From an uncultured delta proteobacterium (lineage in GTDB: Bacteria > Myxococcota > UBA727 > VGSZ01), in the NCBI GenBank assembly GCA_963775425.1, contig CAVZJB010000016.1, positions 1,024,001 through 1,088,000 on the forward strand: a stretch of DNA of 64,000 bases, written 5' to 3'. Below are positions 1 through 64,000 of the stretch, piece after piece. Position 1 is the stretch's first letter, and each line of letters begins with the position of its first letter. The position numbers and the translations under genes were made by a program. The notes below the pieces were generated by a model that ran no database searches, was not told where the DNA came from, and worked only from the letters and a program-made list of their open reading frames with translations.

Positions 1-266
1 CCGGCCAGCGCGTCGAGCTCGGCGGCGTCGACGACGTCGACGGGCACGCCGGCCCGGCGCGCGGGCGCCTCGAGCCCGCCGGCGGCGCCGCCGCGCTGCA
101 GCCACAGGCGCCTGGCGCGCGAAGGCTGGTGCTCGAGGACCGCGTGCACGGGGTGGCGGCCGACGACGTGGAGCTCGGGATCGAGCGGCCCCGATCCGGG
201 CCCACGCTCGCTGCGGCCGCGGTCGTCGCGGCCGCGGGGCCGGCTGTCCGGGCGGGGACGCCTCAC
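1..266 (-). CDS. rlmB: 23S rRNA 2'-O-methyltransferase (RlmB/TrmH family), N-terminal part; runs off the window edge
   Basis: Not in the ORF track. The GTG at 266 overlaps the pyrF stop (GTGA). It translates to ...LHVVGRHPVHAVLEHQPSRARRLWLQ...ARRAGVPVDVVDAAELDALA, which fits the RlmB N-terminal substrate-binding domain pattern. Confidence 0.7.
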   Translation of the reverse strand, partial: MRRPRPDSRPRGRDDRGRSERGPGSGPLDPELHVVGRHPVHAVLEHQPSRARRLWLQRGGAAGGLEAPARRAGVPVDVVDAAELDALA

Positions 267-1006
267 GCGGCGCCTTCGTCGCGGGCGCGCTCGATCTCCT
301 CGAGGATGCGCGCGGCGGCCTCGGCAGGATCGGGGGCGGCGCGGATGGGCCGGCCCACGACGACGCGGTCGGCCCCGGCGCGGACGGCCTCGGCAGCGGT
401 GGCGGTGCGCGCTTGATCGTCGCGGGTGCCGTCGTCCTTGGGCCGGATGCCGGGGCACACGATGGCCATGTCCGGGCCGACAATCGCGCGCACGGCGGCG
501 GCCTCGTCGGGGGAGCACACGATCCCGTACAGGCCGGCGTCGCGCGCGAGGCCGGCGAGGCGGGCGACGACGGTGTCGGGGCCGTCCGCGAAGCCGACGG
601 CGGCGAGGTCCTTGCCGGACAGGGACGTCAGCGCCGTCACCGCGAGCAGGCGCGTGCCGTGGCCGCCGGGGACCATCGTCTGCCCCGACAGCGCCTCCTG
701 CGCCGCGCGCAACATCGCCGGCCCGCCGGACGCGTGCACGGTGAGGAGGCCGACCTCGTGGCGGGCGGCGGCGCGCACGGCGCCGGCGACGGTGTTGGGG
801 ATGTCGTGGAGCTTGAGATCGAGGAAGACCTCGGCCTCCTCCTTGCGCAGCGCCTTCAGCACCGCCGGGCCCGCCGCCGTGTAGAGCTCGAGGCCGACCT
901 TGTACGTGCCGACGACGCCACGGGTACGGCGCACGAGGTCGAGGGCGCTCTCGAGGTCCGGGGTGTCGAGGGCGAGGATGAGCCTTTGCTGGATGGGGAT
1001 GTCCAC
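263..1006 (-). CDS. pyrF: Orotidine-5'-phosphate decarboxylase
   Basis: LILALD, KVGLELY, FLDLKLHDIPNTV (DxKxxD), TVHASGG, PGIRP and VVGRPI motifs. Confidence 0.97.
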   Translation of the reverse strand: MDIPIQQRLILALDTPDLESALDLVRRTRGVVGTYKVGLELYTAAGPAVLKALRKEEAEVFLDLKLHDIPNTVAGAVRAAARHEVGLLTVHASGGPAMLRAAQEALSGQTMVPGGHGTRLLAVTALTSLSGKDLAAVGFADGPDTVVARLAGLARDAGLYGIVCSPDEAAAVRAIVGPDMAIVCPGIRPKDDGTRDDQARTATAAEAVRAGADRVVVGRPIRAAPDPAEAAARILEEIERARDEGAA

Positions 1007-1141
1007 GCGGCCGCAATAGCCGAGGCGCCACGCCCGGCAAAGGCTGGACTCTGCGGCGCGACGACATTGTCGACGGCACGACGCGTGTCGCTGACGACGA
1101 CGTCTTGCCCCGCCGCGACTGTCTACGCAGCGCGGTCGGCG

Positions 1142-1678
1142 TCAGCCTTTCCGCTTCTTGTCGAGGTCGGCGAGCAGGGCCTTCAGCTCGGCGTTTTGCG
1201 GCTCGAACATGATGGCCGTCTGGATGTTTTTGTACGCCTTGTCCCACTGGGACTTCTTCATATCCAAAAGCGCGGTCTGGTAGAGCTGCTCACCCTTGGG
1301 GGTCTTGGCGACCTTGACGGCCTTCTTCGCCTGTTCCTTCTGCTCCGCCTCCGACTCTTCGTTGAAGCGGAGCTTCCTCATGCGGTCCGGGCCGTTGATG
1401 TCGGCGACGTACTTGATGCGCTTTCGCTCGTCTTTCAGGATTGTGTAGGACTCGACAACACGCTTGTAGATCTTATGCACTGCCGCCTTGGTCTCTTCCT
1501 CGGTGATATGGAAGAACTTATCGGGGTGCAGCGCGCGGGCGAGCGCGTAGTAGCTCTGCCGGATCTGCTGCCCCGACGCGCCGGACGTGAGGTTCAGGAT
1601 CTGGAAGTAGTCCAGCCCGTCGATGTTCCCCGCGAGCTGCTTGAGCGAAGGCCAATACTGCGGATCGGTGTAGTCCAT
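1142..1678 (-). CDS. J-domain (DnaJ-type) co-chaperone with C-terminal TPR-like helices
   Basis: LDYFQILNL...IRQSYYALARALHPDKF contains the HPD motif. It lies 3 bp downstream of the Hsp70 gene. Confidence 0.85.
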   Translation of the reverse strand: MDYTDPQYWPSLKQLAGNIDGLDYFQILNLTSGASGQQIRQSYYALARALHPDKFFHITEEETKAAVHKIYKRVVESYTILKDERKRIKYVADINGPDRMRKLRFNEESEAEQKEQAKKAVKVAKTPKGEQLYQTALLDMKKSQWDKAYKNIQTAIMFEPQNAELKALLADLDKKRKG

Positions 1679-1681
1679 CCC

Positions 1682-3274
1682 TCACCCGCCCTCGTGCAGG
1701 GCTCCGCGCGCGAGATCCATCTCGGCGTTTCTCTCTGCGGCCGCGACGATGTCGTCCTCGCTCATGCCGCCCGACAACGTAATGGTGGTGGAGGCCTTCT
1801 GGCCGGTCTCCACGTCGCGCGCGGACACGTTGACGATGCCGTCGGTGTCGATCTCGAAGGTGACCTCGATCTTCACCTGCCCGCGCGGCGCCGGCCGCAG
1901 CCCGCCGAACTCGAACTCGCCGAGGAGCTGGCACTCCTCCTCTTTGCGGCCCTCGCCCTGGAAGATGCGGATCTTCACCTTCTCCTGGTTGTCGCGCGCG
2001 GTGACGAACGTCCGCGTGCGATCGATGGGGATGGACGTGTTCTTCTCGATGATCGCGTCGGTGAAGCCGCCCACGGTGCCGAGCCGCAGCGTCTGCGGCG
2101 TGACGTCGAGGAGGAACGTGTTGGTGTTCTGGTCGAGGAGCGCGTCCGCCTGGATGGCCGCGCCGAGCGCCACCACCAGGTCGGGGTCGACGTCGATGTT
2201 GGGCTCGCGCTGGAAGTAGTGGCGCACCGAGTTCCGGATGATGGGCAGCCGCGTGGGGCCGCCGACCAGGATGACGCCGTCGATCTCGTTGGCGGTGATG
2301 CGCGCGCTCTGGAGCGCCTCGTCGCACACCTTGAAGGTGCGCTGCACGAGGTCCATCACCATCTGGTTGAACTGCGAGCGGGTGAGCAGCAGGTCGAGGT
2401 CGTGGCTCTGCCCGCGCTTGTCCGTGACGAGCTGCGGGACGTGGAGCTGGACCTTGTCGTGCTCCGACAGGTCGATCTTGGCCTTCTCCGCCGCCTCCTT
2501 GATCTTGGAGAGCGCCTGGCGGTCGTTGCGCGGATCGAGCCCCGTCTGCTCGTAGAACTGCTGCGTCATCCACTGCATGATGCGCTCGTCGAAGTCGTCG
2601 CCGCCGAGGTACGTGTCGCCGTTGGTGGCGAGCACCTCGAAGACGTCCTCGCCGATCTGCAGGATGGAGACGTCGAACGTGCCGCCGCCGAGGTCGTAGA
2701 CCACGACCCGTTGGTTGATGTTCTGGCCGAAGCCGTAGGCGAGCGCCGCGGCCGTGGGCTCGTTCAGGATGCGCAGAACCTCGAGCCCGGCGATGCGCCC
2801 GGCGTTCTTGGTCTCCTGGCGCTGGTTGTCGTTGAAGAACGCCGGCACCGTGATGACGGCCTGGGTCACCGCGTGGCCGACGTGGGCCTCCACGATGGCG
2901 CGCATCTCCTTCAAGATCATGCCGGCGACCTCCGGCAGCGAGTAGACCTTGTCGTGCGTCTTGACCCGCACGGAGTTGTTGGGCCCCTCGACAATCTCGT
3001 AGCTGCACACCGTCTGCGCCTTCTTCACCTCTTCGGAGAAGAAGTAGCGGCCGATGAGCCTCTTGGAAGAGTAGATGGTGGCCCGCGGGTTGGTGATGAT
3101 GTGCTTCTTGGCGTCGTTGCCGACCACGACGGCGCCGTCATCGAGGAAGGTCACGACGGAGGCGTGTGTGCGCTCGCCCCACTCGTTGGCGATCACCTTC
3201 GGCACGCCGTCCTCGACGATGGCGACGCAGCTGTTGCTGGTGCCGAGGTCGATGCCCATGGCGATCTGCTTCAT
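1682..3274 (-). CDS. Hsp70/DnaK-family protein (paralog with truncated lid)
   Basis: GIDLGTSNS, TVPAFFND, NEPTAAALAYG, DLGGGTFDVS, GGDDFD and LLDVTP motifs. Start placed at MKQIAMG (ATG 3274). Confidence 0.95.
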   Translation of the reverse strand: MKQIAMGIDLGTSNSCVAIVEDGVPKVIANEWGERTHASVVTFLDDGAVVVGNDAKKHIITNPRATIYSSKRLIGRYFFSEEVKKAQTVCSYEIVEGPNNSVRVKTHDKVYSLPEVAGMILKEMRAIVEAHVGHAVTQAVITVPAFFNDNQRQETKNAGRIAGLEVLRILNEPTAAALAYGFGQNINQRVVVYDLGGGTFDVSILQIGEDVFEVLATNGDTYLGGDDFDERIMQWMTQQFYEQTGLDPRNDRQALSKIKEAAEKAKIDLSEHDKVQLHVPQLVTDKRGQSHDLDLLLTRSQFNQMVMDLVQRTFKVCDEALQSARITANEIDGVILVGGPTRLPIIRNSVRHYFQREPNIDVDPDLVVALGAAIQADALLDQNTNTFLLDVTPQTLRLGTVGGFTDAIIEKNTSIPIDRTRTFVTARDNQEKVKIRIFQGEGRKEEECQLLGEFEFGGLRPAPRGQVKIEVTFEIDTDGIVNVSARDVETGQKASTTITLSGGMSEDDIVAAAERNAEMDLARGALHEGG

Positions 3275-3404
3275 CCGGTCTCCCGCTCCTCTGTGCTGGG
3301 AGCATCCGTGAAGGCGCACCGCGTCGTCAATCCTCACGTCCCTGGTTCGAGCGGCGATCTGGAAACGGGCAGACCACCTCGTTCCTTGCTACGTTGAAGG
3401 CATC

Positions 3405-4244
3405 ATGGTTGGAACGCGAGCCGTCGGGATGGTGGTCAACGATCCGCAGCGGGCCCAGCTCGCGCTTCACGAGATCGCCCCGCTCGTGTCCCTGCCGGTC
3501 GGCGCGGACGCCATCGGCATCGCGTCCCTCGTCGACGGCGCTGCGCTCCTGTCGCGCCTGCCCGCCATCCCCGCCGGCGCCGGCCTCGCCGCCGCCGTGG
3601 GCCCCATCAAGGGGCGATGTGCGGTGGTGCAGGTGCGGGTGCGAGACGAGCTGCGGCCCCACGGGCCCGACGGCACCGCCAACCTCGGCCCGTTTCGCGC
3701 GCGCAGCTTCGCCGCCGCCATCGTCGGCGGCCCGCAGGACGCCGACGCAGCCTCGAGCAGCCGGGAGCGGCTGCTCGACACCGTGCCCGACTTCCTGCGC
3801 CGCTTCGTCAGCGGGCAGAGCGAGGCGGAGGCCTTCTTCCTCGCCTTGCTCGCGCGGCTGCACCACAAGGGCGCGCTCGACGGCCGCGACCCGGCCGCGC
3901 TCTGCGACGCCACCCGCGAGGTCGTCGCCGAGAGCGGCCCGGAGCCCCGCCACGTGCTGCTCACCAACGGCTCGGAGATGGTGCACGTCGCCGCCGGCAT
4001 GCCGTCGGCGATCCTCACGCTCAACGGGCTGTCGGAGCGCGTGGCGACGAGCATCGACGCCACGCTGACCGACTCGTCCATGGGCCGCGAGCGCCTCCGC
4101 CGCTTCCACGGCGTGCTCTGCCTCGGCGCCCTCGACACCACGCTCAAGGCGAACGCCCCGGTGCCGGCCGGCTCGGCCTTGCAGGTGCTCCCCGAAGGCG
4201 CCGCCGCCCTCGTCACCCGCGAGCTCAACGTCCGCATCCTGTAG
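3405..4244 (+). CDS. Class II glutamine amidotransferase-like protein (YafJ/EgtC-type fold), probably lacking the catalytic Cys
   Basis: NLGPFR, PDFLRRFVSGQSEAEAFF and LLTNGSE resemble the GATase-II NxHPF, GxTDSE and SDG segments. There is no N-terminal Cys. Confidence 0.65.
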   Translation: MVGTRAVGMVVNDPQRAQLALHEIAPLVSLPVGADAIGIASLVDGAALLSRLPAIPAGAGLAAAVGPIKGRCAVVQVRVRDELRPHGPDGTANLGPFRARSFAAAIVGGPQDADAASSSRERLLDTVPDFLRRFVSGQSEAEAFFLALLARLHHKGALDGRDPAALCDATREVVAESGPEPRHVLLTNGSEMVHVAAGMPSAILTLNGLSERVATSIDATLTDSSMGRERLRRFHGVLCLGALDTTLKANAPVPAGSALQVLPEGAAALVTRELNVRIL

Positions 4245-4258
4245 TCGCGCGCGGCCAT

Positions 4259-4289
4259 GCGTGGGTTGCTGGGCCCGCGTGGGTTGCTG
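4259..4289. repeat. 13-bp perfect direct repeat GCGTGGGTTGCTG x2, possible regulator-binding site
   Basis: Copies at 4259-4271 and 4277-4289, directly upstream of the response-regulator start. Confidence 0.55.
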
Positions 4290-4319
4290 CGCAAAGGGCT
4301 CCGGACTACACGGCGCCGC

Positions 4320-5789
4320 ATGGGGCTGCCCCGCGTCCTCGTCGTCGACGACTCGCCCACCATCCGGCGCGTGGTGTCGAACGTGCTGCGCCAGGCAGGC
4401 TACGACGTGAGCACGGCCGAAAACGGCGACACGGGCCTCGAGGAGGCCCAGGCCACGCGGCCCGACCTCATCCTGCTCGACTTCATGATGCCGGGCATGA
4501 ACGGCTATCAGTTCGTCAAGCAGCTCGACGTCCTCGATGAAGGGCGCGCCCCCGTGGTGCTGATGTGCACGCGCACCGACCAGGTGCCCGAGGGCGCGCT
4601 CAAGGGGCTCGGCGTCGTCGACAGCATCACCAAGCCATTTTCGCCGGAGGCCATCCTCGCGGTGGTGCAGTACTGCCTCGACAAGCACGGCCGCGCGCCG
4701 CGCCAGGAGACCACGCGGGTCACCAAGCTCGCCGAGCAGAGCGCGGTCGCCGACTTCGACGAGGAGGCCACCACCCCGGGCGTCGCGCGCGCCGCCGACG
4801 GCTCGAACGACGGCGACCGCGCGCGCGCCGACCAGGCCCTGCGCGACATCGCGCGCCTGGTCGCCGACGCCCTCTTCGCCCGCGGCGTCTCCGACGCCGA
4901 CGCCGTCGCCACCGCCATCTGCGCCGACCTGCGCGCGGGCCTGCCCTCCACCAGGCTCGCCGACGTGCTGCGCGGCCCGCAGCCGAGCCTCACCGGCGAC
5001 CTCGCGGCCGTTCCCCTGCCCGAGGTGCTCCAGCTCCTGAAGTTCCAGGGGCAGACCGGCGTCCTCGAGGTGGCGCTCGACGGGCCCACGCCGGCGGGGC
5101 CGCCGGCGCGCTTCGAGGTGGCGGTGAAGGCCGGCGTCGTCGTCGCCGTGCGGGCGCGGGACGCGCGCGCCGACTTGCTGCTCGGCAACTACTTCGTCGG
5201 GGCGGCCCTGGTTTCGCGGGCGCAGCTCGACGCCGTGCTCTCGAAGTCCTCGAGCGAGCCCATCGGCATGCGCCTCGTGTCCGCCGGGCTCCTCACCACG
5301 GAGCAACTGCGGCGCTGCGTCGGCGCGCAGGCGCAGGACCTGATGGTCGAGCTGCTCCGCGCGCGCCGCGGGTTCTTCGGGCTGCGGCGCGGCGAGGACC
5401 TCCTGCCGTCCACGCACATCACGCCGGGCTTCTCCGTCGACATGCTGCTGTTCGAGGGCCTGCGCCGCATCGACGAGTGGGGCGTGATCGAAAAGCAGGT
5501 GCCGTCCTTCGACGCCAGGTTCGTGCTCGCCTCCGACGACATCCACGATCTCTCCCCCGACGAGATCGACGTGCTCTCCGTATTCAAGGACGGTGAGACG
5601 CTCGCCATCAAGGAGCTGTTGCGCATCTCGTCGCTGCGCGCGTTCGAGGCCTGCAAGGTCGTGTACCGGCTCTGCGTGCTGCGCCGCCTGCGCCGCGTCG
5701 ACGACGGCGACTCCGAGAACCTGGTGAGCGACAGCGTGGAGGGCGAGCCGGTGGCCGACGCGCCCTCCCCCGAAGGACCGGGCTCGTGA
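4320..5789 (+). CDS. Response regulator (REC) with DUF4388/PATAN-like domain
   Basis: Receiver domain: VLVVDDS, PDLILLDFMMP, ITKPFS. DUF4388 signature: LTGDLAAVPLPEVLQLL...TGVLEV...LLFEGLRRIDEW. Confidence 0.88.
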   Translation: MGLPRVLVVDDSPTIRRVVSNVLRQAGYDVSTAENGDTGLEEAQATRPDLILLDFMMPGMNGYQFVKQLDVLDEGRAPVVLMCTRTDQVPEGALKGLGVVDSITKPFSPEAILAVVQYCLDKHGRAPRQETTRVTKLAEQSAVADFDEEATTPGVARAADGSNDGDRARADQALRDIARLVADALFARGVSDADAVATAICADLRAGLPSTRLADVLRGPQPSLTGDLAAVPLPEVLQLLKFQGQTGVLEVALDGPTPAGPPARFEVAVKAGVVVAVRARDARADLLLGNYFVGAALVSRAQLDAVLSKSSSEPIGMRLVSAGLLTTEQLRRCVGAQAQDLMVELLRARRGFFGLRRGEDLLPSTHITPGFSVDMLLFEGLRRIDEWGVIEKQVPSFDARFVLASDDIHDLSPDEIDVLSVFKDGETLAIKELLRISSLRAFEACKVVYRLCVLRRLRRVDDGDSENLVSDSVEGEPVADAPSPEGPGS

Positions 5790-7366
5790 CCGCGCGCGGC
5801 GCGCACCGGACGCGCGCGGGCTTCGCGCTCGGCGGCGGCGTCGCGCTCGGCGTGGTGCTCGCGGCGTTCGCGCCGGCCGCGCTGGTGGCGGCGCTCCTGT
5901 GGCCGCGCTCCCCCGCTGCATCGGCGACGTCGACGACGACGACGACGTCGTCGTCGGGGGCGAGCACGCCGGCCGCCCCGCGGATCGAGCCGCCGCGCGT
6001 GGACTTCGCCGCCATCAAGCAGGCGGCGCAGGCGCCGGCGACCCAGGCGCTCATCTACGACCGCGCGCGCGTGGACGCCGAGCGGCTGCTCCTCAAGAAG
6101 ATCGCGCGCGCGCGCGACGCCCGCCGCGCCGCCGGCGGCACGCTGCAGGACCTCAGGAAGCCCTTCTCCGTCGACGACCTCGGCGGCGCGCCGGCCATGG
6201 CGGAGCTCGGCGTGGCCGCGGGCAAGCGCCTGCTCGTGAGCCGCCCCGACGGCAAGCTCGTGGCGCCCACGGGCGCGTCCCTGCCCGCCGGCGTGGAGCT
6301 CTCGTCCAAGGAGCGCGACGAAGACACGATCGAGGCGGACGCCACGCTCGACGGAAAGCCCGTGCGCGTCCTGCGCCGCTGCGTCGCCGGCGAGCACCTG
6401 TGCCTGGTCGACATCGAGGCCCACGACGACGGTGGCCCCGCGGCCCGCGCGCGCTTCGACGCCGTCGTCGACGCGGAGCAAAGCAAGCTCGAGGCCTGGA
6501 CGCCGCCCGCGCCGCCCGCGCCGCCCGCGCTCCCGGCCGCGCCGCCGCTGCCGCTGTCGCCCGCGGCCGCCGTCGCCGCCGGCGCGGCTTTGGCGTTGCT
6601 CCTCGCCGCCGCGCTCGCGTTCCGGTTGCGCGCCGTCGGCGGCGCGGTGCTCGCGGCGGCGGCCCGGCTGCGCGCGGTGTCGGCCGGGAGCCCGCGCGAG
6701 GCGCCCGCCGCGACGCTGCCCGAAGAGATCGCCGCGCTCGAGCGCGCCGTCGACGAGGCGGCGGCCGCGCTGGGCGACGCCGGGGCGCGCGCGGCGCTCG
6801 ACAAGCGGCGGGCGGCGCGCGCGGAGGCGGTGGCCGCCGGGCTCACCGAGGCGCGCACACGGCTCGACGCCCGCGTCGCCGCCGACGACGCCGACGACGC
6901 CGCCCTCGCCGCCCTCGTGACGGCGGCGAACGCGCTGGTGGAGTCTTTCGAGGCGCGCGTGGTGCGCTGGCAGAGCCACGCCGGCGTCATCGCGGCGCCG
7001 CCCGCGATCAGCGACGTCGAGACGCGTGCGCAGGCGCTGGTCCCGCTGCCCGGGTTGATGCTCGAGGCGGCGCAGCGGCTGCTGCGGGTGGCGCGCGCGC
7101 CGGGCGTCCCCCCAAAGATCGTCGAGGAGCTCGCGTCGGTCGGGCGGGCGTTGGCGGAGCGCGGCAAGAACGCGCAGACGCTCGTCGATCAGTTGCTCCT
7201 CGACGCCGCCACCGATCGCAAGGGCGAGCGCCCGGTGGGCGCGCTCGAGGCGCTCCGCGCGGAGCTGTCCGCCCTCGCCCCTGCCCCGGCGGCGCCCACG
7301 GCCGTCGCCGCGCTGCAAGACCTGCCGCCCGCCGAGATCGCCAAGCGCTTCGAGGAGCGCCCATGA
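5786..7366 (+). CDS. Hypothetical two-TM membrane protein with HAMP-like segments
   Basis: GTGA overlap with the upstream gene. Two hydrophobic segments flank a soluble region, followed by EEIAALERAVDE and DDAALAALVTAANAL helices. Confidence 0.6.
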   Translation: MTARGAHRTRAGFALGGGVALGVVLAAFAPAALVAALLWPRSPAASATSTTTTTSSSGASTPAAPRIEPPRVDFAAIKQAAQAPATQALIYDRARVDAERLLLKKIARARDARRAAGGTLQDLRKPFSVDDLGGAPAMAELGVAAGKRLLVSRPDGKLVAPTGASLPAGVELSSKERDEDTIEADATLDGKPVRVLRRCVAGEHLCLVDIEAHDDGGPAARARFDAVVDAEQSKLEAWTPPAPPAPPALPAAPPLPLSPAAAVAAGAALALLLAAALAFRLRAVGGAVLAAAARLRAVSAGSPREAPAATLPEEIAALERAVDEAAAALGDAGARAALDKRRAARAEAVAAGLTEARTRLDARVAADDADDAALAALVTAANALVESFEARVVRWQSHAGVIAAPPAISDVETRAQALVPLPGLMLEAAQRLLRVARAPGVPPKIVEELASVGRALAERGKNAQTLVDQLLLDAATDRKGERPVGALEALRAELSALAPAPAAPTAVAALQDLPPAEIAKRFEERP

Positions 7367-7472
7367 GGCGTGAATCCGCGGTGGGGGCGCGCCCCTGCGT
7401 CACGCGCTCCCTGGTGACGGCCCTCACGTGAATCGCTAGCCCTGCCGGACGTCGATCCGCTGGAGTCCCCTG

Positions 7473-8267
7473 ATGTTCATCCCCGTCTCGCCCCTGGTCG
7501 CCCTCACGCTCCAGCTCTTTGTGCCCGCCGACGCAGCCGCCCTCGCGGCCGACGGCGTGACAGCCGCCGAGCCGGCGCCGCCCGCGCCCGCGGCGTCGCC
7601 GGCGCCCGCCGCGCCCGCGGCGGCGCCCGCGCCGAAGAAGATGGACGCCAAGCTCCAGGCGGTCGTCGACGCCATCCAGAAGACCTACGACAACACCACC
7701 GACTTCAGCGGCAGCTTCACGCAGAAGTACACCTACACGCTCCTGCGGCGCACGCAGGAGTCGAGCGGCACCGTGAAGTTCAAGAAGCCGGGCCTGATGC
7801 GTTGGGACTACGAAAAGCCCACGCCCAAGGCCTTCGTCGTCGACGGCAAGTCACTGTGGGTGCACCAGCCCGAGGACCACAACGCGTTCGTGAACGCGTG
7901 CTTTCAGCAGGACGGCCTCACGGCGTCGGTGGCGTTCCTCTGGGGCCAGGGCAAGATCGCCGAGCAGTTCGACGTCGCCTGGTTCGACGGCGTCTTCGGC
8001 AAGAAGACCGACTACCACCTCGAGCTCACGCCCAAGCAGCCGAACGCGGTGTTTTCGAAGCTCATCCTCGTCGTGGACCCGAAGACGTCGCGCGTCAAGC
8101 AGTCCGTCGTCGTCGACCCGTCGGGCAACGTCAACCAGTTCATCTACGACCACCTCGCGTTCAACAAGAAGATGGGCGACGACGCCTTCGCCTTCACCCC
8201 GCCGGCGGGCACCCACGTCTCGCGGCTGCCCGGCTCCTGCGACAAGCCGGTGCCCGGCTTGAAGTGA
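7473..8267 (+). CDS. lolA: Outer-membrane lipoprotein carrier protein LolA
   Basis: Signal peptide followed by FSGSFTQ, SGTVKFKKPGLMRWDYEKP, VVDGKSLWVH and FAFTPPAG. Confidence 0.92.
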   Translation: MFIPVSPLVALTLQLFVPADAAALAADGVTAAEPAPPAPAASPAPAAPAAAPAPKKMDAKLQAVVDAIQKTYDNTTDFSGSFTQKYTYTLLRRTQESSGTVKFKKPGLMRWDYEKPTPKAFVVDGKSLWVHQPEDHNAFVNACFQQDGLTASVAFLWGQGKIAEQFDVAWFDGVFGKKTDYHLELTPKQPNAVFSKLILVVDPKTSRVKQSVVVDPSGNVNQFIYDHLAFNKKMGDDAFAFTPPAGTHVSRLPGSCDKPVPGLK

Positions 8268-8313
8268 CCCGCGCCCCGGGCGGCGCGCGCGCGATGCGTG
8301 GCACCATCGAGGC

Positions 8314-9009
8314 GTGCGGATCGTCTCCCGCTTCAAGGACTACTACGACGCCCTGCGATCCATGGATCGCGAGCCGGAGCCGCTGTACGTCCGCCAGACC
8401 GCGGAGATCGCGCTCGGCGGCGCGCGTCCCACCGCCGAGCAGGTGCGCGCGCGACAAGCGGTGCGCCCGCTGTGGACCACGGCGACCATCCCGCACCACC
8501 CGCCCGTCGGCGGGCGCGGCGTCGTCGGCTTCTGCGGCCGGCTGTATCCGTTCCTGCGCTTCGGCGGCCGCACGTTCCACACGTTTCGCGGCTTCTACGA
8601 CGCCGTGCGCAACAGCGATCTGCCCGAGCGCGCGTCGCTGCTCGCACGGCTCGACGGGCGCAGCCGCTACGAGCTCACCCGGCGCGAGTGGGAGGCGTTC
8701 GAGGCCTCGCGCGCGCGCACCGTCGAGGACGGGCCGTTTCGCTTCTTCAACGCGCCGGTGATCGTGATGACCGACGATCACATCGTCGTGAACCCGCGCC
8801 TGCGCGACTACGAGCTCGCGCGCGTCGTGGACCCGTACACGGCCTGGCAGGACATCTCGGTGTTCCTCGGCAACAACCTCGTGAACAGCGCGGGCCCACC
8901 GCGCCCCGTGTCGGACGAGCTCAGGGCGGAGGCCCACGGCTTCGACCGGAAGCTCTCCTTCCGGAAGGCGAAGGGCGGCCGGCAGAAGGTCGACCGCGGC
9001 GACTGGTGA
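8314..9009 (+). CDS. Hypothetical protein
   Basis: Typical coding codon usage. Conserved-looking motifs MRIVSRFKDYYD, VGFCGRLYP, DPYTAWQDISVFLG and HGFDRKLSFRK. Confidence 0.75.
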   Translation: MRIVSRFKDYYDALRSMDREPEPLYVRQTAEIALGGARPTAEQVRARQAVRPLWTTATIPHHPPVGGRGVVGFCGRLYPFLRFGGRTFHTFRGFYDAVRNSDLPERASLLARLDGRSRYELTRREWEAFEASRARTVEDGPFRFFNAPVIVMTDDHIVVNPRLRDYELARVVDPYTAWQDISVFLGNNLVNSAGPPRPVSDELRAEAHGFDRKLSFRKAKGGRQKVDRGDW

Positions 9010-9065
9010 GCGCGCGGACGGCGACCGGCGTTGGCATGCGCCGCCATTGCGGCTAACCGGCGCGC

Positions 9066-10372
<1,307 letters not shown>

Positions 10373-10376
<4 letters not shown>

Positions 10377-11986
10377 GGCGGCTCGCTCGCAACCTTCTGC
10401 CGGGGACGTTCGCGCTCGTCATGGGTGCCTGCGTGACCACGCAGCAGATCGCCGATCGCTCGCCGGACCCGCGCGACGACCTGCCGGCGCTGACGAGCGC
10501 CGACCAGGCCGCGCTCGCGACCAAAAAGCGCGCGGAGCGCGCCGCCGCGCACCCGCTCCGCACCGTGATCGCCACCTCGGCGCACGATCCCATCGTCAAC
10601 GTGCGCGTGGTCTTCGAGGCCGGCTCCGCCGACGACCCCGCGGGCAAGGAGGGGCTCGCCATGCTCAGCGCGAGCCTCATGCGCGAGGCGACGGAGAAGC
10701 TCACTGCCGCCAAGCTCCAGGAGACGCTCTTTCCCTGGGCCGCCGAGCTCGGCGTGCAGGTCGACAAGGACACGACGGTGTTCATGGGCCGCGTGCACAA
10801 GGACCACGAGAGCGAGTGGGGCGACGTGCTCCTCGACGTCATCCTGCACCCGCGCCTCGACAAGGGTGACTTCGAGCGCAAGCGCGCGGAGCAGAAGGCG
10901 TTCATCGAAAACACCTTGCGCACCGGCAACGACGAGCTCCTGCAGCGCGAGGCGTTGGAGACCGCGCTGTATCCGCCGGGCCACCCGTATCACCACACGC
11001 CGTGGGGCACGGTGAAGGGGCTCGACAGCATCACCCTCGACGACGTCCACGCGTTCATCGCCCAAAACCTCACGTACGACCGCGTGGTGCTCGGCGTGTC
11101 CGGCGGCGCGGACGACGCGCTCGTGAAGAAGCTCGAGGCGGGGCTCTCGTCGCTCCCGTTCTCGACGGCGCCGCGGGCCGCGGTGAAGACGCCCGCGCTG
11201 CCGATGAAGAACGTCGCGGAGCTCATCGACAAGCCGGCGGCCGGCACCGCCATCTCCATCGGCTACGTCCTCCCCGAGCTGTCCCGCACGAGCCCCGACT
11301 ACGCCGCCATGAAGCTCGCAGAGACGTGGTTCGGTGAGCACCGCAGCCTCATCGGCCACCTCTTCGACGCCATGCGGGAGAAGCGCGGCCTCAACTACGG
11401 CGACTATGCGTACATCGAGCACTTCCGGCAGGCGGGCTGGGGCACGTTCGAGCAGCTCAACATCCCGCGGCGCACGCAGTACTTCTCGATGTGGATCCGC
11501 CCCGTCGAGCACAAGAACCGCCTCTTCGCGCTCCGGCAGACGGCGTACGAGCTCGACAAATTCGCGCGCTTCGGCATCCCCGACGACGAGAGCTTCGAGC
11601 GCGCCAGGTCCTACGTTCAGGGCTACTGGCGCGCCAAGGAAGCGGAGCCCATGCGGCGGCTCGGCTACCAGATGGACACGGCGATGTCGGGCTCCATCAG
11701 CCGCGAGCAACTGCGCAAAGCGGTGGCGCGGCTCACCCGCGCCGAGGTGAACGCGGCCATCAAGCGCCACCTGCACCCGGGCAGCGAGACCATCGTCGTC
11801 GTCACCGAGAAGGCGGACGCGCTCAAAGCGGCCATCGACAAGGGGGACGCGTCGCCCATCTCGTATGCGTCGAGCAAGGTCCCGAAGGAACAGAAGGACG
11901 AGGACAAGATCATCGAGGTGTTCGATCTCGGCCTCGCGCCCGACCGCATCCACGTCGTCCCTCCGTCGGCGCTGTTCGAGGAGTGA
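10373..11986 (+). CDS. M16 peptidase non-catalytic partner subunit, lipoprotein
   Basis: ATGA overlap with the upstream gene. Lipobox-like MGAC, GSADDPAGKEGLA without HXXEH, and REKRGLNYG. Confidence 0.88.
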
Positions 11987-11996
11987 GCGCGCGCCC

Positions 11997-12935
11997 ATGT
12001 CGCACGCGCTGTTGAGGGCCCTGTGCACGTTCGGCGCCGCCGTGGTGGCGCTGCCGGTCGTCGCATGGCTCGAAGGCCTGCGCGGGCGCTCGCAGTCGGG
12101 CGTGGTGAGCGGTCCGCGCGGCGCGTTCACTGCGCTTGCCACCGCCATCAAGCTCCTCGAGAAGCGCGCGCCGCGCGCGCTCGAGACCGATCGCCTGTTG
12201 CATACGACCGCGCCGGTGCTCGCGCTCATCCCCACGCTCGCGCTGTTGACCATGCTGCCGGTGTCGCCCGACGACCCCATCGGGGCCACGCTCCCGCAGA
12301 TCCTGGCGATGCCGCTGTTGTCGACGGGGGCGGTCGCGCTGGCGGGCTTCGGCAGCGGCAGCCGCCTCGCGCACCTCGCGGCGCTCCGCCTGGTCGCGCT
12401 GCGTTTGAGCGTCCTCGTCGTCGTGGGTGCGGCGGCCATGGCGGTCGCGCACGTCGCGGGCTCCGTCGACATGCCGGTGCTGGCTGCGGCGCAGGCAGAG
12501 CCGCTCCTCGGCGTGCTGCCGCGCTGGGGGATCTTCGTCGCGCCGACGGCCTGCCTGGCGGCGACGGTGGCGCTGGCGGTGCACGCGCAGCACGTGTCGC
12601 GCTCGCGGACGGAGCCGTCGCTCGCGGAGCCCTGGCTCGGCGACGCCACGGGCCCCGTCCTCCTCGGACATCGCATCTTCGAGAGCCTCGACCTCTTCGC
12701 CGGCGCGAGCGTCCTGGCGGTGCTCTTCTTCGGCGCTTGGGACATCCCGGGCCTCGCCGTGCCTGACACGCTCGCCACGGCCCTGAAGATCCTGCTCGCG
12801 CTGGCGGCGGTGGTCGGCGTGCGCAACATCCTCCCCGTGCTCACGCCCGCCGTCGCCCTCCGCGTCTGCTGGATCGTGCTGTTGCCGCTGGCGGTGATAG
12901 CCCTCGTCGCCGTCGAGCTCTTCTTCGTTTCCTGA
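11997..12935 (+). CDS. NuoH/ND1-like membrane protein, divergent and solitary
   Basis: GPRGAFTALATAIKLLEKR...DRLLHTTAPVLA resembles the NuoH N-terminus. Multiple TM helices and LFFGAW. Confidence 0.6.
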   Translation: MSHALLRALCTFGAAVVALPVVAWLEGLRGRSQSGVVSGPRGAFTALATAIKLLEKRAPRALETDRLLHTTAPVLALIPTLALLTMLPVSPDDPIGATLPQILAMPLLSTGAVALAGFGSGSRLAHLAALRLVALRLSVLVVVGAAAMAVAHVAGSVDMPVLAAAQAEPLLGVLPRWGIFVAPTACLAATVALAVHAQHVSRSRTEPSLAEPWLGDATGPVLLGHRIFESLDLFAGASVLAVLFFGAWDIPGLAVPDTLATALKILLALAAVVGVRNILPVLTPAVALRVCWIVLLPLAVIALVAVELFFVS

Positions 12936-12937
12936 CC

Positions 12938-13198
12938 CTACGTCGGGGCGTCGCCGCGGCGGTCCTTGCGCAGGCCCGTTGCGTCGTCGTCGAGGATGAG
13001 CGCCCCCTGCACCGCCTCGAGCAGCAACGCCGTCGAGCGCGCGTCGCCCGCCTGCGCGGCCGCCGCGAGCTTGCCGAGCCAGGCGCGCTCGGCCTGCGGC
13101 AGGCTCTCGAGAGGAACGCGGGCGCGCGAAAAGAGCGCGTCGCTCACGCGAAGCTCAACCAACGCGCCTCGCTCGAACCGCGCGACGTCGATGTTCAC
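12938..13198 (-). CDS. Small hypothetical protein, last gene of the cys operon
   Basis: GTG at 13198 overlaps the upstream stop (GTGA), with a GAGGAG RBS. Confidence 0.55.
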   Translation of the reverse strand: MNIDVARFERGALVELRVSDALFSRARVPLESLPQAERAWLGKLAAAAQAGDARSTALLLEAVQGALILDDDATGLRKDRRGDAPT

Positions 13199-13833
13199 AG
13201 CAGCTCCTCCTCGACGGCGCGCTTGATCTCCGAGCGCACCTCGCCGCCGGGGAGCAGCGGCGCGGTGACGAAGCGAAACCACGCCTGCTCGACGAACGCG
13301 TCGAGCACCTGCGCCCGCTCCTGGAACACCGGGAAGCGCTCGAGCAGGCGCGGGCGCGCGGCGCCGAGCACCTCGGCGAGCGTGCCGAGGGCGGGCGGCA
13401 ACACCTGCTCCAGGCGCTGGCGCACCTTGCGGGCGAGCGCGGGGCTCGCCCCCGACGTGCCCACGACGACCGCGAGCGGGCCGCGACGGATCATGGCGCC
13501 GCTGTAGAAGTCCGACTGCTCCGCGCGGTCCACCACGTTCACGAGCGCGCCGTGGGCGCGGGCGTCGGCGGCCACGGCGTCGTCGACGGCGCGATCACCC
13601 GTGGCCGCGACCACGATGAACGCACCGGCCGTGTCCCCCGGCGCGAACGCACGCGCGAGGTGCTCCACGCCGGCCGGGGGCGGCCCACCCGAAGCCAGCT
13701 CGGGGCTGATCAGGGCGACCCGCGCCCCCGCGTCCGCGAGCTCCGCGGCCTTGTGGCGGCCGACGGCGCCGCCGCCGACGACGACGGCGCGCTTGCCCGC
13801 CACCTTCAGGAACATCGGGTACAGCGGCTTCAT
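13195..13833 (-). CDS. Precorrin-2 dehydrogenase / sirohydrochlorin ferrochelatase (SirC/CysG N-terminal type)
   Basis: MKPLYPMFL, VVVGGGAVGRHK, VNVVDRAEQSDFY and GTSGASPALAR. Confidence 0.9.
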   Translation of the reverse strand: MKPLYPMFLKVAGKRAVVVGGGAVGRHKAAELADAGARVALISPELASGGPPPAGVEHLARAFAPGDTAGAFIVVAATGDRAVDDAVAADARAHGALVNVVDRAEQSDFYSGAMIRRGPLAVVVGTSGASPALARKVRQRLEQVLPPALGTLAEVLGAARPRLLERFPVFQERAQVLDAFVEQAWFRFVTAPLLPGGEVRSEIKRAVEEELL

Positions 13834-14252
13834 CGCGCGCACCGCGCGAACAGCGGACGACGCTCGCCGACGTCGCCCTGGTAGCGCACCGAGAAGCGTG
13901 TGAGCGCCGCGAGCGCGTGCTCCTCGTCGCGCGCGTCGCGCAGGATGACCTCGTCGAAGCCGCAGCGTCCGAGAAACGGCAGCGCGTCGACGACCACGGC
14001 GCCCACGGCGCGCAGCCGCCCCTCGAAGCCGCGCTCTCGCAAGACCCGCGCCTGCGTGAAGGGCCGACCCTCGCTCGCCTTGGGGAAGCTCAGGACCACG
14101 CGCTGGACGCCGTCGAGGTCGAGCGCGCCGACGTCGTCGCCGGGCGCGACCTCGAGCGTGCGTCCGCCGGCGGGCGGATCGACGAAGCGCGCGCTCCGCG
14201 GGTCGCCCGCGGGGATCTCGAGGACACGGCGCGACGCCGGGCTCGACGTCAC
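13830..14252 (-). CDS. DUF934 family protein (sulfite-reductase associated)
   Basis: FPKASEGRPFTQARVLRERGFEGRLRAVGAVVVD...RCGFD. It sits directly after cysI, as is usual for DUF934. Confidence 0.85.
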   Translation of the reverse strand: MTSSPASRRVLEIPAGDPRSARFVDPPAGGRTLEVAPGDDVGALDLDGVQRVVLSFPKASEGRPFTQARVLRERGFEGRLRAVGAVVVDALPFLGRCGFDEVILRDARDEEHALAALTRFSVRYQGDVGERRPLFARCAR

Positions 14253-14264
14253 GAGGGGCTCCCG

Positions 14265-15941
14265 TCATGCATACACGCGCTCCGCGAAGGGCTTGAGCCC
14301 GATGCGCCGCACGGTGTCGAGGAACCGCTCGTCGTCGCCCTCGCGGTTGTCGACGTAGACCTGCACGATCTTCTCGACCGCGTCGGCGACCTCTTCCCTG
14401 GGGACGGCGGGGCCGATCCACTTGCCGATGCCGGCGTCCGCCTCCTCGGAGCCCCCGAGCAGGATCTGGTAGGCCTCGACGCCCTTCATGTCGACGCCGA
14501 GGATGCCGATGTGGCCGACGTGGTGGTGGCCGCAGGAGTTGATGCAGCCGGACATCTTCAACTTGATCTCGCCGAGATCGTAGAGCTGGTCGAGGTCGTC
14601 GAAGCGCTCCGTGACCGCCTGCGCCACCGGGATGGAGGCGGTGTTGGCGAGGTTGCAGTAGTCGAGGCCGGGGCAGCAGATGATGTCCTGGAGCGTGCCG
14701 ATGTTCGCCTGCGCGAGCCCGAGCGCCCGCAGCTCGCGCCACAGCGCCGGCAGCGCCGCCTCTTCGACGTCGCCGAGGAGCAGGTTCTGCGTGTGCGTCG
14801 CGCGCGCTTGTCCGCGGCTGTAGCGGTCGGCGAGGTCGGCCACCGCCTCGAGCTCCTCGGCGGTGACGTCGCCGGGCGGCCGGGTGCTGCCGTCGAGCCG
14901 CGTGCCCTTGAGCGACACGTACGCCGCGCGCAGGCCCTTCACTTTGTGCTCGACGGTGTTGAAGCGCTTCCAGCGCATGAACGCCTTGGCCTCGTCCTCG
15001 TCGAGCAGGCGCGCGTCGCGGGGCGGGGTCGCCGGCGCCGGCGTCGTCGCGGGCGCCGGCGGCGCGAAGTGCGCGGCGATGCGCGCGATCTCTGCGCGGA
15101 TGTCGGCGGGTCCGGCCGCGAGGATGCGCGCGTGCTCGTCGCGCACCCGCCGCCGGAATTCGTCGATGCCGAGGTCGCGCACGAGGATCTTGATGCGTGC
15201 CTTGTACAGGTTGTCCCGGTTCCCCTCGCGGTTGTACACGCGCAAGACGGCCTCGACATAGGTCAACACGTGCGCGGGATCGAGGTGCTCCTCGACCACA
15301 CGGGCCACGAGCGGCGTGCGCCCGAGGCCGCCGCCGACGAGCACCGCGCAGCGCACCGCGCCGTCGTGGCGGTGCAGGCGCAGGCCGATGTCGTGGACGG
15401 CGGTGGCGGCGCGGTCCGCCGGGGAGCCCGAGACCGCGATCTTGAATTTGCGCGGCAGAAACGACAGCTCGGGATGCAGGGTGGACCACTGCCGCAACAG
15501 CTCGCACCAGGGTCGCGGGTCCTCCACCTCGTCGGCGGCGACGCCCGCGAGGTGATCGCAGGTGATGTTGCGCACGACGTTCCCGCTGGTCTGCAGCGCG
15601 TGCATCTGCGCCCTGGCGAGCGCGGCGAGGATGTCCGGGGTCTCCTCGAGCCGCGGCCAATTGAGCTGGACGTTCTGACGCGTGGTGAAGTGGGCGTAGC
15701 CCTTGTCGTAGTCGCGCGCGATGCCGGCGAGGGCGCGGAGCTGCGCCGAGGACAACATGCCGTACGGCACGGCGACGCGCAGCATGTACGCGTGGAGCTG
15801 GTGGTAGAGGCCGTTTTTCAAGCGAAGCGGCCGGAAGTCCTCCTCGGAGAGCTTGCCCGCCATGAACCGCGCGACCTGGTCGCGGTACTCCGCCACGCGC
15901 TCGTCGACGAGGGTCTGATCGTAGGCGTCATACCGGTACAT
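14265..15941 (-). CDS. cysI: Sulfite reductase hemoprotein (nitrite/sulfite reductase family)
   Basis: FRPLRLKNGLY, HFTTRQNVQ and LPRKFKIA. Siroheme/4Fe-4S ligands CCPGLDYCNLA and SGCINSCGHHH. Confidence 0.93.
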   Translation of the reverse strand: MYRYDAYDQTLVDERVAEYRDQVARFMAGKLSEEDFRPLRLKNGLYHQLHAYMLRVAVPYGMLSSAQLRALAGIARDYDKGYAHFTTRQNVQLNWPRLEETPDILAALARAQMHALQTSGNVVRNITCDHLAGVAADEVEDPRPWCELLRQWSTLHPELSFLPRKFKIAVSGSPADRAATAVHDIGLRLHRHDGAVRCAVLVGGGLGRTPLVARVVEEHLDPAHVLTYVEAVLRVYNREGNRDNLYKARIKILVRDLGIDEFRRRVRDEHARILAAGPADIRAEIARIAAHFAPPAPATTPAPATPPRDARLLDEDEAKAFMRWKRFNTVEHKVKGLRAAYVSLKGTRLDGSTRPPGDVTAEELEAVADLADRYSRGQARATHTQNLLLGDVEEAALPALWRELRALGLAQANIGTLQDIICCPGLDYCNLANTASIPVAQAVTERFDDLDQLYDLGEIKLKMSGCINSCGHHHVGHIGILGVDMKGVEAYQILLGGSEEADAGIGKWIGPAVPREEVADAVEKIVQVYVDNREGDDERFLDTVRRIGLKPFAERVYA

Positions 15942-16782
15942 CCACGCCTCCTTCCGCCACCGCTTCCGCCACCGCGTCCGCCGCCCACGACGACGCCACG
16001 ACGGCGGCGCGCACGCTGACGACGTCGCCGACCACGATGACCGCCGGCGCCTGCACGCGAAGCACGCGCGCCTCGACGGCGAGCCGCTCGAGCGTGGTGG
16101 TGGTCACGCGCTCGCCGAGCTGCGCGCCGTTCTCCACGATGGCCACGGGCGTGTCCGGCCGCCGGCCTTCCTCGAGGAGCACCTCGACGATCCGCTCGAC
16201 GACGCGCACCGCCATGAGGAACACCAGCGTGCCCCCGGTGTGCGCCGCCGCGCGCCACGCGGCCTCGGGCGAGACCCGCACGCGCGTCATCCCCGTGAGC
16301 ACGGTGAACGAAGTGGCCACGCCGCGGTGGGTGACGGGGATGCCCGCGAGCGCCGGCACCGCCAATGCGCTCGACAGCCCGGGGACCACCTCACAGCGGA
16401 TGCCGTGCATGGCGAGGGCGAGGGCCTCCTCGGAGCCGCGCCCGAACACGTAGGGGTCGCCGCCCTTCAAGCGGACCACGAAGCGCCCCGCGCGCGCCTC
16501 CTCGACGAGCATCCCGCAGGTCAGCTCCTGCGCGGTCTGCGGCCCGCCGCCGATCTTGCCGACGTCGACGACGCGGGCGCCGGGGCGCACGAGCTCGAGC
16601 ACGCGCTCGTCGACGAGCGCGTCCACGAGGACCACGTCGGCCCGGCCGATGAGGCGCGCCGCGCGGACGGTGAGCAGGTCGGGGTCGCCTGGGCCGGCGC
16701 CGACGAGGGCGACGCAGCCGGCCCTCGGCCCGCCGCGCTCCTCGCGCGCGGCGCGCAGCGCGGTGCTCGAATCAAGCGGCAT
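15928..16782 (-). CDS. cobA: Uroporphyrinogen-III C-methyltransferase
   Basis: LVGAGPGDPDLLT, VRLKGGDPYVFGRG, VPGLSS and GIPVTHRG. Confidence 0.93.
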   Translation of the reverse strand: MPLDSSTALRAAREERGGPRAGCVALVGAGPGDPDLLTVRAARLIGRADVVLVDALVDERVLELVRPGARVVDVGKIGGGPQTAQELTCGMLVEEARAGRFVVRLKGGDPYVFGRGSEEALALAMHGIRCEVVPGLSSALAVPALAGIPVTHRGVATSFTVLTGMTRVRVSPEAAWRAAAHTGGTLVFLMAVRVVERIVEVLLEEGRRPDTPVAIVENGAQLGERVTTTTLERLAVEARVLRVQAPAVIVVGDVVSVRAAVVASSWAADAVAEAVAEGGVDVPV

Positions 16783-18445
16783 CGGTCCTCCCCGCACGGC
16801 GCCCGCTCACGCTGACGGCGGCGACGACGACGTCGACGAGCGCGTCGAGCGCGTCCGGCGCGTCGAGGGAGGCGCCGCCGAACGGCCGCAGCGCGCCCGG
16901 GACGTCGAAGCCGCACGCGAGCGCGATCAAGCCCGCCGCCGCCAGCACCTGCGCCGCGCGGCGATCGTCCGCGAGCGCGACCGCGAGGCCGCGCTCGAAC
17001 AGGGCGCGCTCGACGACGTTCGGGTCGAGGGAGCCGGGGATCACCACGGCCGCGCCCGTGTGCCCGAAGCGCCGCGCGCGCTCCCCGGCGTCGACGGCGC
17101 GGGTGGAGGCCGCGGCCTCGTCGTCGAGCGCGCCGGTGATGATGCCGCCGCCAGCGACGTCGCGGTCGTCGACGAGAACGAAGCGGGCGCTCGCCTGCAA
17201 CCGGCGATCGGAGTCGAACGCGATGGGCGCGCGCGTCTCGAGCACGACGTCCGCCACCTCGTCCTTCTTCACGCTTTTGGCCTCGTCGCTGGACGACAGC
17301 GAGCCCGCGTCCACCACGCGCTCGACCGCGACCACGCGCGCGTCCGCCTCGAGCGTGCACAGGCGGAGCTTCAGCCGTCGCTCGACGTCGAGGGTGCGCT
17401 TCCCGAGCCAGAACACACGCGCGCGCAACCTGCGCCCCACGTGCGCCCGCGCCTCGGCGCCCGGCGTGGACGACGGAGACGGCGACGCCCGCTCGGGAGT
17501 GGCGACCTGTCCGCGCTCCACGAAGATGGGGTCCGTGAGCGTGAGGCCGACCGAGTCGCCGGCCACCGCCACCGACGTAGACGGCGCCGCCCAGCGCTCG
17601 ATGGTCTTCACCGTCGACACCGCGCCGCTCGGCAGGAAGCGCAGGCGGTCGCCGGTGCGCAGCACGCCCGCGTCGATGCGGCCGGCGATGATGCGGCGGT
17701 CATCGAAGCGGTACACGTCCTGGACGAACAGCCGCAGGGGCAGCTCCTCGTTCGGCCGCGGGCCCTCGAGCGTCAAAAGCTCGTCGAGCACCGTGCGCCC
17801 GGCATACCAGGGCATGTGCGGGCTGCGCGCCACGATGTTTTCGCCCTCGCGCGCGACCACCGGGATGAACGCCCGCGCGGTGACGCCGACCGAAGCGAGG
17901 AACGCGCCGAGCTCGGTCTCGACCGCGCGGAACGCCTGCTCCGACCGGTCCACCCGATCGAGCTTGTTGACGACGACGACGACGTCTTCGATGCCGAGGA
18001 GCGCCAGGAGCTGCGCGTGCCGGCGCGACTGCTCGCGCACGCCCTCGTCCGCGGCGACGAGCAACACCGCGGCGTCGGCGGCGGCGGCGCCGGTGACCAT
18101 GTTGCGCAGGAACTCGCGGTGCCCGGGCGCGTCGACGAGCACCAGGGTGCGCTCCGGCAAGCGCAGCCAGACGGTGGACGCGTCGATGGTGACGTTCTGA
18201 TCGCGCTCCGCCTCGAGCGCGTCGAGGACAAACGCCATCTCGAACGGGACGCCCCGGCGCGCGCAGGAGGCGCGCACGCTCTCGAGCTTGCCCTCGGGCA
18301 GCGCGCCCGAGTCGGCGAGGAGGCGCCCGGTGAGGGTGGACTTGCCGTGGTCGACGTGGCCGACGAGGACGACGCGCAGCGGCGCCGCCGTCGACGGGGG
18401 TGCCGCCTCGGCAGGTGCGGGGCGCACGGCGCGGCGGGCCGTCAC
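16772..18445 (-). CDS. cysN: Sulfate adenylyltransferase subunit 1 (GTPase) with eroded C-terminal APS-kinase remnant
   Basis: GHVDHGKSTL, ERDQNVTID, DAPGH and VNKLD. The GTG at 18445 overlaps the cysD stop. Confidence 0.9.
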   Translation of the reverse strand: MTARRAVRPAPAEAAPPSTAAPLRVVLVGHVDHGKSTLTGRLLADSGALPEGKLESVRASCARRGVPFEMAFVLDALEAERDQNVTIDASTVWLRLPERTLVLVDAPGHREFLRNMVTGAAAADAAVLLVAADEGVREQSRRHAQLLALLGIEDVVVVVNKLDRVDRSEQAFRAVETELGAFLASVGVTARAFIPVVAREGENIVARSPHMPWYAGRTVLDELLTLEGPRPNEELPLRLFVQDVYRFDDRRIIAGRIDAGVLRTGDRLRFLPSGAVSTVKTIERWAAPSTSVAVAGDSVGLTLTDPIFVERGQVATPERASPSPSSTPGAEARAHVGRRLRARVFWLGKRTLDVERRLKLRLCTLEADARVVAVERVVDAGSLSSSDEAKSVKKDEVADVVLETRAPIAFDSDRRLQASARFVLVDDRDVAGGGIITGALDDEAAASTRAVDAGERARRFGHTGAAVVIPGSLDPNVVERALFERGLAVALADDRRAAQVLAAAGLIALACGFDVPGALRPFGGASLDAPDALDALVDVVVAAVSVSGRRAGRTDAA

Positions 18446-19326
18446 ATGTACCCCTGCGAGCGCAGGTGCTCGAACGCGTGCTCGCTCTCCTGGTCCTGCG
18501 CGCGCGTGCTGCGCTCGGCGACCTTGGTGGTGCGGAGCTCCTCGATGATCTCGGCCGTCGTCGATGCCGTGGACGCGATGGGCCGCGTGCACGGCGCGCA
18601 GCCGAGCGAGCGGTAGCGGACGCTCTCGCCGTCGGGCCCCGGGTGCGCGAAGTAGATGGGGACGACGGGGATCTGTTCGCGCTCGATGTAGCGCCACACG
18701 TCGATCTCGGTCCAGTGCAGCAGCGGATGCACGCGCACGTGGGTGCCCGGCGCCGTATCGATCTTGAACTGGTCCCAGAGCTCCGGCGGCTGCTCCTTCA
18801 CGTCCCACGCGTTGTCGACGCCGCGCGGAGAGAACACCCGCTCCTTGGCGCGCGTGCCCTCCTCGTCCCTGCGGATGCCGGCGATGACGGCGTCGTAGCC
18901 CTGCTCATGGATCACGCGGTTGAGCGGCTCGGTCTTGAGCGCACCGCAGCACTCGACCCGCGTGGCGTCGCCGTTTGGATAGGTGCGGCCGATGGCGACG
19001 AGGCCGTCGTCGAGACCGCGGTGCGCGCCGAGCGCGGCTTCGTTGCGCCCCACGATCAGGTCGAGGCCCCACTCGCGCGCGAGCCGGTCGCGGAACGCGA
19101 TCATCTCGGGGATCTTGTAGCTGGTGTCGACGTGGACGACGGGGAACGGCACGCGTCCGAAGAACGCCTTGCGCGTGAGCCAGAGCATCACGCTCGAGTC
19201 CTTGCCCACGCTCCACAGCATGGCGAGCCTGTCGAACGCCGCGCGCGCCTCGCGCAGGATGTAGATGGAGCGCGACTCGAGCTCGTCGAGGTCAGTCCTC
19301 GAGGTGGACGCTGCGTCATGCGGCAT
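18442..19326 (-). CDS. cysD: Sulfate adenylyltransferase subunit 2
   Basis: LDELESRSIYILRE, WSVGKDSSV, GIRRDEEGTRAKER and RYRSLGC. Confidence 0.95.
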   Translation of the reverse strand: MPHDAASTSRTDLDELESRSIYILREARAAFDRLAMLWSVGKDSSVMLWLTRKAFFGRVPFPVVHVDTSYKIPEMIAFRDRLAREWGLDLIVGRNEAALGAHRGLDDGLVAIGRTYPNGDATRVECCGALKTEPLNRVIHEQGYDAVIAGIRRDEEGTRAKERVFSPRGVDNAWDVKEQPPELWDQFKIDTAPGTHVRVHPLLHWTEIDVWRYIEREQIPVVPIYFAHPGPDGESVRYRSLGCAPCTRPIASTASTTAEIIEELRTTKVAERSTRAQDQESEHAFEHLRSQGYM

Positions 19327-20074
19327 GAGGGGCCTCCTTTCTCTGCTCGACCATAGCCGGGTGCGCCGGGTGCAGACCGCACTCCTTGTGCTCCGGCGCT
19401 TCCCACCACCAGCGGCCGGCACGAGGATTTTCTCCCGCTGCGACGGCGCGCGTGCACGGCGCGCAGCCGATGCTCGGGTAGCCCTGCGCGTGCAGCGCGC
19501 TCACGGGGACGTCGTGGACCGCGACGTACTTCCACAGCTCCGCGTCCGTCATGCGCCACAGCGGGCTGAGCTTCACGAGGCCGCGCTCGTCGAGAGCGAA
19601 CGGCGCGAGCGCGGCCCGCGTGGGCGACTGCGCCTGGCGAAGCCCCGTGGCCCACGCGCCGGCGCCGGCGAGCGCGCGACCGAGCGGCTCCACCTTGCGG
19701 ATGCGGCAGCACTCCTTGCGGTCCTCGACGCTGTTTCGGAACGAGCGCGTGCCCTTGATGGTCACGAGCGCCTCGACGGCGGCGCGCTCCGGAAAGAACA
19801 CCTCGACCTCGACGCCGTAGCGCGCGCGCACGCGGTCCATGACGTCGTAGGTCTCCTCGTGCAGCCGGCCGGTGTCGAGCGTGACGACGCGGAAGCGGCG
19901 CGACACGCGCTGCGCGATGTCGATGAGGACGACGTCTTCGGCCGAGAAGCTCGAGGCGAACACCAGCCCCGCGCCGAACCGCTGGATGCCCCACGCGACG
20001 ATCTGCTGGGCGCTCATCGTCGCCGCCCGCGCGTTGAGCGCGGCGACGTCGACGTCGTCATCGATGACGGTCAT
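19316..20074 (-). CDS. cysH: APS/PAPS reductase (4Fe-4S APS-reductase type)
   Basis: SSFSAED, LDTGRL, ECCRIRKVEPL, SIGCAPCT and KECGLH. Confidence 0.93.
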   Translation of the reverse strand: MTVIDDDVDVAALNARAATMSAQQIVAWGIQRFGAGLVFASSFSAEDVVLIDIAQRVSRRFRVVTLDTGRLHEETYDVMDRVRARYGVEVEVFFPERAAVEALVTIKGTRSFRNSVEDRKECCRIRKVEPLGRALAGAGAWATGLRQAQSPTRAALAPFALDERGLVKLSPLWRMTDAELWKYVAVHDVPVSALHAQGYPSIGCAPCTRAVAAGENPRAGRWWWEAPEHKECGLHPAHPAMVEQRKEAPHAA

Positions 20075-20323
20075 CAGATCCCCTCCATGGCATCGAGCGC
20101 GCGCGCTGCGGCGCCGGGCGGCGAGCCTGGTGGAACGAGAGCTCGCGCGCGCGCAGCCGGCCCGCGACGTCGAGGGCCGGCGAGCGCGAGCTCACATCGT
20201 CGGCGCGCTTGCGGCGAAAGAGCCGGCCGATCTGCGGCAGGGTCTTTGCCTCGAGCGCGAGCCTTCCGGCGGTTCCGAGGAGCGCGAAGAGCACGCTTCC
20301 CATGTGCCGCGCCGCGGCATGGC

Positions 20324-20364
20324 TGTCAACCAATAAGACAGATCTGTATCCGTAATAGCGGATA
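20324..20364 (-). promoter_or_regulatory. AT-rich promoter/operator region of the cys operon
   Basis: TTGACA on the minus strand at 20324-20329. Palindrome ACAGATCTGT at 20338-20347. Inverted repeat TATCCG-N6-CGGATA at 20347-20364. Confidence 0.5.
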
Positions 20365-20484
20365 TCGCGCGACCTCCTCGTTCCTCCGAGGCAGTCAGAG
20401 CATCCGTGCGTCTGTGATAACGGACAATCCAGCGGCGCCCACGACGAGCGGCGTCCCGCCGCGAAGGTCGTCGCGTCGCTTTGC

Positions 20485-21579
20485 TCAGCGCGGGTAGCGC
20501 GCGGTGTCGCCGCGGAAACCTCGCAGGACGACGTGGTCCTCGGCCTCTTCGACGAGGGGGCTCGGCCCCATCGGCACCTTGCCGAGGCCGCCCGGCACGT
20601 CGACGACGAAGGTGGGGATGGACAGCCCGCTCAGGTGCCCGCGCAAGGAGCCGTACAGCGCGCGCGCCTCGTCGAGGGGCACGCGGAACGCCTCGGTGCC
20701 GGGGGCGAGGTCGCACTGGTGCAGGTAGTAGGGCCGCGCGCGCAGCCGCGTGAGCGTCCGGAACAGCTCGACGAGCACGGCGCGGTCGTCGTTGACGCCG
20801 CGCAGGAGCACCGTCTGGTTCAGCACCGGGACGCCGGCGTCGACGAGGGCGCCCACGGCCCGCCTGGTGACCTCGGGCTGAAGCTCGCGCGGGTGGTTGA
20901 AGTGCGACAGCACGTAGACGGCCTTTTCGCCCCGCCGCGCGCGGATGAGGTCGACGAGCTCCCGGGTCACCCGCGTGGGGGCGAACGCGAGCATCCGCGT
21001 CGCCAGGCGCACGACGTCGAGGTGCTCGATGCGCGCGAGCGCCGACAGTAGCGACGCCAGCCGCTCGTCGGGGAGCACCAGGGCGTCTCCGCCGGAGACG
21101 ATCACCTCGCGCACCTCTTCGTGCGCGCGGACGTAGCCGAGCGCGGCGCCGAGCTCGTCGAGGGAGGGTCCCGGCCCCTGCCCGACGAAGCGCTTGCGCG
21201 TACAAAAGCGGCAGTACGCGGCGCAGCGGTCGGTGGCGAGGAGCAGCACGCGGTCGGGGTAGCGGTGCACCAGGAACGGCACCACCTCGAGCTCCTCCTC
21301 GCCGAGCGGGTCCTTGCGGTCCCACGACGACGGCGCGAATTCCGCCGCGCGCGGCACCACCTGAAGCCGCAAGGGATCGCGCGGGTCGTCGCGGTCGATG
21401 AGCGAGAGGAAGTGCGGCGTGACCCCGAGGGGGAGCCCGCCTTGTGCTTCGAGCGCCTCGACGCCGGCGCGCTCATCCTCGCTCAAGCGGAGCGCGCTCT
21501 CGAGCTCGACGCGGCGGCGCAGCGCGCCCCGGAGCTGGGCGCGCCAATCGGCGGCGTCGTCGACGACGGGCAACGGCAC
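20485..21579 (-). CDS. KamA-family radical SAM enzyme (lysine 2,3-aminomutase/EpmB-like)
   Basis: DPLGEE, HRYPDRVLL, CAAYCRFC (CxxxCxxC), HFNHPRE, NQTVLLRGVND and PGGLGK. Confidence 0.92.
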   Translation of the reverse strand: MPLPVVDDAADWRAQLRGALRRRVELESALRLSEDERAGVEALEAQGGLPLGVTPHFLSLIDRDDPRDPLRLQVVPRAAEFAPSSWDRKDPLGEEELEVVPFLVHRYPDRVLLLATDRCAAYCRFCTRKRFVGQGPGPSLDELGAALGYVRAHEEVREVIVSGGDALVLPDERLASLLSALARIEHLDVVRLATRMLAFAPTRVTRELVDLIRARRGEKAVYVLSHFNHPRELQPEVTRRAVGALVDAGVPVLNQTVLLRGVNDDRAVLVELFRTLTRLRARPYYLHQCDLAPGTEAFRVPLDEARALYGSLRGHLSGLSIPTFVVDVPGGLGKVPMGPSPLVEEAEDHVVLRGFRGDTARYPR

Positions 21580-21658
21580 GGCCCCTCATAGCCAGCGCCG
21601 GCGCCGACGCCAACCGCCCGTCGCGCGCGCTCGGGTCGGGAGGGCCGCGGCGCTTGGC

Positions 21659-22366
21659 CTACTTGCGCTTGGCCTGGGCCTTCTTCTGGCCCTGGGCGCG
21701 CAGCTTGTCGACGTCCAGCCCCTTTTCGCGCATGGCCTCCTCGAGGACGGAGGCCGTGGCCTGGGCGAGCGCGCGGGCGCGGATGCCGAAGGGCTGCTCG
21801 CCCTTGGGGTCCAGGTCCACGGCGTGCTTGAGGTCCCGGAGGGCTTTTTCGATCTCGCCGTGCTGCAGGAGGATCTCGGCGCGGTTGACGTGGGACGCGA
21901 GGTCCTTGGGGTTCAGCTCGATGGCGATGGAGTACTCCTCCTGCGCCTCCTCGTGCATGCCCTTCCTGCCGTAGATGGAGCCGAGCAGCGAGTGGAAGTA
22001 CCCGTCGTACGGGTTGGAGATGACGAGCCCCTCGACGATGGTCTGGGCCTGGTCGTACTTGCCCTGCTCGAAGAGGTTGTACGCGATCTCGGCGAAGGCG
22101 TACGCGTCCTGCATGGTGAGCCCGGTGAGCTCGGCCCACGTGATCTCGCCCAGCACGAACTTGGTGAGGTTCTCGTCACTGAAGTTGGGCGTGTTGATCT
22201 CGCCCGCCTCCATCATCTGAATCACCTCGTCCTGCGAGTAGGTCGAGGGGTCGCGGCGGGGGTCGAAGATCTTCTTCTTTGCCTTGCCCTGCGCGGCCTT
22301 GCTCGTCTCGAGCTGTTTTGCGAGGGCGGAGGCCTTGGCGGATTCGTGGGTTGTCTTCGTCGCCAT
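21659..22366 (-). CDS. SycD/LcrH-like TPR chaperone (type III secretion class II type) with N-terminal extension
   Basis: GEITWAELTGLT...AYNLFEQGKYDQAQTIVEGLVISNPYD followed by three TPR-like repeats. Start placed at MATKTT. Confidence 0.75.
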   Translation of the reverse strand: MATKTTHESAKASALAKQLETSKAAQGKAKKKIFDPRRDPSTYSQDEVIQMMEAGEINTPNFSDENLTKFVLGEITWAELTGLTMQDAYAFAEIAYNLFEQGKYDQAQTIVEGLVISNPYDGYFHSLLGSIYGRKGMHEEAQEEYSIAIELNPKDLASHVNRAEILLQHGEIEKALRDLKHAVDLDPKGEQPFGIRARALAQATASVLEEAMREKGLDVDKLRAQGQKKAQAKRK

Positions 22367-22397
22367 ACGTGGACCCCAAGTAGCACGCCTGCCTGCC

Positions 22398-22431
22398 AAA
22401 AGGGAACGGCGCCGCCGAAGCAGCGCCGTTC
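22398..22431 (-). terminator. Intrinsic terminator with cUUCGg tetraloop
   Basis: The minus strand reads GAACGGCGCTGC-TTCG-GCGGCGCCGTTC-CCTTTT, a 12-bp stem with one G-U pair. It begins 18 nt after the stop of the 22450-23325 gene. Confidence 0.75.
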
Positions 22432-22449
22432 ATCCAGGACCCGGAGCGA

Positions 22450-23325
22450 TCAGCCCGCCTTGATGTGGCGGATGGCGTTCATGGCCTGGTCGTTCATCGT
22501 GTTGAGCACGTTGCTCATGGCCTGCTGCATCTGCGACAGCTTCTGGATCTCGTTCTTGATGATCTCGAACTCGATGTTGCGGCTGTCGCTGTTGCCGTCC
22601 TGCGTCGCCCCGTTCACGCCGGGAGCGACCGCGCCGGTGGCCTGGCCCGCGACGTTGCCGCCGCTGTTGCTCTGGTTGTCCTTGGCCTCGAGCTCCTTCA
22701 GGCGCTCCTCGACCTTCTCCTGCTTGTCCTTGATGACGTCGATCATGAAGGCCGCGACGATGTCCTCGAACATCGCGGGCTTCGGCAGCGACGCCAGCAT
22801 GGAGCCGGGGCCCTGGTTCGAGCGCGTCATGCCGGTCATCTGGCGCACCTTGGCGGTGTTGTTGCCGAAGGCGAGCCGCATGCCGGTGCCGGCGACGTCA
22901 TTGAGCTGCATGCCCGTGGCGCCGCCCAGGATGCCGGTGAGCAGGTTGCCGATGCCCCCCTGCATGTTGGCCAGGCCGCCCATGGCGGTGAGGCCGAGGG
23001 CCGGGCCGGCGAGGCTGGCGAGGTTGAGCCCGCCACCGGCACCGCCCGAAAGGAAGCCCTTCGGGAGGACGTTCAGTGCAGCCGTAAGACCCAGTGTTGC
23101 CACAGGGGAATTGACACCGAAGGCCTTGAGAGCGTGCCGCGCGAGGGCGCCCTTGTTGACCTTGCTCAGGTCGAAGCCGTCCTTGGTCATGCCGCGCGAC
23201 AGCTCGGCGGCGAGGCCGATCATCTCCGCCGCCTTGTCCGGCACGCCGACCATCTTCAGAGCGCCCGAGAGGATGCCCGTCTTCGAGATACCAAACGCGC
23301 CCAATGCATCGCCGAGGAAACCCAT
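22450..23325 (-). CDS. Putative type III-secreted filament/translocator-like protein
   Basis: Gly/Leu-rich N-terminal half, then FEDIVAAFMIDVIKDKQEKVEERLKEL and a C-terminal amphipathic helix QKLSQMQQAMSNVLNTMNDQAMNAIRHIKAG. No signal peptide, GGAG RBS, flanked by two SycD-like genes. The CDS itself is secure; the function is inferred. Confidence 0.6.
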   Translation of the reverse strand: MGFLGDALGAFGISKTGILSGALKMVGVPDKAAEMIGLAAELSRGMTKDGFDLSKVNKGALARHALKAFGVNSPVATLGLTAALNVLPKGFLSGGAGGGLNLASLAGPALGLTAMGGLANMQGGIGNLLTGILGGATGMQLNDVAGTGMRLAFGNNTAKVRQMTGMTRSNQGPGSMLASLPKPAMFEDIVAAFMIDVIKDKQEKVEERLKELEAKDNQSNSGGNVAGQATGAVAPGVNGATQDGNSDSRNIEFEIIKNEIQKLSQMQQAMSNVLNTMNDQAMNAIRHIKAG

Positions 23326-23384
23326 GATGTACTCCGTGTGTTGTTGTCGCGCGGAACGACCGCCGTTCCAGCGGGACCAACAGG

Positions 23385-23410
23385 TTATCGCAGGACGGTT
23401 ACCCAGGTTG
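23385..23410 (-). promoter_or_regulatory. Putative sigma28(FliA)-like promoter, copy 1
   Basis: The minus strand reads CAAC-ctgggtaaccgtcct-GCGATAA (15-nt spacer), about 60 nt upstream of ATG 23325. The same arrangement occurs at 61265-61290. Confidence 0.6.
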
Positions 23411-23544
23411 CGGATGTCGGCGAAGGTGTGATCGGATCCGAAGTCCGTGTTTATCCTACATTTCCCGCGCTTCGGCCCGCCGCCGCGTCCGCTCGGGGTC
23501 CGGGATTTCCCCCGCCTCGACCCCGCGCGTTATTCATACGGCGG

Positions 23545-24012
23545 ATGCCCGAGCCGGTAGATCCCCAGAAGCTGCCCGCGCTCCTGCCGAAATGGGCCGC
23601 CGGCCAGATCACGTTGAAGGAGCTCAAGGGCTACTCGGACGACGAGCTCTACGCCATCGCGCACACCGGCTACTTCTTCCTGATGCAGGGGAAGAACCAC
23701 GAGGCGCGCACGCTGTTCGAGGGCCTCGTCGCCATCGACCCGCGCAACGACTACTACTACCGCGCGCTCGGCGTGATCTTTCACAAGCTCGGCGACGCCG
23801 AGCGCGCGCTCAAGCAGTTCGGCTACGCCATCCGCGTGAGCCCGCGCTCGCCGAACGCCTACGTCAACCGCGCCGAGGTCTTCATCTCGACGTCGCGCTA
23901 CCAGGAGGCCGCCGGCGACCTGCGCCGCGCCCTCGAGCACATGGGGCCCCGCGACGTCGCGCTCGCCCGCAAGGCGCGCGCGCTCCTGGGCGTCGTCACG
24001 CGGAGACGATGA
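23545..24012 (+). CDS. Second SycD/LcrH-like TPR chaperone
   Basis: GQITLKELKGYSDDELYAIAHTGYFFLMQGKNHEARTLFEGLVAIDPRNDYYYRALG closely follows the SycD/LcrH N-terminal pattern. It is hidden at the end of the long 22465 ORF in the track. Confidence 0.8.
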   Translation: MPEPVDPQKLPALLPKWAAGQITLKELKGYSDDELYAIAHTGYFFLMQGKNHEARTLFEGLVAIDPRNDYYYRALGVIFHKLGDAERALKQFGYAIRVSPRSPNAYVNRAEVFISTSRYQEAAGDLRRALEHMGPRDVALARKARALLGVVTRRR

Positions 24013-24112
24013 TGCGCTTCGCCGCCGTCGCCCTCGTCGTCTTCGCCGCCGCGCGACGCGCCGGCGAGCGAGCGACGCGCAGCTTTGAGCACCCCCTCGT
24101 CGCGGGCCACTG

Positions 24113-24820
24113 ATGGCCGTCGAGCGCGCGGTCCTGCTCATCGCGGACATCGGCGGGTACACGCGCTTCATGACGTACCACCGGCTGAACCTCGCGCACG
24201 CGCAGGACACCATCGCGCGCCTGCTCGAGGCGGTCATCGACGCCGCCGGCCGGTTCAAGCTCGCCAAGCTCGAGGGCGACGCCGCGTTCTTCGCCGGCCC
24301 CGTCGCCGACGACACCGGCGACGCCGTCGCGGGCATGCGGCGCGCTTTCCTCAAACAGAAGAACAAGCTGGTCTCGGACCGCATGTGCACGTGCGACTCG
24401 TGCATGCAGATCGAGATGCTCAAGCTGAAGTTCGTGCTCCACGAGGGCGAGCTCGTGCGACAGAAGGTGAAGGGTCGCGAGGAGCTCGCGGGCGTCGACG
24501 TCATCCTCGTGCACCGCATGCTCAAAAACGACGTCCCGCTGAAGGAGTACGTGCTGGCCTCCGACCAGGCCAAAAAGCACGTCTCGCCGCTCGGCGAGCC
24601 CACCGAGATCATGCACAGCCTCGAGGGGCTCGGCGACGTGCGCACCCACTACGTCGACCTCACGACGCTGTCACTCGACGAGCCGCCGCCTCCGCCGCCC
24701 AAGGGGCTCAGGAAGCTCCTCACCAAGATCGCGTTCGAGGCCCGCTCGCTGCCGTACCTGATCGGCCTCAAAGAGCCGTGCAAGGACTTCGACTCGGTGC
24801 CCAAGCCCGACGAACGCTGA
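24113..24820 (+). CDS. DUF2652 family protein (nucleotide-cyclase-like fold)
   Basis: LLIADIGGYTRFM, KLEGDAAFF, CTCDSC, LKLKFVLHEGE and GVDVILVHRMLKN. Confidence 0.85.
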   Translation: MAVERAVLLIADIGGYTRFMTYHRLNLAHAQDTIARLLEAVIDAAGRFKLAKLEGDAAFFAGPVADDTGDAVAGMRRAFLKQKNKLVSDRMCTCDSCMQIEMLKLKFVLHEGELVRQKVKGREELAGVDVILVHRMLKNDVPLKEYVLASDQAKKHVSPLGEPTEIMHSLEGLGDVRTHYVDLTTLSLDEPPPPPPKGLRKLLTKIAFEARSLPYLIGLKEPCKDFDSVPKPDER

Positions 24821-24844
24821 AAGGCTGCCAAAAAATAAGGCTCG

Positions 24845-25460
24845 TAGCAGCACTCGGCGAAGCCGCCCACAAGGTGGCTCGCCGCGCGGAGTACGTGGCG
24901 AGGCACGTCGGCGCGCAAGAACCGCTGCAGGTTGTGAGGAAACGGCGGGTCCGAGCGGTGTTGTGATCCCGTTATCAGCGCACGTGGCGGGTTCGCGCGG
25001 GTCGTGTGCGCGCCGACGTGCCTCGATGCGACGTCGGCGCGGACCCACCGCCAAACTGCTCGGGGCCGATGAGGTCGTCCACGGCCTGGGTCTTCAGCTT
25101 GGGCGCTCTGAATCAGCGAAGGCTAGACAACGTCGCCACCGCCGGAGCGGAAGGAGCGGAGAGCTCGGCGCCCCGGCGCTCAACTCGGCGCGCGTCTTCG
25201 TCGCCGAGCTCGGAGCTCCTTTCCGCTCCGCCGTGTGGCCGTAGCACCGTCCCCTTCCGGGTGGCTCGGATCAACGGTCCATCGGGCCAGCCCTCGTCGC
25301 CAATCGCGCGCGCTGCATCGGCCGCAGGGCCCCCCTCGCGGGGCGCGTCGGAGGGCCCGGCGACGTCCCCGGCGTCTCTCCGACGCGGGCGACAAGCCCG
25401 CGCTACGGACCGTCGACGGAGCCGTCGGCCGTGGCCCGGGGCGCTGCGTCGACGGAGGTC
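24845..25460. other. Palindrome-rich intergenic region (candidate structured RNA or REP/MITE-like repeat cluster)
   Basis: 19-bp perfect inverted repeat at 24899-24917/25007-25025. 11-bp IR at 25009-25019/25031-25041. Long imperfect hairpin at 25144-25170/25202-25229. 10-bp IR at 25344-25353/25378-25387. No credible ORF. Confidence 0.5.
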
Positions 25461-25464
25461 GCGC

Positions 25465-26868
25465 TCACGCGCGGTAACGGGCGACGCGCAGGGCGGCGGC
25501 GAAGTCGGCGGCGGCGACGCGGGCGCTGTCGGGCTCGAGCTGTTCGATCTTGTCGTTGAGGGCCGCGCGCGCCTGCTCCCAGACGGCGTCGAACGCGCCG
25601 GCCTTCTCGACGACGAGGTGGAAGAGCTTCTCCGCGGGCTGCTTGTTGCCGTAGACGCCCGGACGAAAGAGCGTGAAGTCCCACGCGTAGGTGGCGGCGC
25701 CGTCGCCGTCGTCGTCGCGGACGATGGCGGCGAGGCCGGCGCTTATCTGCTCGGTGAGCGAGACCACCTCCCAGTGCCCCTCCTCGTGCTCGTCCTCGTC
25801 GTCGACGACGTTGGTGTGCCCGCGCCGCTCGTCGGCGATGTCCTCGTCGCCGGCGGGGGCGTTGCCGTCGCGCCCGGCCTTCCACGGATCGTCGACGTCG
25901 CCGGCCGCGCCGTCGGCGTGCGCCCCGGGGGCGCCGCTGTGCGCGAGCTCCTGCGGGGCGTCGCGCGCCTCGGCGCCGCGCGCCCCGTCGCCTCTCTGCG
26001 CGCCGTCGCCGCGGTCGGCGCGGCCGTCGCCGCGCGCGCCGTCGTCGCCGCGGGCGCTCCCCTCGGTGCGCGCGTCCTCACCGTGGGCGGCGGGAGCGCC
26101 TGAGCGTCCGTCGCCGGCGCGCGCCTCGTCGGCGGCGCGCGCGTCGCGGTTGTCCGACGACGTCAGCGGCAGCGCGCGCTCGTCGACGATGCCGCGGCGG
26201 ACCAGCGCCTCTGCGGTCTTTCCGTCGAGCTGCCCGGAGGCAGGGAGGCCCTCGGCGCGCTGCAGCTTCTTGAGCGCGTCCTTGAGCTGCTCGGCGCCCT
26301 TGCCGCCACCCGCGAAGCCCGCCGCGCGCAGCGACGACAGGAAGCTCTTCAGGTCGAGCTCGGGGGGCTTGTCGCGCGCGGACTTGTCCACCGCCTGCTC
26401 GAGCTCGACCGCCTGCGCGCTCCTGGCGCCCTCGGGGACGCCGGCGTCGCCACGGGGCAAGCCGAGGTCGCCGCCGAGCCGGCGCCCGTCGGCGTCGAAC
26501 GACGCGGGCCGCTCGCCCGCTCGCGCCGGCGCCGTCGTCGACGACGCCTCCTCGGCGCCGCGCGGCATGAGCCCGGCCTCCTCGAGCGCCGCGTGCGTCT
26601 CGTGATCGAGCACGCCGGTCTCCGGCAGGCCGCGCTCCTTCTGGAACAGCTTCAGCGCCTGCGCGAGCTCGCCGTCCGCGTTGCCCGTCTTGGCGACGGG
26701 GAAGCCGGCGGCGCGCAGCCCGGCCAGGAGCTGGGCGACGAGCTTCTTCGCCTCCGTCGGCGTGCGCGCCGAGCCGAAGTCCATGAGCCGCTGCAGCGGC
26801 GACTTCGGTTGTTGCCGCGCGGGCCGCGGCGCTTGCGGGAGCTCCGGGTGCTTTGCGCGGATGGCCAT
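25465..26868 (-). CDS. Protein with two peptidoglycan-binding-like (PG_binding_1) repeats and an unknown C-terminal domain
   Basis: LRAAGF...ALKLFQKERGLPETGVLDHETHAAL and LRAAGF...ALKKLQRAEGLPASGQLDGKTAEAL. Confidence 0.8.
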   Translation of the reverse strand: MAIRAKHPELPQAPRPARQQPKSPLQRLMDFGSARTPTEAKKLVAQLLAGLRAAGFPVAKTGNADGELAQALKLFQKERGLPETGVLDHETHAALEEAGLMPRGAEEASSTTAPARAGERPASFDADGRRLGGDLGLPRGDAGVPEGARSAQAVELEQAVDKSARDKPPELDLKSFLSSLRAAGFAGGGKGAEQLKDALKKLQRAEGLPASGQLDGKTAEALVRRGIVDERALPLTSSDNRDARAADEARAGDGRSGAPAAHGEDARTEGSARGDDGARGDGRADRGDGAQRGDGARGAEARDAPQELAHSGAPGAHADGAAGDVDDPWKAGRDGNAPAGDEDIADERRGHTNVVDDEDEHEEGHWEVVSLTEQISAGLAAIVRDDDGDGAATYAWDFTLFRPGVYGNKQPAEKLFHLVVEKAGAFDAVWEQARAALNDKIEQLEPDSARVAAADFAAALRVARYRA

Positions 26869-26911
26869 GGCGCACGACGAGGTTAGCCGATATGCGGCGC
26901 GCGGAGGTCCC

Positions 26912-29125
26912 ATGCTCCATGTCGTCGTCATCGCGGCCCTCGCTGCCGCGCCGAGCCTGTCCACGCAGAAGGCGGCCCCCGCCCCCCGCAAGGAGAACGC
27001 CGTGAAGTATCCCGTCGCCAAGAAGGGCAACGTCGTCGACGACTACCACGGGCAGAAGATCGCCGACCCGTACCGCTGGCTCGAGGACCCCGACGCCGAC
27101 GACACGCGCGCGTGGGTGAAGGCAGAAAACGAGGTCACCTTCGGCTGGCTCGACCGCGTCCCCGACCGCGACGCGCTCAAGCAGCGGCTCACCGAGCTGT
27201 GGAACTACGAGCGGTACAGCCCACCCTCCGTCGAGGGCAAGGGCAAGGACCAGCGCGTGTTCTTCTTCAAGAACGACGGCCTCCAGAACCAGGCGGTGCT
27301 CTACGTGCAGGACGTCCACGGCGGCGACGCCCGCGCGCAAGACGGCGTCAAGCTGTCGGCGCCGCGGGTGCTCCTCGACCCCAACACGTGGACCAAGGAC
27401 GGGACCGTGGCCCTGTCGGGGATGAGCGTCAGCGACGACGGCAGGCTCATGGCGTACGCCAGGTCCGTCGGCGGCAGCGACTGGATGGAGTGGCACGTCA
27501 TGGACGTGCGCACGGGCAAGGACCTTCCCGACGTCGTCAAGTGGTCCAAATTCTCCGGCGCCTCGTGGACCAAGGACGACAAGGGCTTCTTCTACTCGCG
27601 CTACCCGGAGCCCAAGAAGGGCGAGGACCTCGAGCAGGCCAACTACCACCAGAAGGTCTACTACCACCGCCTCGGCGAGCCGCAGGACAAGGACACCCTC
27701 GTCGTCGAGGACAAGGACCACAAGACGTGGGGCTTTTCCGCAGGCGTCACGGAGGACGGCCGCTACCTGCTGGTCCACGTCTGGGACGGCACCGACCGCC
27801 GCACCCGCGTCTGGTTCAAGGACCTGCACCAGAAGAAGGACGGGCCGCTCGTCAAGCTGTTCAACGACTTCGACGCCGCCTACGGCGTGCTCGGCAACGT
27901 CGGGAGCACGTTCTACGTGCAAACGGATCTCGACGCCCCCCGCCAACGCGTCGTGAGCGTGGACGTCGCGCACTTCAAGGAGGGCGACAAGCCCAAGCTC
28001 GTCGAGGTCATCCCGGAGGCGCCGAAAGACAAGCTCGACAGCGCCACGATGATCGGCGGCGGCTTCCTGGTGCGCTGGCTGCAGAACGCGCACGACGTCG
28101 TCACCATCCACGACATCCACGGCAAGAAGCTGCGCGACGTCGTCCTGCCGTCCATCGGCACCACCGGCGGCTTCGCCGGCCGCCAGAACGACAGCGAGAC
28201 CTGGTACGCCTTCACCTCGTTCACCTACCCGACGGTCATCTACAAGCTCGACGTGTCGTCCGGCGTGTCGACGCTGTTTCAACAGCCCAAGGTCAAGTTC
28301 AACCCCGCCGACTACGAGACCAAGCAGGTCTTCTACACGTCCAAGGACGGCACCCGGATCCCGATGTTCCTCGTGCACAAAAAGGGGCTCGCCTACGACG
28401 GCAAGAACCCCACGTACCTGTACGCCTACGGCGGCTTCAACATCTCGCTCACCCCGGCGTTCTCCACGGCGCTCATCGCTTGGCTCGAGAAGGGCGGCGT
28501 ATACGCGCAGCCGTCCCTGCGCGGCGGCGGCGAATTCGGCGAGGAGTGGCACCAGGCGGGCATGCTCGACAAGAAGCAGAACGTCTTCGACGACTTCGCG
28601 GCGGCGGCCCGGTGGCTCGTCGACAACGGGGTGACGTCACACGAGCGCCTCGGCATCGGCGGCGGGAGCAACGGGGGCCTGTTGTGCGGGGCCACCGTCA
28701 CGCAGCACCCGGAGCTCGTGGGCGCCGCCGTGTGCATGGTGGGCGTCATGGACATGCTGCGGTTCCACAAGTTCACCATCGGCCACGCGTGGGTGAGCGA
28801 GTACGGCAGCAGCGACGATCCGAAGATGTTCCCGGTGCTGCGCGCGTACTCCCCGCTGCACAACCTCAAGGAGGGCGTGAAGTACCCCGCCACGCTCATC
28901 ACCACCGCCGACCACGACGACCGCGTCGTCCCCGCGCACTCCTTCAAGTTCGCCGCCACCATGCAGGAGGCGCAGGGGGGCGACGCGCCCGTGCTCATCC
29001 GTATCGAGGTGAAGGCCGGCCACGGCGCGGGCAAGCCCACCTCCAAGCTCATCGAAGAGGCCGCTGACCGCTGGGCGTTCCTGCGGGCGGCCCTCGGCGT
29101 CGAAGAGCTCACCCCCGCGCGCTGA
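26912..29125 (+). CDS. Prolyl oligopeptidase (S9A), secreted
   Basis: DPYRWLED, YGGFNIS, GGSNGG (Ser), DHDDRV (Asp) and AGHGAGK (His), plus a signal peptide and GGAGG RBS. Confidence 0.97.
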   Translation: MLHVVVIAALAAAPSLSTQKAAPAPRKENAVKYPVAKKGNVVDDYHGQKIADPYRWLEDPDADDTRAWVKAENEVTFGWLDRVPDRDALKQRLTELWNYERYSPPSVEGKGKDQRVFFFKNDGLQNQAVLYVQDVHGGDARAQDGVKLSAPRVLLDPNTWTKDGTVALSGMSVSDDGRLMAYARSVGGSDWMEWHVMDVRTGKDLPDVVKWSKFSGASWTKDDKGFFYSRYPEPKKGEDLEQANYHQKVYYHRLGEPQDKDTLVVEDKDHKTWGFSAGVTEDGRYLLVHVWDGTDRRTRVWFKDLHQKKDGPLVKLFNDFDAAYGVLGNVGSTFYVQTDLDAPRQRVVSVDVAHFKEGDKPKLVEVIPEAPKDKLDSATMIGGGFLVRWLQNAHDVVTIHDIHGKKLRDVVLPSIGTTGGFAGRQNDSETWYAFTSFTYPTVIYKLDVSSGVSTLFQQPKVKFNPADYETKQVFYTSKDGTRIPMFLVHKKGLAYDGKNPTYLYAYGGFNISLTPAFSTALIAWLEKGGVYAQPSLRGGGEFGEEWHQAGMLDKKQNVFDDFAAAARWLVDNGVTSHERLGIGGGSNGGLLCGATVTQHPELVGAAVCMVGVMDMLRFHKFTIGHAWVSEYGSSDDPKMFPVLRAYSPLHNLKEGVKYPATLITTADHDDRVVPAHSFKFAATMQEAQGGDAPVLIRIEVKAGHGAGKPTSKLIEEAADRWAFLRAALGVEELTPAR

Positions 29126-29144
29126 CGTCGTGGCCCGCGCGCGC

Positions 29145-31121
29145 TCAGCCGCCGCAGACGGCGGCGGCGTCGACGGCGCAGTCGGTGGTGTCGACGGAGT
29201 TTCCGGTGTTGGTGAGCGCCGGCGCCGTCGACATCTGCGCCGCCAGCGCGTCGACCATGCACGCGGGGAGCTGCGGGTTCTGTTGAACCACCAGCGTGGT
29301 GGCGGAGCCGAGGTGCGCGAGCCCGTCGACGCTGGTCACGCGGGTGTTCTTGAGCGTCAGCGACGTCACCGACGCCAGACCGCACAGATCGAGGGACGTG
29401 ATGCGCGCGCCGTCGACGACGACGACGGGCGCGGTGGTGAGCGTAGGGAGCGAGAGGTCCGTGACGTCGCTGGTGCCGCCGAAGGTGTCGATGTCGAACA
29501 CGAGCTGGCCGACGTCCTCGAGGGCCGTGAGCTTGGCGAGATCGGCCTGGTCGAGCCCGGTGATGTTGAGGTTTCCGCCGACCGTGGTGAACGCGGACAG
29601 CTCGTCCTCGAGGACGGCCGGGAAGAGGAGGACGTCGCCGTCGACGGAGACGAGCTGGATCAGGCCATGGATGTCGTCGTCGTTGGGCAGGAGGAGCCCG
29701 CCGGCGCCGACGTGGGTGAGGCCGGCGAGGCTCACGCTCGTGAGCAGGTTGTTGGCGGTGATCTCGAGGCCGCCGACGTCCGTGAGCGCGTCGAGGTCGA
29801 GGCTGCCGACGTCGGTGCCGACGTAGTGGAGCGTGCCGTCCACCGTCCGGAGGCTGTGGAGGTCGAACGAGGTGACTGCGCTGTTGTCGTCGGGGACGAC
29901 GCCGACGTTCGGGTCGGTGAAGGCGTTGCCGACGATGCGGAGGTCGCCGGGCCGATAGAAGCCGCTGGCGAGCGCGTCGTCGTAGAACCGGGAGTAGAGC
30001 TGCGACTGGAAGTCGTCGACGGCGTGGATCTGCTCGAGGGCCCCGAAGTCGAGCTGGAGCTCGCTGCCGTTTTTGAGGTTGTCGTTGCTGTCGAGGAGCA
30101 GCGTCCCGGTGCCGGTGAGCACGGGGAACGAGACGCGCGTGAGGACGTCGTTGCCGAAGAGGACGACGGAGCCGCCGATGGTGGTGAGGGCGGGCAGGTT
30201 GAGCGTGGTGAGCTTGTCGGCGTCCTCGAGATCGAAGAAGCCCCCGATGGTCGCGAGCTGGTGCGCGTCGAGGGCGGCGAGGAGCGGGAGCGTGGCGGCG
30301 ACAGCGCCGTCGGCGCTCGGGAAGCTCGGATACTTGTACGTGCTCCAGGCCACGCCGCCGCCGACGTCGTGGAGCGCGGGCACGCTCAGGCTCTGCAGGA
30401 GGGCGAGGGCCTCGACGAAGAAGTCGCCGCCTACGGACGTGAGGGACTCGAGGTCGACGGCGGTGAGATCGGCGTCGCTGTCGACGATGAGGTCGCCGTC
30501 GACGACGGCGAGCTCGGGCATGTCGAGACCGGTGAGCCCGGTGACGCCGATGACATGCAGGTTGCCGTGGACCACGGCGAGCTTCATGGCGGAGACGTCG
30601 TTGAGGGAGACGCCGTCGGCGGTGACGTCGCCGTCGACCTCCTCCACGCCGGCGGCGGCGTCGACGTCGGCCTGGCTCCCGAGCGTGAGGGCCTCGCGCA
30701 GGACCTTCCTGACGTGCACGGTGACGGAGGCGTCGACGATGTCGGTGGTGGCGCCCTGGCACGCGAGCGTGACGACGACGTCGCCCGCGTCCTGGAAGCT
30801 CGCGGTGGCGGAGCCGTTCACGTCGATGGTCTGCCCGGGGAGCGCGTCGAGCCCGCAGGTGAGGGCGTTGTCGGTGCTCCAGGTGAAGGTGACCTCCTCC
30901 TCGCCGGCGTCGCGCACGGCGGCTTTGTCGACGGTGAAGGCGTCGATGGTGGGGGCCGGCGGCGCGTCGCCCGGGAGGCACGCCTTGCTCGCGCTGCAGA
31001 AGTAGCCCGACGGGCACGCGCCGTCGCACGGCAGCCCGAAGGCGGGCGCGTCGCTCGCCGGGATGGGGCAGGCCGCGAGGAGCGCGACCGGCGCGAGCGC
31101 GCCGAGCGCGCGGGCCCTCAT
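29145..31121 (-). CDS. Lipoprotein with Cys-rich N-terminus, Ig-like domain and receptor-L-domain/LRR-like repeats
   Basis: Internal start MRARALGALAPVALLAAC (lipobox) with a GGGGG RBS. Many LxxVGGxLxIxxNxxLxxLxL repeats. Confidence 0.75.
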   Translation of the reverse strand: MRARALGALAPVALLAACPIPASDAPAFGLPCDGACPSGYFCSASKACLPGDAPPAPTIDAFTVDKAAVRDAGEEEVTFTWSTDNALTCGLDALPGQTIDVNGSATASFQDAGDVVVTLACQGATTDIVDASVTVHVRKVLREALTLGSQADVDAAAGVEEVDGDVTADGVSLNDVSAMKLAVVHGNLHVIGVTGLTGLDMPELAVVDGDLIVDSDADLTAVDLESLTSVGGDFFVEALALLQSLSVPALHDVGGGVAWSTYKYPSFPSADGAVAATLPLLAALDAHQLATIGGFFDLEDADKLTTLNLPALTTIGGSVVLFGNDVLTRVSFPVLTGTGTLLLDSNDNLKNGSELQLDFGALEQIHAVDDFQSQLYSRFYDDALASGFYRPGDLRIVGNAFTDPNVGVVPDDNSAVTSFDLHSLRTVDGTLHYVGTDVGSLDLDALTDVGGLEITANNLLTSVSLAGLTHVGAGGLLLPNDDDIHGLIQLVSVDGDVLLFPAVLEDELSAFTTVGGNLNITGLDQADLAKLTALEDVGQLVFDIDTFGGTSDVTDLSLPTLTTAPVVVVDGARITSLDLCGLASVTSLTLKNTRVTSVDGLAHLGSATTLVVQQNPQLPACMVDALAAQMSTAPALTNTGNSVDTTDCAVDAAAVCGG

Positions 31122-32087
31122 GGCGCACCCCCTTGCGTCGTCGGGGGCGTCGTCGTTTGGGGGCGGTGTCGAGGACGCGGCATCGGGCGACGAGAGGGCC
31201 CACACGACGCCCCAGACGGCGACGGGCACACCGATGGCGGCGACTGCGGCGCCCGCGTCGACCGCGATGCTGCCCGCGGCGTTCCAGGTCTGGCGCGCGT
31301 CGGCGAGGTCCTGCTGCGCGGTCTGGGCCGCGGCGAGCGTAGAGGGATCCTTGGCGAAGCCGGCCTCGGCGGCGGCCACGCGACCCTTGGCGTCACCGTA
31401 TTGAAACAGCGGCACGAGGCCGACGCCGACGAGCGCGAGCCCGACGAGAGTGGCAACGCCGCCGCCGCCGGCCACCACCCACGGCAGCGCCCCCGGCCCC
31501 TGCGCCACCGGCGCGCGCTGCTCTTCTTCCTTCTCCGGCGCGAGCGGCGGCAGGACCAGGCCATGCTCCTCGTAGAAGCGGCCGATCAGCTCGTGGAGCT
31601 TGGGGCGCAGCTTTTTGGGGATGCGCTTGACGTCTTCGGCCTGCACGATGACGCGGCCGAGGCCGACGGCCTTTTGCGAGTCGAAGAGGTTGAGGTTCAA
31701 GACGAGCGCGTCGCCGAGCGTGCCGACGTTACCGAAGACCACGAGCTGCGCGCCCAGGGCGTCGGCTATCTCGGCGAGGCACGATGCGTCCTCGCTGCAG
31801 CCCATGCTCGAGCGATCGGCCTCGAGCTGCACAAGCTGCTTGAGGTCGTCGCCGGAGACGACGTCGAGCGCGGCGTACTGCGACAGCCCCGTGGCAACGA
31901 GCCCCTGCAGCGTGGTCACGATGGAGGCGTCGACGTCGTTCGCCTTCAGGTCGAGCACCAGCAGGCGGTAGCGCGCGGCGGCCTTGTCCGTCGCGGGCGG
32001 CGCCGCAGCCGTCGCGGGCGGCGTCGGGGGATCGGCGAGCGCAGCGGCGGACGCGAACGCGACGAGCGTGAGGGCGGCGAGGCGCAT
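31118..32087 (-). CDS. Secreted/membrane hypothetical protein; appears fused in frame to the downstream gene, probably through a 1-bp indel
   Basis: Signal peptide, CSEDASCLAEIADALGAQLVVFG domain and C-terminal TM helices. Removing one base from the G5 run at 31159-31163 gives ...QTTTPPTTQGGAP* ending in an ATGA overlap. Confidence 0.65.
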
Positions 32088-32153
32088 GGTGCCCATTGCT
32101 AGCACAGGCCCCGCGCGCCGGCCGCGGCGACGGGGCGCGGCGCGGGACGGGGC

Positions 32154-32906
32154 TCAGCGGGCGCACGTCGACGGCGGGGCGATCATCCCCGGGACCGCCG
32201 CGCGCAGGGCGTCGCCCGAGACGCTCCACGTCTCCACGGGCGCGCAGACGTCGAGCTCGTGCGGCACGGAGAAGTCGTGGACGAACGTCGCTCCCGACGA
32301 CGTCACCACGCTGCGCGCCAGCGTGGCCGCGACGTCGGCGTCGCTGAAGCTGGCGTCGAGCGCTTCGAGCATCGGGCCGCAGTCGGGGTCGCCTTCGGCG
32401 CGCAACTCGTCGATCGCGGCTTTGGCCCTGGCCGAGAGGAGCCCCGCCAGCGCAGGGCGCGACGCCGGCGGGAAGAACGCGGCGGCGTCGACGCGGGCGC
32501 CGGTGCGCGCGTCGACGGCGGCGAGCACCGTGACGGCGTCCTCGTGGGCGTGTCGGTAGGCGACCTCGAGGTCGACGACGAAAAACGGCCCCGCGGCGCG
32601 CACCGTCGTGGCGACGTCCTCGAGGCGGAAGGACGAGGCGCCGGCGCCGGTGGGCCACAGCCCGTCGAGGAGCGCCTCGGGGGCGAGCGTCTCCTTCGCG
32701 CGCGCGAGCGCGGCGACGCCACGGGCGGAGCGCGCGTACGCCACCGGGAGCGCGACGGCGCCGTCGGCGTCGGCCCGCACGCGCTCGACGCGCAGCTCGA
32801 GCCCGCACGCGCTCGCGCCGCCGCCGGCCGGGGGCGACGACGGGGCGCGGGGCGCGAGCGGGGCCGCCGCGGGGACGACGGCGGCGGCGAGGAGGAGCGG
32901 GAGCAT
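32154..32906 (-). CDS. Secreted hypothetical protein (weak DUF3298/DUF4163-like)
   Basis: Signal peptide. AHE...AVDARTGARVDAAAFF resembles the AHP...FDLxTGxxLxLxDLF motif. Confidence 0.55.
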   Translation of the reverse strand: MLPLLLAAAVVPAAAPLAPRAPSSPPAGGGASACGLELRVERVRADADGAVALPVAYARSARGVAALARAKETLAPEALLDGLWPTGAGASSFRLEDVATTVRAAGPFFVVDLEVAYRHAHEDAVTVLAAVDARTGARVDAAAFFPPASRPALAGLLSARAKAAIDELRAEGDPDCGPMLEALDASFSDADVAATLARSVVTSSGATFVHDFSVPHELDVCAPVETWSVSGDALRAAVPGMIAPPSTCAR

Positions 32907-32969
32907 GCCGGCCGAACCAGCGGCGGCGCCCCGTGATTTCCGGAGGGAGCGGCCGCGCACCTGCGCCGA

Positions 32970-33704
32970 TCACGGGAGCGTCGGGCGGCGCGCGCCGGGG
33001 TCGACGGCGGGGAGCTTGGCGTCGGGGGCCCGGCAGTAGTCGGGCACGAGGGAGTCGAGCTCGTCGACGACGCCCCCCGCGATGCGCGCCGCGAGCGCGC
33101 GCGCCAGGCCCTCGGCGGTGGGCCCGGGGACGCGAACGAGCGCGGCGCCCTCGACGTCATCGACGCCGTAACCCGCGACGAACGCCAAGGAGGCCGCCCG
33201 CGCCCGAGCGTCCGCGGGCGACACCGGCCGCGGCGGCTCCAGCGGGCGCACGCTCCACGGCCCGGGGTCGCTCGAGCCGCCGCCGGCGGGGCCCGCCTCG
33301 ACGAGCTGCGCGTAGACCTCGCCGCGCTTGGCGTCGACGACGACGAGGCCACGGCCGGCGGGGAGCGCGGCGCTGCAGGCGATCGCGACGAGCGTCGGGA
33401 CGCCCACGAGCGGGATGCCGCGGCCGAGGCAGAGGCCCTTGGCGGTGGCGATCCCGGTGCGCACGCCGATGAAGGATCCGGGGCCGACGCCGACGCCGAC
33501 GCCGGCAATCTCGTCGAGGCCGACCCCCGCCGCGAGCAGCGCGCGATCGATGGCGTCGACGAGGCCCTCGGCGTGTCGACGCGTCTCCGACAAGCGATGC
33601 TCCGCGAGCACGCCGGTGCCGCGCACCACACCGACCCCGGCGATGGGCGTCGCCGTGTCGAGCACGAGCCACGACGCGCCCGGCGACGACGCGACGCTGC
33701 TCAC
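32970..33704 (-). CDS. tsaB: tRNA threonylcarbamoyladenosine biosynthesis protein TsaB
   Basis: LVLDTAT, HAEGL, GVGPGSFIGVRTGIATAKGL, DAKRGEVY and LVPDYCR. Confidence 0.93.
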   Translation of the reverse strand: MSSVASSPGASWLVLDTATPIAGVGVVRGTGVLAEHRLSETRRHAEGLVDAIDRALLAAGVGLDEIAGVGVGVGPGSFIGVRTGIATAKGLCLGRGIPLVGVPTLVAIACSAALPAGRGLVVVDAKRGEVYAQLVEAGPAGGGSSDPGPWSVRPLEPPRPVSPADARARAASLAFVAGYGVDDVEGAALVRVPGPTAEGLARALAARIAGGVVDELDSLVPDYCRAPDAKLPAVDPGARRPTLP

Positions 33705-33789
33705 CGCTCCCCCACGACGCCCGCGCTCGCGTCTCCCGCAGCGACGGACGAGCCGCCGCGCCACGCGGAAGCCGCGCGCCCTCGATCGC

Positions 33790-35572
33790 TCACGCCGAGC
33801 GCCTCTTCCGTGCGCCCTTCTCGGTCTTCCGGCTGCGCCCGTGCGAGAGCATCTCCTCGGCGTGACGGCGCGTGGCCGTGGTGATCACCTTGCCGCCGAG
33901 CATGCGGGAGAGCTCCTCGACGCGCGCGCCGTCGGCGAGCTTCCGCACGCGGGAGACGGTGCGCCCCCCCTCGACGGCCTTCTCGGCCACGAGGTGGTGA
34001 TCGGCCTTGGCCGCGATCTGCGGCAGATGCGAGATGACCAGCACCTGTCGCCCCTCCGCGATCGCTTGCAGCTTCTCCGCGATGGCCTCGCCGACGGCGC
34101 CGCCGACGCCGGCGTCGACCTCGTCAAAGATGCTCACCGGCACCGGGTCCTTCACGAGCAGCGCGCGCTTCACCGCGAGCAGCACGCGCGACAGCTCGCC
34201 GCCCGACGCCACCTTGGCCAGCGACGCGAGCGCCTCGCCCTGGTTCGCCGAGAACAGCACCTCGACGCGGTCCGATCCGCGCGCCGTCAGCGCCACGCCG
34301 CCGCCGCCCGACACCGCCGCGCGCGACAAGAGCGCGTCCGCCGGCGCCGGCGCCGGCTCCACCCGCACCGCCAGCGACGCCGCAGGCATCCCCAACGCCG
34401 ACAGCTCCGCCTGCACCGCCTGCGCGAGCTTCTTGCCGGCCGCTTTGCGGCGCGCGCTCAGCTTGTCGGCGACGACGACGGCGCGCTCGAGGGCTGCGGC
34501 GAGCTCGACCTCGAGCTGGTCGATGCGCTCCGACGCTCCCTCGAGCGAGACGCGCTCCACGGCCAGCGCGTCCCGCGCGCGCAAGACGCCGGCGAGGTCT
34601 CCGCCGTGCTTCTTCATCAAGCGCTTCAGGGCGTCGAGGCGATCGTCCAGGGCCTGCAAGCGCTCGGGGTCCGCCTCGACGTCGTCGAGCCGCGACAGGG
34701 TGCGGCCGACGTCGTCCACGAGGGCGACGGCTTCTTCGAGCGAGCGGCACAGCGGCGAAAGCTCGACGTCGTCACGGGCCGCGCGCTGAAGCGCGGCGAG
34801 GCCCCGCTGGAGCACCGTCAGCGCGTCGCCCGCGCCGTCGGTGAGCAGGTCCTTCGCTTCCGCCACCGACGCGCGCAGCGACTCCGCGTTCTTGAGCTTG
34901 CGCTGCTCGGCGACGAGCTGCTCGTCCTCTCCCGCCACCGGCGCGAGCTGCTCAATCTCGTCGAGGTAGAAGCGGATGACGTCGAGCCGGCGCCCCTTCT
35001 CCGCGTTGCGCTCGCGCAGATCCTCGAGCTCGACGGCGAGCGCGCGCGCGCGGCCGTGCGCCGCCGCCATCTCTTCGAGGAGGGCCTCCTGGCCGCCGAA
35101 GGCGTCGAGCAACACCTCCTGCGCGCCCTGCCGCAGCAGCGCCTGGTGCGCGTGCTGCCCGGTGAAGTCCACCAACGGCTCGGCCACCGCCTTGAGCTGC
35201 GCCACGGTGGCGAGCGCGCCGTTCACGAACTGGCGGTGCCGCCCCTCGCGCGAGATCACGCGCCTGCAGCACGAGCGCTCCCTCGCCCGTGCGTGAGCGC
35301 TCCAGGGGCGGCAGGCCCGAGTCCTCGAGGATGCGCGCGACCTCCTTGAGGTCCGCGCCGGCGAGCTGGAGCTGCGCCTGCACCACGCCCTCGCTCGCGC
35401 CCTGCCGCACGCTGTCCGCCGACGCGCGCGCTCCGAGGAGGAGCAGGAGGGCCTCGACGAGGATGGACTTGCCCGCGCCGGTCTCTCCGGTGAGCACGGT
35501 CAGCCCGGGCTGCAGGGCGAGCTCGACATGGTCGATGAGCGCAATGTCCGTGACCGAGACGTGGACGAGCAT
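33790..35572 (-). CDS. recN: DNA repair protein RecN, split by a single frameshift near 35265
   Basis: N-terminal ORF has LTGETGAGKS. C-terminal ORF has GQH, ASGGELSR, FDEVDAGVGG and ISHLPQIAA. The frames join at ...LVLQ/RVISREGR. Confidence 0.9.
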
Positions 35573-35646
35573 GGCGGTGCTTCTCCCAGAAGAACATCCG
35601 CAAAACCAGCCGGGAATTTGCGAACGCGGATCCGCCGCGCGCGAAG

Positions 35647-35943
35647 GTGACGGGCGATCTGATCCATCGGGTACGCGCGCGGGACAACGGGCTCGGACGC
35701 CGCCCCGATGCTCAACGCTCGGGCTATCCGGAGCACGATCACGTAAAGGACGGCCAGGAGGAGGTCTACGCCGTCGTCGCCGGCGCCGCCCGCCTCGTCA
35801 TGGGGGACGAGGAGCTCTCGCGCACGGCGGGGACCCTCGTCCGCGTGCCGCCGCACGTGAAGCGCAAGTGGATCACCGGCGACGAGGGCGTCACGCTCCT
35901 CGCGGTCGGGGCTACGCCGGGCAAGCCCTACCCGGCGCCTTGA
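35647..35943 (+). CDS. Cupin-domain protein; N-terminus truncated or garbled
   Basis: YPEHDH...QEEVYAVVAG...GTLVRVPPHVKR cupin motifs. The 5' part has atypical codon usage. Confidence 0.6.
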   Translation: MTGDLIHRVRARDNGLGRRPDAQRSGYPEHDHVKDGQEEVYAVVAGAARLVMGDEELSRTAGTLVRVPPHVKRKWITGDEGVTLLAVGATPGKPYPAP

Positions 35944-36005
35944 GCCCCGCGCTCGAAGCGCGGCCACGGGTTGCGCGCGGGGCGGCCGTCCGTTCCACTG
36001 TCGCC

Positions 36006-38450
36006 GTGGCCCTGCCCATCGACGATGTCCTGCCGGAGCTCGTAGACGCGTTGCGCGGCTCGAGCGCCGCCGTGCTCCAGGCGCCCCCCGGGGCGGGCAA
36101 GACCACGCGCGTCCCGCTCGCGCTGCTCGACGTCGTCCCGCGCGGGCAGATGTGGTGCTCGAGCCGCGGCGCGTGGCGGCGCGGGCGGCGGCGCGGCAGC
36201 TCGCGAAGAACGCGGGGGCCAGGCTCGGCGAGCTCGTCGGCTACCAGGTGCGCTTCGAGAACGTCTCGTCGAAGAGCACGCGCGATCCTCGTCGTCACCG
36301 AGGGCATCCTCTCGCGCCGCTTCCTGCGCGACGCCACGCTCGACGGCATCTCCTGCGTCGTCCTCGACGAATTCCACGAGCGCTCGGTGCACACCAATCT
36401 CGCGCTCGCGTTCACCCGCGAGCTCCTCGAGGTGCGCGACGACCTCAAGCTCGTCGTGATGTCCGCGACGCTCGACGCCGCCGCCGTCGCCGAATACCTC
36501 GGTGCGGGCGAGAGCCCATGTCCGGTGATCACCAGCGCGGGGCGCCCGTTCCCCGTCGACGTCCGCCACGTCGACAAGCGCGACGAGCGTCCCCTCGACG
36601 AGCGAGTCGCCGGCGCGGTGCGCACGATGCTCAAGGACACCGCCACCGACGGCGGCGACGTGCTCGCGTTCCTCCCCGGCGCGCCCGAGATCCGCCGGGT
36701 GCACGAGCGCCTCGCGCAAGACGGCGGCCCCGCGGCCGGCTTCGACGTCGTCGACCTCTACGGCGCCCTGCCCCCGGCCGAGCAGGACCGCGCGCTCGCG
36801 CCTTCGGCCGGGCGGCGGCGCGTGATCCTGGCGACCAACGTCGCGGAGACGTCGGTCACCATCGACGGCGTCACCGGCGTCGTCGACAGCGGCCTCATGA
36901 AGCGCGCCGCCCACGACCCCGTCACCGATCGCGAGCGCCTCGAGACCGTGCGCATCTCCGTCGCCTCCGCCGATCAACGCGCGGGGCGCGCGGGGCGCAC
37001 GCGCCCGGGAAAGTGCCTGCGGCTGTGGACGCAGACGGAGCACACCACGCTCGAGGCTTCGCACGCGCCGGAGATCGCCCGCGTCGACCTCGCGCGCGTC
37101 CTCCTCGACGTGCTCGCGTTCCACCCGGGCGATCCGCGCGCCTTCCCCTTCTTCGAGGCGCCGTCGACGGCGCGCATCGAGCGCGCGCTCGACTTGTTGC
37201 GCATGCTCGGCGCCGTCGAGGGGCCGCGCGCGACAGCCGGGCCCGCCCCGGCACCGGGGGCACGCGAGGCGGGCGTCGACGTCAGGCTCACGGAGCGCGG
37301 GCGGGCGCTCGCGGCGCTGCCGCTGCACCCGCGCACGGGATCGATGCTGCTCGCGGGCGCCTTCGACGTCGAGGAGGTCTGCCGCGCGGCCGCGGTCCTC
37401 GAGGACGATCGCGCCTGGCCGCGCGAGCAAGCGCGCCACTCCACGGACTCCGACCTCCTCGCGCTCCTCGACGATCTCCCCCGGCACGCCCGCGGCGACG
37501 TCGAGCGCGGGGCCCGCGACCTCGCGCGCTTCGCCCGGGCGGGCACGCGCACGCTCACCGAGGCGCTGCTCGCCGGCTACCCCGATCGGCTCTGCCGCCG
37601 GCGGCGCCCCGGGCAACCGGAGGCGCTGATGACCGGCGGCCGCGGCGTCACGCTCGCGCGCGAGAGCGGCGTCGACGCCGACGTCTTCCTCGCGCTCGCC
37701 CTCGAGGGCACCGGCGCCGCCGCCCGCGTTCGCGTCGCCCACGCCGTGAAGCTCTCGGAGCTCGACGTCATCGTGCGCGACGAGGCCGTGTTCGACGAGG
37801 ACAAGCTCATCGGCGTACGCCGCACCTACGCAGGCGACCTCGTCGTCGACGAGAAGCGTGGTATCGCCGTCTCCGCCGCCGCCGCCGCCGCCGCGCTCGC
37901 GGAGCACGTCGCGCGCGACGTCGAGCGCTATGTGAAGCTCGACGACGCCCGCCTGCGCTTCGCCCGCCGCGCCATGCCGGAGGAGCCGTGGCCCGACGTC
38001 GACGTCGGCGCCCTCGTCGCCGAGGCGTGCGCGGGCAAGCGCACGCTCGCGGAGGTGCAGGCGGTGGACTTCGGCGCGCTCCTGTTGTCGAAGCTGCCGT
38101 GGGCGCAGCGCAAGCTCCTCGACGAGCAAGCGCCGCCGCGCCTCGAGGTGCCCACGGGCAACATGATCAGCGTCGACTACGGCGGCGCCGAGCCCGTGCT
38201 CGCCGTGCGTTTGCAGGAGCTGTTCGGCCTCACGGAGACCCCGCGCATCGCCAAGGGGCGCGTCCCGGTGGTGCTCCACCTGCTGTCACCGGGCCACAAG
38301 CCCGTCCAGGTCACCACGGATCTCGCGAGCTTCTGGCGGACGACGTATGCCGACGTGAAGAAGGAATTGCGCGCGCGCTACCCGAAGCACGCGTGGCCCG
38401 ACGACCCGCTGACGGCGCCGCCGACGGCGCGGGCGCGACGGAGGCGATGA
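36006..38450 (+). CDS. hrpB: ATP-dependent DEAH helicase HrpB, with two compensating frameshifts (~36152 and ~36284)
   Basis: APPGAGKTT, LEPRRVAAR (in the alternate frame), DEFHER, MSAT, ATNVAETS, QRAGRAGR and the C-terminal LSPGHKPVQVTTDLASFW...YPKHAWP. Confidence 0.93.
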   Translation: MALPIDDVLPELVDALRGSSAAVLQAPPGAGKTTRVPLALLDVVPRGQMWCSSRGAWRRGRRRGSSRRTRGPGSASSSATRCASRTSRRRARAILVVTEGILSRRFLRDATLDGISCVVLDEFHERSVHTNLALAFTRELLEVRDDLKLVVMSATLDAAAVAEYLGAGESPCPVITSAGRPFPVDVRHVDKRDERPLDERVAGAVRTMLKDTATDGGDVLAFLPGAPEIRRVHERLAQDGGPAAGFDVVDLYGALPPAEQDRALAPSAGRRRVILATNVAETSVTIDGVTGVVDSGLMKRAAHDPVTDRERLETVRISVASADQRAGRAGRTRPGKCLRLWTQTEHTTLEASHAPEIARVDLARVLLDVLAFHPGDPRAFPFFEAPSTARIERALDLLRMLGAVEGPRATAGPAPAPGAREAGVDVRLTERGRALAALPLHPRTGSMLLAGAFDVEEVCRAAAVLEDDRAWPREQARHSTDSDLLALLDDLPRHARGDVERGARDLARFARAGTRTLTEALLAGYPDRLCRRRRPGQPEALMTGGRGVTLARESGVDADVFLALALEGTGAAARVRVAHAVKLSELDVIVRDEAVFDEDKLIGVRRTYAGDLVVDEKRGIAVSAAAAAAALAEHVARDVERYVKLDDARLRFARRAMPEEPWPDVDVGALVAEACAGKRTLAEVQAVDFGALLLSKLPWAQRKLLDEQAPPRLEVPTGNMISVDYGGAEPVLAVRLQELFGLTETPRIAKGRVPVVLHLLSPGHKPVQVTTDLASFWRTTYADVKKELRARYPKHAWPDDPLTAPPTARARRRR

Positions 38451-39139
38451 TGTGCGGCCGGTACAAGATCTCCACCAAGGCGCCGCAGATCATGGCGGCG
38501 TTCGACGTCGACGACGCCGACGACTACAGCCCGTCCGAGCGCTACAACGTCGCGCCCACGGACCCGGTGCCGTGCATCCGCGTCGAGGACGGCAAGCGCA
38601 AGCTCGTGCCGCTGCGCTGGGGCCTGTTGCCGTTTTGGGCGAAGTCCAGGTCCGAGGGCGCGCGCATGATCAACGCGCGCGTGGAGTCGGTGATGCAAAA
38701 GAACGCCTTCAAGGAGGCGTTCGAGAAGCGGCGCTGCCTCGTCGTCAGCGACGGCTTCTACGAGTGGCTCGGCAAGGGCAAGGAGAAGCAGCCGTACCTG
38801 CTGTGCTTCGAGGACCGCCACGTGTTCGCGTACGCGGGGCTGTGGGCGCGGTGGCGCTCCGCCGACCGCACGGAGACCATCGAGACGTGCTCGATCCTGA
38901 CGGCGCCGCCCAACGCCGTCGCCGCCCGCGTCCACGATCGCATGCCGATCATCCTCGACCCCGCGGTCGACGGGGAGCGCGTCGCCGCCTGGCTCGACGT
39001 CGAGCGCACCGTGGACCTCGAGGCGCTCGCGCAGCCGCGCGAGCTCCAAGGCTTCACGGCGTTCCCCGTCGACAAGCGCGTGGGCAACGTGAGGAACGAC
39101 GAGCCCTCGTTGGCCGAGCCCTTGCCCACGCTGCTGTGA
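38450..39139 (+). CDS. SOS response-associated peptidase (SRAP/YedK/HMCES abasic-site crosslinking protein)
   Basis: MCGRY, YNVAPT, RWGL, INARVE, GFYEW and HDRMP. Confidence 0.95.
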   Translation: MCGRYKISTKAPQIMAAFDVDDADDYSPSERYNVAPTDPVPCIRVEDGKRKLVPLRWGLLPFWAKSRSEGARMINARVESVMQKNAFKEAFEKRRCLVVSDGFYEWLGKGKEKQPYLLCFEDRHVFAYAGLWARWRSADRTETIETCSILTAPPNAVAARVHDRMPIILDPAVDGERVAAWLDVERTVDLEALAQPRELQGFTAFPVDKRVGNVRNDEPSLAEPLPTLL

Positions 39140-39203
39140 CGGGGCCGCGCCCCCGCCGTCGCGCGCGGTTGGCGGCGTCGCCCGGGGCCGCTACACCGCC
39201 GCG

Positions 39204-40532
39204 GTGGATTTGTTCGAGCGCGCCGCCGAGACCGACCCCGCGGGCGTTCCGCTCGCGGAGCGCATGCGCCCGCGCTCACTCGACGAGGTCGTCGGCCAGC
39301 CGCACCTCGTCGGCGCCAACTCCTTCCTTCAGCGCGCCGTCAAGAGCGGGCGGCTGCCGTCCATCGTGCTGTGGGGGCCCCCCGGGACCGGCAAGACCAC
39401 CATCGCCGAAGCGCTCGCGCGCGACGTGAAGGGGCGGTTCGTGAAGATGTCGGCGGTGCTCGCCGGCATCAAGGACATCCGCGAGGCCATCGAGGAGGCC
39501 CGGCGCGCGCGCGCCGAGCGCCGCGAGCTCACGCTGCTGTTCATCGACGAGATCCACCGCTTCAACAAGGCGCAGCAAGACGCGCTCCTGCCCCACGTCG
39601 AAAAGGGCGTGGTCACGCTCGTCGGCGCCACCACCGAGAACCCGTCGTTCGAGGTGAACGCCGCCCTGCTCTCGCGCTGCCGGGTCCTCGTCACCAAGCC
39701 CATCCCCGCCGCCGACCTCTCCGCCCTCGCCGCCCGCGCCCTGAGCGACCCGCGCGGGCTCGCCGACCGCGGCCTCTCCCTCGACGACGTCGCCCGCCGC
39801 GTCCTCGTGCAGGCCGCGGGCGGCGACGCGCGGCGGCTGCTGACGTCCCTCGAGGTGGCCGCCGACATGGCCGACGCCGACCCGGAGGCGCGCAGCGACG
39901 GCGCGGTGACCATCGGGCGCGCGCACGTCGAGCAGGCCATCTCGCGCCGTGTGCTCCTCTATGACCAGGGCGGCGAGGAGCACTACAACGTCGTCAGCGC
40001 CTTCATCAAGAGCCTGCGCGGCTCGGACCCCGACGCCGCCATGCACTACATGACGCGCATGCTCGAGGCCGGCGAGGACCCCGTCTTCATCCTGCGCCGC
40101 CTCGTGATCTTCGCGTCCGAGGACATCGGCAGCGCCGACCCCATGGCGCTCGTCGTCGCGGTCAACGCGCTGCAGGCGTTTCAGCTCGTGGGGATGCCCG
40201 AGGGATTGCTGCCGCTCACGCAGGCCACCACGTATCTGGCGTCGGCGCCGAAGTCGAACGCGGTCCTCCTCGCCTACGACGCCGCTCGCAAAGACGTCCT
40301 CGCGCACGGGGCGTTGCCGGTGCCGCTCCACATCCGCAACGCGCCCACCAAGCTCATGGAGGGCATGGGCTACGGCGTCGAGTACAGATACCCGCACGAC
40401 TACGACGGCGCGTACGTCGTCGAGGACTACCTGCCGGAGAAGCTCAAGGGGCACCGCTACTACCAGCCCAAGGGCAACGGACACGAGGCGGTCATCAACG
40501 AGCGGCTCGAGCGGCTCCGCGGCAAGCCGTGA
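39204..40532 (+). CDS. rarA: Replication-associated recombination protein A (RarA/MgsA AAA+ ATPase)
   Basis: PLAERMRP, WGPPGTGKTT, FIDEIHRFNKAQQD, SAFIKSLRGSDPDAA and YRYPHD. Confidence 0.97.
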   Translation: MDLFERAAETDPAGVPLAERMRPRSLDEVVGQPHLVGANSFLQRAVKSGRLPSIVLWGPPGTGKTTIAEALARDVKGRFVKMSAVLAGIKDIREAIEEARRARAERRELTLLFIDEIHRFNKAQQDALLPHVEKGVVTLVGATTENPSFEVNAALLSRCRVLVTKPIPAADLSALAARALSDPRGLADRGLSLDDVARRVLVQAAGGDARRLLTSLEVAADMADADPEARSDGAVTIGRAHVEQAISRRVLLYDQGGEEHYNVVSAFIKSLRGSDPDAAMHYMTRMLEAGEDPVFILRRLVIFASEDIGSADPMALVVAVNALQAFQLVGMPEGLLPLTQATTYLASAPKSNAVLLAYDAARKDVLAHGALPVPLHIRNAPTKLMEGMGYGVEYRYPHDYDGAYVVEDYLPEKLKGHRYYQPKGNGHEAVINERLERLRGKP

Positions 40533-40594
40533 GAATGAACTGACCGTCGCACCGCGCGTGCGGTATGGTCCCCGCGGCTTTTCGCGGAGGTCTC

Positions 40595-41305
40595 ATGGCT
40601 CGCCTCTTCGCTCTCGCGCTCGTCCTCGGCACAAGCGCCTGCGTCTCTTTCTTTCCGCAACACGCCATCGATCCGGGTCGCGGCGCCGCGCCGCTCGAGC
40701 CGGGCCGCGCGGACTCGCACGTCACCCTCGCGGGGGGCATCCCGGGCGGCCTCGGCGGCTTCGGCATCGAGGGCCAGGTGAGCGACGACATCGCCGCCGG
40801 CTTCGACATCCAAAGCGGCGCGCAGGACTCCTCCGCCGGCCTGATCGTCCCGTCCGGCAGCTACCTCACGCTGCAATACAACCCCTCGGGTTGGACCAGC
40901 ATCGCGGTGCGCGGCGCCGCCGGCATGGGCGTCGACGTGCTCCCCGGCGCGCCGGGCACGCCGGTGGCCCCCTGGCTCGGCGGCACCGCGGGCATCGTCA
41001 CGTCCGCCACGCTCGGCAGCCTCACGCCCTACCTCGGGCTCGACGTCGGCGCGCGCCGCTACGTCGGCGGCCCCGACAACGCCGTCACCAAGGTGAAGAA
41101 CATCAACGGCGTCGGCCTCATCGACAACCAGCTCTCGGGCAACGCCACGTTCGGTCTTCGCTTCGACGTCACGCACAGCTTCGCGGTGTACGGCTCCGGC
41201 AGCATCGCCGCGCTGCTGCTCACGCCCGACAGCGCCGGCCCCGAGACGGTCCCGCTCATCGAGCCCTCGGGCAACGGGCAGCTCGGCGTCTCCTGCACCT
41301 TCTGA
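40595..41305 (+). CDS. Hypothetical lipoprotein/outer-membrane beta-rich protein
   Basis: GGAGG RBS, TSAC lipobox-like motif, alternating beta-strand pattern and C-terminal Phe. Confidence 0.65.
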   Translation: MARLFALALVLGTSACVSFFPQHAIDPGRGAAPLEPGRADSHVTLAGGIPGGLGGFGIEGQVSDDIAAGFDIQSGAQDSSAGLIVPSGSYLTLQYNPSGWTSIAVRGAAGMGVDVLPGAPGTPVAPWLGGTAGIVTSATLGSLTPYLGLDVGARRYVGGPDNAVTKVKNINGVGLIDNQLSGNATFGLRFDVTHSFAVYGSGSIAALLLTPDSAGPETVPLIEPSGNGQLGVSCTF

Positions 41306-41333
41306 GCTCCTCCACCTTCTGAGCTCCTGCACC
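41290..41333. repeat. 17-bp tandem repeat, about 2.6 copies, spanning a stop codon
   Basis: CTCCTGCACCTTCTGAG / CTCCTCCACCTTCTGAG / CTCCTGCACC. Confidence 0.7.
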
Positions 41334-41386
41334 GAGCGGGGGGCGACGCGGTTGACGCGCCGCGGAGAACGCAGAAGACCGCCGGC

Positions 41387-43168
41387 ATGCGAATGCTCGC
41401 CGTCGCCGCCTTCGCCTCCCTCTTGTCTTGCGCCACGGCCAGGCCCGCGCCTGCCGCGGTCGTCGCGCCCGCGCCGCCTGCCGGGCCCGCGGCCGGCGAC
41501 GCGGCGGACGGCGACCCGGCGGACGGCGACGCCGCGCCCGACGAGGACGGTCCCTACGAAAACGCGCGCCCCGAGCCGCGGCCCGACATCCCCGTCGGGA
41601 AGACGCTCACGGCGTACACCGGCCCGCGCTTCGTGACCGGTGAGAGCTTCGTGCCCGTCGCCGACACCGTCATCGCCGACGAGACCGGTCGCGTGCGCGC
41701 GCTCGCGAAGGGCCCGCCGCCCAAAGGGCTCCCCGTGGTCAAGCTGCCGGGCAAGCTCGCGGTCGCCGGCCTCCACGACGCGCACATCCACGTGCAGAGC
41801 ATCGGGCGCGCGCGCGAAGGCGTGGGCCTGCTCGGCGTGACGTCGCCGGCGGCGGCGAAGAGGAAGGTGAAGGCGTGGGCGAAGAAGCATCACGACGCGG
41901 CGGCGGTGGAGGGGCGCGGCTGGGATCAGTCGCGCTTCCCCGGGAAGAAGTGGCCGACGTGGCAGCAGCTCGAGGGCGCCACCGACAAGCCCGTCTTCCT
42001 CGAGCGCGTCGACGGCCACGCGGCGTGGGTGAACCGCGCGCTCCTGAAGCTCGCGGGCATCACCAAGGACACACCCGATCCCGCGGGCGGCAAGATCCTG
42101 CGCGACGACAAGGGTGAGCCCACGGGCGTCCTCATCGACAACGCGGTCGACCTGGTCGCCAAGAAGCTGCCGGCGCCGACGCCGGCGGACATCGAGCGCT
42201 GGTACCTCGCGGGCATGAAGGCCTGCGCCGACGCCGGGCTCGTCGGCGTCCACCTCATGGGCATCACCGTCGACGCCGCCAAGGTGCTCGAGAAGCTCGA
42301 CGACCAAAAGAAGCTCCCCGTGCGCGTGTTCGCGTACCTCCTCGGCAGCGAGGACGCCTCCTTCGACTTCCTCGCGCACCTCGACAGGCCGCCCAGCGAG
42401 CACCTGCGCTTCATGGGCATCAAGCTGTTCGCCGACGGCGCCATGGGCAGCCGCGGCGCCGCTCTGCTCGCGCCCTACGACGACGACAAGGGCAACAGCG
42501 GGCTGCTCGTCACCGATCCCAAGGACCTCGCGGAGCGCGTCGCGCGCGTGCACAAGCTCGGCTACGCCGCCGCCGTCCACGCCATCGGCGACCGCGCCAA
42601 CCGCATCGTGCTCGACGCCATGAAGGCGTCGCCGGCGCCTGAGGGCGCGCGCGATCGCATCGAGCACGCGCAGCTCGTCGCGCCCGAGGACTTCCAGCGC
42701 TTCCACGACGAGCACGTCATCGCGTCCATGCAGCCCACGCACGCCACCAGCGACATGCGCTGGGCCGAGCAGCGCGTCGGCGCCGAGCGCCTCAAGGGCG
42801 CCTACGCGTGGCGCACCATGCTCGACGACAAGGTGCGGCTCGCGTTCGGCTCGGACGCCCCCGTCGAGAGCGAGCGGCCGGTGCTCGGCATCTACGCCGC
42901 CGTCACGCGCCAGGACGCGGACGGCCACCCGGCCGGGGGCTTTTTGCCCGAACAGCGGCTGACGCAGGCGGAGACGCTCGCCGCGTTCGCCGCGGGCGCC
43001 GCGTACGCGGTCGACATGGAGCAACAGCTCGGCGCGCTCACGCCCGGGATGTTTTTCGACGTGAGCCTCTTTTCCGATGACGCCGCCGCGGCGAAGGACC
43101 CGAAGGCCTGGCTCAAGACCCGGGTTGTCGGTACGGTGGTCGGCGGCGTGCTCCGCGAGGTGAAGTAG
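41387..43168 (+). CDS. Amidohydrolase family 3 (YtcJ-like), lipoprotein
   Basis: GLHDAHIH, RVDGHAAWVN, KLFADGAMGSRGA, HAIGDRA, RIEHAQ and FGSDAPV, plus an LLSC lipobox. Confidence 0.92.
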   Translation: MRMLAVAAFASLLSCATARPAPAAVVAPAPPAGPAAGDAADGDPADGDAAPDEDGPYENARPEPRPDIPVGKTLTAYTGPRFVTGESFVPVADTVIADETGRVRALAKGPPPKGLPVVKLPGKLAVAGLHDAHIHVQSIGRAREGVGLLGVTSPAAAKRKVKAWAKKHHDAAAVEGRGWDQSRFPGKKWPTWQQLEGATDKPVFLERVDGHAAWVNRALLKLAGITKDTPDPAGGKILRDDKGEPTGVLIDNAVDLVAKKLPAPTPADIERWYLAGMKACADAGLVGVHLMGITVDAAKVLEKLDDQKKLPVRVFAYLLGSEDASFDFLAHLDRPPSEHLRFMGIKLFADGAMGSRGAALLAPYDDDKGNSGLLVTDPKDLAERVARVHKLGYAAAVHAIGDRANRIVLDAMKASPAPEGARDRIEHAQLVAPEDFQRFHDEHVIASMQPTHATSDMRWAEQRVGAERLKGAYAWRTMLDDKVRLAFGSDAPVESERPVLGIYAAVTRQDADGHPAGGFLPEQRLTQAETLAAFAAGAAYAVDMEQQLGALTPGMFFDVSLFSDDAAAAKDPKAWLKTRVVGTVVGGVLREVK

Positions 43169-43449
43169 TGGCCAAGAAGAAGAAAAAGCCGGCCGGCGAG
43201 GCCCCGAAGGACGCCAAGAGCGCCGGCGCGGCGAACAAGTCGTCGACGCCGTCGGCGCCGCAGACCGCCGCAGACATCGCGCTCGCCAAGGGCAACTACT
43301 CGGCCGTGCGCGCGCTCGCCAAGAGCGGCGACGCCGAGGCCGAGAAGCTCTTCCCGCTGATCCGCATCGACATGGGGCAGGTCGCCGCCGGCATCGTGGC
43401 GTTCCTCGTCGTCACCACCATCGCGCTCATCACCGTCCACGGAGGCTGA
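43168..43449 (+). CDS. Small hypothetical protein with C-terminal TM helix
   Basis: The start overlaps the upstream stop. Good codon usage and a hydrophobic tail. Confidence 0.65.
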   Translation: MAKKKKKPAGEAPKDAKSAGAANKSSTPSAPQTAADIALAKGNYSAVRALAKSGDAEAEKLFPLIRIDMGQVAAGIVAFLVVTTIALITVHGG

Positions 43450-43482
43450 GCGGGCCGGCTCCGGCGCCCGGCCACGCGGTGC

Positions 43483-44688
43483 TCACGCGCGCTTGGCCAC
43501 GCGGTGCTCGAGCTCGAGCACGAACGGCAGCGGGTCGTCCGCCGCGAACACGTCGGGCTCGGCGAGGAAGAGGTCGGTGTCGACGATCTCGCGCAGGGAG
43601 CCCAGGCGCTTCTTGAGCACGCCGCGGCCCTCGAGCCGCCCCACCAGCCGCCGCGCGCGGCGCGCCATCACCTCGAGGTCGCCGACCACCCAACGCCACA
43701 CGTGCCCCGCCTCCGCCGTCTGCACCGACAGCGGCGGTGGCGCCCCGCGCGCGAGCGCCTCGCACAGCACGGGCACGTTGACGCCGGCGCTGATGGCGAG
43801 CTGCAACGAGCCCCACAGGCGCCCGATGACGTTCACGATGTGAAGCACGCCGTCGTCGCCGCGGAACAGCTCCACCATCGCCGGCCCCTGCCACGACAGC
43901 GACGCGAGCACGGCGCGGGCCTTCTCCCGCACCTCCTCGTCGACGGGCAGCGTGCGGGCCAGCGTGGAGACACCGGAGAGATCGCCGCGCTCGCGCAGCC
44001 GCTCCTGGAACACCTCCGCGAGCACGCGCCCCTCGTCACACACGGCGCCGTAAGCGAGCCAGCGGCCCGGCGGGCGCGGCTCGAGCAGGCAGCCGGCGCG
44101 CACGAGGTCTTCGCGCGCGTACAGGAGGCGGCGCACGTCCGCGAGCGTCTCCACGGGGATGCTCTGCGCCAGCCGCCGCGTGCCGTCCTCGCGCTCCACC
44201 CAGGGGACCAGCGGCCGCACGATCACGGGCACGGCGCCGAGCGCGTCGAGCTTGCGCAGCGCGGGCTCCACGGCGTCGGGGACGTCGACGCGCAGGGTCT
44301 GGATGCTCGGGATGCCGAGCGCGCGCGCGCGATCGTGCAGGGCGGTGCGGTCGAGGGCGCGCGCGACGGCGTCGTGGGGGGGCATTGTGCGCCGCGCCCC
44401 CTCGGGGAGCTGGTCGCGCCAGCGCGACAGCGCCCACAGCGCGTCGTCGGTGGCGGTGAGGATGAGGTGGCAGCGACGCCCGGCGGCCTCGTCGGCGATG
44501 GTCTCGGCGAAGCGGTGCGCCTCCGCGCCCGCGTCGGGCACCAGCAGCGTCGACGTGGCGTACCGGGACCACATCGCCAGCGCCGGCCGCTGCGGCGCCG
44601 CGACGGCGACCGCCACGCCGGCGCGTCCCAGCGCGCGCACCGCCGCGAGCCCGGCGCGCGTGTGCCCACACGTGATGAGCGCGGTCAT
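43483..44688 (-). CDS. ATP-grasp / carboxylate-amine ligase-like protein
   Basis: LAAVRALGRAG, WSRY, WQGPAMVEL and GRLWGSLQLAISAGVNVP. Several usual Lys/Glu positions look substituted (DRT, IVRP, NVIGR). Confidence 0.75.
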   Translation of the reverse strand: MTALITCGHTRAGLAAVRALGRAGVAVAVAAPQRPALAMWSRYATSTLLVPDAGAEAHRFAETIADEAAGRRCHLILTATDDALWALSRWRDQLPEGARRTMPPHDAVARALDRTALHDRARALGIPSIQTLRVDVPDAVEPALRKLDALGAVPVIVRPLVPWVEREDGTRRLAQSIPVETLADVRRLLYAREDLVRAGCLLEPRPPGRWLAYGAVCDEGRVLAEVFQERLRERGDLSGVSTLARTLPVDEEVREKARAVLASLSWQGPAMVELFRGDDGVLHIVNVIGRLWGSLQLAISAGVNVPVLCEALARGAPPPLSVQTAEAGHVWRWVVGDLEVMARRARRLVGRLEGRGVLKKRLGSLREIVDTDLFLAEPDVFAADDPLPFVLELEHRVAKRA

Positions 44689-44820
44689 CGGCCCCCGCCG
44701 TCCCCGACGGGCGCTGCGGCGGCGGCCCCGTTGAACAATGCCATCACGTGCCCGTCTTAGCGGATGAACCCGTCGGAAGTGAAATTGACTCGGCTTTTCA
44801 GCGATCCATACTCGCCGCGT

Positions 44821-45852
44821 ATGCGCGTGTCGGGCCCCGTCTTCGGGCTGGTCGTCGCCCTCTGCACCGCGGCTGTCGGCGCGGGGCCGGCGCGGGCCGC
44901 GGCGTCCGACAACGGCCCGTGGCTCAACGCGCTCTCGGCGGCGTTCGTGGTCATCGATCTCACCACCGGCGACCTCGACGGCGACGGCAAGGACGAGACC
45001 GTCGCGTGCTACCGCGAGGACGTCGAGCGCACCGTACAAAAGAGCGGCATCGCCATCTTCAGCGGCAAGGGGGCATCGTCGCGGCCGGTCTTCCACGTGC
45101 AGCTCGATCGCGTGCTCTGCGAGAAGGTGCGTATCAGCGGGCGCCAGCTCGGCATCCTGCTGGCGGGCGACAAGCGGCTCGTGTGGACCTACGGCAAGGA
45201 GATCCAGTTCGGACAAGTGGACATGGTGGCGTCGGCGTCGTCGTCGAAGGACGGCTCGCACGGTCCCGACAAGGCCATCGACGGCGACCTCCGCACGTCG
45301 TGGGCCGAGGGCGCCGAGGGCACCGGCCTCGGTCAGACCATCACGCTCAAGCTCAAGAAGCCCACGGACATCGGCGCCATCGGCATCTTCGGCGGCAACG
45401 GCAGCAGCGAGCGCGCCTACTTCGACGACAACCGCATCCACCGCGGCTCGTTCGAGATGAAGACCGAAGCCGACGTCGGCGACGCCGCCGCCGGCATCGA
45501 CTTCTCCTCGCTCGGCATCGAGTCGCTCGGCGACCGCCAGGAGTTCACCGTCGACAACAAGCCCGCGGTCACCTACATCCGCGTCGGCCGCAAGGACGTG
45601 GTCCAGGTCCAACTCCGCGTCGACAGCGTGTACCTCGGGGACAAAAAGGACGACACGCACGTCGCCGAAATCGAAATCGTCCCCCTGCTCTCGCTCTCCG
45701 AGACCGTCGACCGCGCCACCGACGTCGCGCAGAAGCCCAAGGTCGACGGACACGACGGCGCGCCGCAGAAGCCGCGCGTCAACAAGGGCGACGACGCCGT
45801 GAAGAAGCTCGACGCGAGCGGCAGCCCGCTCATCGGCGACGACGGCCTGTAG
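44821..45852 (+). CDS. Secreted protein with FG-GAP-like motif and discoidin/F5-8C-like glycan-binding domain
   Basis: Signal peptide, GDLDGDGKDE, AIDGDLRTSWAEG...GLGQTITL and VAEIEI. Confidence 0.75.
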   Translation: MRVSGPVFGLVVALCTAAVGAGPARAAASDNGPWLNALSAAFVVIDLTTGDLDGDGKDETVACYREDVERTVQKSGIAIFSGKGASSRPVFHVQLDRVLCEKVRISGRQLGILLAGDKRLVWTYGKEIQFGQVDMVASASSSKDGSHGPDKAIDGDLRTSWAEGAEGTGLGQTITLKLKKPTDIGAIGIFGGNGSSERAYFDDNRIHRGSFEMKTEADVGDAAAGIDFSSLGIESLGDRQEFTVDNKPAVTYIRVGRKDVVQVQLRVDSVYLGDKKDDTHVAEIEIVPLLSLSETVDRATDVAQKPKVDGHDGAPQKPRVNKGDDAVKKLDASGSPLIGDDGL

Positions 45853-45855
45853 CCC

Positions 45856-48303
45856 TCACTCGAACGAGATGGTGTGCGACTCGCGCTCGCCGGGCTTGAG
45901 CGTGACGACGAAGGTCTTCTTGTTCGGCGGGTGCGAGACCGTGACGGTGTGGCGCCCGGCGCGCAGCTCCACCTTGAGCGGCGTGGTCTCGGCATAGGTG
46001 TGGCCGTCGATGGTGACCTTGCCCCACATCGCGTCCTTGGTCTTCACGATGAGCGTGGCCATGGCGGGGCGCCCGCGCGTCCGCTCGCGATGCGGCCGCG
46101 TATCTTCCGGCTTGTCGTCCGGGACCTTCTCGACGGGGACGAGGTCGAACGACACCGACAGCGGCTCGCCGGCGGTGGCCGTGACCTCGCGCTTCTCCGG
46201 CGTGAAGCCCGGCGCGCTCGCCTGCACCGTGACGGGCTCGCCGGGCGAAACGCCCATCCCCTCGACGTACGGCTTTTGCTCCTCGTCGCCCACGAGCACG
46301 ACGGCGTCCGCCGGCTTCACCTCGACGTGGAGCGGGACGTCCGCGGCCGTGAGCGCGACGTCGACCACCTGATCGCGCGCGTCCTGCGCCGGCACGTCGA
46401 TGCGCACGGAGCGCTCCTGGTAGCCGGGCGCCTTCAGCGTGATGACGAGCGTGTCGCCCGGGATGGCCGAGAACTGGGCCGGCACCGGCGCCTCGCGATC
46501 GAGGGCGGCGGCGACGGCGCCCGGCGTGCTCGACTTCACCACGATGCGCACCGGCGTGGGCTTGACCATCGGGTGCTTCACCGGGAGCGCCGCCTGCCCC
46601 GCGGGCGGACGCGACAGAGCCACCGCGACGACCATGATGAGCGCGATGCCCGCGACCGACGCAGCCGCGAGGAGTACGAGGCCCTTCCTCGCGGCCCGCG
46701 GCCTCTTGCGCGGCAGCGAGCGCAAGCTCGCGCTCGTGTAGGGCGTCTCCTGCTCGGTGACGAGGCCGGCGGCCTCCGCCGTCTTCGTCTCCGCGGACGC
46801 CGCGAACTCGGCGGCCGCGGCGCTTTGGTCCTCGCTGCCGGGCCGGCTGCGGCGCACCAGGCTCGTCCTGCTCACGAGCGTCTGCGTGAGGAGCATGTCG
46901 CCCTGGGTCGGCTCTGCGCGGCGATCGGGCAACGAGGCCTCGGGGCGCCGATCGGCGCCGGGAGGGAGCGGCTGCGCTCGATCCGCGAGGCGCTTGTTCG
47001 ACTCGCCCGAGCGCATCTGCCGCGTGGCCGGCATGAGCGGCGTCTTGGACGCCGCCTGCGCCGCCGCGTTCGGTCCCGACGCGTACTGCGTGCGCGTCTC
47101 CGCGTCCGCCGGGATGCGCACCACCTCGCGCTCGGGCGCGCGCTCCTCGGGCGGTGGGCCCTTGGCCGTCGGCTCGGGCGCGCCCGCGGGCGGCGGCGGC
47201 GGCGCGGCCGGCGGCAGCGACACCGGCACGTGCTCACCACTGACGCCGATCTGTCCGCGCTCGAGCGCGAGCAGCTCCTCCTTCTCCTCGGGGAAGGCCC
47301 GCTCCATCACCTGCGCGATGCGCTTGTGCGTGAACGCGGGATCGGTGCGGTAGACGTACGCGCGCAGGTCGTCCGCGAAGTCCTCGGCCGAGTGGTAGCG
47401 CCGCTCGGGGTCGCGCGTGAGCGCCTTGTTGGCGATCTTGGCCAGCGGGGCGTCGCAGAAGCCGAGCTTCTTGAGGTCGGGCGCGTCGGTGTCCGTGATG
47501 TTGTCGTAGACCACCATCTCGTCGTCGCCCTGGTACAGCGTGCGGTTGGCGATGAGCTCCCACAGGACGATGCCGGCGGCGAAGACGTCGACGCGGTGGT
47601 CGAAGTCGCCCGTCTTCATGAAGCGCGCGGGATCGATCATCTCGGGCGCGAGGTAGCGGAGCTTGCCCTTGATGGTCCCGATCTCGGTCTCCTCGAGACA
47701 ATCGCGCGCGCGCGCGATGCCGAAGTCGATGACCTTCACGTGGCCGTCGAAAGACACCAGCACGTTCTGCGGGCTGACGTCGCGATGGATGATGTACGCG
47801 GGGTTGCCGCTCGCGTCCTTCTGCACGTGCGCGGCGTGGAGCCCCTGCAGGAGCTCGACGACGATGAAGCACGCCTCGAGGACGCCGAAGCGCTCGCCGC
47901 GCTCGCGGAGCTTCTTCACCACCGTGGACAGCGACTGCCCCGGCACGAACTCCATCACGATGAAGTAGTCGCCGTCCTGCTCGCACAGCTCCACGATGTT
48001 GGCGACGTTCGGGTGGTTGAGGAGGACCGTGATCTTGGCCTCGTCGACCATCATGCGGACGAACTGGGGATCCTGGCCGTAGCGCGGGAGGATGCGCTTG
48101 ATGGCGAGGGTCTTTTCGAAGCCGTGCGCGCCGAAGCTGCGCGCCGCGAACACCTCGGCCATGCCGCCGCGGGCGAGCTTCTTGAGCAAACGGTAACGCC
48201 CGAGGCTGTCCCCCGGTTGAGAGGGGCTCTGTCCGGTCTCCGAATACTCCGGCTCCGACGTGCCCACGACCGCATGAGACCAAATCCGCGCCCCGGGTTC
48301 CAC
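45856..48303 (-). CDS. Hanks-type Ser/Thr protein kinase with TM segment and PEGA-like extracellular domains
   Basis: LARGGMAEVF, AIKR, IIHRDVSPQN, IDFGIAR and KGKLRYLAPE. The start may be the GTG at 48267. Confidence 0.93.
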   Translation of the reverse strand: MEPGARIWSHAVVGTSEPEYSETGQSPSQPGDSLGRYRLLKKLARGGMAEVFAARSFGAHGFEKTLAIKRILPRYGQDPQFVRMMVDEAKITVLLNHPNVANIVELCEQDGDYFIVMEFVPGQSLSTVVKKLRERGERFGVLEACFIVVELLQGLHAAHVQKDASGNPAYIIHRDVSPQNVLVSFDGHVKVIDFGIARARDCLEETEIGTIKGKLRYLAPEMIDPARFMKTGDFDHRVDVFAAGIVLWELIANRTLYQGDDEMVVYDNITDTDAPDLKKLGFCDAPLAKIANKALTRDPERRYHSAEDFADDLRAYVYRTDPAFTHKRIAQVMERAFPEEKEELLALERGQIGVSGEHVPVSLPPAAPPPPPAGAPEPTAKGPPPEERAPEREVVRIPADAETRTQYASGPNAAAQAASKTPLMPATRQMRSGESNKRLADRAQPLPPGADRRPEASLPDRRAEPTQGDMLLTQTLVSRTSLVRRSRPGSEDQSAAAAEFAASAETKTAEAAGLVTEQETPYTSASLRSLPRKRPRAARKGLVLLAAASVAGIALIMVVAVALSRPPAGQAALPVKHPMVKPTPVRIVVKSSTPGAVAAALDREAPVPAQFSAIPGDTLVITLKAPGYQERSVRIDVPAQDARDQVVDVALTAADVPLHVEVKPADAVVLVGDEEQKPYVEGMGVSPGEPVTVQASAPGFTPEKREVTATAGEPLSVSFDLVPVEKVPDDKPEDTRPHRERTRGRPAMATLIVKTKDAMWGKVTIDGHTYAETTPLKVELRAGRHTVTVSHPPNKKTFVVTLKPGERESHTISFE

Positions 48304-48322
48304 TCGGCGCTATCCTTCCGGC

Positions 48323-49624
48323 GTGCTCGTCGCTGTGGTCGCATGTGCGCTAGCCGGGGCCCCCGCCGCGGCGCCGGTGTACGCGGGGGTCCTGGCCCGC
48401 AATCTCTCGCTCAAGGACGCGGCCGAGCACGCCGCCATCGCCCTCGGCCAGGCCCTCGAGAAAAAGGGCGCCGTCGACGTCGGCTCCCCGCCCCTGCCGG
48501 ACACCGCCGGCGGCCCCGACGCCATCCTCAAGAGCCTCGTGGCTGCCGCCGCCGACAAGTACTCCGAGGGCGACTTCTCCCTCGCCGTCTCCAGAGCCGA
48601 CGAGGCCGTCGCGCGCTTCGAGGGCGGCGGCGCCTACCGCGCGGGCCCCGCCTGGAAGAGCTTCAGCGACGCCCTCGTCGTCAAGGCCCTCGCCCTGCGC
48701 CGGCTCGGCAAGGAGGGCGACGCCGACGCCACCCTCGGCCTGCTCGCCGCCACCATGCCCGGCGCCGTCCCGGACCCGGCCATCACGCCGCCCAAGGTCG
48801 CCGAACGCTACAAGCAGATCGTCGACGACATGAGGGCCAAGCCGCGGGTGAGCATCGAGGTCAGCTCCACGCCGTCGGGCGCCGACGTCGTCGTCGACGG
48901 CAGGGCGCAGGGGAAGGCCCCTGTGGTGGTGCGCGATCTCCTCGCCGGCGTCCACTTCGTCGGCCTCGCCGCCGAGGGGGAGCACGCGCAGAAGATGGTG
49001 ACCCTGCCGCCCGGGGAGAACGGGCGGGTCGCGGAGAAGGTCGGCGACCCGCGCGCCATCGCCGCCCGCGGCCTGCGCGCCGCCCTCGCCTCGCCCGTGG
49101 CCAGGGAGGTCGTGATCTCCGAGGCCAAGAAGGTCGCCGACGACGTCGTCGTCGGCGCGCTCGTGAAGGACGCCGGCGGCCCGCTCCTCGTCGTCGCGCG
49201 CGTGCGCGGCGGCGAGATCACGGTGGCGGGCGCGCGGGTCGAGAAGGCGTCGCAGGTGAAGCCGCGCGCCGACGCGCTGGCCGCCGCCGTGCTGCACGAC
49301 CCCCCGGGGACGTCGTGGCTCGGCGAGGGGCCGGCCACGCCCTCCGCGATCTTCCTCTCCGGCGTCCCCGCCCTCGCGGCCGGCGACGGCCACGGGGACG
49401 GCCGCGGCGACGGCGCAGACGGCGGCGGCGACGGCAACGGCGATCACCGCCCCGCGGACGGCGAGGGCGAGCTCGACACCGGCACCATCGTCCTCGCGAG
49501 CGTCGGCGCGGGCGTCGCCGTCGCCGTCATCACCGGCGCGGTGCTCGGCTACCTGGTCGCAGACGCATCCTCCAAGAAAGTCACGGTGACGATCGATGGC
49601 TCGAAGCTCAAGCATCCTTCTTGA
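48323..49624 (+). CDS. PEGA-domain secreted/membrane protein
   Basis: Signal peptide, EVSSTPSGADVVVDG...GKAP PEGA motif and C-terminal TM. Confidence 0.78.
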   Translation: MLVAVVACALAGAPAAAPVYAGVLARNLSLKDAAEHAAIALGQALEKKGAVDVGSPPLPDTAGGPDAILKSLVAAAADKYSEGDFSLAVSRADEAVARFEGGGAYRAGPAWKSFSDALVVKALALRRLGKEGDADATLGLLAATMPGAVPDPAITPPKVAERYKQIVDDMRAKPRVSIEVSSTPSGADVVVDGRAQGKAPVVVRDLLAGVHFVGLAAEGEHAQKMVTLPPGENGRVAEKVGDPRAIAARGLRAALASPVAREVVISEAKKVADDVVVGALVKDAGGPLLVVARVRGGEITVAGARVEKASQVKPRADALAAAVLHDPPGTSWLGEGPATPSAIFLSGVPALAAGDGHGDGRGDGADGGGDGNGDHRPADGEGELDTGTIVLASVGAGVAVAVITGAVLGYLVADASSKKVTVTIDGSKLKHPS

Positions 49625-50051
49625 CGCGAGGCCCCTCGCCGTCGTCCTGGCGTTGGCCCTCGGCGGCTGCGACGGCGTCGATCTGTTCCTCTCGGTGGTC
49701 CCCGGGATCGACCCGGGCACGCAACAGCCCTACGACACGTCCGCCGTGAGCTCGCTCCACGTGATCGCCGACAACGGCGTGAAGCTGGAGGAGCGGGATG
49801 TCGCGCTCGACCAGCAGACCACCTTCGCGCTCGCGGACCTCGACACCACGCTCCCGCTCGGCTTCGAGGTGTGGGGCTGTGAGTCGCTCGCGACGTGTGT
49901 CCGCGACAAGGTCCTCTTTCGAGGCTGCACGCCCACCAAGACGGACTACTCGCAGCGGCCCACCGGCCCCGAGCACCTGCAGGACAACACGGTGGCCATC
50001 GAGCTGGTCCCTTTCGGCGACCCGACCCTGGACCAGTGCCCCGCGTTTTGA
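49596..50051 (+). CDS. Hypothetical lipoprotein
   Basis: LALALGGC lipobox and coding-like codon usage. Confidence 0.7.
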   Translation: MARSSSILLDARPLAVVLALALGGCDGVDLFLSVVPGIDPGTQQPYDTSAVSSLHVIADNGVKLEERDVALDQQTTFALADLDTTLPLGFEVWGCESLATCVRDKVLFRGCTPTKTDYSQRPTGPEHLQDNTVAIELVPFGDPTLDQCPAF

Positions 50052-50063
50052 CTCGAGCGCGCC

Positions 50064-51374
50064 TCAGCCCGCCTTGGCGCCCGGCGGCGGCGGCGGCGCA
50101 GACGGGGCCGACGGCGCCGACGGCGGCGGCATCGGCATCGGCATCATCGGCATCGCCTCGTGCGGGTTGGCGCTGCCGGGCAACGCGTTTTCGCGCGTCG
50201 GCCGCCACGCGGGGACGCGGGTGCCTTTGCCGTCGTCCTTGGAGAACGGCGACGGCAGGGGCTCCACCAGCCGGGTGATCTTCGCCTTGCGGCGCAAGGA
50301 GTCGATGAGCCCGTCGACCTTGGCCATGAACTGCTTCACGCCCTGGCGGTCGATGATGGTCTGCTTCATGTCGGCGTACGTCTTCTGGCCGCCCTTGTGG
50401 ACGCCGCCGCCGCGCAGGATGTGGAAGCCGAACGGCGAGCGCACCGGCTTGGACACCTCGCCCTTCTTCAGCTTGAACGCCGCCTCGTCGATCGCCTTCA
50501 CCATGTCGCCGTGCGCGAATGTGCCGAGGTCGCCGCCGTTTTGCTTGGCCTGCGGATCGTCGCTCTTGTCCGCGGCGACCTTCTTGAACGTGGCCTCGTC
50601 CTTGCCCGCCACCTGCTTGCGGATGTCCTCGGCCTTCTTCAGGGCCGCCGCCACCTCGTCAGGCTTGGCGTCCTTCTTCACGGCGACGAGGATGTGGAAG
50701 GCGCTGGTGGTGTCCGGCACCACGAACTTCGCCTTGTTTTCCTCGTAGAACTTCTTCACCTCCGCGTCGGGCGGCGGCGGCGTCTCCTTCTTGAGCGCCT
50801 CGAAGAGCTTGCCGATGGCGACGTCGCTGGCCACGTCGGTGGTGAAGGTCTTCTCGTCGCTGTGCATCTGGGCGAGCACGTCTTGCAGCGTCTGGCCCTT
50901 GGGCAGCGTGCCGAGCAGCCGATCGCGCTCCTTGTTCACCTCGTCGTCGCTGGGCCAGAGGTTCCTGCGCCGCGCTTCGTCGGAGAGCAGCTTTCGCTCG
51001 ATGAGCTTCTCGTACGCGGGCTCCTCGAGCGCGTCGCGCGTGGGCGCGTCGAGGTTCGCGGGGGGGATGCCGGCGACGGCGGCGTGTTGCGCGATGGAAC
51101 GCTCGAGGTCCGCGCGCGTGAACGTGACGTCGTCGACCTGGGCGATGGGCGCGTCCATGGCGAGGGTGGCGATGGTCGAGCGGCTGACGGCGTCGTGGAT
51201 GCCGTGCGGACCCTGGAAGTCGTGGGGGCCTTTGCCGCCGCCGACGTCCATCCCCACGGGCGCAGACGTGCCCCCGTCGGCCGCCGGCGCGGGGCTGTGA
51301 GGCGACGCCGGGTTCTTCTTGGGGCAGCCCGCGAGGGCGACGGCGAACGACAAGGCGAGGACGGCTTTCTTCAT
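50064..51374 (-). CDS. Parvulin-type peptidyl-prolyl isomerase (SurA/PrsA-like), lipoprotein
   Basis: LAGC lipobox, HILV, SDD...NGGDLG and SKPVRSPFGFHIL. Confidence 0.92.
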   Translation of the reverse strand: MKKAVLALSFAVALAGCPKKNPASPHSPAPAADGGTSAPVGMDVGGGKGPHDFQGPHGIHDAVSRSTIATLAMDAPIAQVDDVTFTRADLERSIAQHAAVAGIPPANLDAPTRDALEEPAYEKLIERKLLSDEARRRNLWPSDDEVNKERDRLLGTLPKGQTLQDVLAQMHSDEKTFTTDVASDVAIGKLFEALKKETPPPPDAEVKKFYEENKAKFVVPDTTSAFHILVAVKKDAKPDEVAAALKKAEDIRKQVAGKDEATFKKVAADKSDDPQAKQNGGDLGTFAHGDMVKAIDEAAFKLKKGEVSKPVRSPFGFHILRGGGVHKGGQKTYADMKQTIIDRQGVKQFMAKVDGLIDSLRRKAKITRLVEPLPSPFSKDDGKGTRVPAWRPTRENALPGSANPHEAMPMMPMPMPPPSAPSAPSAPPPPPGAKAG

Positions 51375-51383
51375 CGTTTTCCT

Positions 51384-51881
51384 CTAACGAACGAGGGCAA
51401 GCTGCTCCGCGCTCCACAGGCCGATCAGCGACCGCAGGGAGCGGCCGCGCTCGAGCGGGGCGGAGCCGAGGGGACCCAGGGCGACGACGTGGGCGACGGT
51501 GCCGGTGCCGAAGTCGACGCGCGCGCCGACGAGCTCGAGGCACAGCGCGGGGAGGAGCGGCATATGCGAGACGCACAACAGGGTCCGCGCCGTGGCCTCG
51601 AGGATCGCCTGAGCGGCCCGCTCCGGGGAGGCCACCGGGGTGAGCGCGCCGTCGGCGACGACCTCCCGGCAGCCGAGGGCGCCCGCCACGATGGCGGCGG
51701 TCTCGGCGGCGCGCACGTAGGGGCTGTGCCAGACGGCGTCGGGGGCCACACCGAACGCGGCCAGGCCCCGCGCCACGGCCTCGATCCCCGCCCTGCCCTC
51801 GTCGGTCAGCGGACGCGCGGCGTCGCCACCGGGCGCGGCCGCGACCGCTTTGCCGTGCCGGACGAGGAGCACCTCGCGCAT
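51384..51881 (-). CDS. sixA: Phosphohistidine phosphatase SixA
   Basis: LLVRHGKA, DAARPLTDEG, SPYVRAAETA and VSHMP. Confidence 0.88.
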   Translation of the reverse strand: MREVLLVRHGKAVAAAPGGDAARPLTDEGRAGIEAVARGLAAFGVAPDAVWHSPYVRAAETAAIVAGALGCREVVADGALTPVASPERAAQAILEATARTLLCVSHMPLLPALCLELVGARVDFGTGTVAHVVALGPLGSAPLERGRSLRSLIGLWSAEQLALVR

Positions 51882-51928
51882 GTGCGTCCACCCTCGCACG
51901 CGCACCCCTGCTTCGCTAGACCGATTCG

Positions 51929-52291
51929 GTGCTCGATCCCTTCGACCTGTTCTGCGCGTACCACCTCGGCCTCGACGGAGCGGGCCGCGTTCGCTTCGCC
52001 AACATCCACGACGTCGCGCGGCGATTTGCCACCGGCGTCGACGTCGTCGAGGCCGCGTTGGAGTCCTACGGCATGGACGCCGCGCGCATGCTCGAGATCG
52101 ACTTCGACCTCGCCGCCGCGCAGCACGACATCCAGGTCTCACCGCCGGGCGTCGACCTGCCGAGCATCGCGCGCATGCACTTCGACCTCTTCCTCGCCGC
52201 CCGGGAGAGGCCCCGCGACTGGGACAAGGAGCTCGCCGCCGACGCCGCCGCCAACGCCGAGACCTTCGGCGGCCGCGGGCCCCGGCGCTGA
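51929..52291 (+). CDS. Hypothetical protein
   Basis: Strong coding bias, DPFDLFCAYHLG motif and an upstream GCTA-N10-GTG motif. Confidence 0.75.
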   Translation: MLDPFDLFCAYHLGLDGAGRVRFANIHDVARRFATGVDVVEAALESYGMDAARMLEIDFDLAAAQHDIQVSPPGVDLPSIARMHFDLFLAARERPRDWDKELAADAAANAETFGGRGPRR

Positions 52292-52319
52292 TCATCAGCG
52301 CGCTCCCGCCGGTCGCTGA

Positions 52320-54347
52320 TCAGAACCGGGCGAGGTCCCGCATGGCGCCGACGACGTCCGCGAGCTGCGGGAGGATCACCTCCTCGAGCTCCCAGTTGTA
52401 GGGCACCGGCGTGTCCTTGCCCGCGAGGCGGCGGACGGGGCCGTCGAGGTGAGCGAAGCAGCGCTCGCCGATCTCGGCGGCGATCTCGGCGCCGTAGCCG
52501 ACAAAGCGGCAGTCCTCCTGCACCACCAGGCACTTGCCGGTGCGCTTGACGGACTCCTCGATCGTGGCCCAGTCGACGGGGTTCAGCGAGCGCAGGTCGA
52601 TGACCTCGACGTCGAAGCCCTCGTCCTTGAGCGTCTCCGCGCCTTGAAGCGCGCGCTGCACCATGGCGCCGTACGTCACGACGGTGAGGTCGCTGCCCGG
52701 CCGGCGCACCACGGCCTTGCCAAACGGCAGCACCCAATCCTCCGACGGCAGCGGGCTCTTCGCGTGGCTTTGCCGGTAGAGGCCCTTGTGCTCGAGGAAC
52801 AGCACCGGGTCGTCGCCGCGGATGGCGGCCTTCAACAAGCCGTAGGCGTCGAGCGCCGTGGACGGCATGCACACCTTGAGGCCGGGGATGTGCGCGAAGA
52901 AGCTCTCGATGTTCTGCGAGTGGCACAGCGCGCCGTGGATGTAGCCGCCGATGGGGACGCGCACGACGACGGGGCACGTCCACTGGTTGTTCGAGCGGTA
53001 CCGCATGGACGCCAGCTCGTTGCGGATCTGCATCATGGCGGTCCAGATGTAGTCGCCGAACTGGATCTCGGGGACGGGCTTGTAGCCGCGGGTGGCGAGG
53101 CCGATGGCCGTGCCGATGATGCTCGACTCCGCCAGCGGCGAGTTGAAGACGCGGTCGCCGAAGCGCTTGGTCAGCCCGCGGGTGGCGGTGAAGACGCCGC
53201 CCTTTTCGCCGGCGACGTCCTCGCCGAACACGAGCACGTCGGGGTTGCGCTCGAGCTCCTCGGCGAGCGCGCGGTTGACGGCGTCGACGATGACGACGCC
53301 GTCGCCCGTGGTGACCGGCGTGACCAGCGGCGGCTCGGGCCTCTCCGACGTCACCCAGCGCTCGGCGGTGTCCCGCGCGGGCATCGGCGCCTGCTCCGCG
53401 CGCTCGGCTTCGCGATCGATGAGCGCCTTGATCTCCGCGTCGATGACGGCGTGATCGGGGACCAGCTTGCGCATGGCCACGATGGGATCGCGCGACTTGT
53501 CGTGCGCGAGCTCGTCCGCCGGGCGGTACTTGCGCTGGTCGTCCGACGAGCTGTGCGGCAGCAGGCGGACGACGTCGGCGACGACCAGGGTGGGCCCGTC
53601 GCCGCGCCGGGCGCGGGCGACGGCGCGCTCCATGACCTCGAGGCTGGCGTTGAAGTCGCAGCCGTCGACCTCGACGGTGGCGAGGCCGTCGTAGCCGCGG
53701 CCGAGGTGGGCGACCTTGCCGCCCGGCGTCTGCTCGCGCACGGGCACCGAGATGGCGTAGCCGTTGTCCTCGACGAGGAAGATCACCGGCGCGCCCTCCC
53801 GGCTCGCCCAGTTGAGCGCCTCGTGGAAGTCACCCTGGCTGGTGGTGCCGTCGCCGGCGGTGACGACGGTGACGTCGTAGTCGGCGCCCTTGCCGTTCTT
53901 GGGCTTGCGGCGCATCGACGCCAGCGCGCAGCCCACGGCTTGCAGGAACTGCGTGCCGGTGGGCGACGACTGCGACGGGATGTTCAGCTCCTTGTGCCCG
54001 TAGTGCTGCGGCATCTGCCGCCCGCCGGAGTTGGGGTCGTCGGCGCGGGCGAGGAAGCAGCACAACAGCTCGTACGCGGTCATGCCGAGGCCGGAGCAGA
54101 GGGCCTGGTCGCGGTAGTAGGGATACGCCCAATCGCGGCCGGGCGTGAGCGCCATGGCCGCCGCGGTCTGCACCGCTTCGTGCCCCATGCCGCCGATGTG
54201 GAAGTAGCTCTTTCCCTGCCGGAGGAGGACGAGCATCTTGTCGTCGAGCAGGCGCGACAGGATCATGTTGCGGTAGGCGGCGATGAGCTTGGCCGGTTCC
54301 TGGCCCTTCTTCTTGGTTGACCGCACGTCCTTGGACACCGCCGTCAT
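52320..54347 (-). CDS. Fused 2-oxoacid dehydrogenase E1 alpha/beta (probably branched-chain)
   Basis: GHEA, PYYRD, GDGTTSQGDFHEALN (ThDP motif), HSSSDD, FGEDV, EIQFGDY and HSQ. Confidence 0.92.
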   Translation of the reverse strand: MTAVSKDVRSTKKKGQEPAKLIAAYRNMILSRLLDDKMLVLLRQGKSYFHIGGMGHEAVQTAAAMALTPGRDWAYPYYRDQALCSGLGMTAYELLCCFLARADDPNSGGRQMPQHYGHKELNIPSQSSPTGTQFLQAVGCALASMRRKPKNGKGADYDVTVVTAGDGTTSQGDFHEALNWASREGAPVIFLVEDNGYAISVPVREQTPGGKVAHLGRGYDGLATVEVDGCDFNASLEVMERAVARARRGDGPTLVVADVVRLLPHSSSDDQRKYRPADELAHDKSRDPIVAMRKLVPDHAVIDAEIKALIDREAERAEQAPMPARDTAERWVTSERPEPPLVTPVTTGDGVVIVDAVNRALAEELERNPDVLVFGEDVAGEKGGVFTATRGLTKRFGDRVFNSPLAESSIIGTAIGLATRGYKPVPEIQFGDYIWTAMMQIRNELASMRYRSNNQWTCPVVVRVPIGGYIHGALCHSQNIESFFAHIPGLKVCMPSTALDAYGLLKAAIRGDDPVLFLEHKGLYRQSHAKSPLPSEDWVLPFGKAVVRRPGSDLTVVTYGAMVQRALQGAETLKDEGFDVEVIDLRSLNPVDWATIEESVKRTGKCLVVQEDCRFVGYGAEIAAEIGERCFAHLDGPVRRLAGKDTPVPYNWELEEVILPQLADVVGAMRDLARF

Positions 54348-54482
54348 CGTCGCGCTCCTCCGGTCCCGGCGCCCGGCGCGCCGCGTGGGTTCCCTTAGCG
54401 GGGTCTCGGCCGGTTGTCGACGTCACACTCACGACGAGCTGCGTCATGGCGCCGGACGGTGCTCCAAGGCTACCCTGGGCAC

Positions 54483-54917
54483 ATGATCCGCAACATCATC
54501 GGCTCCTGGGCCTTCGCCGCGTTCCTCGTCGTCGTCGCCGTCGCCACGTGGCGCCTGCTCGACGCCAGCCGCGCCCCGGCCGCCCCGCACTGCCCGCTGG
54601 CGGCCCACGCCGCCGCCGTCGTCGTGCCGGAGCAGGCACCGCAGGTCGCGGAGCCGCAGCAGGAGGCGCCCCCGCCGGTGGCACACACCTGCGGCGCTGG
54701 CGGCTTCGCCTACGACGAGGCCGTGAACGACGCCCCCGTCGCCCAGGCCCTCAGCGAGCGGGAGGGGCAGGTGATGTTCGAGAGCGCCGTCGACGCGTTC
54801 CGCGCCAATCACGACGCCAAGGCGTGCTCCATCCTCTTCACGGTCATGCACCGCTCGGCCTCCGGCTCCCACTTCGTCGCGAAGTCCGCGGGCCTCTTCA
54901 AGGCGCGCTGCCGCTAG
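54483..54917 (+). CDS. Hypothetical membrane-anchored protein
   Basis: N-terminal TM helix and a GCTA-N10-ATG motif. Confidence 0.65.
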   Translation: MIRNIIGSWAFAAFLVVVAVATWRLLDASRAPAAPHCPLAAHAAAVVVPEQAPQVAEPQQEAPPPVAHTCGAGGFAYDEAVNDAPVAQALSEREGQVMFESAVDAFRANHDAKACSILFTVMHRSASGSHFVAKSAGLFKARCR

Positions 54918-54941
54918 CCGTGACGCAGCGGGGCCGCTGAC

Positions 54942-55376
54942 TCAGGCCCCGAGCGGCCGCACCGCGATGGTGCAGCGGCACACCGAGACGAGCTTGCCGT
55001 CGTTCTCCACGACGATCGCGTAGACCAGCGAGGTCCTGCCTTTGTGCAGCGGCGTCGCCGTGGCGCGCAGGGTGCCCTCCGTCGCCGAGCGCACGTGGCT
55101 CGCGGAGATCTCCTGCCCGGCCACGCGAAAGCGCGTCACGTCCACCGCGAGCGCCGCCGCCGCCGACGCCGCGCTCTCGGCCATCAACACGTAGACGCCG
55201 CCGTGGACGATGCCGGCGTGCTGAAAGAGCCGCTCGTCGACGTCGGTCTCGACGACCACGCGGTCCGCCGTGATCTCCACCGCGCGGATGCCCAGCGTGT
55301 GCAGCACCGTGTGGGGATCGCGCTCGCGCATGAAGGCGATGACATCGTCGACGCTCGGCGGCTTGTGCTCGCTCAT
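54942..55376 (-). CDS. PaaI/hotdog-fold thioesterase
   Basis: QHAGIVHGGVYVLMAESAAS, EISASHVRS and PLHKGRT. Confidence 0.9.
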   Translation of the reverse strand: MSEHKPPSVDDVIAFMRERDPHTVLHTLGIRAVEITADRVVVETDVDERLFQHAGIVHGGVYVLMAESAASAAAALAVDVTRFRVAGQEISASHVRSATEGTLRATATPLHKGRTSLVYAIVVENDGKLVSVCRCTIAVRPLGA

Positions 55377-55442
55377 CGCTCGTTCTCCGGTTAGGCTGCG
55401 CTCCCGCGGCGTCGTCTCCGCGTTCCCCCGGAGCAAGTCACG

Positions 55443-55985
55443 ATGAGCCAGTCCCCGCAAGCAAGCACCGATCAAGGGCCGTCCGTCACACTGCCCGTCC
55501 TCGGCATCGTCTTGTCCGTCCTGTGCTTCCCCGTAGGGCTCGTGCTCGCCATCGTGTCGATGGTGAAGTACTCGTCGGCCGTCGGCACCAGCGCCAAGAC
55601 GCTCTCGGTGGTGGCGCTGGTGGTGTCGCTCGCCATGGTCGGGTTGCAGGGCGTCGGCTGCCTCGCCGCCATCGCCATCCCCAACTTCGTCAAGTACCAG
55701 TGCAAGAGCAAGCAGTCCGAGGCCAAGGCCAACCTGCGGGCGCTCGGGGTCGCCGAGCACGGTTACGCCGCGGACAACGGCGGCTTCAGCGCCGATCTCC
55801 ACGCGCTTGGCTTCGAGGCGCACGGCGTGCACGTCCGCTACGACTACGTCGTGGACCGCGCCGACAAGGAGCACTTCCACGCCGTGGCCACGGCCAAGCC
55901 CGGGGCGGCCGGGGAGCTCAACGGCGACAGTTGGGAGATCGACGAGAGCGGCCTGCCCCGCAACACCGTCGACGGCTGCCGCTAG
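55443..55985 (+). CDS. DUF4190-like TM hairpin fused to a type IV pilin-like domain
   Basis: LAAIAIPNFVKYQCKSKQSEAKANL is a PilA-type helix. It is preceded by TM helices rather than a G|FTLIE prepilin site. Confidence 0.75.
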   Translation: MSQSPQASTDQGPSVTLPVLGIVLSVLCFPVGLVLAIVSMVKYSSAVGTSAKTLSVVALVVSLAMVGLQGVGCLAAIAIPNFVKYQCKSKQSEAKANLRALGVAEHGYAADNGGFSADLHALGFEAHGVHVRYDYVVDRADKEHFHAVATAKPGAAGELNGDSWEIDESGLPRNTVDGCR

Positions 55986-56015
55986 AGAAGTGATCCGCAT
56001 CGCGGAATAGGGTCA

Positions 56016-56089
56016 GTGCCGGCACGCGGTGGGCCCGCCGCCGATGCGCGTGCCGGCACGCCCGCCGCTTCGTGCGCATTTTTGTTTTT
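56016..56089. terminator. Hairpin(s) plus T-tract between convergent genes
   Basis: 13-bp IR GTGCCGGCACGCG/CGCGTGCCGGCAC at 56016-56059. GCACG...CGTGC stem followed by TTTTTGTTTTT on the + strand. Confidence 0.55.
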
Positions 56090-56106
56090 GCGGTTCAACT
56101 CTCTGG

Positions 56107-59100
56107 TCACGCCAAAGCGGCGTCCACGATCGCCTTCTGCTCGGCGACGTGCCGCTTGTGCGAGCCCGCGGCCGGGCTCGCCTGCGCCGGGCGCCCGACG
56201 TAGCGCGCGGTGACGCCCAGCGCGCGCAGGCGCGGCTCCATGAAGGACCAGGCGCCCATGTTCTCGGGCTCCTCCTGCGCCCACACCACCTCGTCGGGAC
56301 GCACGTCGTCGAGCACGGCGCGCACGCGCTCCTCGGGGAACGGGTAGAGCTGCTCGACGCGCACGACGGCCACGTCGCCCTTCGGTTCCTTCCTGCGGGT
56401 GCGATCGATGTCCCAGTAGAGCTTGCCCGTGCAGAGCACCAGGCGCCGGCACGCGGGGCCCCGGGTGCGGCGCGGGTCCTCGAGCACGGGCTCGAAGCGT
56501 CCGCCGGCGAGGTCGTCGACGTGGGAGGCCGCGTCGTCGGCGCGCAACAGGCTCTTGTGCGTGAACACGATGAGCGGCTTCTTCGGCAGCTTGGCCTGGC
56601 GCCGGATCAGGTGGAAGTACTGCGCCGGCGTCGACGCGATGGCCACGCGCATGTTGTCGTCGGCGCAGAGCTGGAGGAACCGCTCCACGCGCGCGCTCGA
56701 GTGCTCGGGTCCCTGCCCGTCGTAGCCGTGCGGCAGCAGCATCACCACGCGCGAGCGCTGGCCCCACTTGGCCTCGCCGGCGGCGATGAACTGGTCCACC
56801 TGGACCTGCGCCCCGTTCCAGAAGTCGCCGAACTGCGCCTCCCATAAAACGAGCGAGTCGGGGTGGCTGACGGAGTAGCCGTACTCGAAGCCGAGCACCG
56901 CCTCCTCCGACAACAGCGAGTCGTAGATGCGGAAGCGCGACGGGTGCCACTGCTCCTCGCCCTCGTCGCGCGACTTGTGCAGGAAATTGAGCGGGATGTA
57001 GGGGCGGCCGTCGTTGACGTCGTACAGGACCGCGTGGCGCTGGGCGAAGGTCCCGCGGCCCACGTCCTGGCCGGACAGCCGCACAGGCACGCCCTCGAGC
57101 AGCAGCGAGCCGAAGGCGAGGTTCTCCGCCATGCCGAAGTCGATGCCGGGCTTGCCCTCGAAGACCATGCTGCGGCGCTTGTCGAGGATCTGCGTCTTCA
57201 CCCGCGGGTGGATCTCGATGACCTCGGGCGCGTAGGTGATGCGGTCGGTGATGCGCTTGAGCGTGTCGACGGGGACGGTAGTGTCAACCGTGTCGGGGTC
57301 GACGACGTCGGAGAGCGCCAGGCTGCCCGTGCGGCGCGCCGGGGGGACGGCGGCGCGCCCCTTCTCCTTGATGGCGCCGAACGCGGCCTCGAGGCGCTCG
57401 TGGACGGCGGCGTCGACGGCCTTCACCTCGTCGTCGCTGAGGTCGCCGCGGCGCACCAGCAGCGCGGAATAGTGGTCCTGTGTGGGCTCGTGGCCCTCGA
57501 TGGCCCGGTAGAGGATGGGCTGCGTGAAGCTCGGCTCGTCGCCCTCGTTGTGGCCCCAGCGGCGGTAGCAGACCATGTCGATGACGACGTCGCGGGCGAA
57601 CTTCATCCGGTATTCGCACGCGATGCGCATGGCGCGAACGCACGCCTCGGGGTCGTCGCCGTTGACGCGCAGGATGGGCGCCTGGATGGCGCGCGCGATG
57701 TCCGAGCAATTCATGCTCGTGCGGGCGCGCTCGGGCCCGGTGGTGTAGCCGATCTGGTTGTTGATGATGACGTGGACGGTGCCGCCGACGCGGTAGCCGT
57801 TGAGCCCCGACATCTGCAGCACCTCGTAGACCACGCCCTGCCCCGCGAACGCGGCGTCGCCATGGATGAGGAACGGCACCACCTTCCTGCGGGCGCGGTC
57901 GCCGGTCATGTCCTGCTTGGCGCGGGTCTGCCCGAGCACCACCGGGTCCACCGCCTCGAGGTGGCTCGGGTTGCACGCGAGCTCGAGCCGGAGCGCGCGC
58001 TCCTCGACGTGGGCGCTGCCGTCGAGCGTGAGCCCCTTCCACTTGTGAACGCCCTTGGCGCCGAGGTGGTACTTCACGTCGCCGGAGCCCTCGGCGCCGC
58101 CCGGCCCGGGCGCGCGGGCCGGCCCGGCGTCGAAGTCCTCGAACTCCGCGAAGATGGCCTCGAGCGGCTTGCCGATGACGTTGGCGAGCACGTTCAAGCG
58201 GCCGCGGTGCGCCATGCCGATGACGGCCTCCGTGGCGCCGAAGGCGGCGGCCATGTCGAGGCCCTCGACGAGCATGACCATGGCGCTCTCGGCGCCCTCC
58301 ACCGAGAAGCGCTTCTGTCCGATGTAGCGCTTGTGCAGGAAGCGCTCGAAGCCCTGGGCCTGGCAGAGCGTGGCGAGGATCTGCTTCTTGTCGTCGATGG
58401 ACAGCACGTCGGGCTTGCGCTCCACGCGCTGCTTGAGCCACGTCCGCTGCTCGACGTCGGCGATGTGCATGTACTCGAGGCCGAGCCGACGGCAGTACGT
58501 GTCGCGGAGCCGCTCGAGGATCTCGCGCAGCGGCGCGATGGGCTTCTCGCAGACGCCGAGCGTGAGGAACTCGCGGTCGAGATCCCAGATGGTGAGCCCG
58601 TACTGATCGATGTTGACGTCGGCGTGTTCGCGCGGCTTGAGGTCGAGCGGGTCGACGTTGGCCACGATGTGGCCACGAACGCGAAACGCGTGGATGAGCT
58701 GTGAGACGCGCATCGCCTTTTCGGTGTCGGCGAACGATCCGCCGATCACCGCGCGGTCGCGCTTGAGCCGGTAGGGGTGGTGCGGGATGCGGATGGCCTG
58801 GAACAGCTCGTCGTAGAACCCGTGCTCGCCGTTCAACAGCTCGTGCACGCGCTGCAGGTACGCGCCCGACTCCGCGCCCTGGATGATGCGGTGGTCGTAC
58901 GTCGACGTCACCGTCATCACCTTGCCTACGCCGAGCTGGCGGATGGTGTCCGGCGCCATGGCCTCGTACTCGGCGGGGTAGCCGATGGCGCCGGTGGCGA
59001 TGATGGCCCCCTGCCCCGGCATCAAGCGCGGCGCCGACGCCACCGTGCCGATACCGCCCGGGTTGGTGAGCGTCATGGTGGTGCCGTCGAAGTCGGCGGC

Positions 59101-59769
59101 GGTGAGCTTTCCCCGCCGGGCGCGATCGATGAGATCGATGTACGCCTCGAGGAACGCGCGGAAGTCGAGCTTCTGCGCGGCCTTCACGTTGGGCACCACC
59201 AGCGTGCGCCCGCCGCCGCGGCCGGGGAGGTCGATGGCGATGCCGAGGTTGACGTCGTCGCGGACGATGCGCGCGGGCTTGCCCCCGACGACGGCGAAGC
59301 CGTGGTTCATCGAGGTCACCTGGTGCACGGCCTTCACCAGCGCGAACGCGATGATGTGCGTGTAGCTCGCGCGCGGCCGCGCGTCGTCCTCGAGGTACGT
59401 GTTGATGACGCGGCGGTTCTCCTCGAGCACCTTGACCGGCACCGTGCGCGACGACATCGCCGTGGGCAGCTCGAGCGACGCCTCCATGTTCTCGACGATC
59501 TTCGCGGCCACGCCGACGAGCAGCTCCGCCGACCCCGCCGGCGGCGGCGCAGGCGCAGGCGCAGGCGCAGGCGCGGACGGACGGACGGACACCGCATGCT
59601 GCGGCGCGGGCCCCCCGTTGCCGCCGTCGCCGGCGGCGGGTGCCGCAACGTCGGCGGCGAAGAACGCGCGCCACTCGTCGGCGACGCTCATCGGATCCTG
59701 CGCCCACTGCGCACGCAAGGACTCCACGTAGCTCGCGTTCACACCGAAGCGGGAGGCCGAGTCGACCAT
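56107..59769 (-). CDS. sucA: Multifunctional 2-oxoglutarate dehydrogenase E1 with N-terminal E2-like acyltransferase domain (OdhA/Kgd type)
   Basis: FGVNASYVE; E2-like TLTNPGGIGT and TYDHRIIQGA; then E1 motifs GMAHRGRLN, GDVKYHLG, HGDAAFAGQG and LLPHGYDGQGPEHSSAR. Confidence 0.95.
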   Translation of the reverse strand: MVDSASRFGVNASYVESLRAQWAQDPMSVADEWRAFFAADVAAPAAGDGGNGGPAPQHAVSVRPSAPAPAPAPAPPPAGSAELLVGVAAKIVENMEASLELPTAMSSRTVPVKVLEENRRVINTYLEDDARPRASYTHIIAFALVKAVHQVTSMNHGFAVVGGKPARIVRDDVNLGIAIDLPGRGGGRTLVVPNVKAAQKLDFRAFLEAYIDLIDRARRGKLTAADFDGTTMTLTNPGGIGTVASAPRLMPGQGAIIATGAIGYPAEYEAMAPDTIRQLGVGKVMTVTSTYDHRIIQGAESGAYLQRVHELLNGEHGFYDELFQAIRIPHHPYRLKRDRAVIGGSFADTEKAMRVSQLIHAFRVRGHIVANVDPLDLKPREHADVNIDQYGLTIWDLDREFLTLGVCEKPIAPLREILERLRDTYCRRLGLEYMHIADVEQRTWLKQRVERKPDVLSIDDKKQILATLCQAQGFERFLHKRYIGQKRFSVEGAESAMVMLVEGLDMAAAFGATEAVIGMAHRGRLNVLANVIGKPLEAIFAEFEDFDAGPARAPGPGGAEGSGDVKYHLGAKGVHKWKGLTLDGSAHVEERALRLELACNPSHLEAVDPVVLGQTRAKQDMTGDRARRKVVPFLIHGDAAFAGQGVVYEVLQMSGLNGYRVGGTVHVIINNQIGYTTGPERARTSMNCSDIARAIQAPILRVNGDDPEACVRAMRIACEYRMKFARDVVIDMVCYRRWGHNEGDEPSFTQPILYRAIEGHEPTQDHYSALLVRRGDLSDDEVKAVDAAVHERLEAAFGAIKEKGRAAVPPARRTGSLALSDVVDPDTVDTTVPVDTLKRITDRITYAPEVIEIHPRVKTQILDKRRSMVFEGKPGIDFGMAENLAFGSLLLEGVPVRLSGQDVGRGTFAQRHAVLYDVNDGRPYIPLNFLHKSRDEGEEQWHPSRFRIYDSLLSEEAVLGFEYGYSVSHPDSLVLWEAQFGDFWNGAQVQVDQFIAAGEAKWGQRSRVVMLLPHGYDGQGPEHSSARVERFLQLCADDNMRVAIASTPAQYFHLIRRQAKLPKKPLIVFTHKSLLRADDAASHVDDLAGGRFEPVLEDPRRTRGPACRRLVLCTGKLYWDIDRTRRKEPKGDVAVVRVEQLYPFPEERVRAVLDDVRPDEVVWAQEEPENMGAWSFMEPRLRALGVTARYVGRPAQASPAAGSHKRHVAEQKAIVDAALA

Positions 59770-59886
59770 GCGACCGCTGTACCAACGAGTCCCGTCATCG
59801 TCGAGGACCTGAGCGTTGTTAGAGCAAACCGTGGCGTCGTAAATCCGCGGCCCCCTCACCGGCCGGTCGCTGAGAGGAGCACCTTC

Positions 59887-60279
59887 ATGCAGCCCGCACT
59901 CCCCCCCGTTCAGACTGCGTCCACCGGGGAGCTCGTGTCCGAGCTCGTCCGGCAGACCGGCGATCTCGTCAAAGCCGAGCTGTCCCTCGCGCGGACCGAG
60001 CTGCGCCACGACGTGCAGGCGGAGCTGTCGATGGTCGCGCGCGCCGCCGTCGCCGTGGTCTGCGTCCTGTGGGCCGTCGACGCGTTGCTCGTGGCAGCGG
60101 TGCTCGGCCTCGCCGTCGCGCTCCCGGCGTGGCTGGCGGCCCTGATCGTCGCCGCCGGCCTTCTCGCCGTCGCGCTCGTCGCCGGGCTGCTCGCGTGGTC
60201 GAAGCGCACCCGTCCCCTCTCACGAACCGCGCGAACGCTTCAGGAGAATGTGCGATGGGCGAAACAACGACTGGCGTAG
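59887..60279 (+). CDS. Holin-superfamily-like membrane protein (YqjE/DUF1469 type)
   Basis: STGELVSEL...LVKAELSLARTEL, two TM helices and RTLQENVRW, with an AGGAG RBS. Confidence 0.82.
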   Translation: MQPALPPVQTASTGELVSELVRQTGDLVKAELSLARTELRHDVQAELSMVARAAVAVVCVLWAVDALLVAAVLGLAVALPAWLAALIVAAGLLAVALVAGLLAWSKRTRPLSRTARTLQENVRWAKQRLA

Positions 60280-60746
60280 ACACCCCCGACCTGCTCGAGC
60301 TGCAGATCGACAACATCCGCAACAACGTCATCGGCATCGTCGACGAGCTCGACCACCGGCGGCAGGACTGGGGTGCGCGCCTCAAGCACCGCACGAGCAT
60401 GGTCGCGCTGGGCGGGCTCGTCCTCGTCGCCGGCGCGGTCGCCGCGGGCGTGCTCCTCGGCCGGCGGCGGCGACATCATCGTCGGCTCGCGGGACGCGCG
60501 AGGAACCTGGGCCGCGCCGTGGCCCGCGTCGCCGACGATCCCGACGTGCTGCTGCGGCGGCCCTCGATGTCCGCCCGCGTGCTGGGCGCGGCGCTGGCGG
60601 CGGTGGCGGCGACGGTGGCCAAACAGCTCACGATCCGCGCGCTGGCGGCGCCGAAGGCCCCGCGGCAACTGCAGGCGCCGTCGCGGGTGGAGCGAGCGGC
60701 CGCGCGGCAGGCGAGCAAGCAGCCGTGGCGCGCGCTCAACCCATGA
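60255..60746 (+). CDS. DUF3618-like membrane protein
   Basis: LELQIDNIRNNVIGIVDELDHR followed by a TM helix. This is the usual partner of the preceding family. Confidence 0.65.
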   Translation: MGETTTGVDTPDLLELQIDNIRNNVIGIVDELDHRRQDWGARLKHRTSMVALGGLVLVAGAVAAGVLLGRRRRHHRRLAGRARNLGRAVARVADDPDVLLRRPSMSARVLGAALAAVAATVAKQLTIRALAAPKAPRQLQAPSRVERAAARQASKQPWRALNP

Positions 60747-60764
60747 GCGAGGGCGGGGGAGCGC

Positions 60765-61244
60765 TCAGCCGGCCTGGGTGCCGATGATGCGGCCGTAGAT
60801 CTGCTCCTGCATCTCCTGGAGGTGCTTGAGGAGCTGGAGCATGTTGTGCTCGCGGGTGGCCGAGGCGCGCATGCGGTCGGCGTCCTCGGGCTTCACGCCG
60901 GAGGGCAGCTTGAGCGCCTGCGTCAGCGCCTTCGCGGTGTCCGTCGCCGCACGCTGAAGCGCCCGGCGGATCATCATGTGGTCGTGGCGGGGGCCCGTGG
61001 GCGTAGCGAAGGGGTTCGCCGCCTCCGGCACCGCCAGCCGCAGCGTCTCCGACGACGTCGAAGGCTGGATGAACTCCACCGGCCCGCGCTGGGCGATGGG
61101 AGCGACATCCGACTTCTGCACCTTGGCAGGTGTCTGGTGGACCTTCAGCTCGTCGGCGGTCATCCCCGCCGGGCCGATGGCGCCGCCGGACGGAGAGACC
61201 CACGGGAACCTGCGCACCTGCCGTTTTTGTAGCTCTTCCGCCAT
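60765..61244 (-). CDS. Hypothetical protein downstream of sctU; candidate T3SS substrate
   Basis: GAGG RBS, Pro-rich N-terminus and C-terminal amphipathic helix MLQLLKHLQEMQEQIYGRIIGTQAG. Confidence 0.7.
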   Translation of the reverse strand: MAEELQKRQVRRFPWVSPSGGAIGPAGMTADELKVHQTPAKVQKSDVAPIAQRGPVEFIQPSTSSETLRLAVPEAANPFATPTGPRHDHMMIRRALQRAATDTAKALTQALKLPSGVKPEDADRMRASATREHNMLQLLKHLQEMQEQIYGRIIGTQAG

Positions 61245-61264
61245 GGGCACGACCTCAGCGACGA

Positions 61265-61290
61265 TTATCGCCGAACGGGGCCGGGGGTTG
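61265..61290 (-). promoter_or_regulatory. Putative sigma28(FliA)-like promoter, copy 2, embedded in the 3' end of sctU
   Basis: The minus strand reads CAAC-ccccggccccgttcg-GCGATAA (15-nt spacer). The TAA is the sctU stop, 20 nt upstream of ATG 61244. Confidence 0.6.
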
Positions 61291-62413
61291 TGGCCGGCTG
61301 TTTCTGTTGATTTTGCGGTGACTTACGTCGGCGCCGCTCCTCGGCCGCCTTGGCCTCGCGCTCCTTCAGCTCGTAGACGAAGTTCAGGACCTCGGCGACG
61401 GCCTCGTAGAGCTCCTCGGGGATCTCCTCGTCGAGCTCGAGCTTGTTGAGCGCCTGCGCGAGCGGGACGTTTCGCAGGATGGGGACGCCCGCGTCGCGCG
61501 CGATGTCCTTGATGGTCTCCGCGTTCTTGCGCATGCCCTTGGCGACGACACGCGGCGCGCCGCCGTTTTCCTTGTCGTACTTGATGGCGACGGCAATGTG
61601 AGCAGGGTTCACGACGACAGCATCGGCGTTGGCCACGTTTTGTTGACTCCCATGCAGGATCAGCTCCTCGGCGAGCGCGCGCCGCTCGGACTTCATGTGC
61701 GGATCGCCCTCGGACTGCTTGTATTCCTGCTTCACGTCGTACTTCGACATCTTCATGTCTTTCATGAAGACGTGCCGCTGCCAGAAGAAGTCGGCGACCG
61801 CGATGATGACGAAGAGGAAGCCGACGCGGACGGCGATGTTGTACATGATCTGCCCGCCGACGGCGACGCCGGTCCACAGGTCGATGCGCGCCGACAACAC
61901 CACCTCGCGGGCGCTCTCCTTCACGCTGCTGTAGGCCACGTAGCTCACCATGAGGAACTTGATGAGCTGCTTGAGGCTCTCGACGAGCTTCTTCTTGGAG
62001 AAGAGGTTCTTGAAGCCGTCGACCGGGTTGAGCTTCTTGATGTCGGGCTTCAGCGGCTCCGCGGTGAAGAGGAAGCCGACCTGCATGTAGTTCGACACGA
62101 GCGCGGACACGACGGCGGCGCCGAGGATGGGCGCGCACGCGAGGAACACCGTCCACAGCGCCTGCTGCAGAACGTCGACGACGATGGGGAGGTCGCCACC
62201 GCGGCGGACGGCGCTGTCGATGGCCGCCCACAAAAACCTGCGCAGCCGGTCCGCCGTCATGCTGAAGGTGAGCGCCGTCGTCGCAAAGACGATGATGAAG
62301 CCGAGGGCCTGGATGGCGTCCTGGCTCTTGGACACCTGGCCCTTGTCGCGCGCCTGCTTCAGCTTTTGCGGCGAGGCCTCCTCGGTCTTCTCGCCGGTTC
62401 CGCCGTCGGACAT
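61265..62413 (-). CDS. sctU: Type III export apparatus switch protein SctU/FlhB family
   Basis: GEKTEEASPQKLKQARDKGQVSKS, KLNPVDGFKNLFS, MKMSKYDVKQEYKQSEGDP, NPAH, APRVVAKG and NVPLAQAL. Confidence 0.93.
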   Translation of the reverse strand: MSDGGTGEKTEEASPQKLKQARDKGQVSKSQDAIQALGFIIVFATTALTFSMTADRLRRFLWAAIDSAVRRGGDLPIVVDVLQQALWTVFLACAPILGAAVVSALVSNYMQVGFLFTAEPLKPDIKKLNPVDGFKNLFSKKKLVESLKQLIKFLMVSYVAYSSVKESAREVVLSARIDLWTGVAVGGQIMYNIAVRVGFLFVIIAVADFFWQRHVFMKDMKMSKYDVKQEYKQSEGDPHMKSERRALAEELILHGSQQNVANADAVVVNPAHIAVAIKYDKENGGAPRVVAKGMRKNAETIKDIARDAGVPILRNVPLAQALNKLELDEEIPEELYEAVAEVLNFVYELKEREAKAAEERRRRKSPQNQQKQPATTPGPVRR

Positions 62414-62499
62414 GGGGGCAACATACCGCGCCACGACGTCACCGTGTCCCTGTGCAGGAACGGCCGGCGTGCTATGCGGCACCTCCCACGAGGTGCGCG

Positions 62500-63357
62500 G
62501 TGACGGTTGGCGGCGGCGGCGGCAAGAAGATCCCCCCGGGAGGGCCTCAAAAGGCCCCCAAGCCGCCGTCCACCCCGCCGTCGACGGCGGCGGACCCGGG
62601 CAAGACCGAGGCCCCCGACAAGCCGGCCGCGGCCGAGCAGGCGCTGCGCACGGACGCCTTCGAGGGCGGCTTCAAGTCCATGTCTCGCGGCACCACCGAC
62701 GTCACCCGCCTCGACGCCGTCCTCGAGGGCGCCTTCGCCCACGCCTCCACTCCTTCGGGCATCGAGAGCCTCGTGCGCATGCTCGAGGCCGCGCGCACGC
62801 AGCTCGCGGCGGAGCACCGGGCGCTGCGGGAGCAGGCGCAGTCCGCGGTGGAGCGGCTCGTTCAGTCGGGCTTCTCGCCGGCGCAGCTCGACAAGGCGCG
62901 CCATGAGCTCCTCGAGCTCCGAAAGAAGATGGCCGCGCTGAGAAAGCGCCTCCACCACCTGCAGCGGCGGCTGAAGACGGCGTTCGCGTCGGCGGGCAAG
63001 ACCGGCGACGCCAACTTCGCCAAGCTGCTCGGCGCCCAGCTCTCCAAGCTGCGGCAGATGGAGCCGGGCCTGTCGCGGGCCTTGCTCGCGCTGTCCACCA
63101 TCGAGCAGGCGTACGGCTCCTTCGCCGACGGCTCCACGGCCGTCCTGCGCGTGCACGTCGGCGAGACCGGCGCCGGCCGCCTCGGCGACGCGCTCGCCGC
63201 GCTCGCCCCGGGCGCCGCGGTCTCGCTCGCTTCGCTCACGCTCCTGCGCGAGGGCGCCGGCGCCGCGCCCCCGGCCGGCGACGACGTCGACGCCCCCGAA
63301 GCCCTCGACGGCCTGCGTGCCCTCACCGACGCCCTCGTGCCGCCCGGTCGCAAGTGA
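62500..63357 (+). CDS. Hypothetical coiled-coil protein, divergent from sctU
   Basis: GAGG RBS, Gly/Pro-rich N-terminus and a long heptad-like helical centre. Confidence 0.75.
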   Translation: MTVGGGGGKKIPPGGPQKAPKPPSTPPSTAADPGKTEAPDKPAAAEQALRTDAFEGGFKSMSRGTTDVTRLDAVLEGAFAHASTPSGIESLVRMLEAARTQLAAEHRALREQAQSAVERLVQSGFSPAQLDKARHELLELRKKMAALRKRLHHLQRRLKTAFASAGKTGDANFAKLLGAQLSKLRQMEPGLSRALLALSTIEQAYGSFADGSTAVLRVHVGETGAGRLGDALAALAPGAAVSLASLTLLREGAGAAPPAGDDVDAPEALDGLRALTDALVPPGRK

Positions 63358-63358
63358 C

Positions 63359-64000
63359 ATGTCGTTCCTCGCGCTCACCGACGACGAGCTCGCGCTTCTG
63401 CGCTTCACGTGTGACCTGTTCTTCGTCGAGGAGTCCCCGCTGTACGCGCTAGAGCAGGAGCAGCGGGAGCCGGAGGACTACGGCGCCGCGTACCACGCGC
63501 TCGTCGAGCGCGGCATCATCGATCCCCACGGCTTCCGCATCACCGACGACGCGCTCAACCGTGTCGCGCCCGTCACGGAGTGCGATGCGCGCGTGATGCA
63601 CGTGGTGGCGCCGCGCGGGGAGCCGGCGCGGCGCACGGACCATTGGCTCCTCGACGAGATCGCGGTCAGCTACGAGCACATCGACGGCCGCCACGTCTTC
63701 GGCACGGACCTCGATCAGGACGAGCTCGTCGAGTCCCTGGCCCGCCACCTGCTGCCGCGCCGCGCGGGCGGCGATCGCCTCGACCTCGTCGTCACCGCGC
63801 TCGAGTTCACGGCGCTCGGCGTCCTGCTCGAGTACGTGCGCGGCACCCAGAATCGCGAGGTGCCGCTCCTCGAGGCGCGGCGGATCTTCAAGAAGCCGCC
63901 GCCGGAGGAGCAGGCGGCGCCGGCGTTGCCCTTGCTGCTGCCGCGCCGGCCGGCGACGCGCTCCAGGGCCGGCGCGGTCGTCGACGATCCCGCGTGGGAC
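63359..64000 (+). CDS. Hypothetical protein, partial (runs off the window)
   Basis: Not in the ORF track. ATG lies 1 bp after the upstream stop and the frame is open to the window end: MSFLALTDDELALLRFTCDLFFVEESPL...YHALVERGIIDP... Confidence 0.75.
   Translation, partial: MSFLALTDDELALLRFTCDLFFVEESPLYALEQEQREPEDYGAAYHALVERGIIDPHGFRITDDALNRVAPVTECDARVMHVVAPRGEPARRTDHWLLDEIAVSYEHIDGRHVFGTDLDQDELVESLARHLLPRRAGGDRLDLVVTALEFTALGVLLEYVRGTQNREVPLLEARRIFKKPPPEEQAAPALPLLLPRRPATRSRAGAVVDDPAWD

Follow-up and report, generated by a model that had tools for sequence, protein, structure and literature searches.

Two gene islets of a Myxococcota genome, one with SycD/LcrH-like TPR proteins and one with a stand-alone SctU/FlhB gene, share a promoter-like motif

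Gene content of the two islets

The window, meaning here the whole 64,000-nucleotide stretch that was analysed, comes from a high-G+C Myxococcota lineage and holds two small islets about 38 kb apart (Table 1). Islet A encodes a Gly/Ala-rich coiled-coil protein (the Gly-rich protein) between two SycD/LcrH-like TPR proteins, TPR1 and TPR2, and islet B consists of p161, a full-length SctU/FlhB gene, p301 and p228. Sulfate assimilation genes, a prolyl oligopeptidase, an HrpB helicase, MgsA and 2-oxoacid dehydrogenases are among the genes in between. Within 80 ORF translations of the window (12 + 37 + 31 gap ORFs) scanned against Pfam, no type III or flagellar family besides Bac_export_2 was found. 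The original prediction had described these genes in the same places, with the islets embedded in housekeeping genes and further type III or flagellar genes missing from their surroundings, and annotation of the intervening ORFs together with the Pfam scan agreed with this description.

Table 1. Features of islets A and B, in window coordinates.
Feature	Position	Strand	Description
TPR1	21659..22399	-	SycD/LcrH-like TPR protein, N-terminal extension of ~85 aa; probable ATG 22366, 235 aa; TIGR02552
Hairpin	22404..22431	-	12-bp G+C hairpin, UUCG loop, then CCUUUUGG; terminator- or attenuator-like; between Gly-rich gene and TPR1
Gly-rich protein	22450..23325	-	Gly/Ala-rich, 291 aa; candidate secreted or membrane-active substrate; without known family
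Motif A	23385..23412 (pattern match 23410-23386)	-	CGCAAC-N16-CGATAA; 59 nt upstream of Gly-rich ATG
TPR2	23545..24012	+	SycD/LcrH-like TPR protein, 155 aa; divergent from Gly-rich gene; TIGR02552
p161	60765..61244	-	Small conserved protein, 159 aa from ATG 61244; directly downstream of sctU; without family
Motif B	61265..61292 (pattern match 61290-61266)	-	ACAAC-N16-CGATAA; upstream of p161
SctU	61265..62413	-	Switch protein of the export apparatus, SctU/FlhB family, 382 aa; stands alone; PF01312, TIGR01404
p301	62500..63357	+	Gly/Pro/Lys-rich at the N-terminus, coiled-coil region thereafter; GTG start at 62500, about 285 aa; divergent from sctU
p228	63359..64000	+	EspG-like fold; truncated by window end, complete relatives have about 333 aa

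LcrH_SycD (TIGR02552) was the top NCBIfam model for TPR1 and TPR2 alike, with 75.5 bits for TPR1 (profile 4-131/136; next family 47.9) and 80.9 bits for TPR2 (profile 3-133/136; next family 36.4), which gives leads of about 28 and 44 bits, respectively. The prediction that they are SycD-like chaperones thereby held with regard to best family and near-full profile coverage, but both scores lie below the curated cut-off of 104.8. TPR1 also matched 18 TPR-type Pfam families, and the PDB matches over its TPR part included SycD (E 1.5e-7) and PcrH (E 9.5e-7) amid generic TPR proteins; TPR2 matched PcrH (E 5.8e-9, residues 22-154 versus 6-140) as well as AcrH and SycD. The two proteins are 32% identical over 149 aa (E 4e-24). 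TPR2 has 399 relatives at E<=1e-10, which are 61-93% identical among the 120 matches listed; one of those listed is named LcrH/SycD by JGI, and the source names are mostly TadD, PilF or plain TPR. Judged by these profiles, SycD/LcrH is the curated family to which TPR1 and TPR2 are most similar.

The Gly-rich protein (15.1% Gly, 13.1% Ala; maximum KD19 1.28) has a helical N-terminal part, a moderately hydrophobic Gly-rich middle and a very conserved C-terminal helix-loop-helix, the C-terminal block being invariant among relatives. Its 118 relatives are all 'hypothetical' or without name, and the C-terminal module occurs also on paralogues of 240-486 aa having different N-termini. The protein matched no Pfam family even at E<=10 and no NCBIfam family, and it showed no detectable kinship with translocators or with needle or tip proteins. 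Neither it nor p161 gave a Flagellin, Flg_bb_rod or FlgM match in Pfam at E<=10, and no homology of either to T3SS substrates of the Ysc, Mxi-Spa or Desulfovibrio systems was detected (547 ORFs by hmmsearch; hhalign probabilities <=7%). The sole PDB profile match of the family, a weak one, was the pore-forming toxin XaxA (E 0.016), and the AlphaFold model of the Gly-rich protein had a pLDDT of 50.5 and was therefore unusable for fold search. The hairpin downstream of its gene folded with a perfect 12-pair stem within an unexceptional 71-nt context (z -1.12), and was absent from the list of a simple terminator scan.

The sctU gene and its conserved neighbours

The SctU protein matched PF01312 over the complete profile (Pfam, 373 bits, 1-335/335), and in NCBIfam its score for SctU (TIGR01404, 361 bits) was above the cut-off of 358, whereas that for FlhB (TIGR00328, 337.2 bits) was below the cut-off of 349.25. 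The autocleavage site is NPAH, with NPxH found in 8/8 clade members, and dN/dS against four orthologues was 0.23-0.45. Relatives are 59-100% identical among the 120 matches listed, and one orthologue (locus L011) stands in a stretch with a G+C content as low as 44.5%. The 13 related loci (±10 kb around orthologues) all resemble the window in that sctU stands alone; neither the 80 window ORFs nor the 84 ORFs scanned in 12 of these loci included sctR, S, T, V, N, J or Q, a dedicated secretin or a flagellar gene. Secretin matches in L006, L011 and L012 were rejected as T3SS secretins, being PilQ-type proteins, which in L006 and L012 come after the pilus-assembly genes pilM/N/O/P. The fixed neighbours of sctU, which are lineage-specific genes, are p161, downstream of it in 9 of the 13 loci, and the pair p301-p228, upstream (5 of 13). 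By these results sctU is an intact, conserved stand-alone gene, so that the predicted orphan was recovered in the window and in the synteny of its relatives alike. In L002 and L003 the gene adjoins that of PspA, an envelope-stress protein.

In trees made without Myxococcus sequences, the window SctU clade fell outside the labelled flagellar group, but it fell outside the classic injectisome group too. Quick trees split the clade from labelled flagellar rows with SH-aLRT values of 97 and 91, and in a careful tree the same split was weak (74/9, present in 76% of bootstrap trees). The careful tree placed the window clade, other unlabelled groups and Ralstonia HrcU together as sister of the labelled flagellar group (54/83), inside a branch supported at 93/97 and apart from the Ysc/Spa/Desulfovibrio/Rhc rows. 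SctU therefore seems to branch outside both labelled groups, and it is not clearly a protein of injectisome type. Its best solved relatives are flagellar FlhB (PDB 6s3l, 177 bits; 8z5s, 171; versus 122 for SpaS), JGI names its relatives FlhB, and the next-best genome matches are Bacillota FlhB at 33-40% identity.

Among the neighbouring proteins, p161 is a candidate substrate or regulator; 10 of 10 members of its family were without a Pfam match at E<=10, and a PDB profile search gave no meaningful match. Family matches of p301, a candidate client of p228, were weak and of coiled-coil type only. We modelled p228 from an orthologue (L006:8114-9112, minus strand; pLDDT 78.8, pTM 0.74), and all 18 matches of the model in the PDB at E<=0.001 using Foldseek were EspG1, EspG3 or EspG5 (E 2.8e-9 to 3.6e-6, probability 1.00, TM 0.37-0.53), the first non-EspG match following at E 5.9e-3 with probability 0.15. 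The model thus predicts that p228 folds like EspG, a chaperone of type VII secretion, a likeness with no match at the sequence level. Like EspG with its PE-PPE clients, as given in the PDB match descriptions, p228 adjoins the gene of a helical protein; unlike EspG, it belongs to a Gram-negative host, with sctU adjoining and no ESX gene nearby.

A promoter-like motif in both islets

That both candidate substrate genes carry the same upstream motif, as originally predicted without a sequence for it, was borne out by two matches in the window; 11 further sites lie in related loci. The pattern CAAC-N14-17-CGATA has exactly two matches in the window on both strands, compared with a mean of 0.61 and a maximum of 3 in 200 shuffles. 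With a weight matrix built independently from nine sites, all of other genomes, the two sites ranked first (22.3) and second (islet A, 17.9) in the window, the third-best scoring 13.8. The best site in 1 of 30 shuffled windows reached 19.4, so that the score by itself gives the islet A site no more than moderate significance. Its position and strand add to this significance, the site lying in a 219-bp intergenic region on the right strand and with a 16-nt spacing. That spacing is found in 11 of the 13 sites (15 and 17 in the remaining two), the distance to the start codon is 16-92 nt, and each locus has one strong site only. Of the related-locus sites, 10 lie upstream of p161 or at a contig end after sctU, and that in L002 precedes a different small gene of no known function. 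The position of motif B, in which the TAA of the -10 element is the sctU stop codon and 20 nt separate the end of this element from the p161 ATG, is kept in L004-L013. The motif GCAAC-N16-CGATAA is hence real, and it is conserved upstream of p161 orthologues in related Myxococcota metagenome-assembled genomes; its joining of islet A with sctU is seen in one genome only.

With regard to the sigma factor, the prediction of sigma-28-type control stood in part. The -10 element, (G)CCGATAA, agrees with the consensus GCCGATAA of sigma-28 promoters, and so does the spacing, but the -35 block is GCAAC instead of TAAA(G). ECF promoters, such as those of B. subtilis SigW and SigM, have AAC...CG(A/T) blocks with 16-nt spacing, and the -35 block fits promoters of this type equally well. 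No sigma or anti-sigma gene, including fliA and flgM, was seen in the sequence examined. As described for the P. aeruginosa fliC promoter (PMC12784957), the gap between the 7-mer and the 8-mer is 14 nt. Sigma-28 family members are described as working in non-flagellated bacteria, as WhiG in Streptomyces (PMC12871210) and FliA/FlgM in Legionella oakridgensis (PMC5655016). As in sigma-28/FlgM class-3 regulation, the motif precedes small non-enzymatic genes adjoining an export-switch gene; unlike there, the -35 is not (TC)TAAAG and p161 has no FlgM match.

Match tables gave indirect signs of co-occurrence. TPR2 and Gly-rich relatives share 10 identical longest-contig sizes (7725, 5406, 3412, 380735, 6485, 17318, 4568, 5577, 6157 and 3346), SctU and TPR2 relatives share four (331398, 124169, 67905 and 17597), and the contig that carries one Gly-rich orthologue measures 75,560 bp, the same size as the sctU-bearing contig of L006.

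A scattered export system and the alternatives

The shared promoter at both islets hints at a scattered secretion system, and our best explanation, with a probability of roughly 45%, is that the islets are parts of a type III-type export system spread among housekeeping genes and not forming one cluster. Among Chlamydiales, SycD-like TPR chaperones (Scc2/Scc3) adjoin translocators, and a sigma-28 homologue acts in an organism without flagella. The Gly-rich protein between the TPR genes, which has ~290 aa, a hydrophobic middle rich in Gly and a coiled coil at its C-terminus, resembles SctB-type translocators in size and layout. The TPR proteins share with SycD/LcrH/PcrH/IpgC a length of ~155 aa, a three-TPR build and full profile coverage, and their PDB matches to PcrH, SycD and AcrH span the full length; in contrast to that class II they score below the family cut-off, they are two paralogues for one visible client, and no homology of this client to YopD, to the Desulfovibrio SctB or to needle or tip proteins was detected. 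Scattered non-flagellar T3SS genes, lying over several loci amid other genes as proposed here, are described for all Chlamydiales and a few other genomes, such as Hamiltonella defensa and one Yersinia plasmid (PMC3459982). Three of the loci in Chlamydia still hold several core genes each, unlike the lone sctU here. From the same phylum, the 'Myxo' T3SS, or needle-less T3SS*, of Myxococcus xanthus and other Cystobacterineae is described as a basal non-flagellar family that lacks a secretin of its own as well as homologues of needle and translocon proteins (PMC3459982; PMC10849154), and the window SctU is likewise placed deep between labelled flagellar and classic injectisome sequences. The Myxo systems are, unlike the window, compact loci with conserved gene order, for which neither YopB/YopD-like proteins nor SycD-type chaperones are reported.

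The absence of any other core gene from all ORFs scanned would also be expected had there been no working type III system, SctU then being an orphan that was kept as a relic or took on another membrane role, and islet A a separate module. We consider this possible but doubtful, as we do the associated proposals that the Gly-rich protein is membrane-active or pore-forming with TPR partners and that the motif marks an ECF-type or developmental regulon. The XaxA match, the PspA neighbour, the ECF-like blocks and the TPR scores under the SycD cut-off speak for it, whereas a relic would not retain the full-length frame and NPxH site, nor an identity of 59-84% over >100 sequence clusters from genomes of 44-72% G+C. 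SycD/LcrH also remains the best TPR family by a wide margin, and it would be strange for three proteins of chaperone type to lie close to candidate helical clients by chance. Scattered flagellar genes are known from Campylobacter and Helicobacter, and the islets could belong to a flagellum or flagellum-derived structure, with an FlhB, a true sigma-28 class-3 promoter, a FlgM-like p161 and the Gly-rich protein as a divergent late axial component. This we regard as improbable. The FlhB relatives, the -10 element and spacing, and the sister pairing in the careful tree would fit, but the window and the related loci scanned are without flagellar genes, neither p161 nor the Gly-rich protein matches the flagellar families searched, the FlhB model stays below its cut-off while that of SctU does not, and the quick trees, more strongly than the careful one, exclude the window clade from labelled flagellar rows. 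Class II-type TPR chaperones, moreover, are a feature of injectisomes and not of flagella. That the motif is real upstream of p161 only, its likeness in islet A being due to chance and the islets functionally unrelated, seems very unlikely in spite of the shuffled window scoring higher, considering the gap to the next-best real-window site, the placement of motif A and the four contig sizes common to TPR2 and SctU relatives.

The genome-scattered T3SS is overall a plausible and partly supported reading. FlhB/SctU is described as functioning when mounted on the FliPQR/SctRST gate (PMC7064499), and a conserved SctU therefore implies partners; in the scattered system that gate, SctV and the ATPase would be encoded elsewhere in the genome. 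The Gly-rich gene and p161 would form one regulon under an alternative sigma factor, sigma-28-like or ECF, and encode late substrates or substrate-linked regulators of the export apparatus. More speculatively, p161 may be FlgM-like, inhibiting the sigma factor until this small protein is itself exported, and transcription for late substrates would then follow completion of the apparatus. The TPR proteins and the EspG-fold p228 would keep helical clients in the cytoplasm until export. New beyond the original prediction is a conserved gene pair upstream of sctU, one member encoding a coiled-coil protein and the other a predicted EspG-fold protein.

The solitary SctU and its genomic surroundings

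Gene calls made from third-position G+C, in a window having a G+C of 66–78% in 2-kb steps, together with family profiles returned islets A and B as the original prediction had described them: the former with a Gly-rich protein (291 aa) flanked by TPR1 and TPR2, and the latter with SctU, the small downstream gene p161 and the divergently oriented p301 and p228. The absence of type III or flagellar neighbours was also confirmed, SctU being the sole such family among 80 window ORF translations that also took in the gap regions in all frames, and the orphan state of its gene was borne out in the window as well as in all 13 related loci. These loci (L001–L013), being the closest SctU relatives, were found on metagenome-assembled contigs labelled Myxococcota, Myxococcales or Deltaproteobacteria, at 60–77% identity; the remaining 45 of the 58 loci found with SctU had 30–40% identity and were mostly flagellar FlhB of Bacillota. 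MAGs of this group occur at groundwater and lake sites. Neither sctRST/fliPQR nor other export-gate genes were found in the window or in the ±10 kb around sctU of the related loci, and SctU was the only sct or fli family in a scan of 84 ORFs from 12 of the 13. This solitary gene differs from the 'Myxo' non-flagellar type III secretion system (NF-T3SS) of Cystobacterineae, described as a compact short/long locus with a conserved core order (PMC3459982). The conserved unit was here a module in which p228 and p301 diverge from sctU and p161, with the stop codon of p301, the coiled-coil gene upstream of p228, located one base before the p228 start.

Window SctU matched PF01312 (Bac_export_2) over profile positions 1–335 of 335 (373 bits, E 1.8e-111) and carried the autocleavage motif as NPAH. 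The N, P and H of this motif were retained in 8/8 clade members, five having NPAH and one each NPSH, NPVH and NPTH; the third residue also varies elsewhere, as in Vibrio FlhB-type proteins (NPEH, rows L057 and L058) and Bradyrhizobium RhcU (NPSH). Comparing sctU with four orthologues gave dN/dS values of 0.23–0.45, the synonymous sites behind these values probably being constrained by the extreme G+C bias. With regard to family models, the protein scored just above the cut-off for SctU (TIGR01404, 361 against 358, a small margin) and below that for FlhB (TIGR00328, 337.2 against 349.25). The SctU model likewise outscored the FlhB model for 21 of 22 neighbouring representatives, and the order was reversed for two flagellar-clade representatives. 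Among solved structures, FlhB (177 bits) scored above SpaS (122 bits).

A quick tree of 99 rows had the labelled flagellar proteins inside a 47-row clade (SH-aLRT 97) and the Ysc, Spa, Desulfovibrio, Rhc and Pantoea proteins as a 7-row clade (96), with the window clade outside both, inside a 16-row set (97) made up of environmental representatives without labels; a further quick tree separated the flagellar proteins from the window clade at 91. In a careful tree of 55 rows the window clade obtained 96/85 and its 18-row group 91/92, the separation of the flagellar group was weakly supported (74/9, found in 76% of bootstrap trees) and the long-branched Ralstonia and Pantoea proteins were scattered. 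In the tree check on SctU against FlhB the window clade fell with unlabelled environmental sequences, outside the flagellar group and also outside the Ysc/Spa/Desulfovibrio/Rhc group. When cut-off scores, structure scores and tree positions are taken together, the window SctU appears, by these sequence comparisons, to be a deep and distinct branch of the family. Such a position would be compatible with the basal placement of the 'Myxo' non-flagellar family by Abby and Rocha (PMC3459982), the present trees having been built without Myxococcus or Chlamydia references.

Further from sctU, PilQ-type secretins were encoded in L006, L011 and L012 (those of L006 and L012 having AMIN domains) within a type IV pilus/secretin stretch 5–9 kb upstream, where the secretin is preceded by pilM/N/O/P in L006 and pilO/P in L012. 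The stretch is followed in all three loci by EF-P and Rsm22-type methyltransferase genes, with aroQ too in L011 and L012, and EF-P was found upstream of the sctU module in L009 and L011, the latter also having Rsm22. An equivalent pilus stretch would in the window fall past base 64000. On the p161 side the window contains, in comparison with L006, L007 and L009, an insertion between p161 and a pilin-like gene, made up of ORFs without family and of a fused gene of 2-oxoglutarate dehydrogenase E1/E2 type that encodes 1300 aa; a 2-oxoglutarate dehydrogenase neighbour is common to the window, L012 and L013, and a window ORF is homologous to the pilin-like gene of L006. In L002 and L003, the most distant members of the SctU clade, sctU is immediately preceded by genes encoding PspA, a CesT_Tir_1-like protein (PF22550, E 3e-27) and a membrane protein of HupE/UreJ type. 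The CesT_Tir_1-like gene, which adjoins PspA in L003 and has a homologue in L002, was considered as a type III chaperone, a role made uncertain by its pairing with PspA.

Both the window sctU and those of L001 and L004–L010 were preceded by no Shine–Dalgarno sequence, and a −10-like hexamer (TATGTT, TAGAAC, TATGCT or TAAGAC) was seen at a distance of between a few and some 12 nt from the ATG, on its upstream side. The closeness of this hexamer to the ATG, together with the missing Shine–Dalgarno sequence, suggests an sctU mRNA that is leaderless or has a very short leader.

Positions of the features discussed, in the window and in related loci
Feature	Contig	Positions	Strand
Islet A	window	21659–24012	
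Stretch of lowest G+C	window	22001–24000	
Hairpin between Gly-rich gene and TPR1	window	22404–22431	−
ORF homologous to pilin-like gene of L006	window	55443–55985	
Inserted stretch with the fused 2-oxoglutarate dehydrogenase gene and ORFs without family	window	56107–60764	
ORFs without family	window	60010–60764	
Islet B	window	60765–64000	
sctU	window	61265–62413	−
sctU stop within p161 promoter	window	61265–61292	−
Region upstream of sctU	window	62414–62440	−
p228	window	63359–64000	+
PspA, CesT_Tir_1-like and HupE/UreJ genes	L002	7499–9983	
Gene for 146-aa helical protein	L002	16022–16462	−
Promoter motif before the 146-aa protein gene	L002	16516–16544	−
PspA, CesT_Tir_1-like and HupE/UreJ genes	L003	92–2531	
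Pilus/secretin stretch	L006	143–8211	
p228 orthologue, full length	L006	8114–9112	−
Pilus/secretin stretch	L011	26–4829	
Pilus/secretin stretch	L012	4–7998	

A predicted promoter element shared by the two islets

The upstream motif claimed for both islets had originally been given without a sequence; comparison of upstream regions showed it to be real, its sequence being CGCAAC-N16-CGATAA upstream of the Gly-rich gene and ACAAC-N16-CGATAA upstream of p161. The pattern CAAC-N14–17-CGATA had just two matches over both strands of the window, where shuffles average 0.61. The two-block element was also found upstream of the p161 orthologues in L005–L013, in L004 beyond sctU at the end of the contig and, in L002, where p161 is absent, 5 kb from sctU before a gene encoding a small helical protein of 146 aa without family assignment, which is a candidate for a further regulon member. 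Spacing was exactly 16 nt in 11 of the 13 sites, with 16–92 nt from the end of the −10 block to the start codon. A matrix built from the nine non-window sites ranked the window copies first (22.3) and second (17.9), followed by a third site at 13.8, and in one of 30 shuffled windows the top score exceeded 17.9; an 11-site matrix applied to the 13 loci gave no more strong sites and a weaker one inside the sctU coding sequence. With the element recurring upstream of p161 orthologues at a nearly constant spacing, phylogenetic footprinting puts the predicted p161 promoter on firm ground. Support for the copy in islet A comes from one genome together with position, strand and spacing. A sigma-70 promoter scan gave no site near either islet.

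The −10 element of the p161 promoter ends in the TAA that also serves as the stop codon of sctU, in the window as well as in L005, L008 and L010. The long and variable C-terminal tails of SctU (residues ~355–400) are translated promoter sequence, and the shorter orthologues (354–355 aa, in L002, L003, L011 and L012) end ahead of the promoter.

Regarding the sigma factor, the consensus was cccGCAACc-N14-gCCGATAAcc. The −10 block has CGATA in 13/13 sites, with the full GCCGATAA in L002, L004 and L008 and with GGCGATAA and TGCGATAA at the window sites. The fliC promoter of P. aeruginosa combines (−36)TCTAAAG(−30) with (−15)GCCGATAA(−8), GCCGATAA being the sigma-28 −10 sequence (PMC12784957), and its gap of 14 nt equals that between the 7-mer and 8-mer found here. 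The −35 block, (C)GCAAC(C) with CAAC invariant in 13/13 sites, has the central AA alone in common with CTAAAG. Of the features expected under the proposed flagellar-type late-gene control, the sigma-28 −10 sequence and its distance were found, and the −35 TAAA(G) was not. Relatives of sigma-28 are active in bacteria without flagella, namely WhiG (PMC12871210) and FliA/FlgM of Legionella oakridgensis (PMC5655016). Pfam found no sigma gene among the 80 window ORF translations, and p161, which gave no match to the FlgM family at E≤10, is an FlgM counterpart by speculation only.

Chaperone-type proteins and the Gly-rich family

The best NCBIfam family for both TPR proteins was LcrH_SycD (TIGR02552), with 75.5 bits for TPR1 (4–131 of 136) and 80.9 bits for TPR2 (3–133 of 136), the next families scoring only 47.9 and 36.4 bits. 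With the curated cut-off of TIGR02552 being 104.8, neither is a member by NCBI's rule, and the prediction of SycD-like chaperones therefore held with regard to best family and near-full coverage and fell short on score. Generic or designed TPR proteins came top among solved structures, and PcrH, SycD and AcrH matched over the whole length. TPR2 (155 aa) has three TPRs, TPR1 has about 85 additional N-terminal residues and the two are paralogues (32% identity, E 4e-24). PADLOC gave two weak TPR-region matches (PrimPol, PDC-M16B) for TPR1 and TPR2 and none for six other proteins; PHROGs gave zero matches for six proteins and Rfam none over the whole window.

Between TPR1 and the Gly-rich gene, the sequence forms a perfect G+C hairpin of 12 bp, with UUCG as its loop and a short run of U residues. 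As a terminator or attenuator, this hairpin could determine the ratio of the two gene products. Islet A also includes the stretch of lowest window G+C (0.660, against 0.68–0.78 elsewhere), which we attribute to amino-acid make-up and not to recent transfer, since the third-position G+C of the Gly-rich and TPR genes is still 0.93.

The Gly-rich protein has 118 relatives, none named beyond 'hypothetical', and matched no Pfam or NCBIfam family. When the family is aligned, a helical N-terminal part is followed by a Gly/Ala-rich middle that varies, a conserved helix (LPKPAMFEDIVAAFMxD(F/V)VKDKQ), a loop rich in Gly and a nearly invariant final helix (SRNIEFE..KNE.QKLSQMQQAMSNVLN). The last two helices also occur on paralogues of 240–486 aa with unrelated N-termini (P0081, P0086, P0087, P0096 and P0108), some belonging to the orthologues' own MAG series and some having long glycine-zipper linkers, so that these genomes carry several proteins with one C-terminal hairpin. 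The pattern suggests a family of modular proteins that have this hairpin in common.

No homology search linked this family to translocator, needle, tip or flagellar axial proteins. None of 23 family members matched T3SS Pfam families at E≤10; the protein was not recognizable as SctE or SctB by hmmsearch or hhalign; hhalign against 17 named T3SS components, a set without YopD, YopB and LcrV, gave probabilities of at most 1.1%; and hmmsearch against 547 ORFs from T3SS regions of Yersinia, Shigella and Nitratidesulfovibrio was negative for both Gly-rich protein and p161 (best E 0.52). For p161, Pfam at E≤10 and hhalign against T3SS components were also negative. Profile searches of the PDB with these two proteins returned only XaxA (E 0.016) and an uncharacterized protein (E 0.02), and hhalign of the two families against each other was negative (probability 0.25%). 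Protein Atlas linked the Gly-rich family to unnamed clusters at 0.92 and 0.91 and to a cluster with 10% T3SS_needle_F members at 0.89 (p161 at most 0.85), a needle-like character for which these are language-model leads only. The structure model of the Gly-rich protein (pLDDT 50.5) was too poor for a fold search, and no obvious Sec signal was seen by eye in the N-termini of the Gly-rich protein, p161 or p301.

As for p228, a model of its full-length L006 orthologue (pLDDT 78.8, pTM 0.74) was searched against the PDB with Foldseek, whereupon all 18 matches at E≤0.001 were EspG (best E 2.8e-9, probability 1.00, TM 0.37–0.53). As judged from this predicted structure, p228 has the fold of EspG, a type VII secretion chaperone. 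The two have this fold in common, whereas the loci examined contain no ESX genes, and the p228 sequence has no similarity to EspG: three orthologues gave no Pfam match at E≤1, and a PDB profile search did not return EspG. Searches of Pfam and PDB sequences with p301 and p228 gave coiled-coil noise only.

Possible linkage of the islets and interpretation

In the match tables, TPR2 relatives had ten longest-contig sizes in common with Gly-rich relatives and four in common with SctU relatives, the four including one of just 17,597 bp, and one Gly-rich orthologue lies on a 75,560-bp contig of the same size as the sctU contig of L006; the window proteins themselves were located on a 1,333,681-bp contig. 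We infer that contigs of identical size are the same contigs, which would be indirect evidence for a linkage of the islets. The most economical, if unproven, reading would be a dispersed type III-type export system of which the switch protein, a late-gene promoter and three proteins of chaperone type, together with their helical clients, are visible. Non-flagellar systems with scattered genes have been described (PMC3459982), SctU functions only when mounted on an SctRST gate (PMC7064499), and no description of the present gene arrangement was found in searches of an open-access collection.

ECF promoters have an AAC block followed, after about 16 nt, by CGT, and a promoter of that type fits the motif about as well as one of sigma-28 type. 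The solitary gene could be an orphan, with a stress or developmental regulon next to it that has nothing to do with SctU, a possible explanation to which we assign a sizeable minority of the probability; the lack of gate genes in the window and the related loci examined would fit it, and the full-length reading frame and the retained autocleavage residues would not. A scattered flagellar gene set is unlikely: the higher structure score for FlhB and the weak separation in the careful tree would fit it, and the family-model scores and the position of the window clade outside the labelled flagellar proteins would not. That the islet A copy of the motif arose by chance we regard as very improbable, given its rank in the matrix scan; the single shuffled window that exceeded it would speak for chance.

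Extended to its fullest form, the dispersed-system reading would be of an undescribed type III-derived system in an uncultured Myxococcota clade that is itself widespread, for which, in all its parts, we estimate a probability of about 0.18. Its late substrates would be the new Gly-rich family, with its conserved C-terminal helical hairpin, and p161, both transcribed from sigma-28-type promoters; the SycD-like TPR proteins and the EspG-fold protein, as candidate chaperones, would hold these substrates, thereby placing type III and type VII chaperone types on one machine; and p161 might, as a speculation, be an anti-sigma factor whose own export links transcription with the secretion process.

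Type III systems are regarded as compact gene clusters, and the derivation of the injectisome from the flagellum is known chiefly through the basal 'Myxo' family. Three features found here bear on that derivation, namely the solitary conserved switch, its tie by a conserved alternative-sigma promoter to chaperone-flanked proteins of no known family and the adjoining EspG-fold protein. Cluster-based detectors, among them TXSScan under its default co-localization rule, would overlook systems of this kind in metagenome-assembled genomes, and with the promoter motif the regulon could be listed across a whole genome. Should the remaining parts of the machine exist, this would be a new arrangement, possibly with new substrates and chaperones, on an early branch of the family, and, if true, it would extend flagellum-style late-gene control to systems outside flagella.

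Follow-up and report, generated by a model that had tools for sequence, protein, structure and literature searches.

A conserved promoter-like element shared by two T3SS-linked loci of an uncultured delta proteobacterium

Two T3SS-linked loci of an uncultured delta proteobacterium share a bipartite, correctly oriented, promoter-like DNA element that is both real and conserved among distant Myxococcota relatives. Its consensus over 12 sites, 2 from the window (the whole 64,000-nucleotide stretch of DNA analysed here) and 10 from relatives, is ccGCAACC-N14-(G/C)CGATAA. The element is beyond chance, and the regulatory switch suggested by its sequence is probably real. The features concerned are collected in Table 1.

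Table 1. Features of the two loci, in window coordinates.
Feature	Position	Strand	Basis or remark
TPR protein (first TPR gene), LcrH/SycD class II chaperone-like	21659..22399	-	NCBIfam and PDB matches
P0001, 291 aa	22450..23325	-	No named family; candidate gene driven by copy 1
Promoter copy 1 (predicted)	23383..23413	-	Sequence and top matrix score
Second TPR gene	23592..24113	+	Paralogue of the chaperone-like gene; divergent from P0001
P0002, 159 aa	60765..61244	-	Small conserved family; candidate gene driven by copy 2
Promoter copy 2 (predicted)	61263..61293	-	Sequence and second-best matrix score
sctU/flhB-family export switch	61265..62482	-	Pfam and NCBIfam; start codon uncertain
Two genes, function unassigned	62452-63357 and 63317 to past window end	+	Divergent from sctU

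A sequence-only reading of the window had reported CAACC-N14-GCGATAA twice on the minus strand in the correct orientation, no other GCGATAA, and RBS-bearing ATGs about 60 and 20 nt downstream. All of this held on inspection. Both copies lie where they had been placed (copy 1, CAACCTGGGTAACCGTCCTGCGATAA, 23410-23385; copy 2, CAACCCCCGGCCCCGTTCGGCGATAA, 61290-61265), a search of both strands of the window returned these two GCGATAA occurrences only, and the motif ends 59 nt from the P0001 ATG and 20 nt from the P0002 ATG, with GGAG and GAGG 8-9 nt 5' of the two start codons. Copy 1 is intergenic and consists of GCAACC (-35; 23411-23406), a 14-nt spacer and TGCGATAA (-10; 23392-23385), with a G at the predicted +1 (23377; numbering as for P. 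aeruginosa fliC). Copy 2 consists of ACAACC (-35; 61291-61286), a 14-nt spacer and GGCGATAA (-10; 61272-61265), with a T at the predicted +1 (61257) and a G at 61256; it lies within the final codons of sctU, and the TAA in its -10 block serves that gene as stop codon. No sigma-70-type promoter was found at either site, and the motif is absent upstream of sctU itself and of the two genes divergent to it.

Taken alone, two copies of GCGATAA are unremarkable (1.70 expected; at least two in 55 of 100 shuffles). The full pattern CAAC-N15-GCGATAA is expected 0.01 times in the window and reached two copies in none of 100 shuffles. The pattern had been picked after inspection, and we therefore applied a post hoc 7-mer control, in which 48 of 1248 twice-present 7-mers (3.85%) were also preceded, at equal offsets of 8-25 nt, by a shared run of at least five bases, so that the window alone gives p ∼0.04. 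Allowing two mismatches gave 5 matches against 2.03 expected (at least 5 in 3 of 100 shuffles); none of the three extra matches retained TAA, and the sites known in the window are two, plus one weak additional candidate. The decisive support for the motif comes from relatives rather than from the window.

In all 10 Myxococcota relatives in which P0002 follows sctU, CAAC-N15/16/17-CGATA is present closely 5' of the P0002 homologue, bearing out at the copy 2 position the conservation expected of orthologous upstream regions. The comparison comprised the window and 10 loci, with SctU 58-77% identical and one genome of 45% GC; a further contig (L003) ends at sctU and is uninformative on the pairing of motif and P0002. 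Both loci without P0002 (L012, L013) also lack the motif after sctU, and its presence in 10 of 10 loci with the gene and 0 of 2 without indicates that motif and gene travel together. In an alignment from the SctU core to the P0002 start (window and 10 relatives; mean column identity 40%), invariance is confined to CGATA and the start-codon region, with CAAC coming close to it. CAAC and CGATA are separated by 16 nt in 10 of the 12 sites (15 in L009, 17 in L011), the spacer being unconserved in sequence, and the distance from motif to ATG ranges from 16 to 92 nt. This combination of a nearly constant spacer length with a variable distance is sigma-promoter-like and unlike either an RNA leader or a motif that is translated. 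The stop codon of sctU is the -10 TAA in five genomes, a TGA within the spacer in three, and 1, 59 and 112 nt 5' of CAAC in the remaining three; the motif is thus retained across three coding contexts, whether coding or intergenic.

A weight matrix trained on the 10 relatives' sites only, with the window sites excluded, gave copy 1 the highest score of the window, 23.2 bits, with copy 2 next at 21.7 bits and the third match at 12.8 bits. In 300 Markov windows the mean maximum was 14.0 bits and the highest 20.7, none reaching 20.8. Copy 1 is not orthologous to the training sites, yet it outscores copy 2. Use of the motif as a key to a regulon is a reasonable idea, the relatives-trained matrix having recovered copy 1 blind, and the signal could help to locate further genes of the secretion system.

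The description of the motif as sigma28-like stands for its -10 half and fails for its -35 half. The sigma-28 promoter consensus is TAAA at -35 and GCCGATAA at -10 (PMC8325347, PMC12784957). Individual sites match 7-8 of the 8 positions of the latter, from -15 to -8: CGATA is present in 12/12 sites, A-8 in 8/12, C-14 in 9/12 and G-15 in 7/12. Both window copies match 7/8, having G rather than C at -14, and the relatives mostly have CCGATAA or the full consensus. The sigma-28 spacing of TAAA-N15-GCCGATAA is also reproduced, 10 of the 12 sites having CAAC-N14-(N)CCGATAA and the other two being off by 1 nt, and a G occupies the predicted +1 in 10 of 12. The -35 block, by contrast, is GCAAC in 10/12 sites and ACAAC in 2/12, and GCAAC shares just two central A's with TAAAG over -34 to -30; in P. 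aeruginosa fliC, the source of the promoter numbering, the -35 is TCTAAAG (PMC12784957).

The explanation we prefer, in which we place roughly even confidence, is that both copies would be promoters for one alternative sigma, a member of the sigma-28 (FliA/WhiG) type with a changed -35 preference; the promoter role and the identity of the sigma we infer from the DNA sequences compared here. An altered region 4 of such a sigma would prefer GCAAC over TAAA, so that the protein would read GCAAC at -34 to -30, an extended -10 spanning -15 to -8, (G)CCGATAA, and G at +1. Copy 1 would drive an operon of P0001 and the chaperone-like gene, and copy 2, at the end of sctU, would serve P0002 as an internal or downstream promoter. 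Since sctU and its divergent neighbours lack the motif, it would mark a distinct class of T3SS-linked genes, probably a late one, in parallel with the class 3 promoters of flagellar regulons. The likeness to sigma-28 (FliA/SigD/WhiG) class 3 promoters extends to the 8-bp extended -10 (CGATA invariant here, GCCGATAA in several relatives), to a -35 block ∼15 nt upstream, to the G at the +1 position and to the targets, which would be late or secreted-type genes and not the export-apparatus gene. The Salmonella flgM class 3 promoter lies inside flgA, which resembles the internal promoter predicted at the end of sctU. The differences are a -35 of GCAAC(C) in place of TAAA, T3SS-linked Myxococcota targets without a named family, and the absence of flagellar genes, fliA or flgM from the window and relatives' DNA examined. 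Pfam scans returned no sigma-70-family gene among 65 window ORFs, and none was present among 95 ORFs within 10 kb of sctU at nine relatives' loci. Precedents for such re-use are the WhiG that governs type IV pili in Rubrobacter (PMC8325347) and the sigma-28 encoded by Chlamydia (PMC10597470). In these published accounts the WhiG-RsiG system of Rubrobacter and flagellum-less Chlamydia have kept or re-used a flagellar-clade sigma for a non-flagellar machine. Their sigmas keep the canonical TAAA -35 that is changed here.

The main and a serious rival, possible if on the unlikely side, is that the same promoter is read instead by a T3SS-dedicated ECF (group 4) sigma, like HrpL in Pseudomonas syringae and Erwinia, with AAC at -35 and CGA at -10 in the roles that AAC and CGT usually have. 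All 12 sites carry AAC in the -35 block, and its spacer to CGA is 16 nt in 10 of them and otherwise 15 or 17, so that AAC and spacer fit the published rule of AAC, CGT and 16±1 bp (PMC3426412). The -35 block GCAACC is one base from the hrp-box -35 GGAACC, matching 5/6 positions (PMC4544800), ECF32 sigmas are genomically linked to T3SS clusters and FliA-like sigmas fall at the boundary of groups 3 and 4 (PMC7826278), and M. xanthus has ∼45 ECF sigmas (PMC12288465). [quoted passage not shown] The HrpL (ECF32) hrp-box consensus of plant-pathogen T3SS regulons is GGAACC-N15/16-CCACNNA. Against this consensus, the -10 here is CCGATAA rather than CCACNNA and the 14-nt spacer is 1-2 nt shorter. Moreover, each of the 12 sites has CGA and none has CGT, and eight conserved -10 positions reproduce GCCGATAA, whereas an ECF -10 usually has 3-5 bases. 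ECF sigmas typically adjoin their targets or autoregulate; however, in the scanned loci no ECF sigma or anti-sigma gene stands beside the targets or less than 10 kb from sctU, no scanned ORF matched Sigma70_r2/r4, and no hrpL-like gene or two-component system is nearby.

We consider it decidedly unlikely that the element is a transcription-factor operator, for an activator or repressor, or an RNA signal in an sctU-P0002 transcript. Conserved bipartite DNA boxes can be operators, and co-transcription of sctU and P0002 would place copy 2 within transcribed DNA. The two blocks, however, are dissimilar and form neither direct nor inverted repeats, unlike the sites of dimeric factors; the distance to the start codon varies, as given above; and the conserved G falls precisely where a sigma-28-type -10 sets +1. 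As to RNA, RNAalifold found 0 conserved pairs in 8 sites and an Rfam search of the window gave no match. That copy 2 alone is functional and the likeness of the two window copies accidental is highly improbable, the 3.85% of matching 7-mers notwithstanding, given that copy 1 exceeds the best of all 300 null windows by a window-naive matrix, shares the C at -21 and the G at +1 with the orthologous sites, and sits correctly oriented in an intergenic stretch upstream of a gene between two T3SS-chaperone-like genes.

The sctU product matched Pfam Bac_export_2 (1.8e-111, 373 bits) and TIGR01404 SctU, with 361 bits over a cut-off of 358; with FlhB TIGR00328 it scored 337.2 bits, just under the cut-off of 349.25, and its best PDB matches were flagellar FlhB chains (3.8e-51 to 1.6e-40, versus 3.5e-34 for SpaS). 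That SctU is here nearer flagellar FlhB than injectisome SctU raises the prior for flagellar-style control. Beyond the conserved NFVYEL, the last 33 codons of sctU form a variable, rare-codon tail that crosses the predicted promoter; in relatives the SctU tail is 6-58 aa long. The sequence-only reading was correct that ACA, CGA and TAA are rare (in 33 window genes ACA accounts for 2.5% of the codons for Thr, CGA for 3.4% of those for Arg and GTT for 2.0% of those for Val; of the 33 stop codons, that of sctU alone is TAA), but its view that the promoter was written into the gene likelier has the cause reversed. Because the promoter is intergenic where SctU is short, the sctU frame most likely ran on into a pre-existing promoter and stopped at the promoter's TAA. 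The conserved thing at the end of sctU is a DNA signal, not protein. The divergent gene pair has the same arrangement in five relatives (L004, L006, L007, L008 and L010; tblastn) and may be part of the same system; it matched no family, and PDB profile searches returned coiled-coil designs or nothing. The T3SS genes observed occur as small scattered modules amid housekeeping genes, a further difference from the M. xanthus T3SS* described below.

P0002 homologues lie right after sctU in L002 and L004-L011 (29-78% identity, tblastn), and in L001 the start of the gene is visible at the contig end. The family has 97 homologues, none carrying a source name but 'hypothetical protein', and 60 representatives among 1.84 billion proteins; no named family was matched. 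FlgM was considered for P0002 and rejected as a match, Pfam giving nothing at E up to 1 and no FlgM appearing at E up to 10 when a 33-member profile was compared with PDB.

P0001 has a hydrophobic, Gly-rich N-terminal half and a highly conserved C-terminal helix, and its start codon is backed by a nearly invariant M1 in the alignment. All source names supplied for its 118 listed homologues are 'hypothetical protein', and the organism, wherever given, is a Deltaproteobacteria MAG. No Pfam or NCBIfam family was matched, including the T3SS needle PF09392 at E up to 1; there was a marginal XaxA match (E 0.014), and, as an Atlas lead only, T3SS_needle_F is assigned to 10-27% of members of neighbouring clusters with scores of 0.89 and 0.81. 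We regard P0001 as a candidate substrate of the T3SS, needle-, filament- or translocator-like in kind. The first TPR gene starts 50 nt 3' of P0001 and probably forms one operon with it; its real start may be an ATG 33 nt within the listed TTG. Its product scored 75.5 bits against TIGR02552 LcrH_SycD (E 3.1e-21; cut-off 104.8) and in PDB matched SycD (1.5e-7), PcrH (9.5e-7) and AcrH (7.9e-5) over the whole chaperone, with designed or generic TPR proteins outscoring all three. The second TPR gene was recognised when the product of the first served as tblastn query (23584-23985 +, 135 aa aligned at 34% identity, E 1e-19); its own product had no Pfam family and no PDB match. Context, namely the LcrH/SycD-like flanks of P0001 and the adjacency of P0002 to sctU, links both proteins to the T3SS and makes a substrate role, and hence their presumed secretion, plausible.

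The non-flagellar T3SS* of M. xanthus, which belongs to the same phylum, acts in contact-dependent predation (PMC10849154) and is needle-less, having been described without needle or translocon homologues, whereas here the gene predicted to be motif-driven, P0001, is flanked by LcrH/SycD-like genes and, on the Atlas lead only, encodes a needle-like C-terminal helix. Taken further, a FliA-type sigma with a GCAAC -35 would run the late secreted parts of the system, with P0002, a conserved and probably extended protein encoded directly after SctU, as the functional counterpart of FlgM that holds the sigma until exported; this extension we think unlikely. If it were true, a non-flagellar T3SS of an uncultured Myxococcota lineage would keep flagellar class 3 logic, and the motif would be a genome-wide key to parts of the needle or translocon kind, P0001 among them, which the phylum's model T3SS* reportedly lacks.

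The motif, CAACC-N14-GCGATAA, was searched for on both strands of the window, which has a G+C content of ∼72% and a Myxococcota-like gene content (a DUF4388 response regulator, PEGA-domain proteins and Ser/Thr kinases). The search bore out the sequence-only reading, which had placed the motif at two minus-strand sites about 60 and 20 nt before the genes and had seen no other GCGATAA: this heptamer occurs only as part of copy 1, before the gene for P0001 (291 aa), and copy 2, before that for P0002 (159 aa), at measured distances of 59 and 20 nt, and both start codons are backed by homologue alignments. The count of GCGATAA alone is unremarkable (mean of 1.70 expected; at least two in 55 of 100 shuffles); for the full bipartite pattern 0.01 copies are expected, and two copies appeared in 0 of 100 shuffles. 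Since the pattern had been defined after inspection, we ran a post hoc control on 7-mers present exactly twice, asking which share a run of at least five bases at one offset 8–25 nt upstream. This control was passed by 48 of 1,248 twice-occurring 7-mers (3.85%), and the window-only observation is therefore real yet weakly significant.

Coordinates of the motif copies, genes and neighbouring features (window positions unless a relative's locus is named)
Feature	Position	Strand	Remarks
Copy 1, CAACCTGGGTAACCGTCCTGCGATAA	23410-23385	-	intergenic, upstream of P0001
Copy 2, CAACCCCCGGCCCCGTTCGGCGATAA	61290-61265	-	last codons of sctU, upstream of P0002
Position -21	23398 and 61278	-	spacer
Position +1, predicted	23377 and 61257	-	fliC numbering
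P0001 gene	22450-23325	-	
P0001 C-terminal stretch, residues ∼246-291	22450-22590	-	
TPR gene	21659-22399	-	50 nt after P0001; resembles LcrH/SycD class II T3SS chaperones
Second TPR gene	23592-24113	+	paralogue of the first; divergent from P0001
sctU/flhB-family gene	61265-62482	-	Pfam Bac_export_2, 1.8e-111
SctU C-terminal tail	61265-61363	-	
P0002 gene	60765-61244	-	after sctU
Two genes divergent from sctU	62452-63357 and 63317-64000	+	
Pilin-like ORF	55443-55985	+	
PAPS-reductase-domain ORFs	18442-19422 and 19316-20074 (together 18442-20074)	-	
Candidate third target	L012, 16540-16515	-	
CesT-like chaperone gene	L013, 92-1348	-	

Genome contigs were searched with SctU as the query, which gave 13 Myxococcota loci (SctU identity 58–77%), the source genome not being among them. 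L002 and L004–L011 have a P0002 homologue directly behind sctU; the genome of L009 has a G+C content of 45%, and in L001 the start of the gene lies at the contig end. In 10 of 10 such loci CAAC-N15/16/17-CGATA stands just 5′ of the P0002 homologue, and conservation in orthologous upstream regions, which the sequence-only reading had named as a check, thus holds for the P0002 side. L012 and L013 have sctU and lack both P0002 and the motif after it; L003 ends at sctU and hence lies outside this comparison. When the region from the conserved SctU core to the P0002 start was aligned with MAFFT (mean column identity 40%), the invariant columns were CGATA and the start-codon region, with CAAC nearly invariant and one sequence with a 15-nt spacer out of register. 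Across 12 sites (copies 1 and 2 and the ten relatives' sites after sctU), CAAC and CGATA are separated by 16 nt in ten, by 15 nt in L009 and by 17 nt in L011, and the −10 block lies 16 to 92 nt from the ATG. Beyond both blocks, on the numbering of the Pseudomonas aeruginosa fliC promoter, C at −21 and G at +1 are each found in 10 of the 12 sites, C at −6 in nine and T at −5 in eight.

A two-block weight matrix was trained solely on the sites of the ten relatives (the three close ones, L004, L006 and L007, being down-weighted), and both strands of the window were scanned with it. Copy 1, which is orthologous to none of the training sites, came top at 23.2 bits, followed by copy 2 at 21.7 bits and a third position at 12.8 bits; the best score per window in 300 first-order Markov windows had a mean of 14.0 (s.d. 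2.0) and a maximum of 20.7. Copy 1 also has C at −21 and G at the predicted +1, as the orthologous sites do. From this ranking by a relatives-only matrix, and from the two shared bases, we infer that both window copies are instances of one conserved element. L012, a relative without P0002 after sctU, carries an exact CAAC-N16-CGATAA, in which GCCGATAA is perfect, 5.5 kb from sctU, between pfk and a family-less 146-aa ORF; since its 15.5 bits fall inside the null range, this site is kept only as a candidate third target.

The element consists of two unlike blocks a fixed distance apart; the spacer sequence is free, and the start codon follows at varying distances. It is real, conserved and promoter-like, with the build expected of a promoter read by an alternative sigma factor. 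In the P. aeruginosa fliC promoter the −35 TCTAAAG is reported at −36 to −30 and GCCGATAA at −15 to −8 (PMC12784957), and the 'flagellar' sigma-28 element is given as a −35 TAAA and a −10 GCCGATAA (PMC8325347). On the fliC numbering CGATA falls at −13 to −9 in all 12 sites, with A at −8 in 8/12, C at −14 in 9/12 and G at −15 in 7/12, while GCAAC occupies −34 to −30 and G stands at +1; the −10 half reads as the sigma-28 'flagellar' element. The variant sigma28 promoter proposed from sequence alone is thus supported in part, by a conserved promoter-like element with a sigma-28-type −10; the −35 half is not of this type, coinciding with sigma-28 TAAAG at the two central A's only. This half bears the AAC signature of ECF promoters, whose rule is given as AAC, CGT and a spacer of 16±1 (PMC3426412), and its distance from AAC to CGA is 16 nt. 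The whole would be a hybrid of sigma-28 and ECF rules, which is less odd than it seems because FliA-like sigmas are placed where group 3 borders on the ECF sigmas (PMC7826278).

As the reader of this element we favour, at even chances, a sigma factor of the sigma-28 family whose −35 preference has changed. It is favoured because GCCGATAA is matched at eight conserved positions, whereas the likeness to ECF promoters extends to three bases, because SctU is nearer to flagellar FlhB chains than to injectisome SpaS or YscU, and because there are known cases of flagellar-clade sigmas that serve machines other than flagella (PMC8325347, PMC10597470). SigF of Myxococcus xanthus is reported to regulate S-motility genes (PMC9548883). 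The main rival, a HrpL-like ECF sigma, seems to us less likely, since the ECF hallmark CGT is missing from 12 of 12 sites, a lack that also favours the sigma-28 family; in support of an ECF sigma, GCAACC is one base off the hrp-box GGAACC and hrp boxes are documented inside the 3′ end of upstream genes (PMC4544800), and T3SS clusters have been tied to ECF32 sigmas (PMC7826278). Counting against the ECF and sigma-28 families alike, no sigma-70-family gene was found among the ORFs scanned in the window and the relatives' loci (65 window ORFs, 12 ORFs compared with NCBIfam and 95 ORFs from nine relatives' loci). A sigma-70-type promoter is rejected, none being predicted at copy 1 or copy 2, as is a known RNA family or conserved RNA fold, with no match in Rfam and 0 conserved pairs at the sites.

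In five genomes (the window, L001, L002, L005 and L008) sctU terminates at the TAA that belongs to the −10 block, and in L004, L006 and L007 at a TGA within the spacer; in L009, L010 and L011 its stop precedes CAAC by 1, 59 and 112 nt, respectively. After the conserved NFVYEL, SctU has 6 residues in L009–L011 and 33–58 in the rest (the window, L001, L002 and L004–L008), where the C-terminal tail is variable, of low complexity and encoded by rare codons. The simplest reading is of a putative promoter that was intergenic from the outset; the sctU frame of the high-GC lineages would have lost its stop and extended to the first available one, often the promoter's own TAA, and the rare codons at the sctU end would be there because the frame runs on into the promoter. 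Among the window genes ACA makes up 2.5% of Thr codons, CGA 3.4% of Arg codons and GTT 2.0% of Val codons, and the sctU stop is the only TAA among 33. These frequencies, together with a motif kept across differing sctU stops, uphold the earlier view of the rare codons at copy 2 (ACA, CGA, TAA) as selection on the DNA motif and confirm that selection acts on a DNA signal at the sctU end.

In NCBIfam the sctU gene scores 361 bits as SctU (cut-off 358, exceeded by only 3 bits) and 337.2 as FlhB (cut-off 349.25), and in the PDB it matches flagellar FlhB chains at 3.8e-51 to 1.6e-40 and injectisome SpaS at 3.5e-34, YscU also being weaker than FlhB; the system sits between the flagellar and injectisome types. 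P0001 is bracketed by paralogous LcrH/SycD-like TPR genes (34% identity over 135 aa), one divergent upstream and one downstream, a layout that recalls translocator or needle-chaperone loci. The downstream gene matches TIGR02552 at E 3.1e-21, with a score below the curated cut-off, and SycD, PcrH and AcrH in the PDB.

Neither P0001 nor P0002 matched a family in Pfam or NCBIfam; 118 and 97 homologues were listed, respectively, and among the matches listed the only source name is 'hypothetical protein', with Deltaproteobacteria MAGs wherever an organism is given. The P0001 family is only 39–81% identical overall, and its last ∼45 residues are near-invariant (SRNIEFE..KNE.QK..QMQQ..S..L), which suggests a polymerisation or docking helix. 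Its LcrH/SycD-like neighbours and the lack of any other family, with weak leads in a marginal XaxA match (E 0.014) and in Atlas neighbours where 10–27% of members carry a needle family, point to a T3SS link. A similar link for P0002 is suggested by its fixed place after sctU in relatives and by Atlas leads that are weak (≤0.85) and in several cases T3SS-themed. The P0002 alignment has a mean column identity of 61% and long invariant Pro-rich stretches; because such conservation is unusual for an effector, a structural or regulatory partner would fit better. FlgM or any other named family was rejected for P0002, as Pfam (to E 1), NCBIfam and a PDB profile search were all empty, and 29 distant family members gave no named family and two stray unrelated matches. 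Its central segment matches repeats in five very large proteins, which we treat as a low-complexity artefact because the domains of these proteins are heterogeneous, and a domain shared by P0001 and P0002 was likewise rejected (hhalign probability 0.3%). Both proteins are no more than candidates for secretion.

Next to sctU and divergent from it stand two genes, one of them coiled-coil, and this arrangement is conserved in L004, L006, L007, L008 and L010. Neither gene belongs to a family or has a solved relative, and a role as hidden regulator or T3SS part was rejected, the matches being coiled-coil designs or none. The matrix scan gave no motif copy for sctU itself or for these two genes, which argues that the motif marks a gene class apart from the apparatus gene, in a possible parallel to the late (class 3) promoters of flagellar systems.

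sctU and P0002 make up a two-gene module that, in the relatives, stands alone amid housekeeping genes (pilMNOPQ, efp, an Rsm22-like methyltransferase gene and sucA), with no other core T3SS gene within 10 kb of sctU. pilMNOPQ and efp lie upstream of sctU, a few kb from the module, in L004, L006, L007, L009 and L010; L004 and L007 have a type IV pilin-like gene past P0002, at a distance of a few hundred bases to ∼2 kb, and a weak pilin-like ORF (E 2e-4) occurs in the window ∼4.8 kb past P0002. L013, which is without P0002 and the motif, has a gene for a CesT-like T3SS chaperone (Pfam CesT_Tir_1, 3.2e-27) that adjoins pspA ∼1 kb from sctU. Unrelated to the motif, two PAPS-reductase-domain ORFs that overlap by ∼100 nt adjoin sulfite reductase and CysN-like genes in the window; one of them probably has a wrongly assigned start.

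Among keys to T3SS regulons, alternative-sigma promoters are the most practical: most Pseudomonas syringae effectors were found via the hrp box, and late flagellar genes are defined by sigma-28 sites. We know of no substrates for the myxobacterial T3SS family. A literature search, with subscription journals mostly outside it, gave no report of the motif or of a Myxococcota T3SS sigma factor, and the T3SS* of M. xanthus, the phylum's model system, is described in PMC10849154 without needle and translocon homologues. We class the −35/−10 combination as apparently new and unreported, and an alternative-sigma promoter marking T3SS-linked genes as of an already known kind. A compact, conserved motif of ∼23 bits, linking two unannotated T3SS-adjacent gene families, would allow candidate substrates in such genomes to be listed directly. 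If the sigma is a FliA relative, a flagellar regulatory circuit would survive in a non-flagellar secretion system, with a −35 specificity shifted to a place intermediate between group 3 and ECF promoters.
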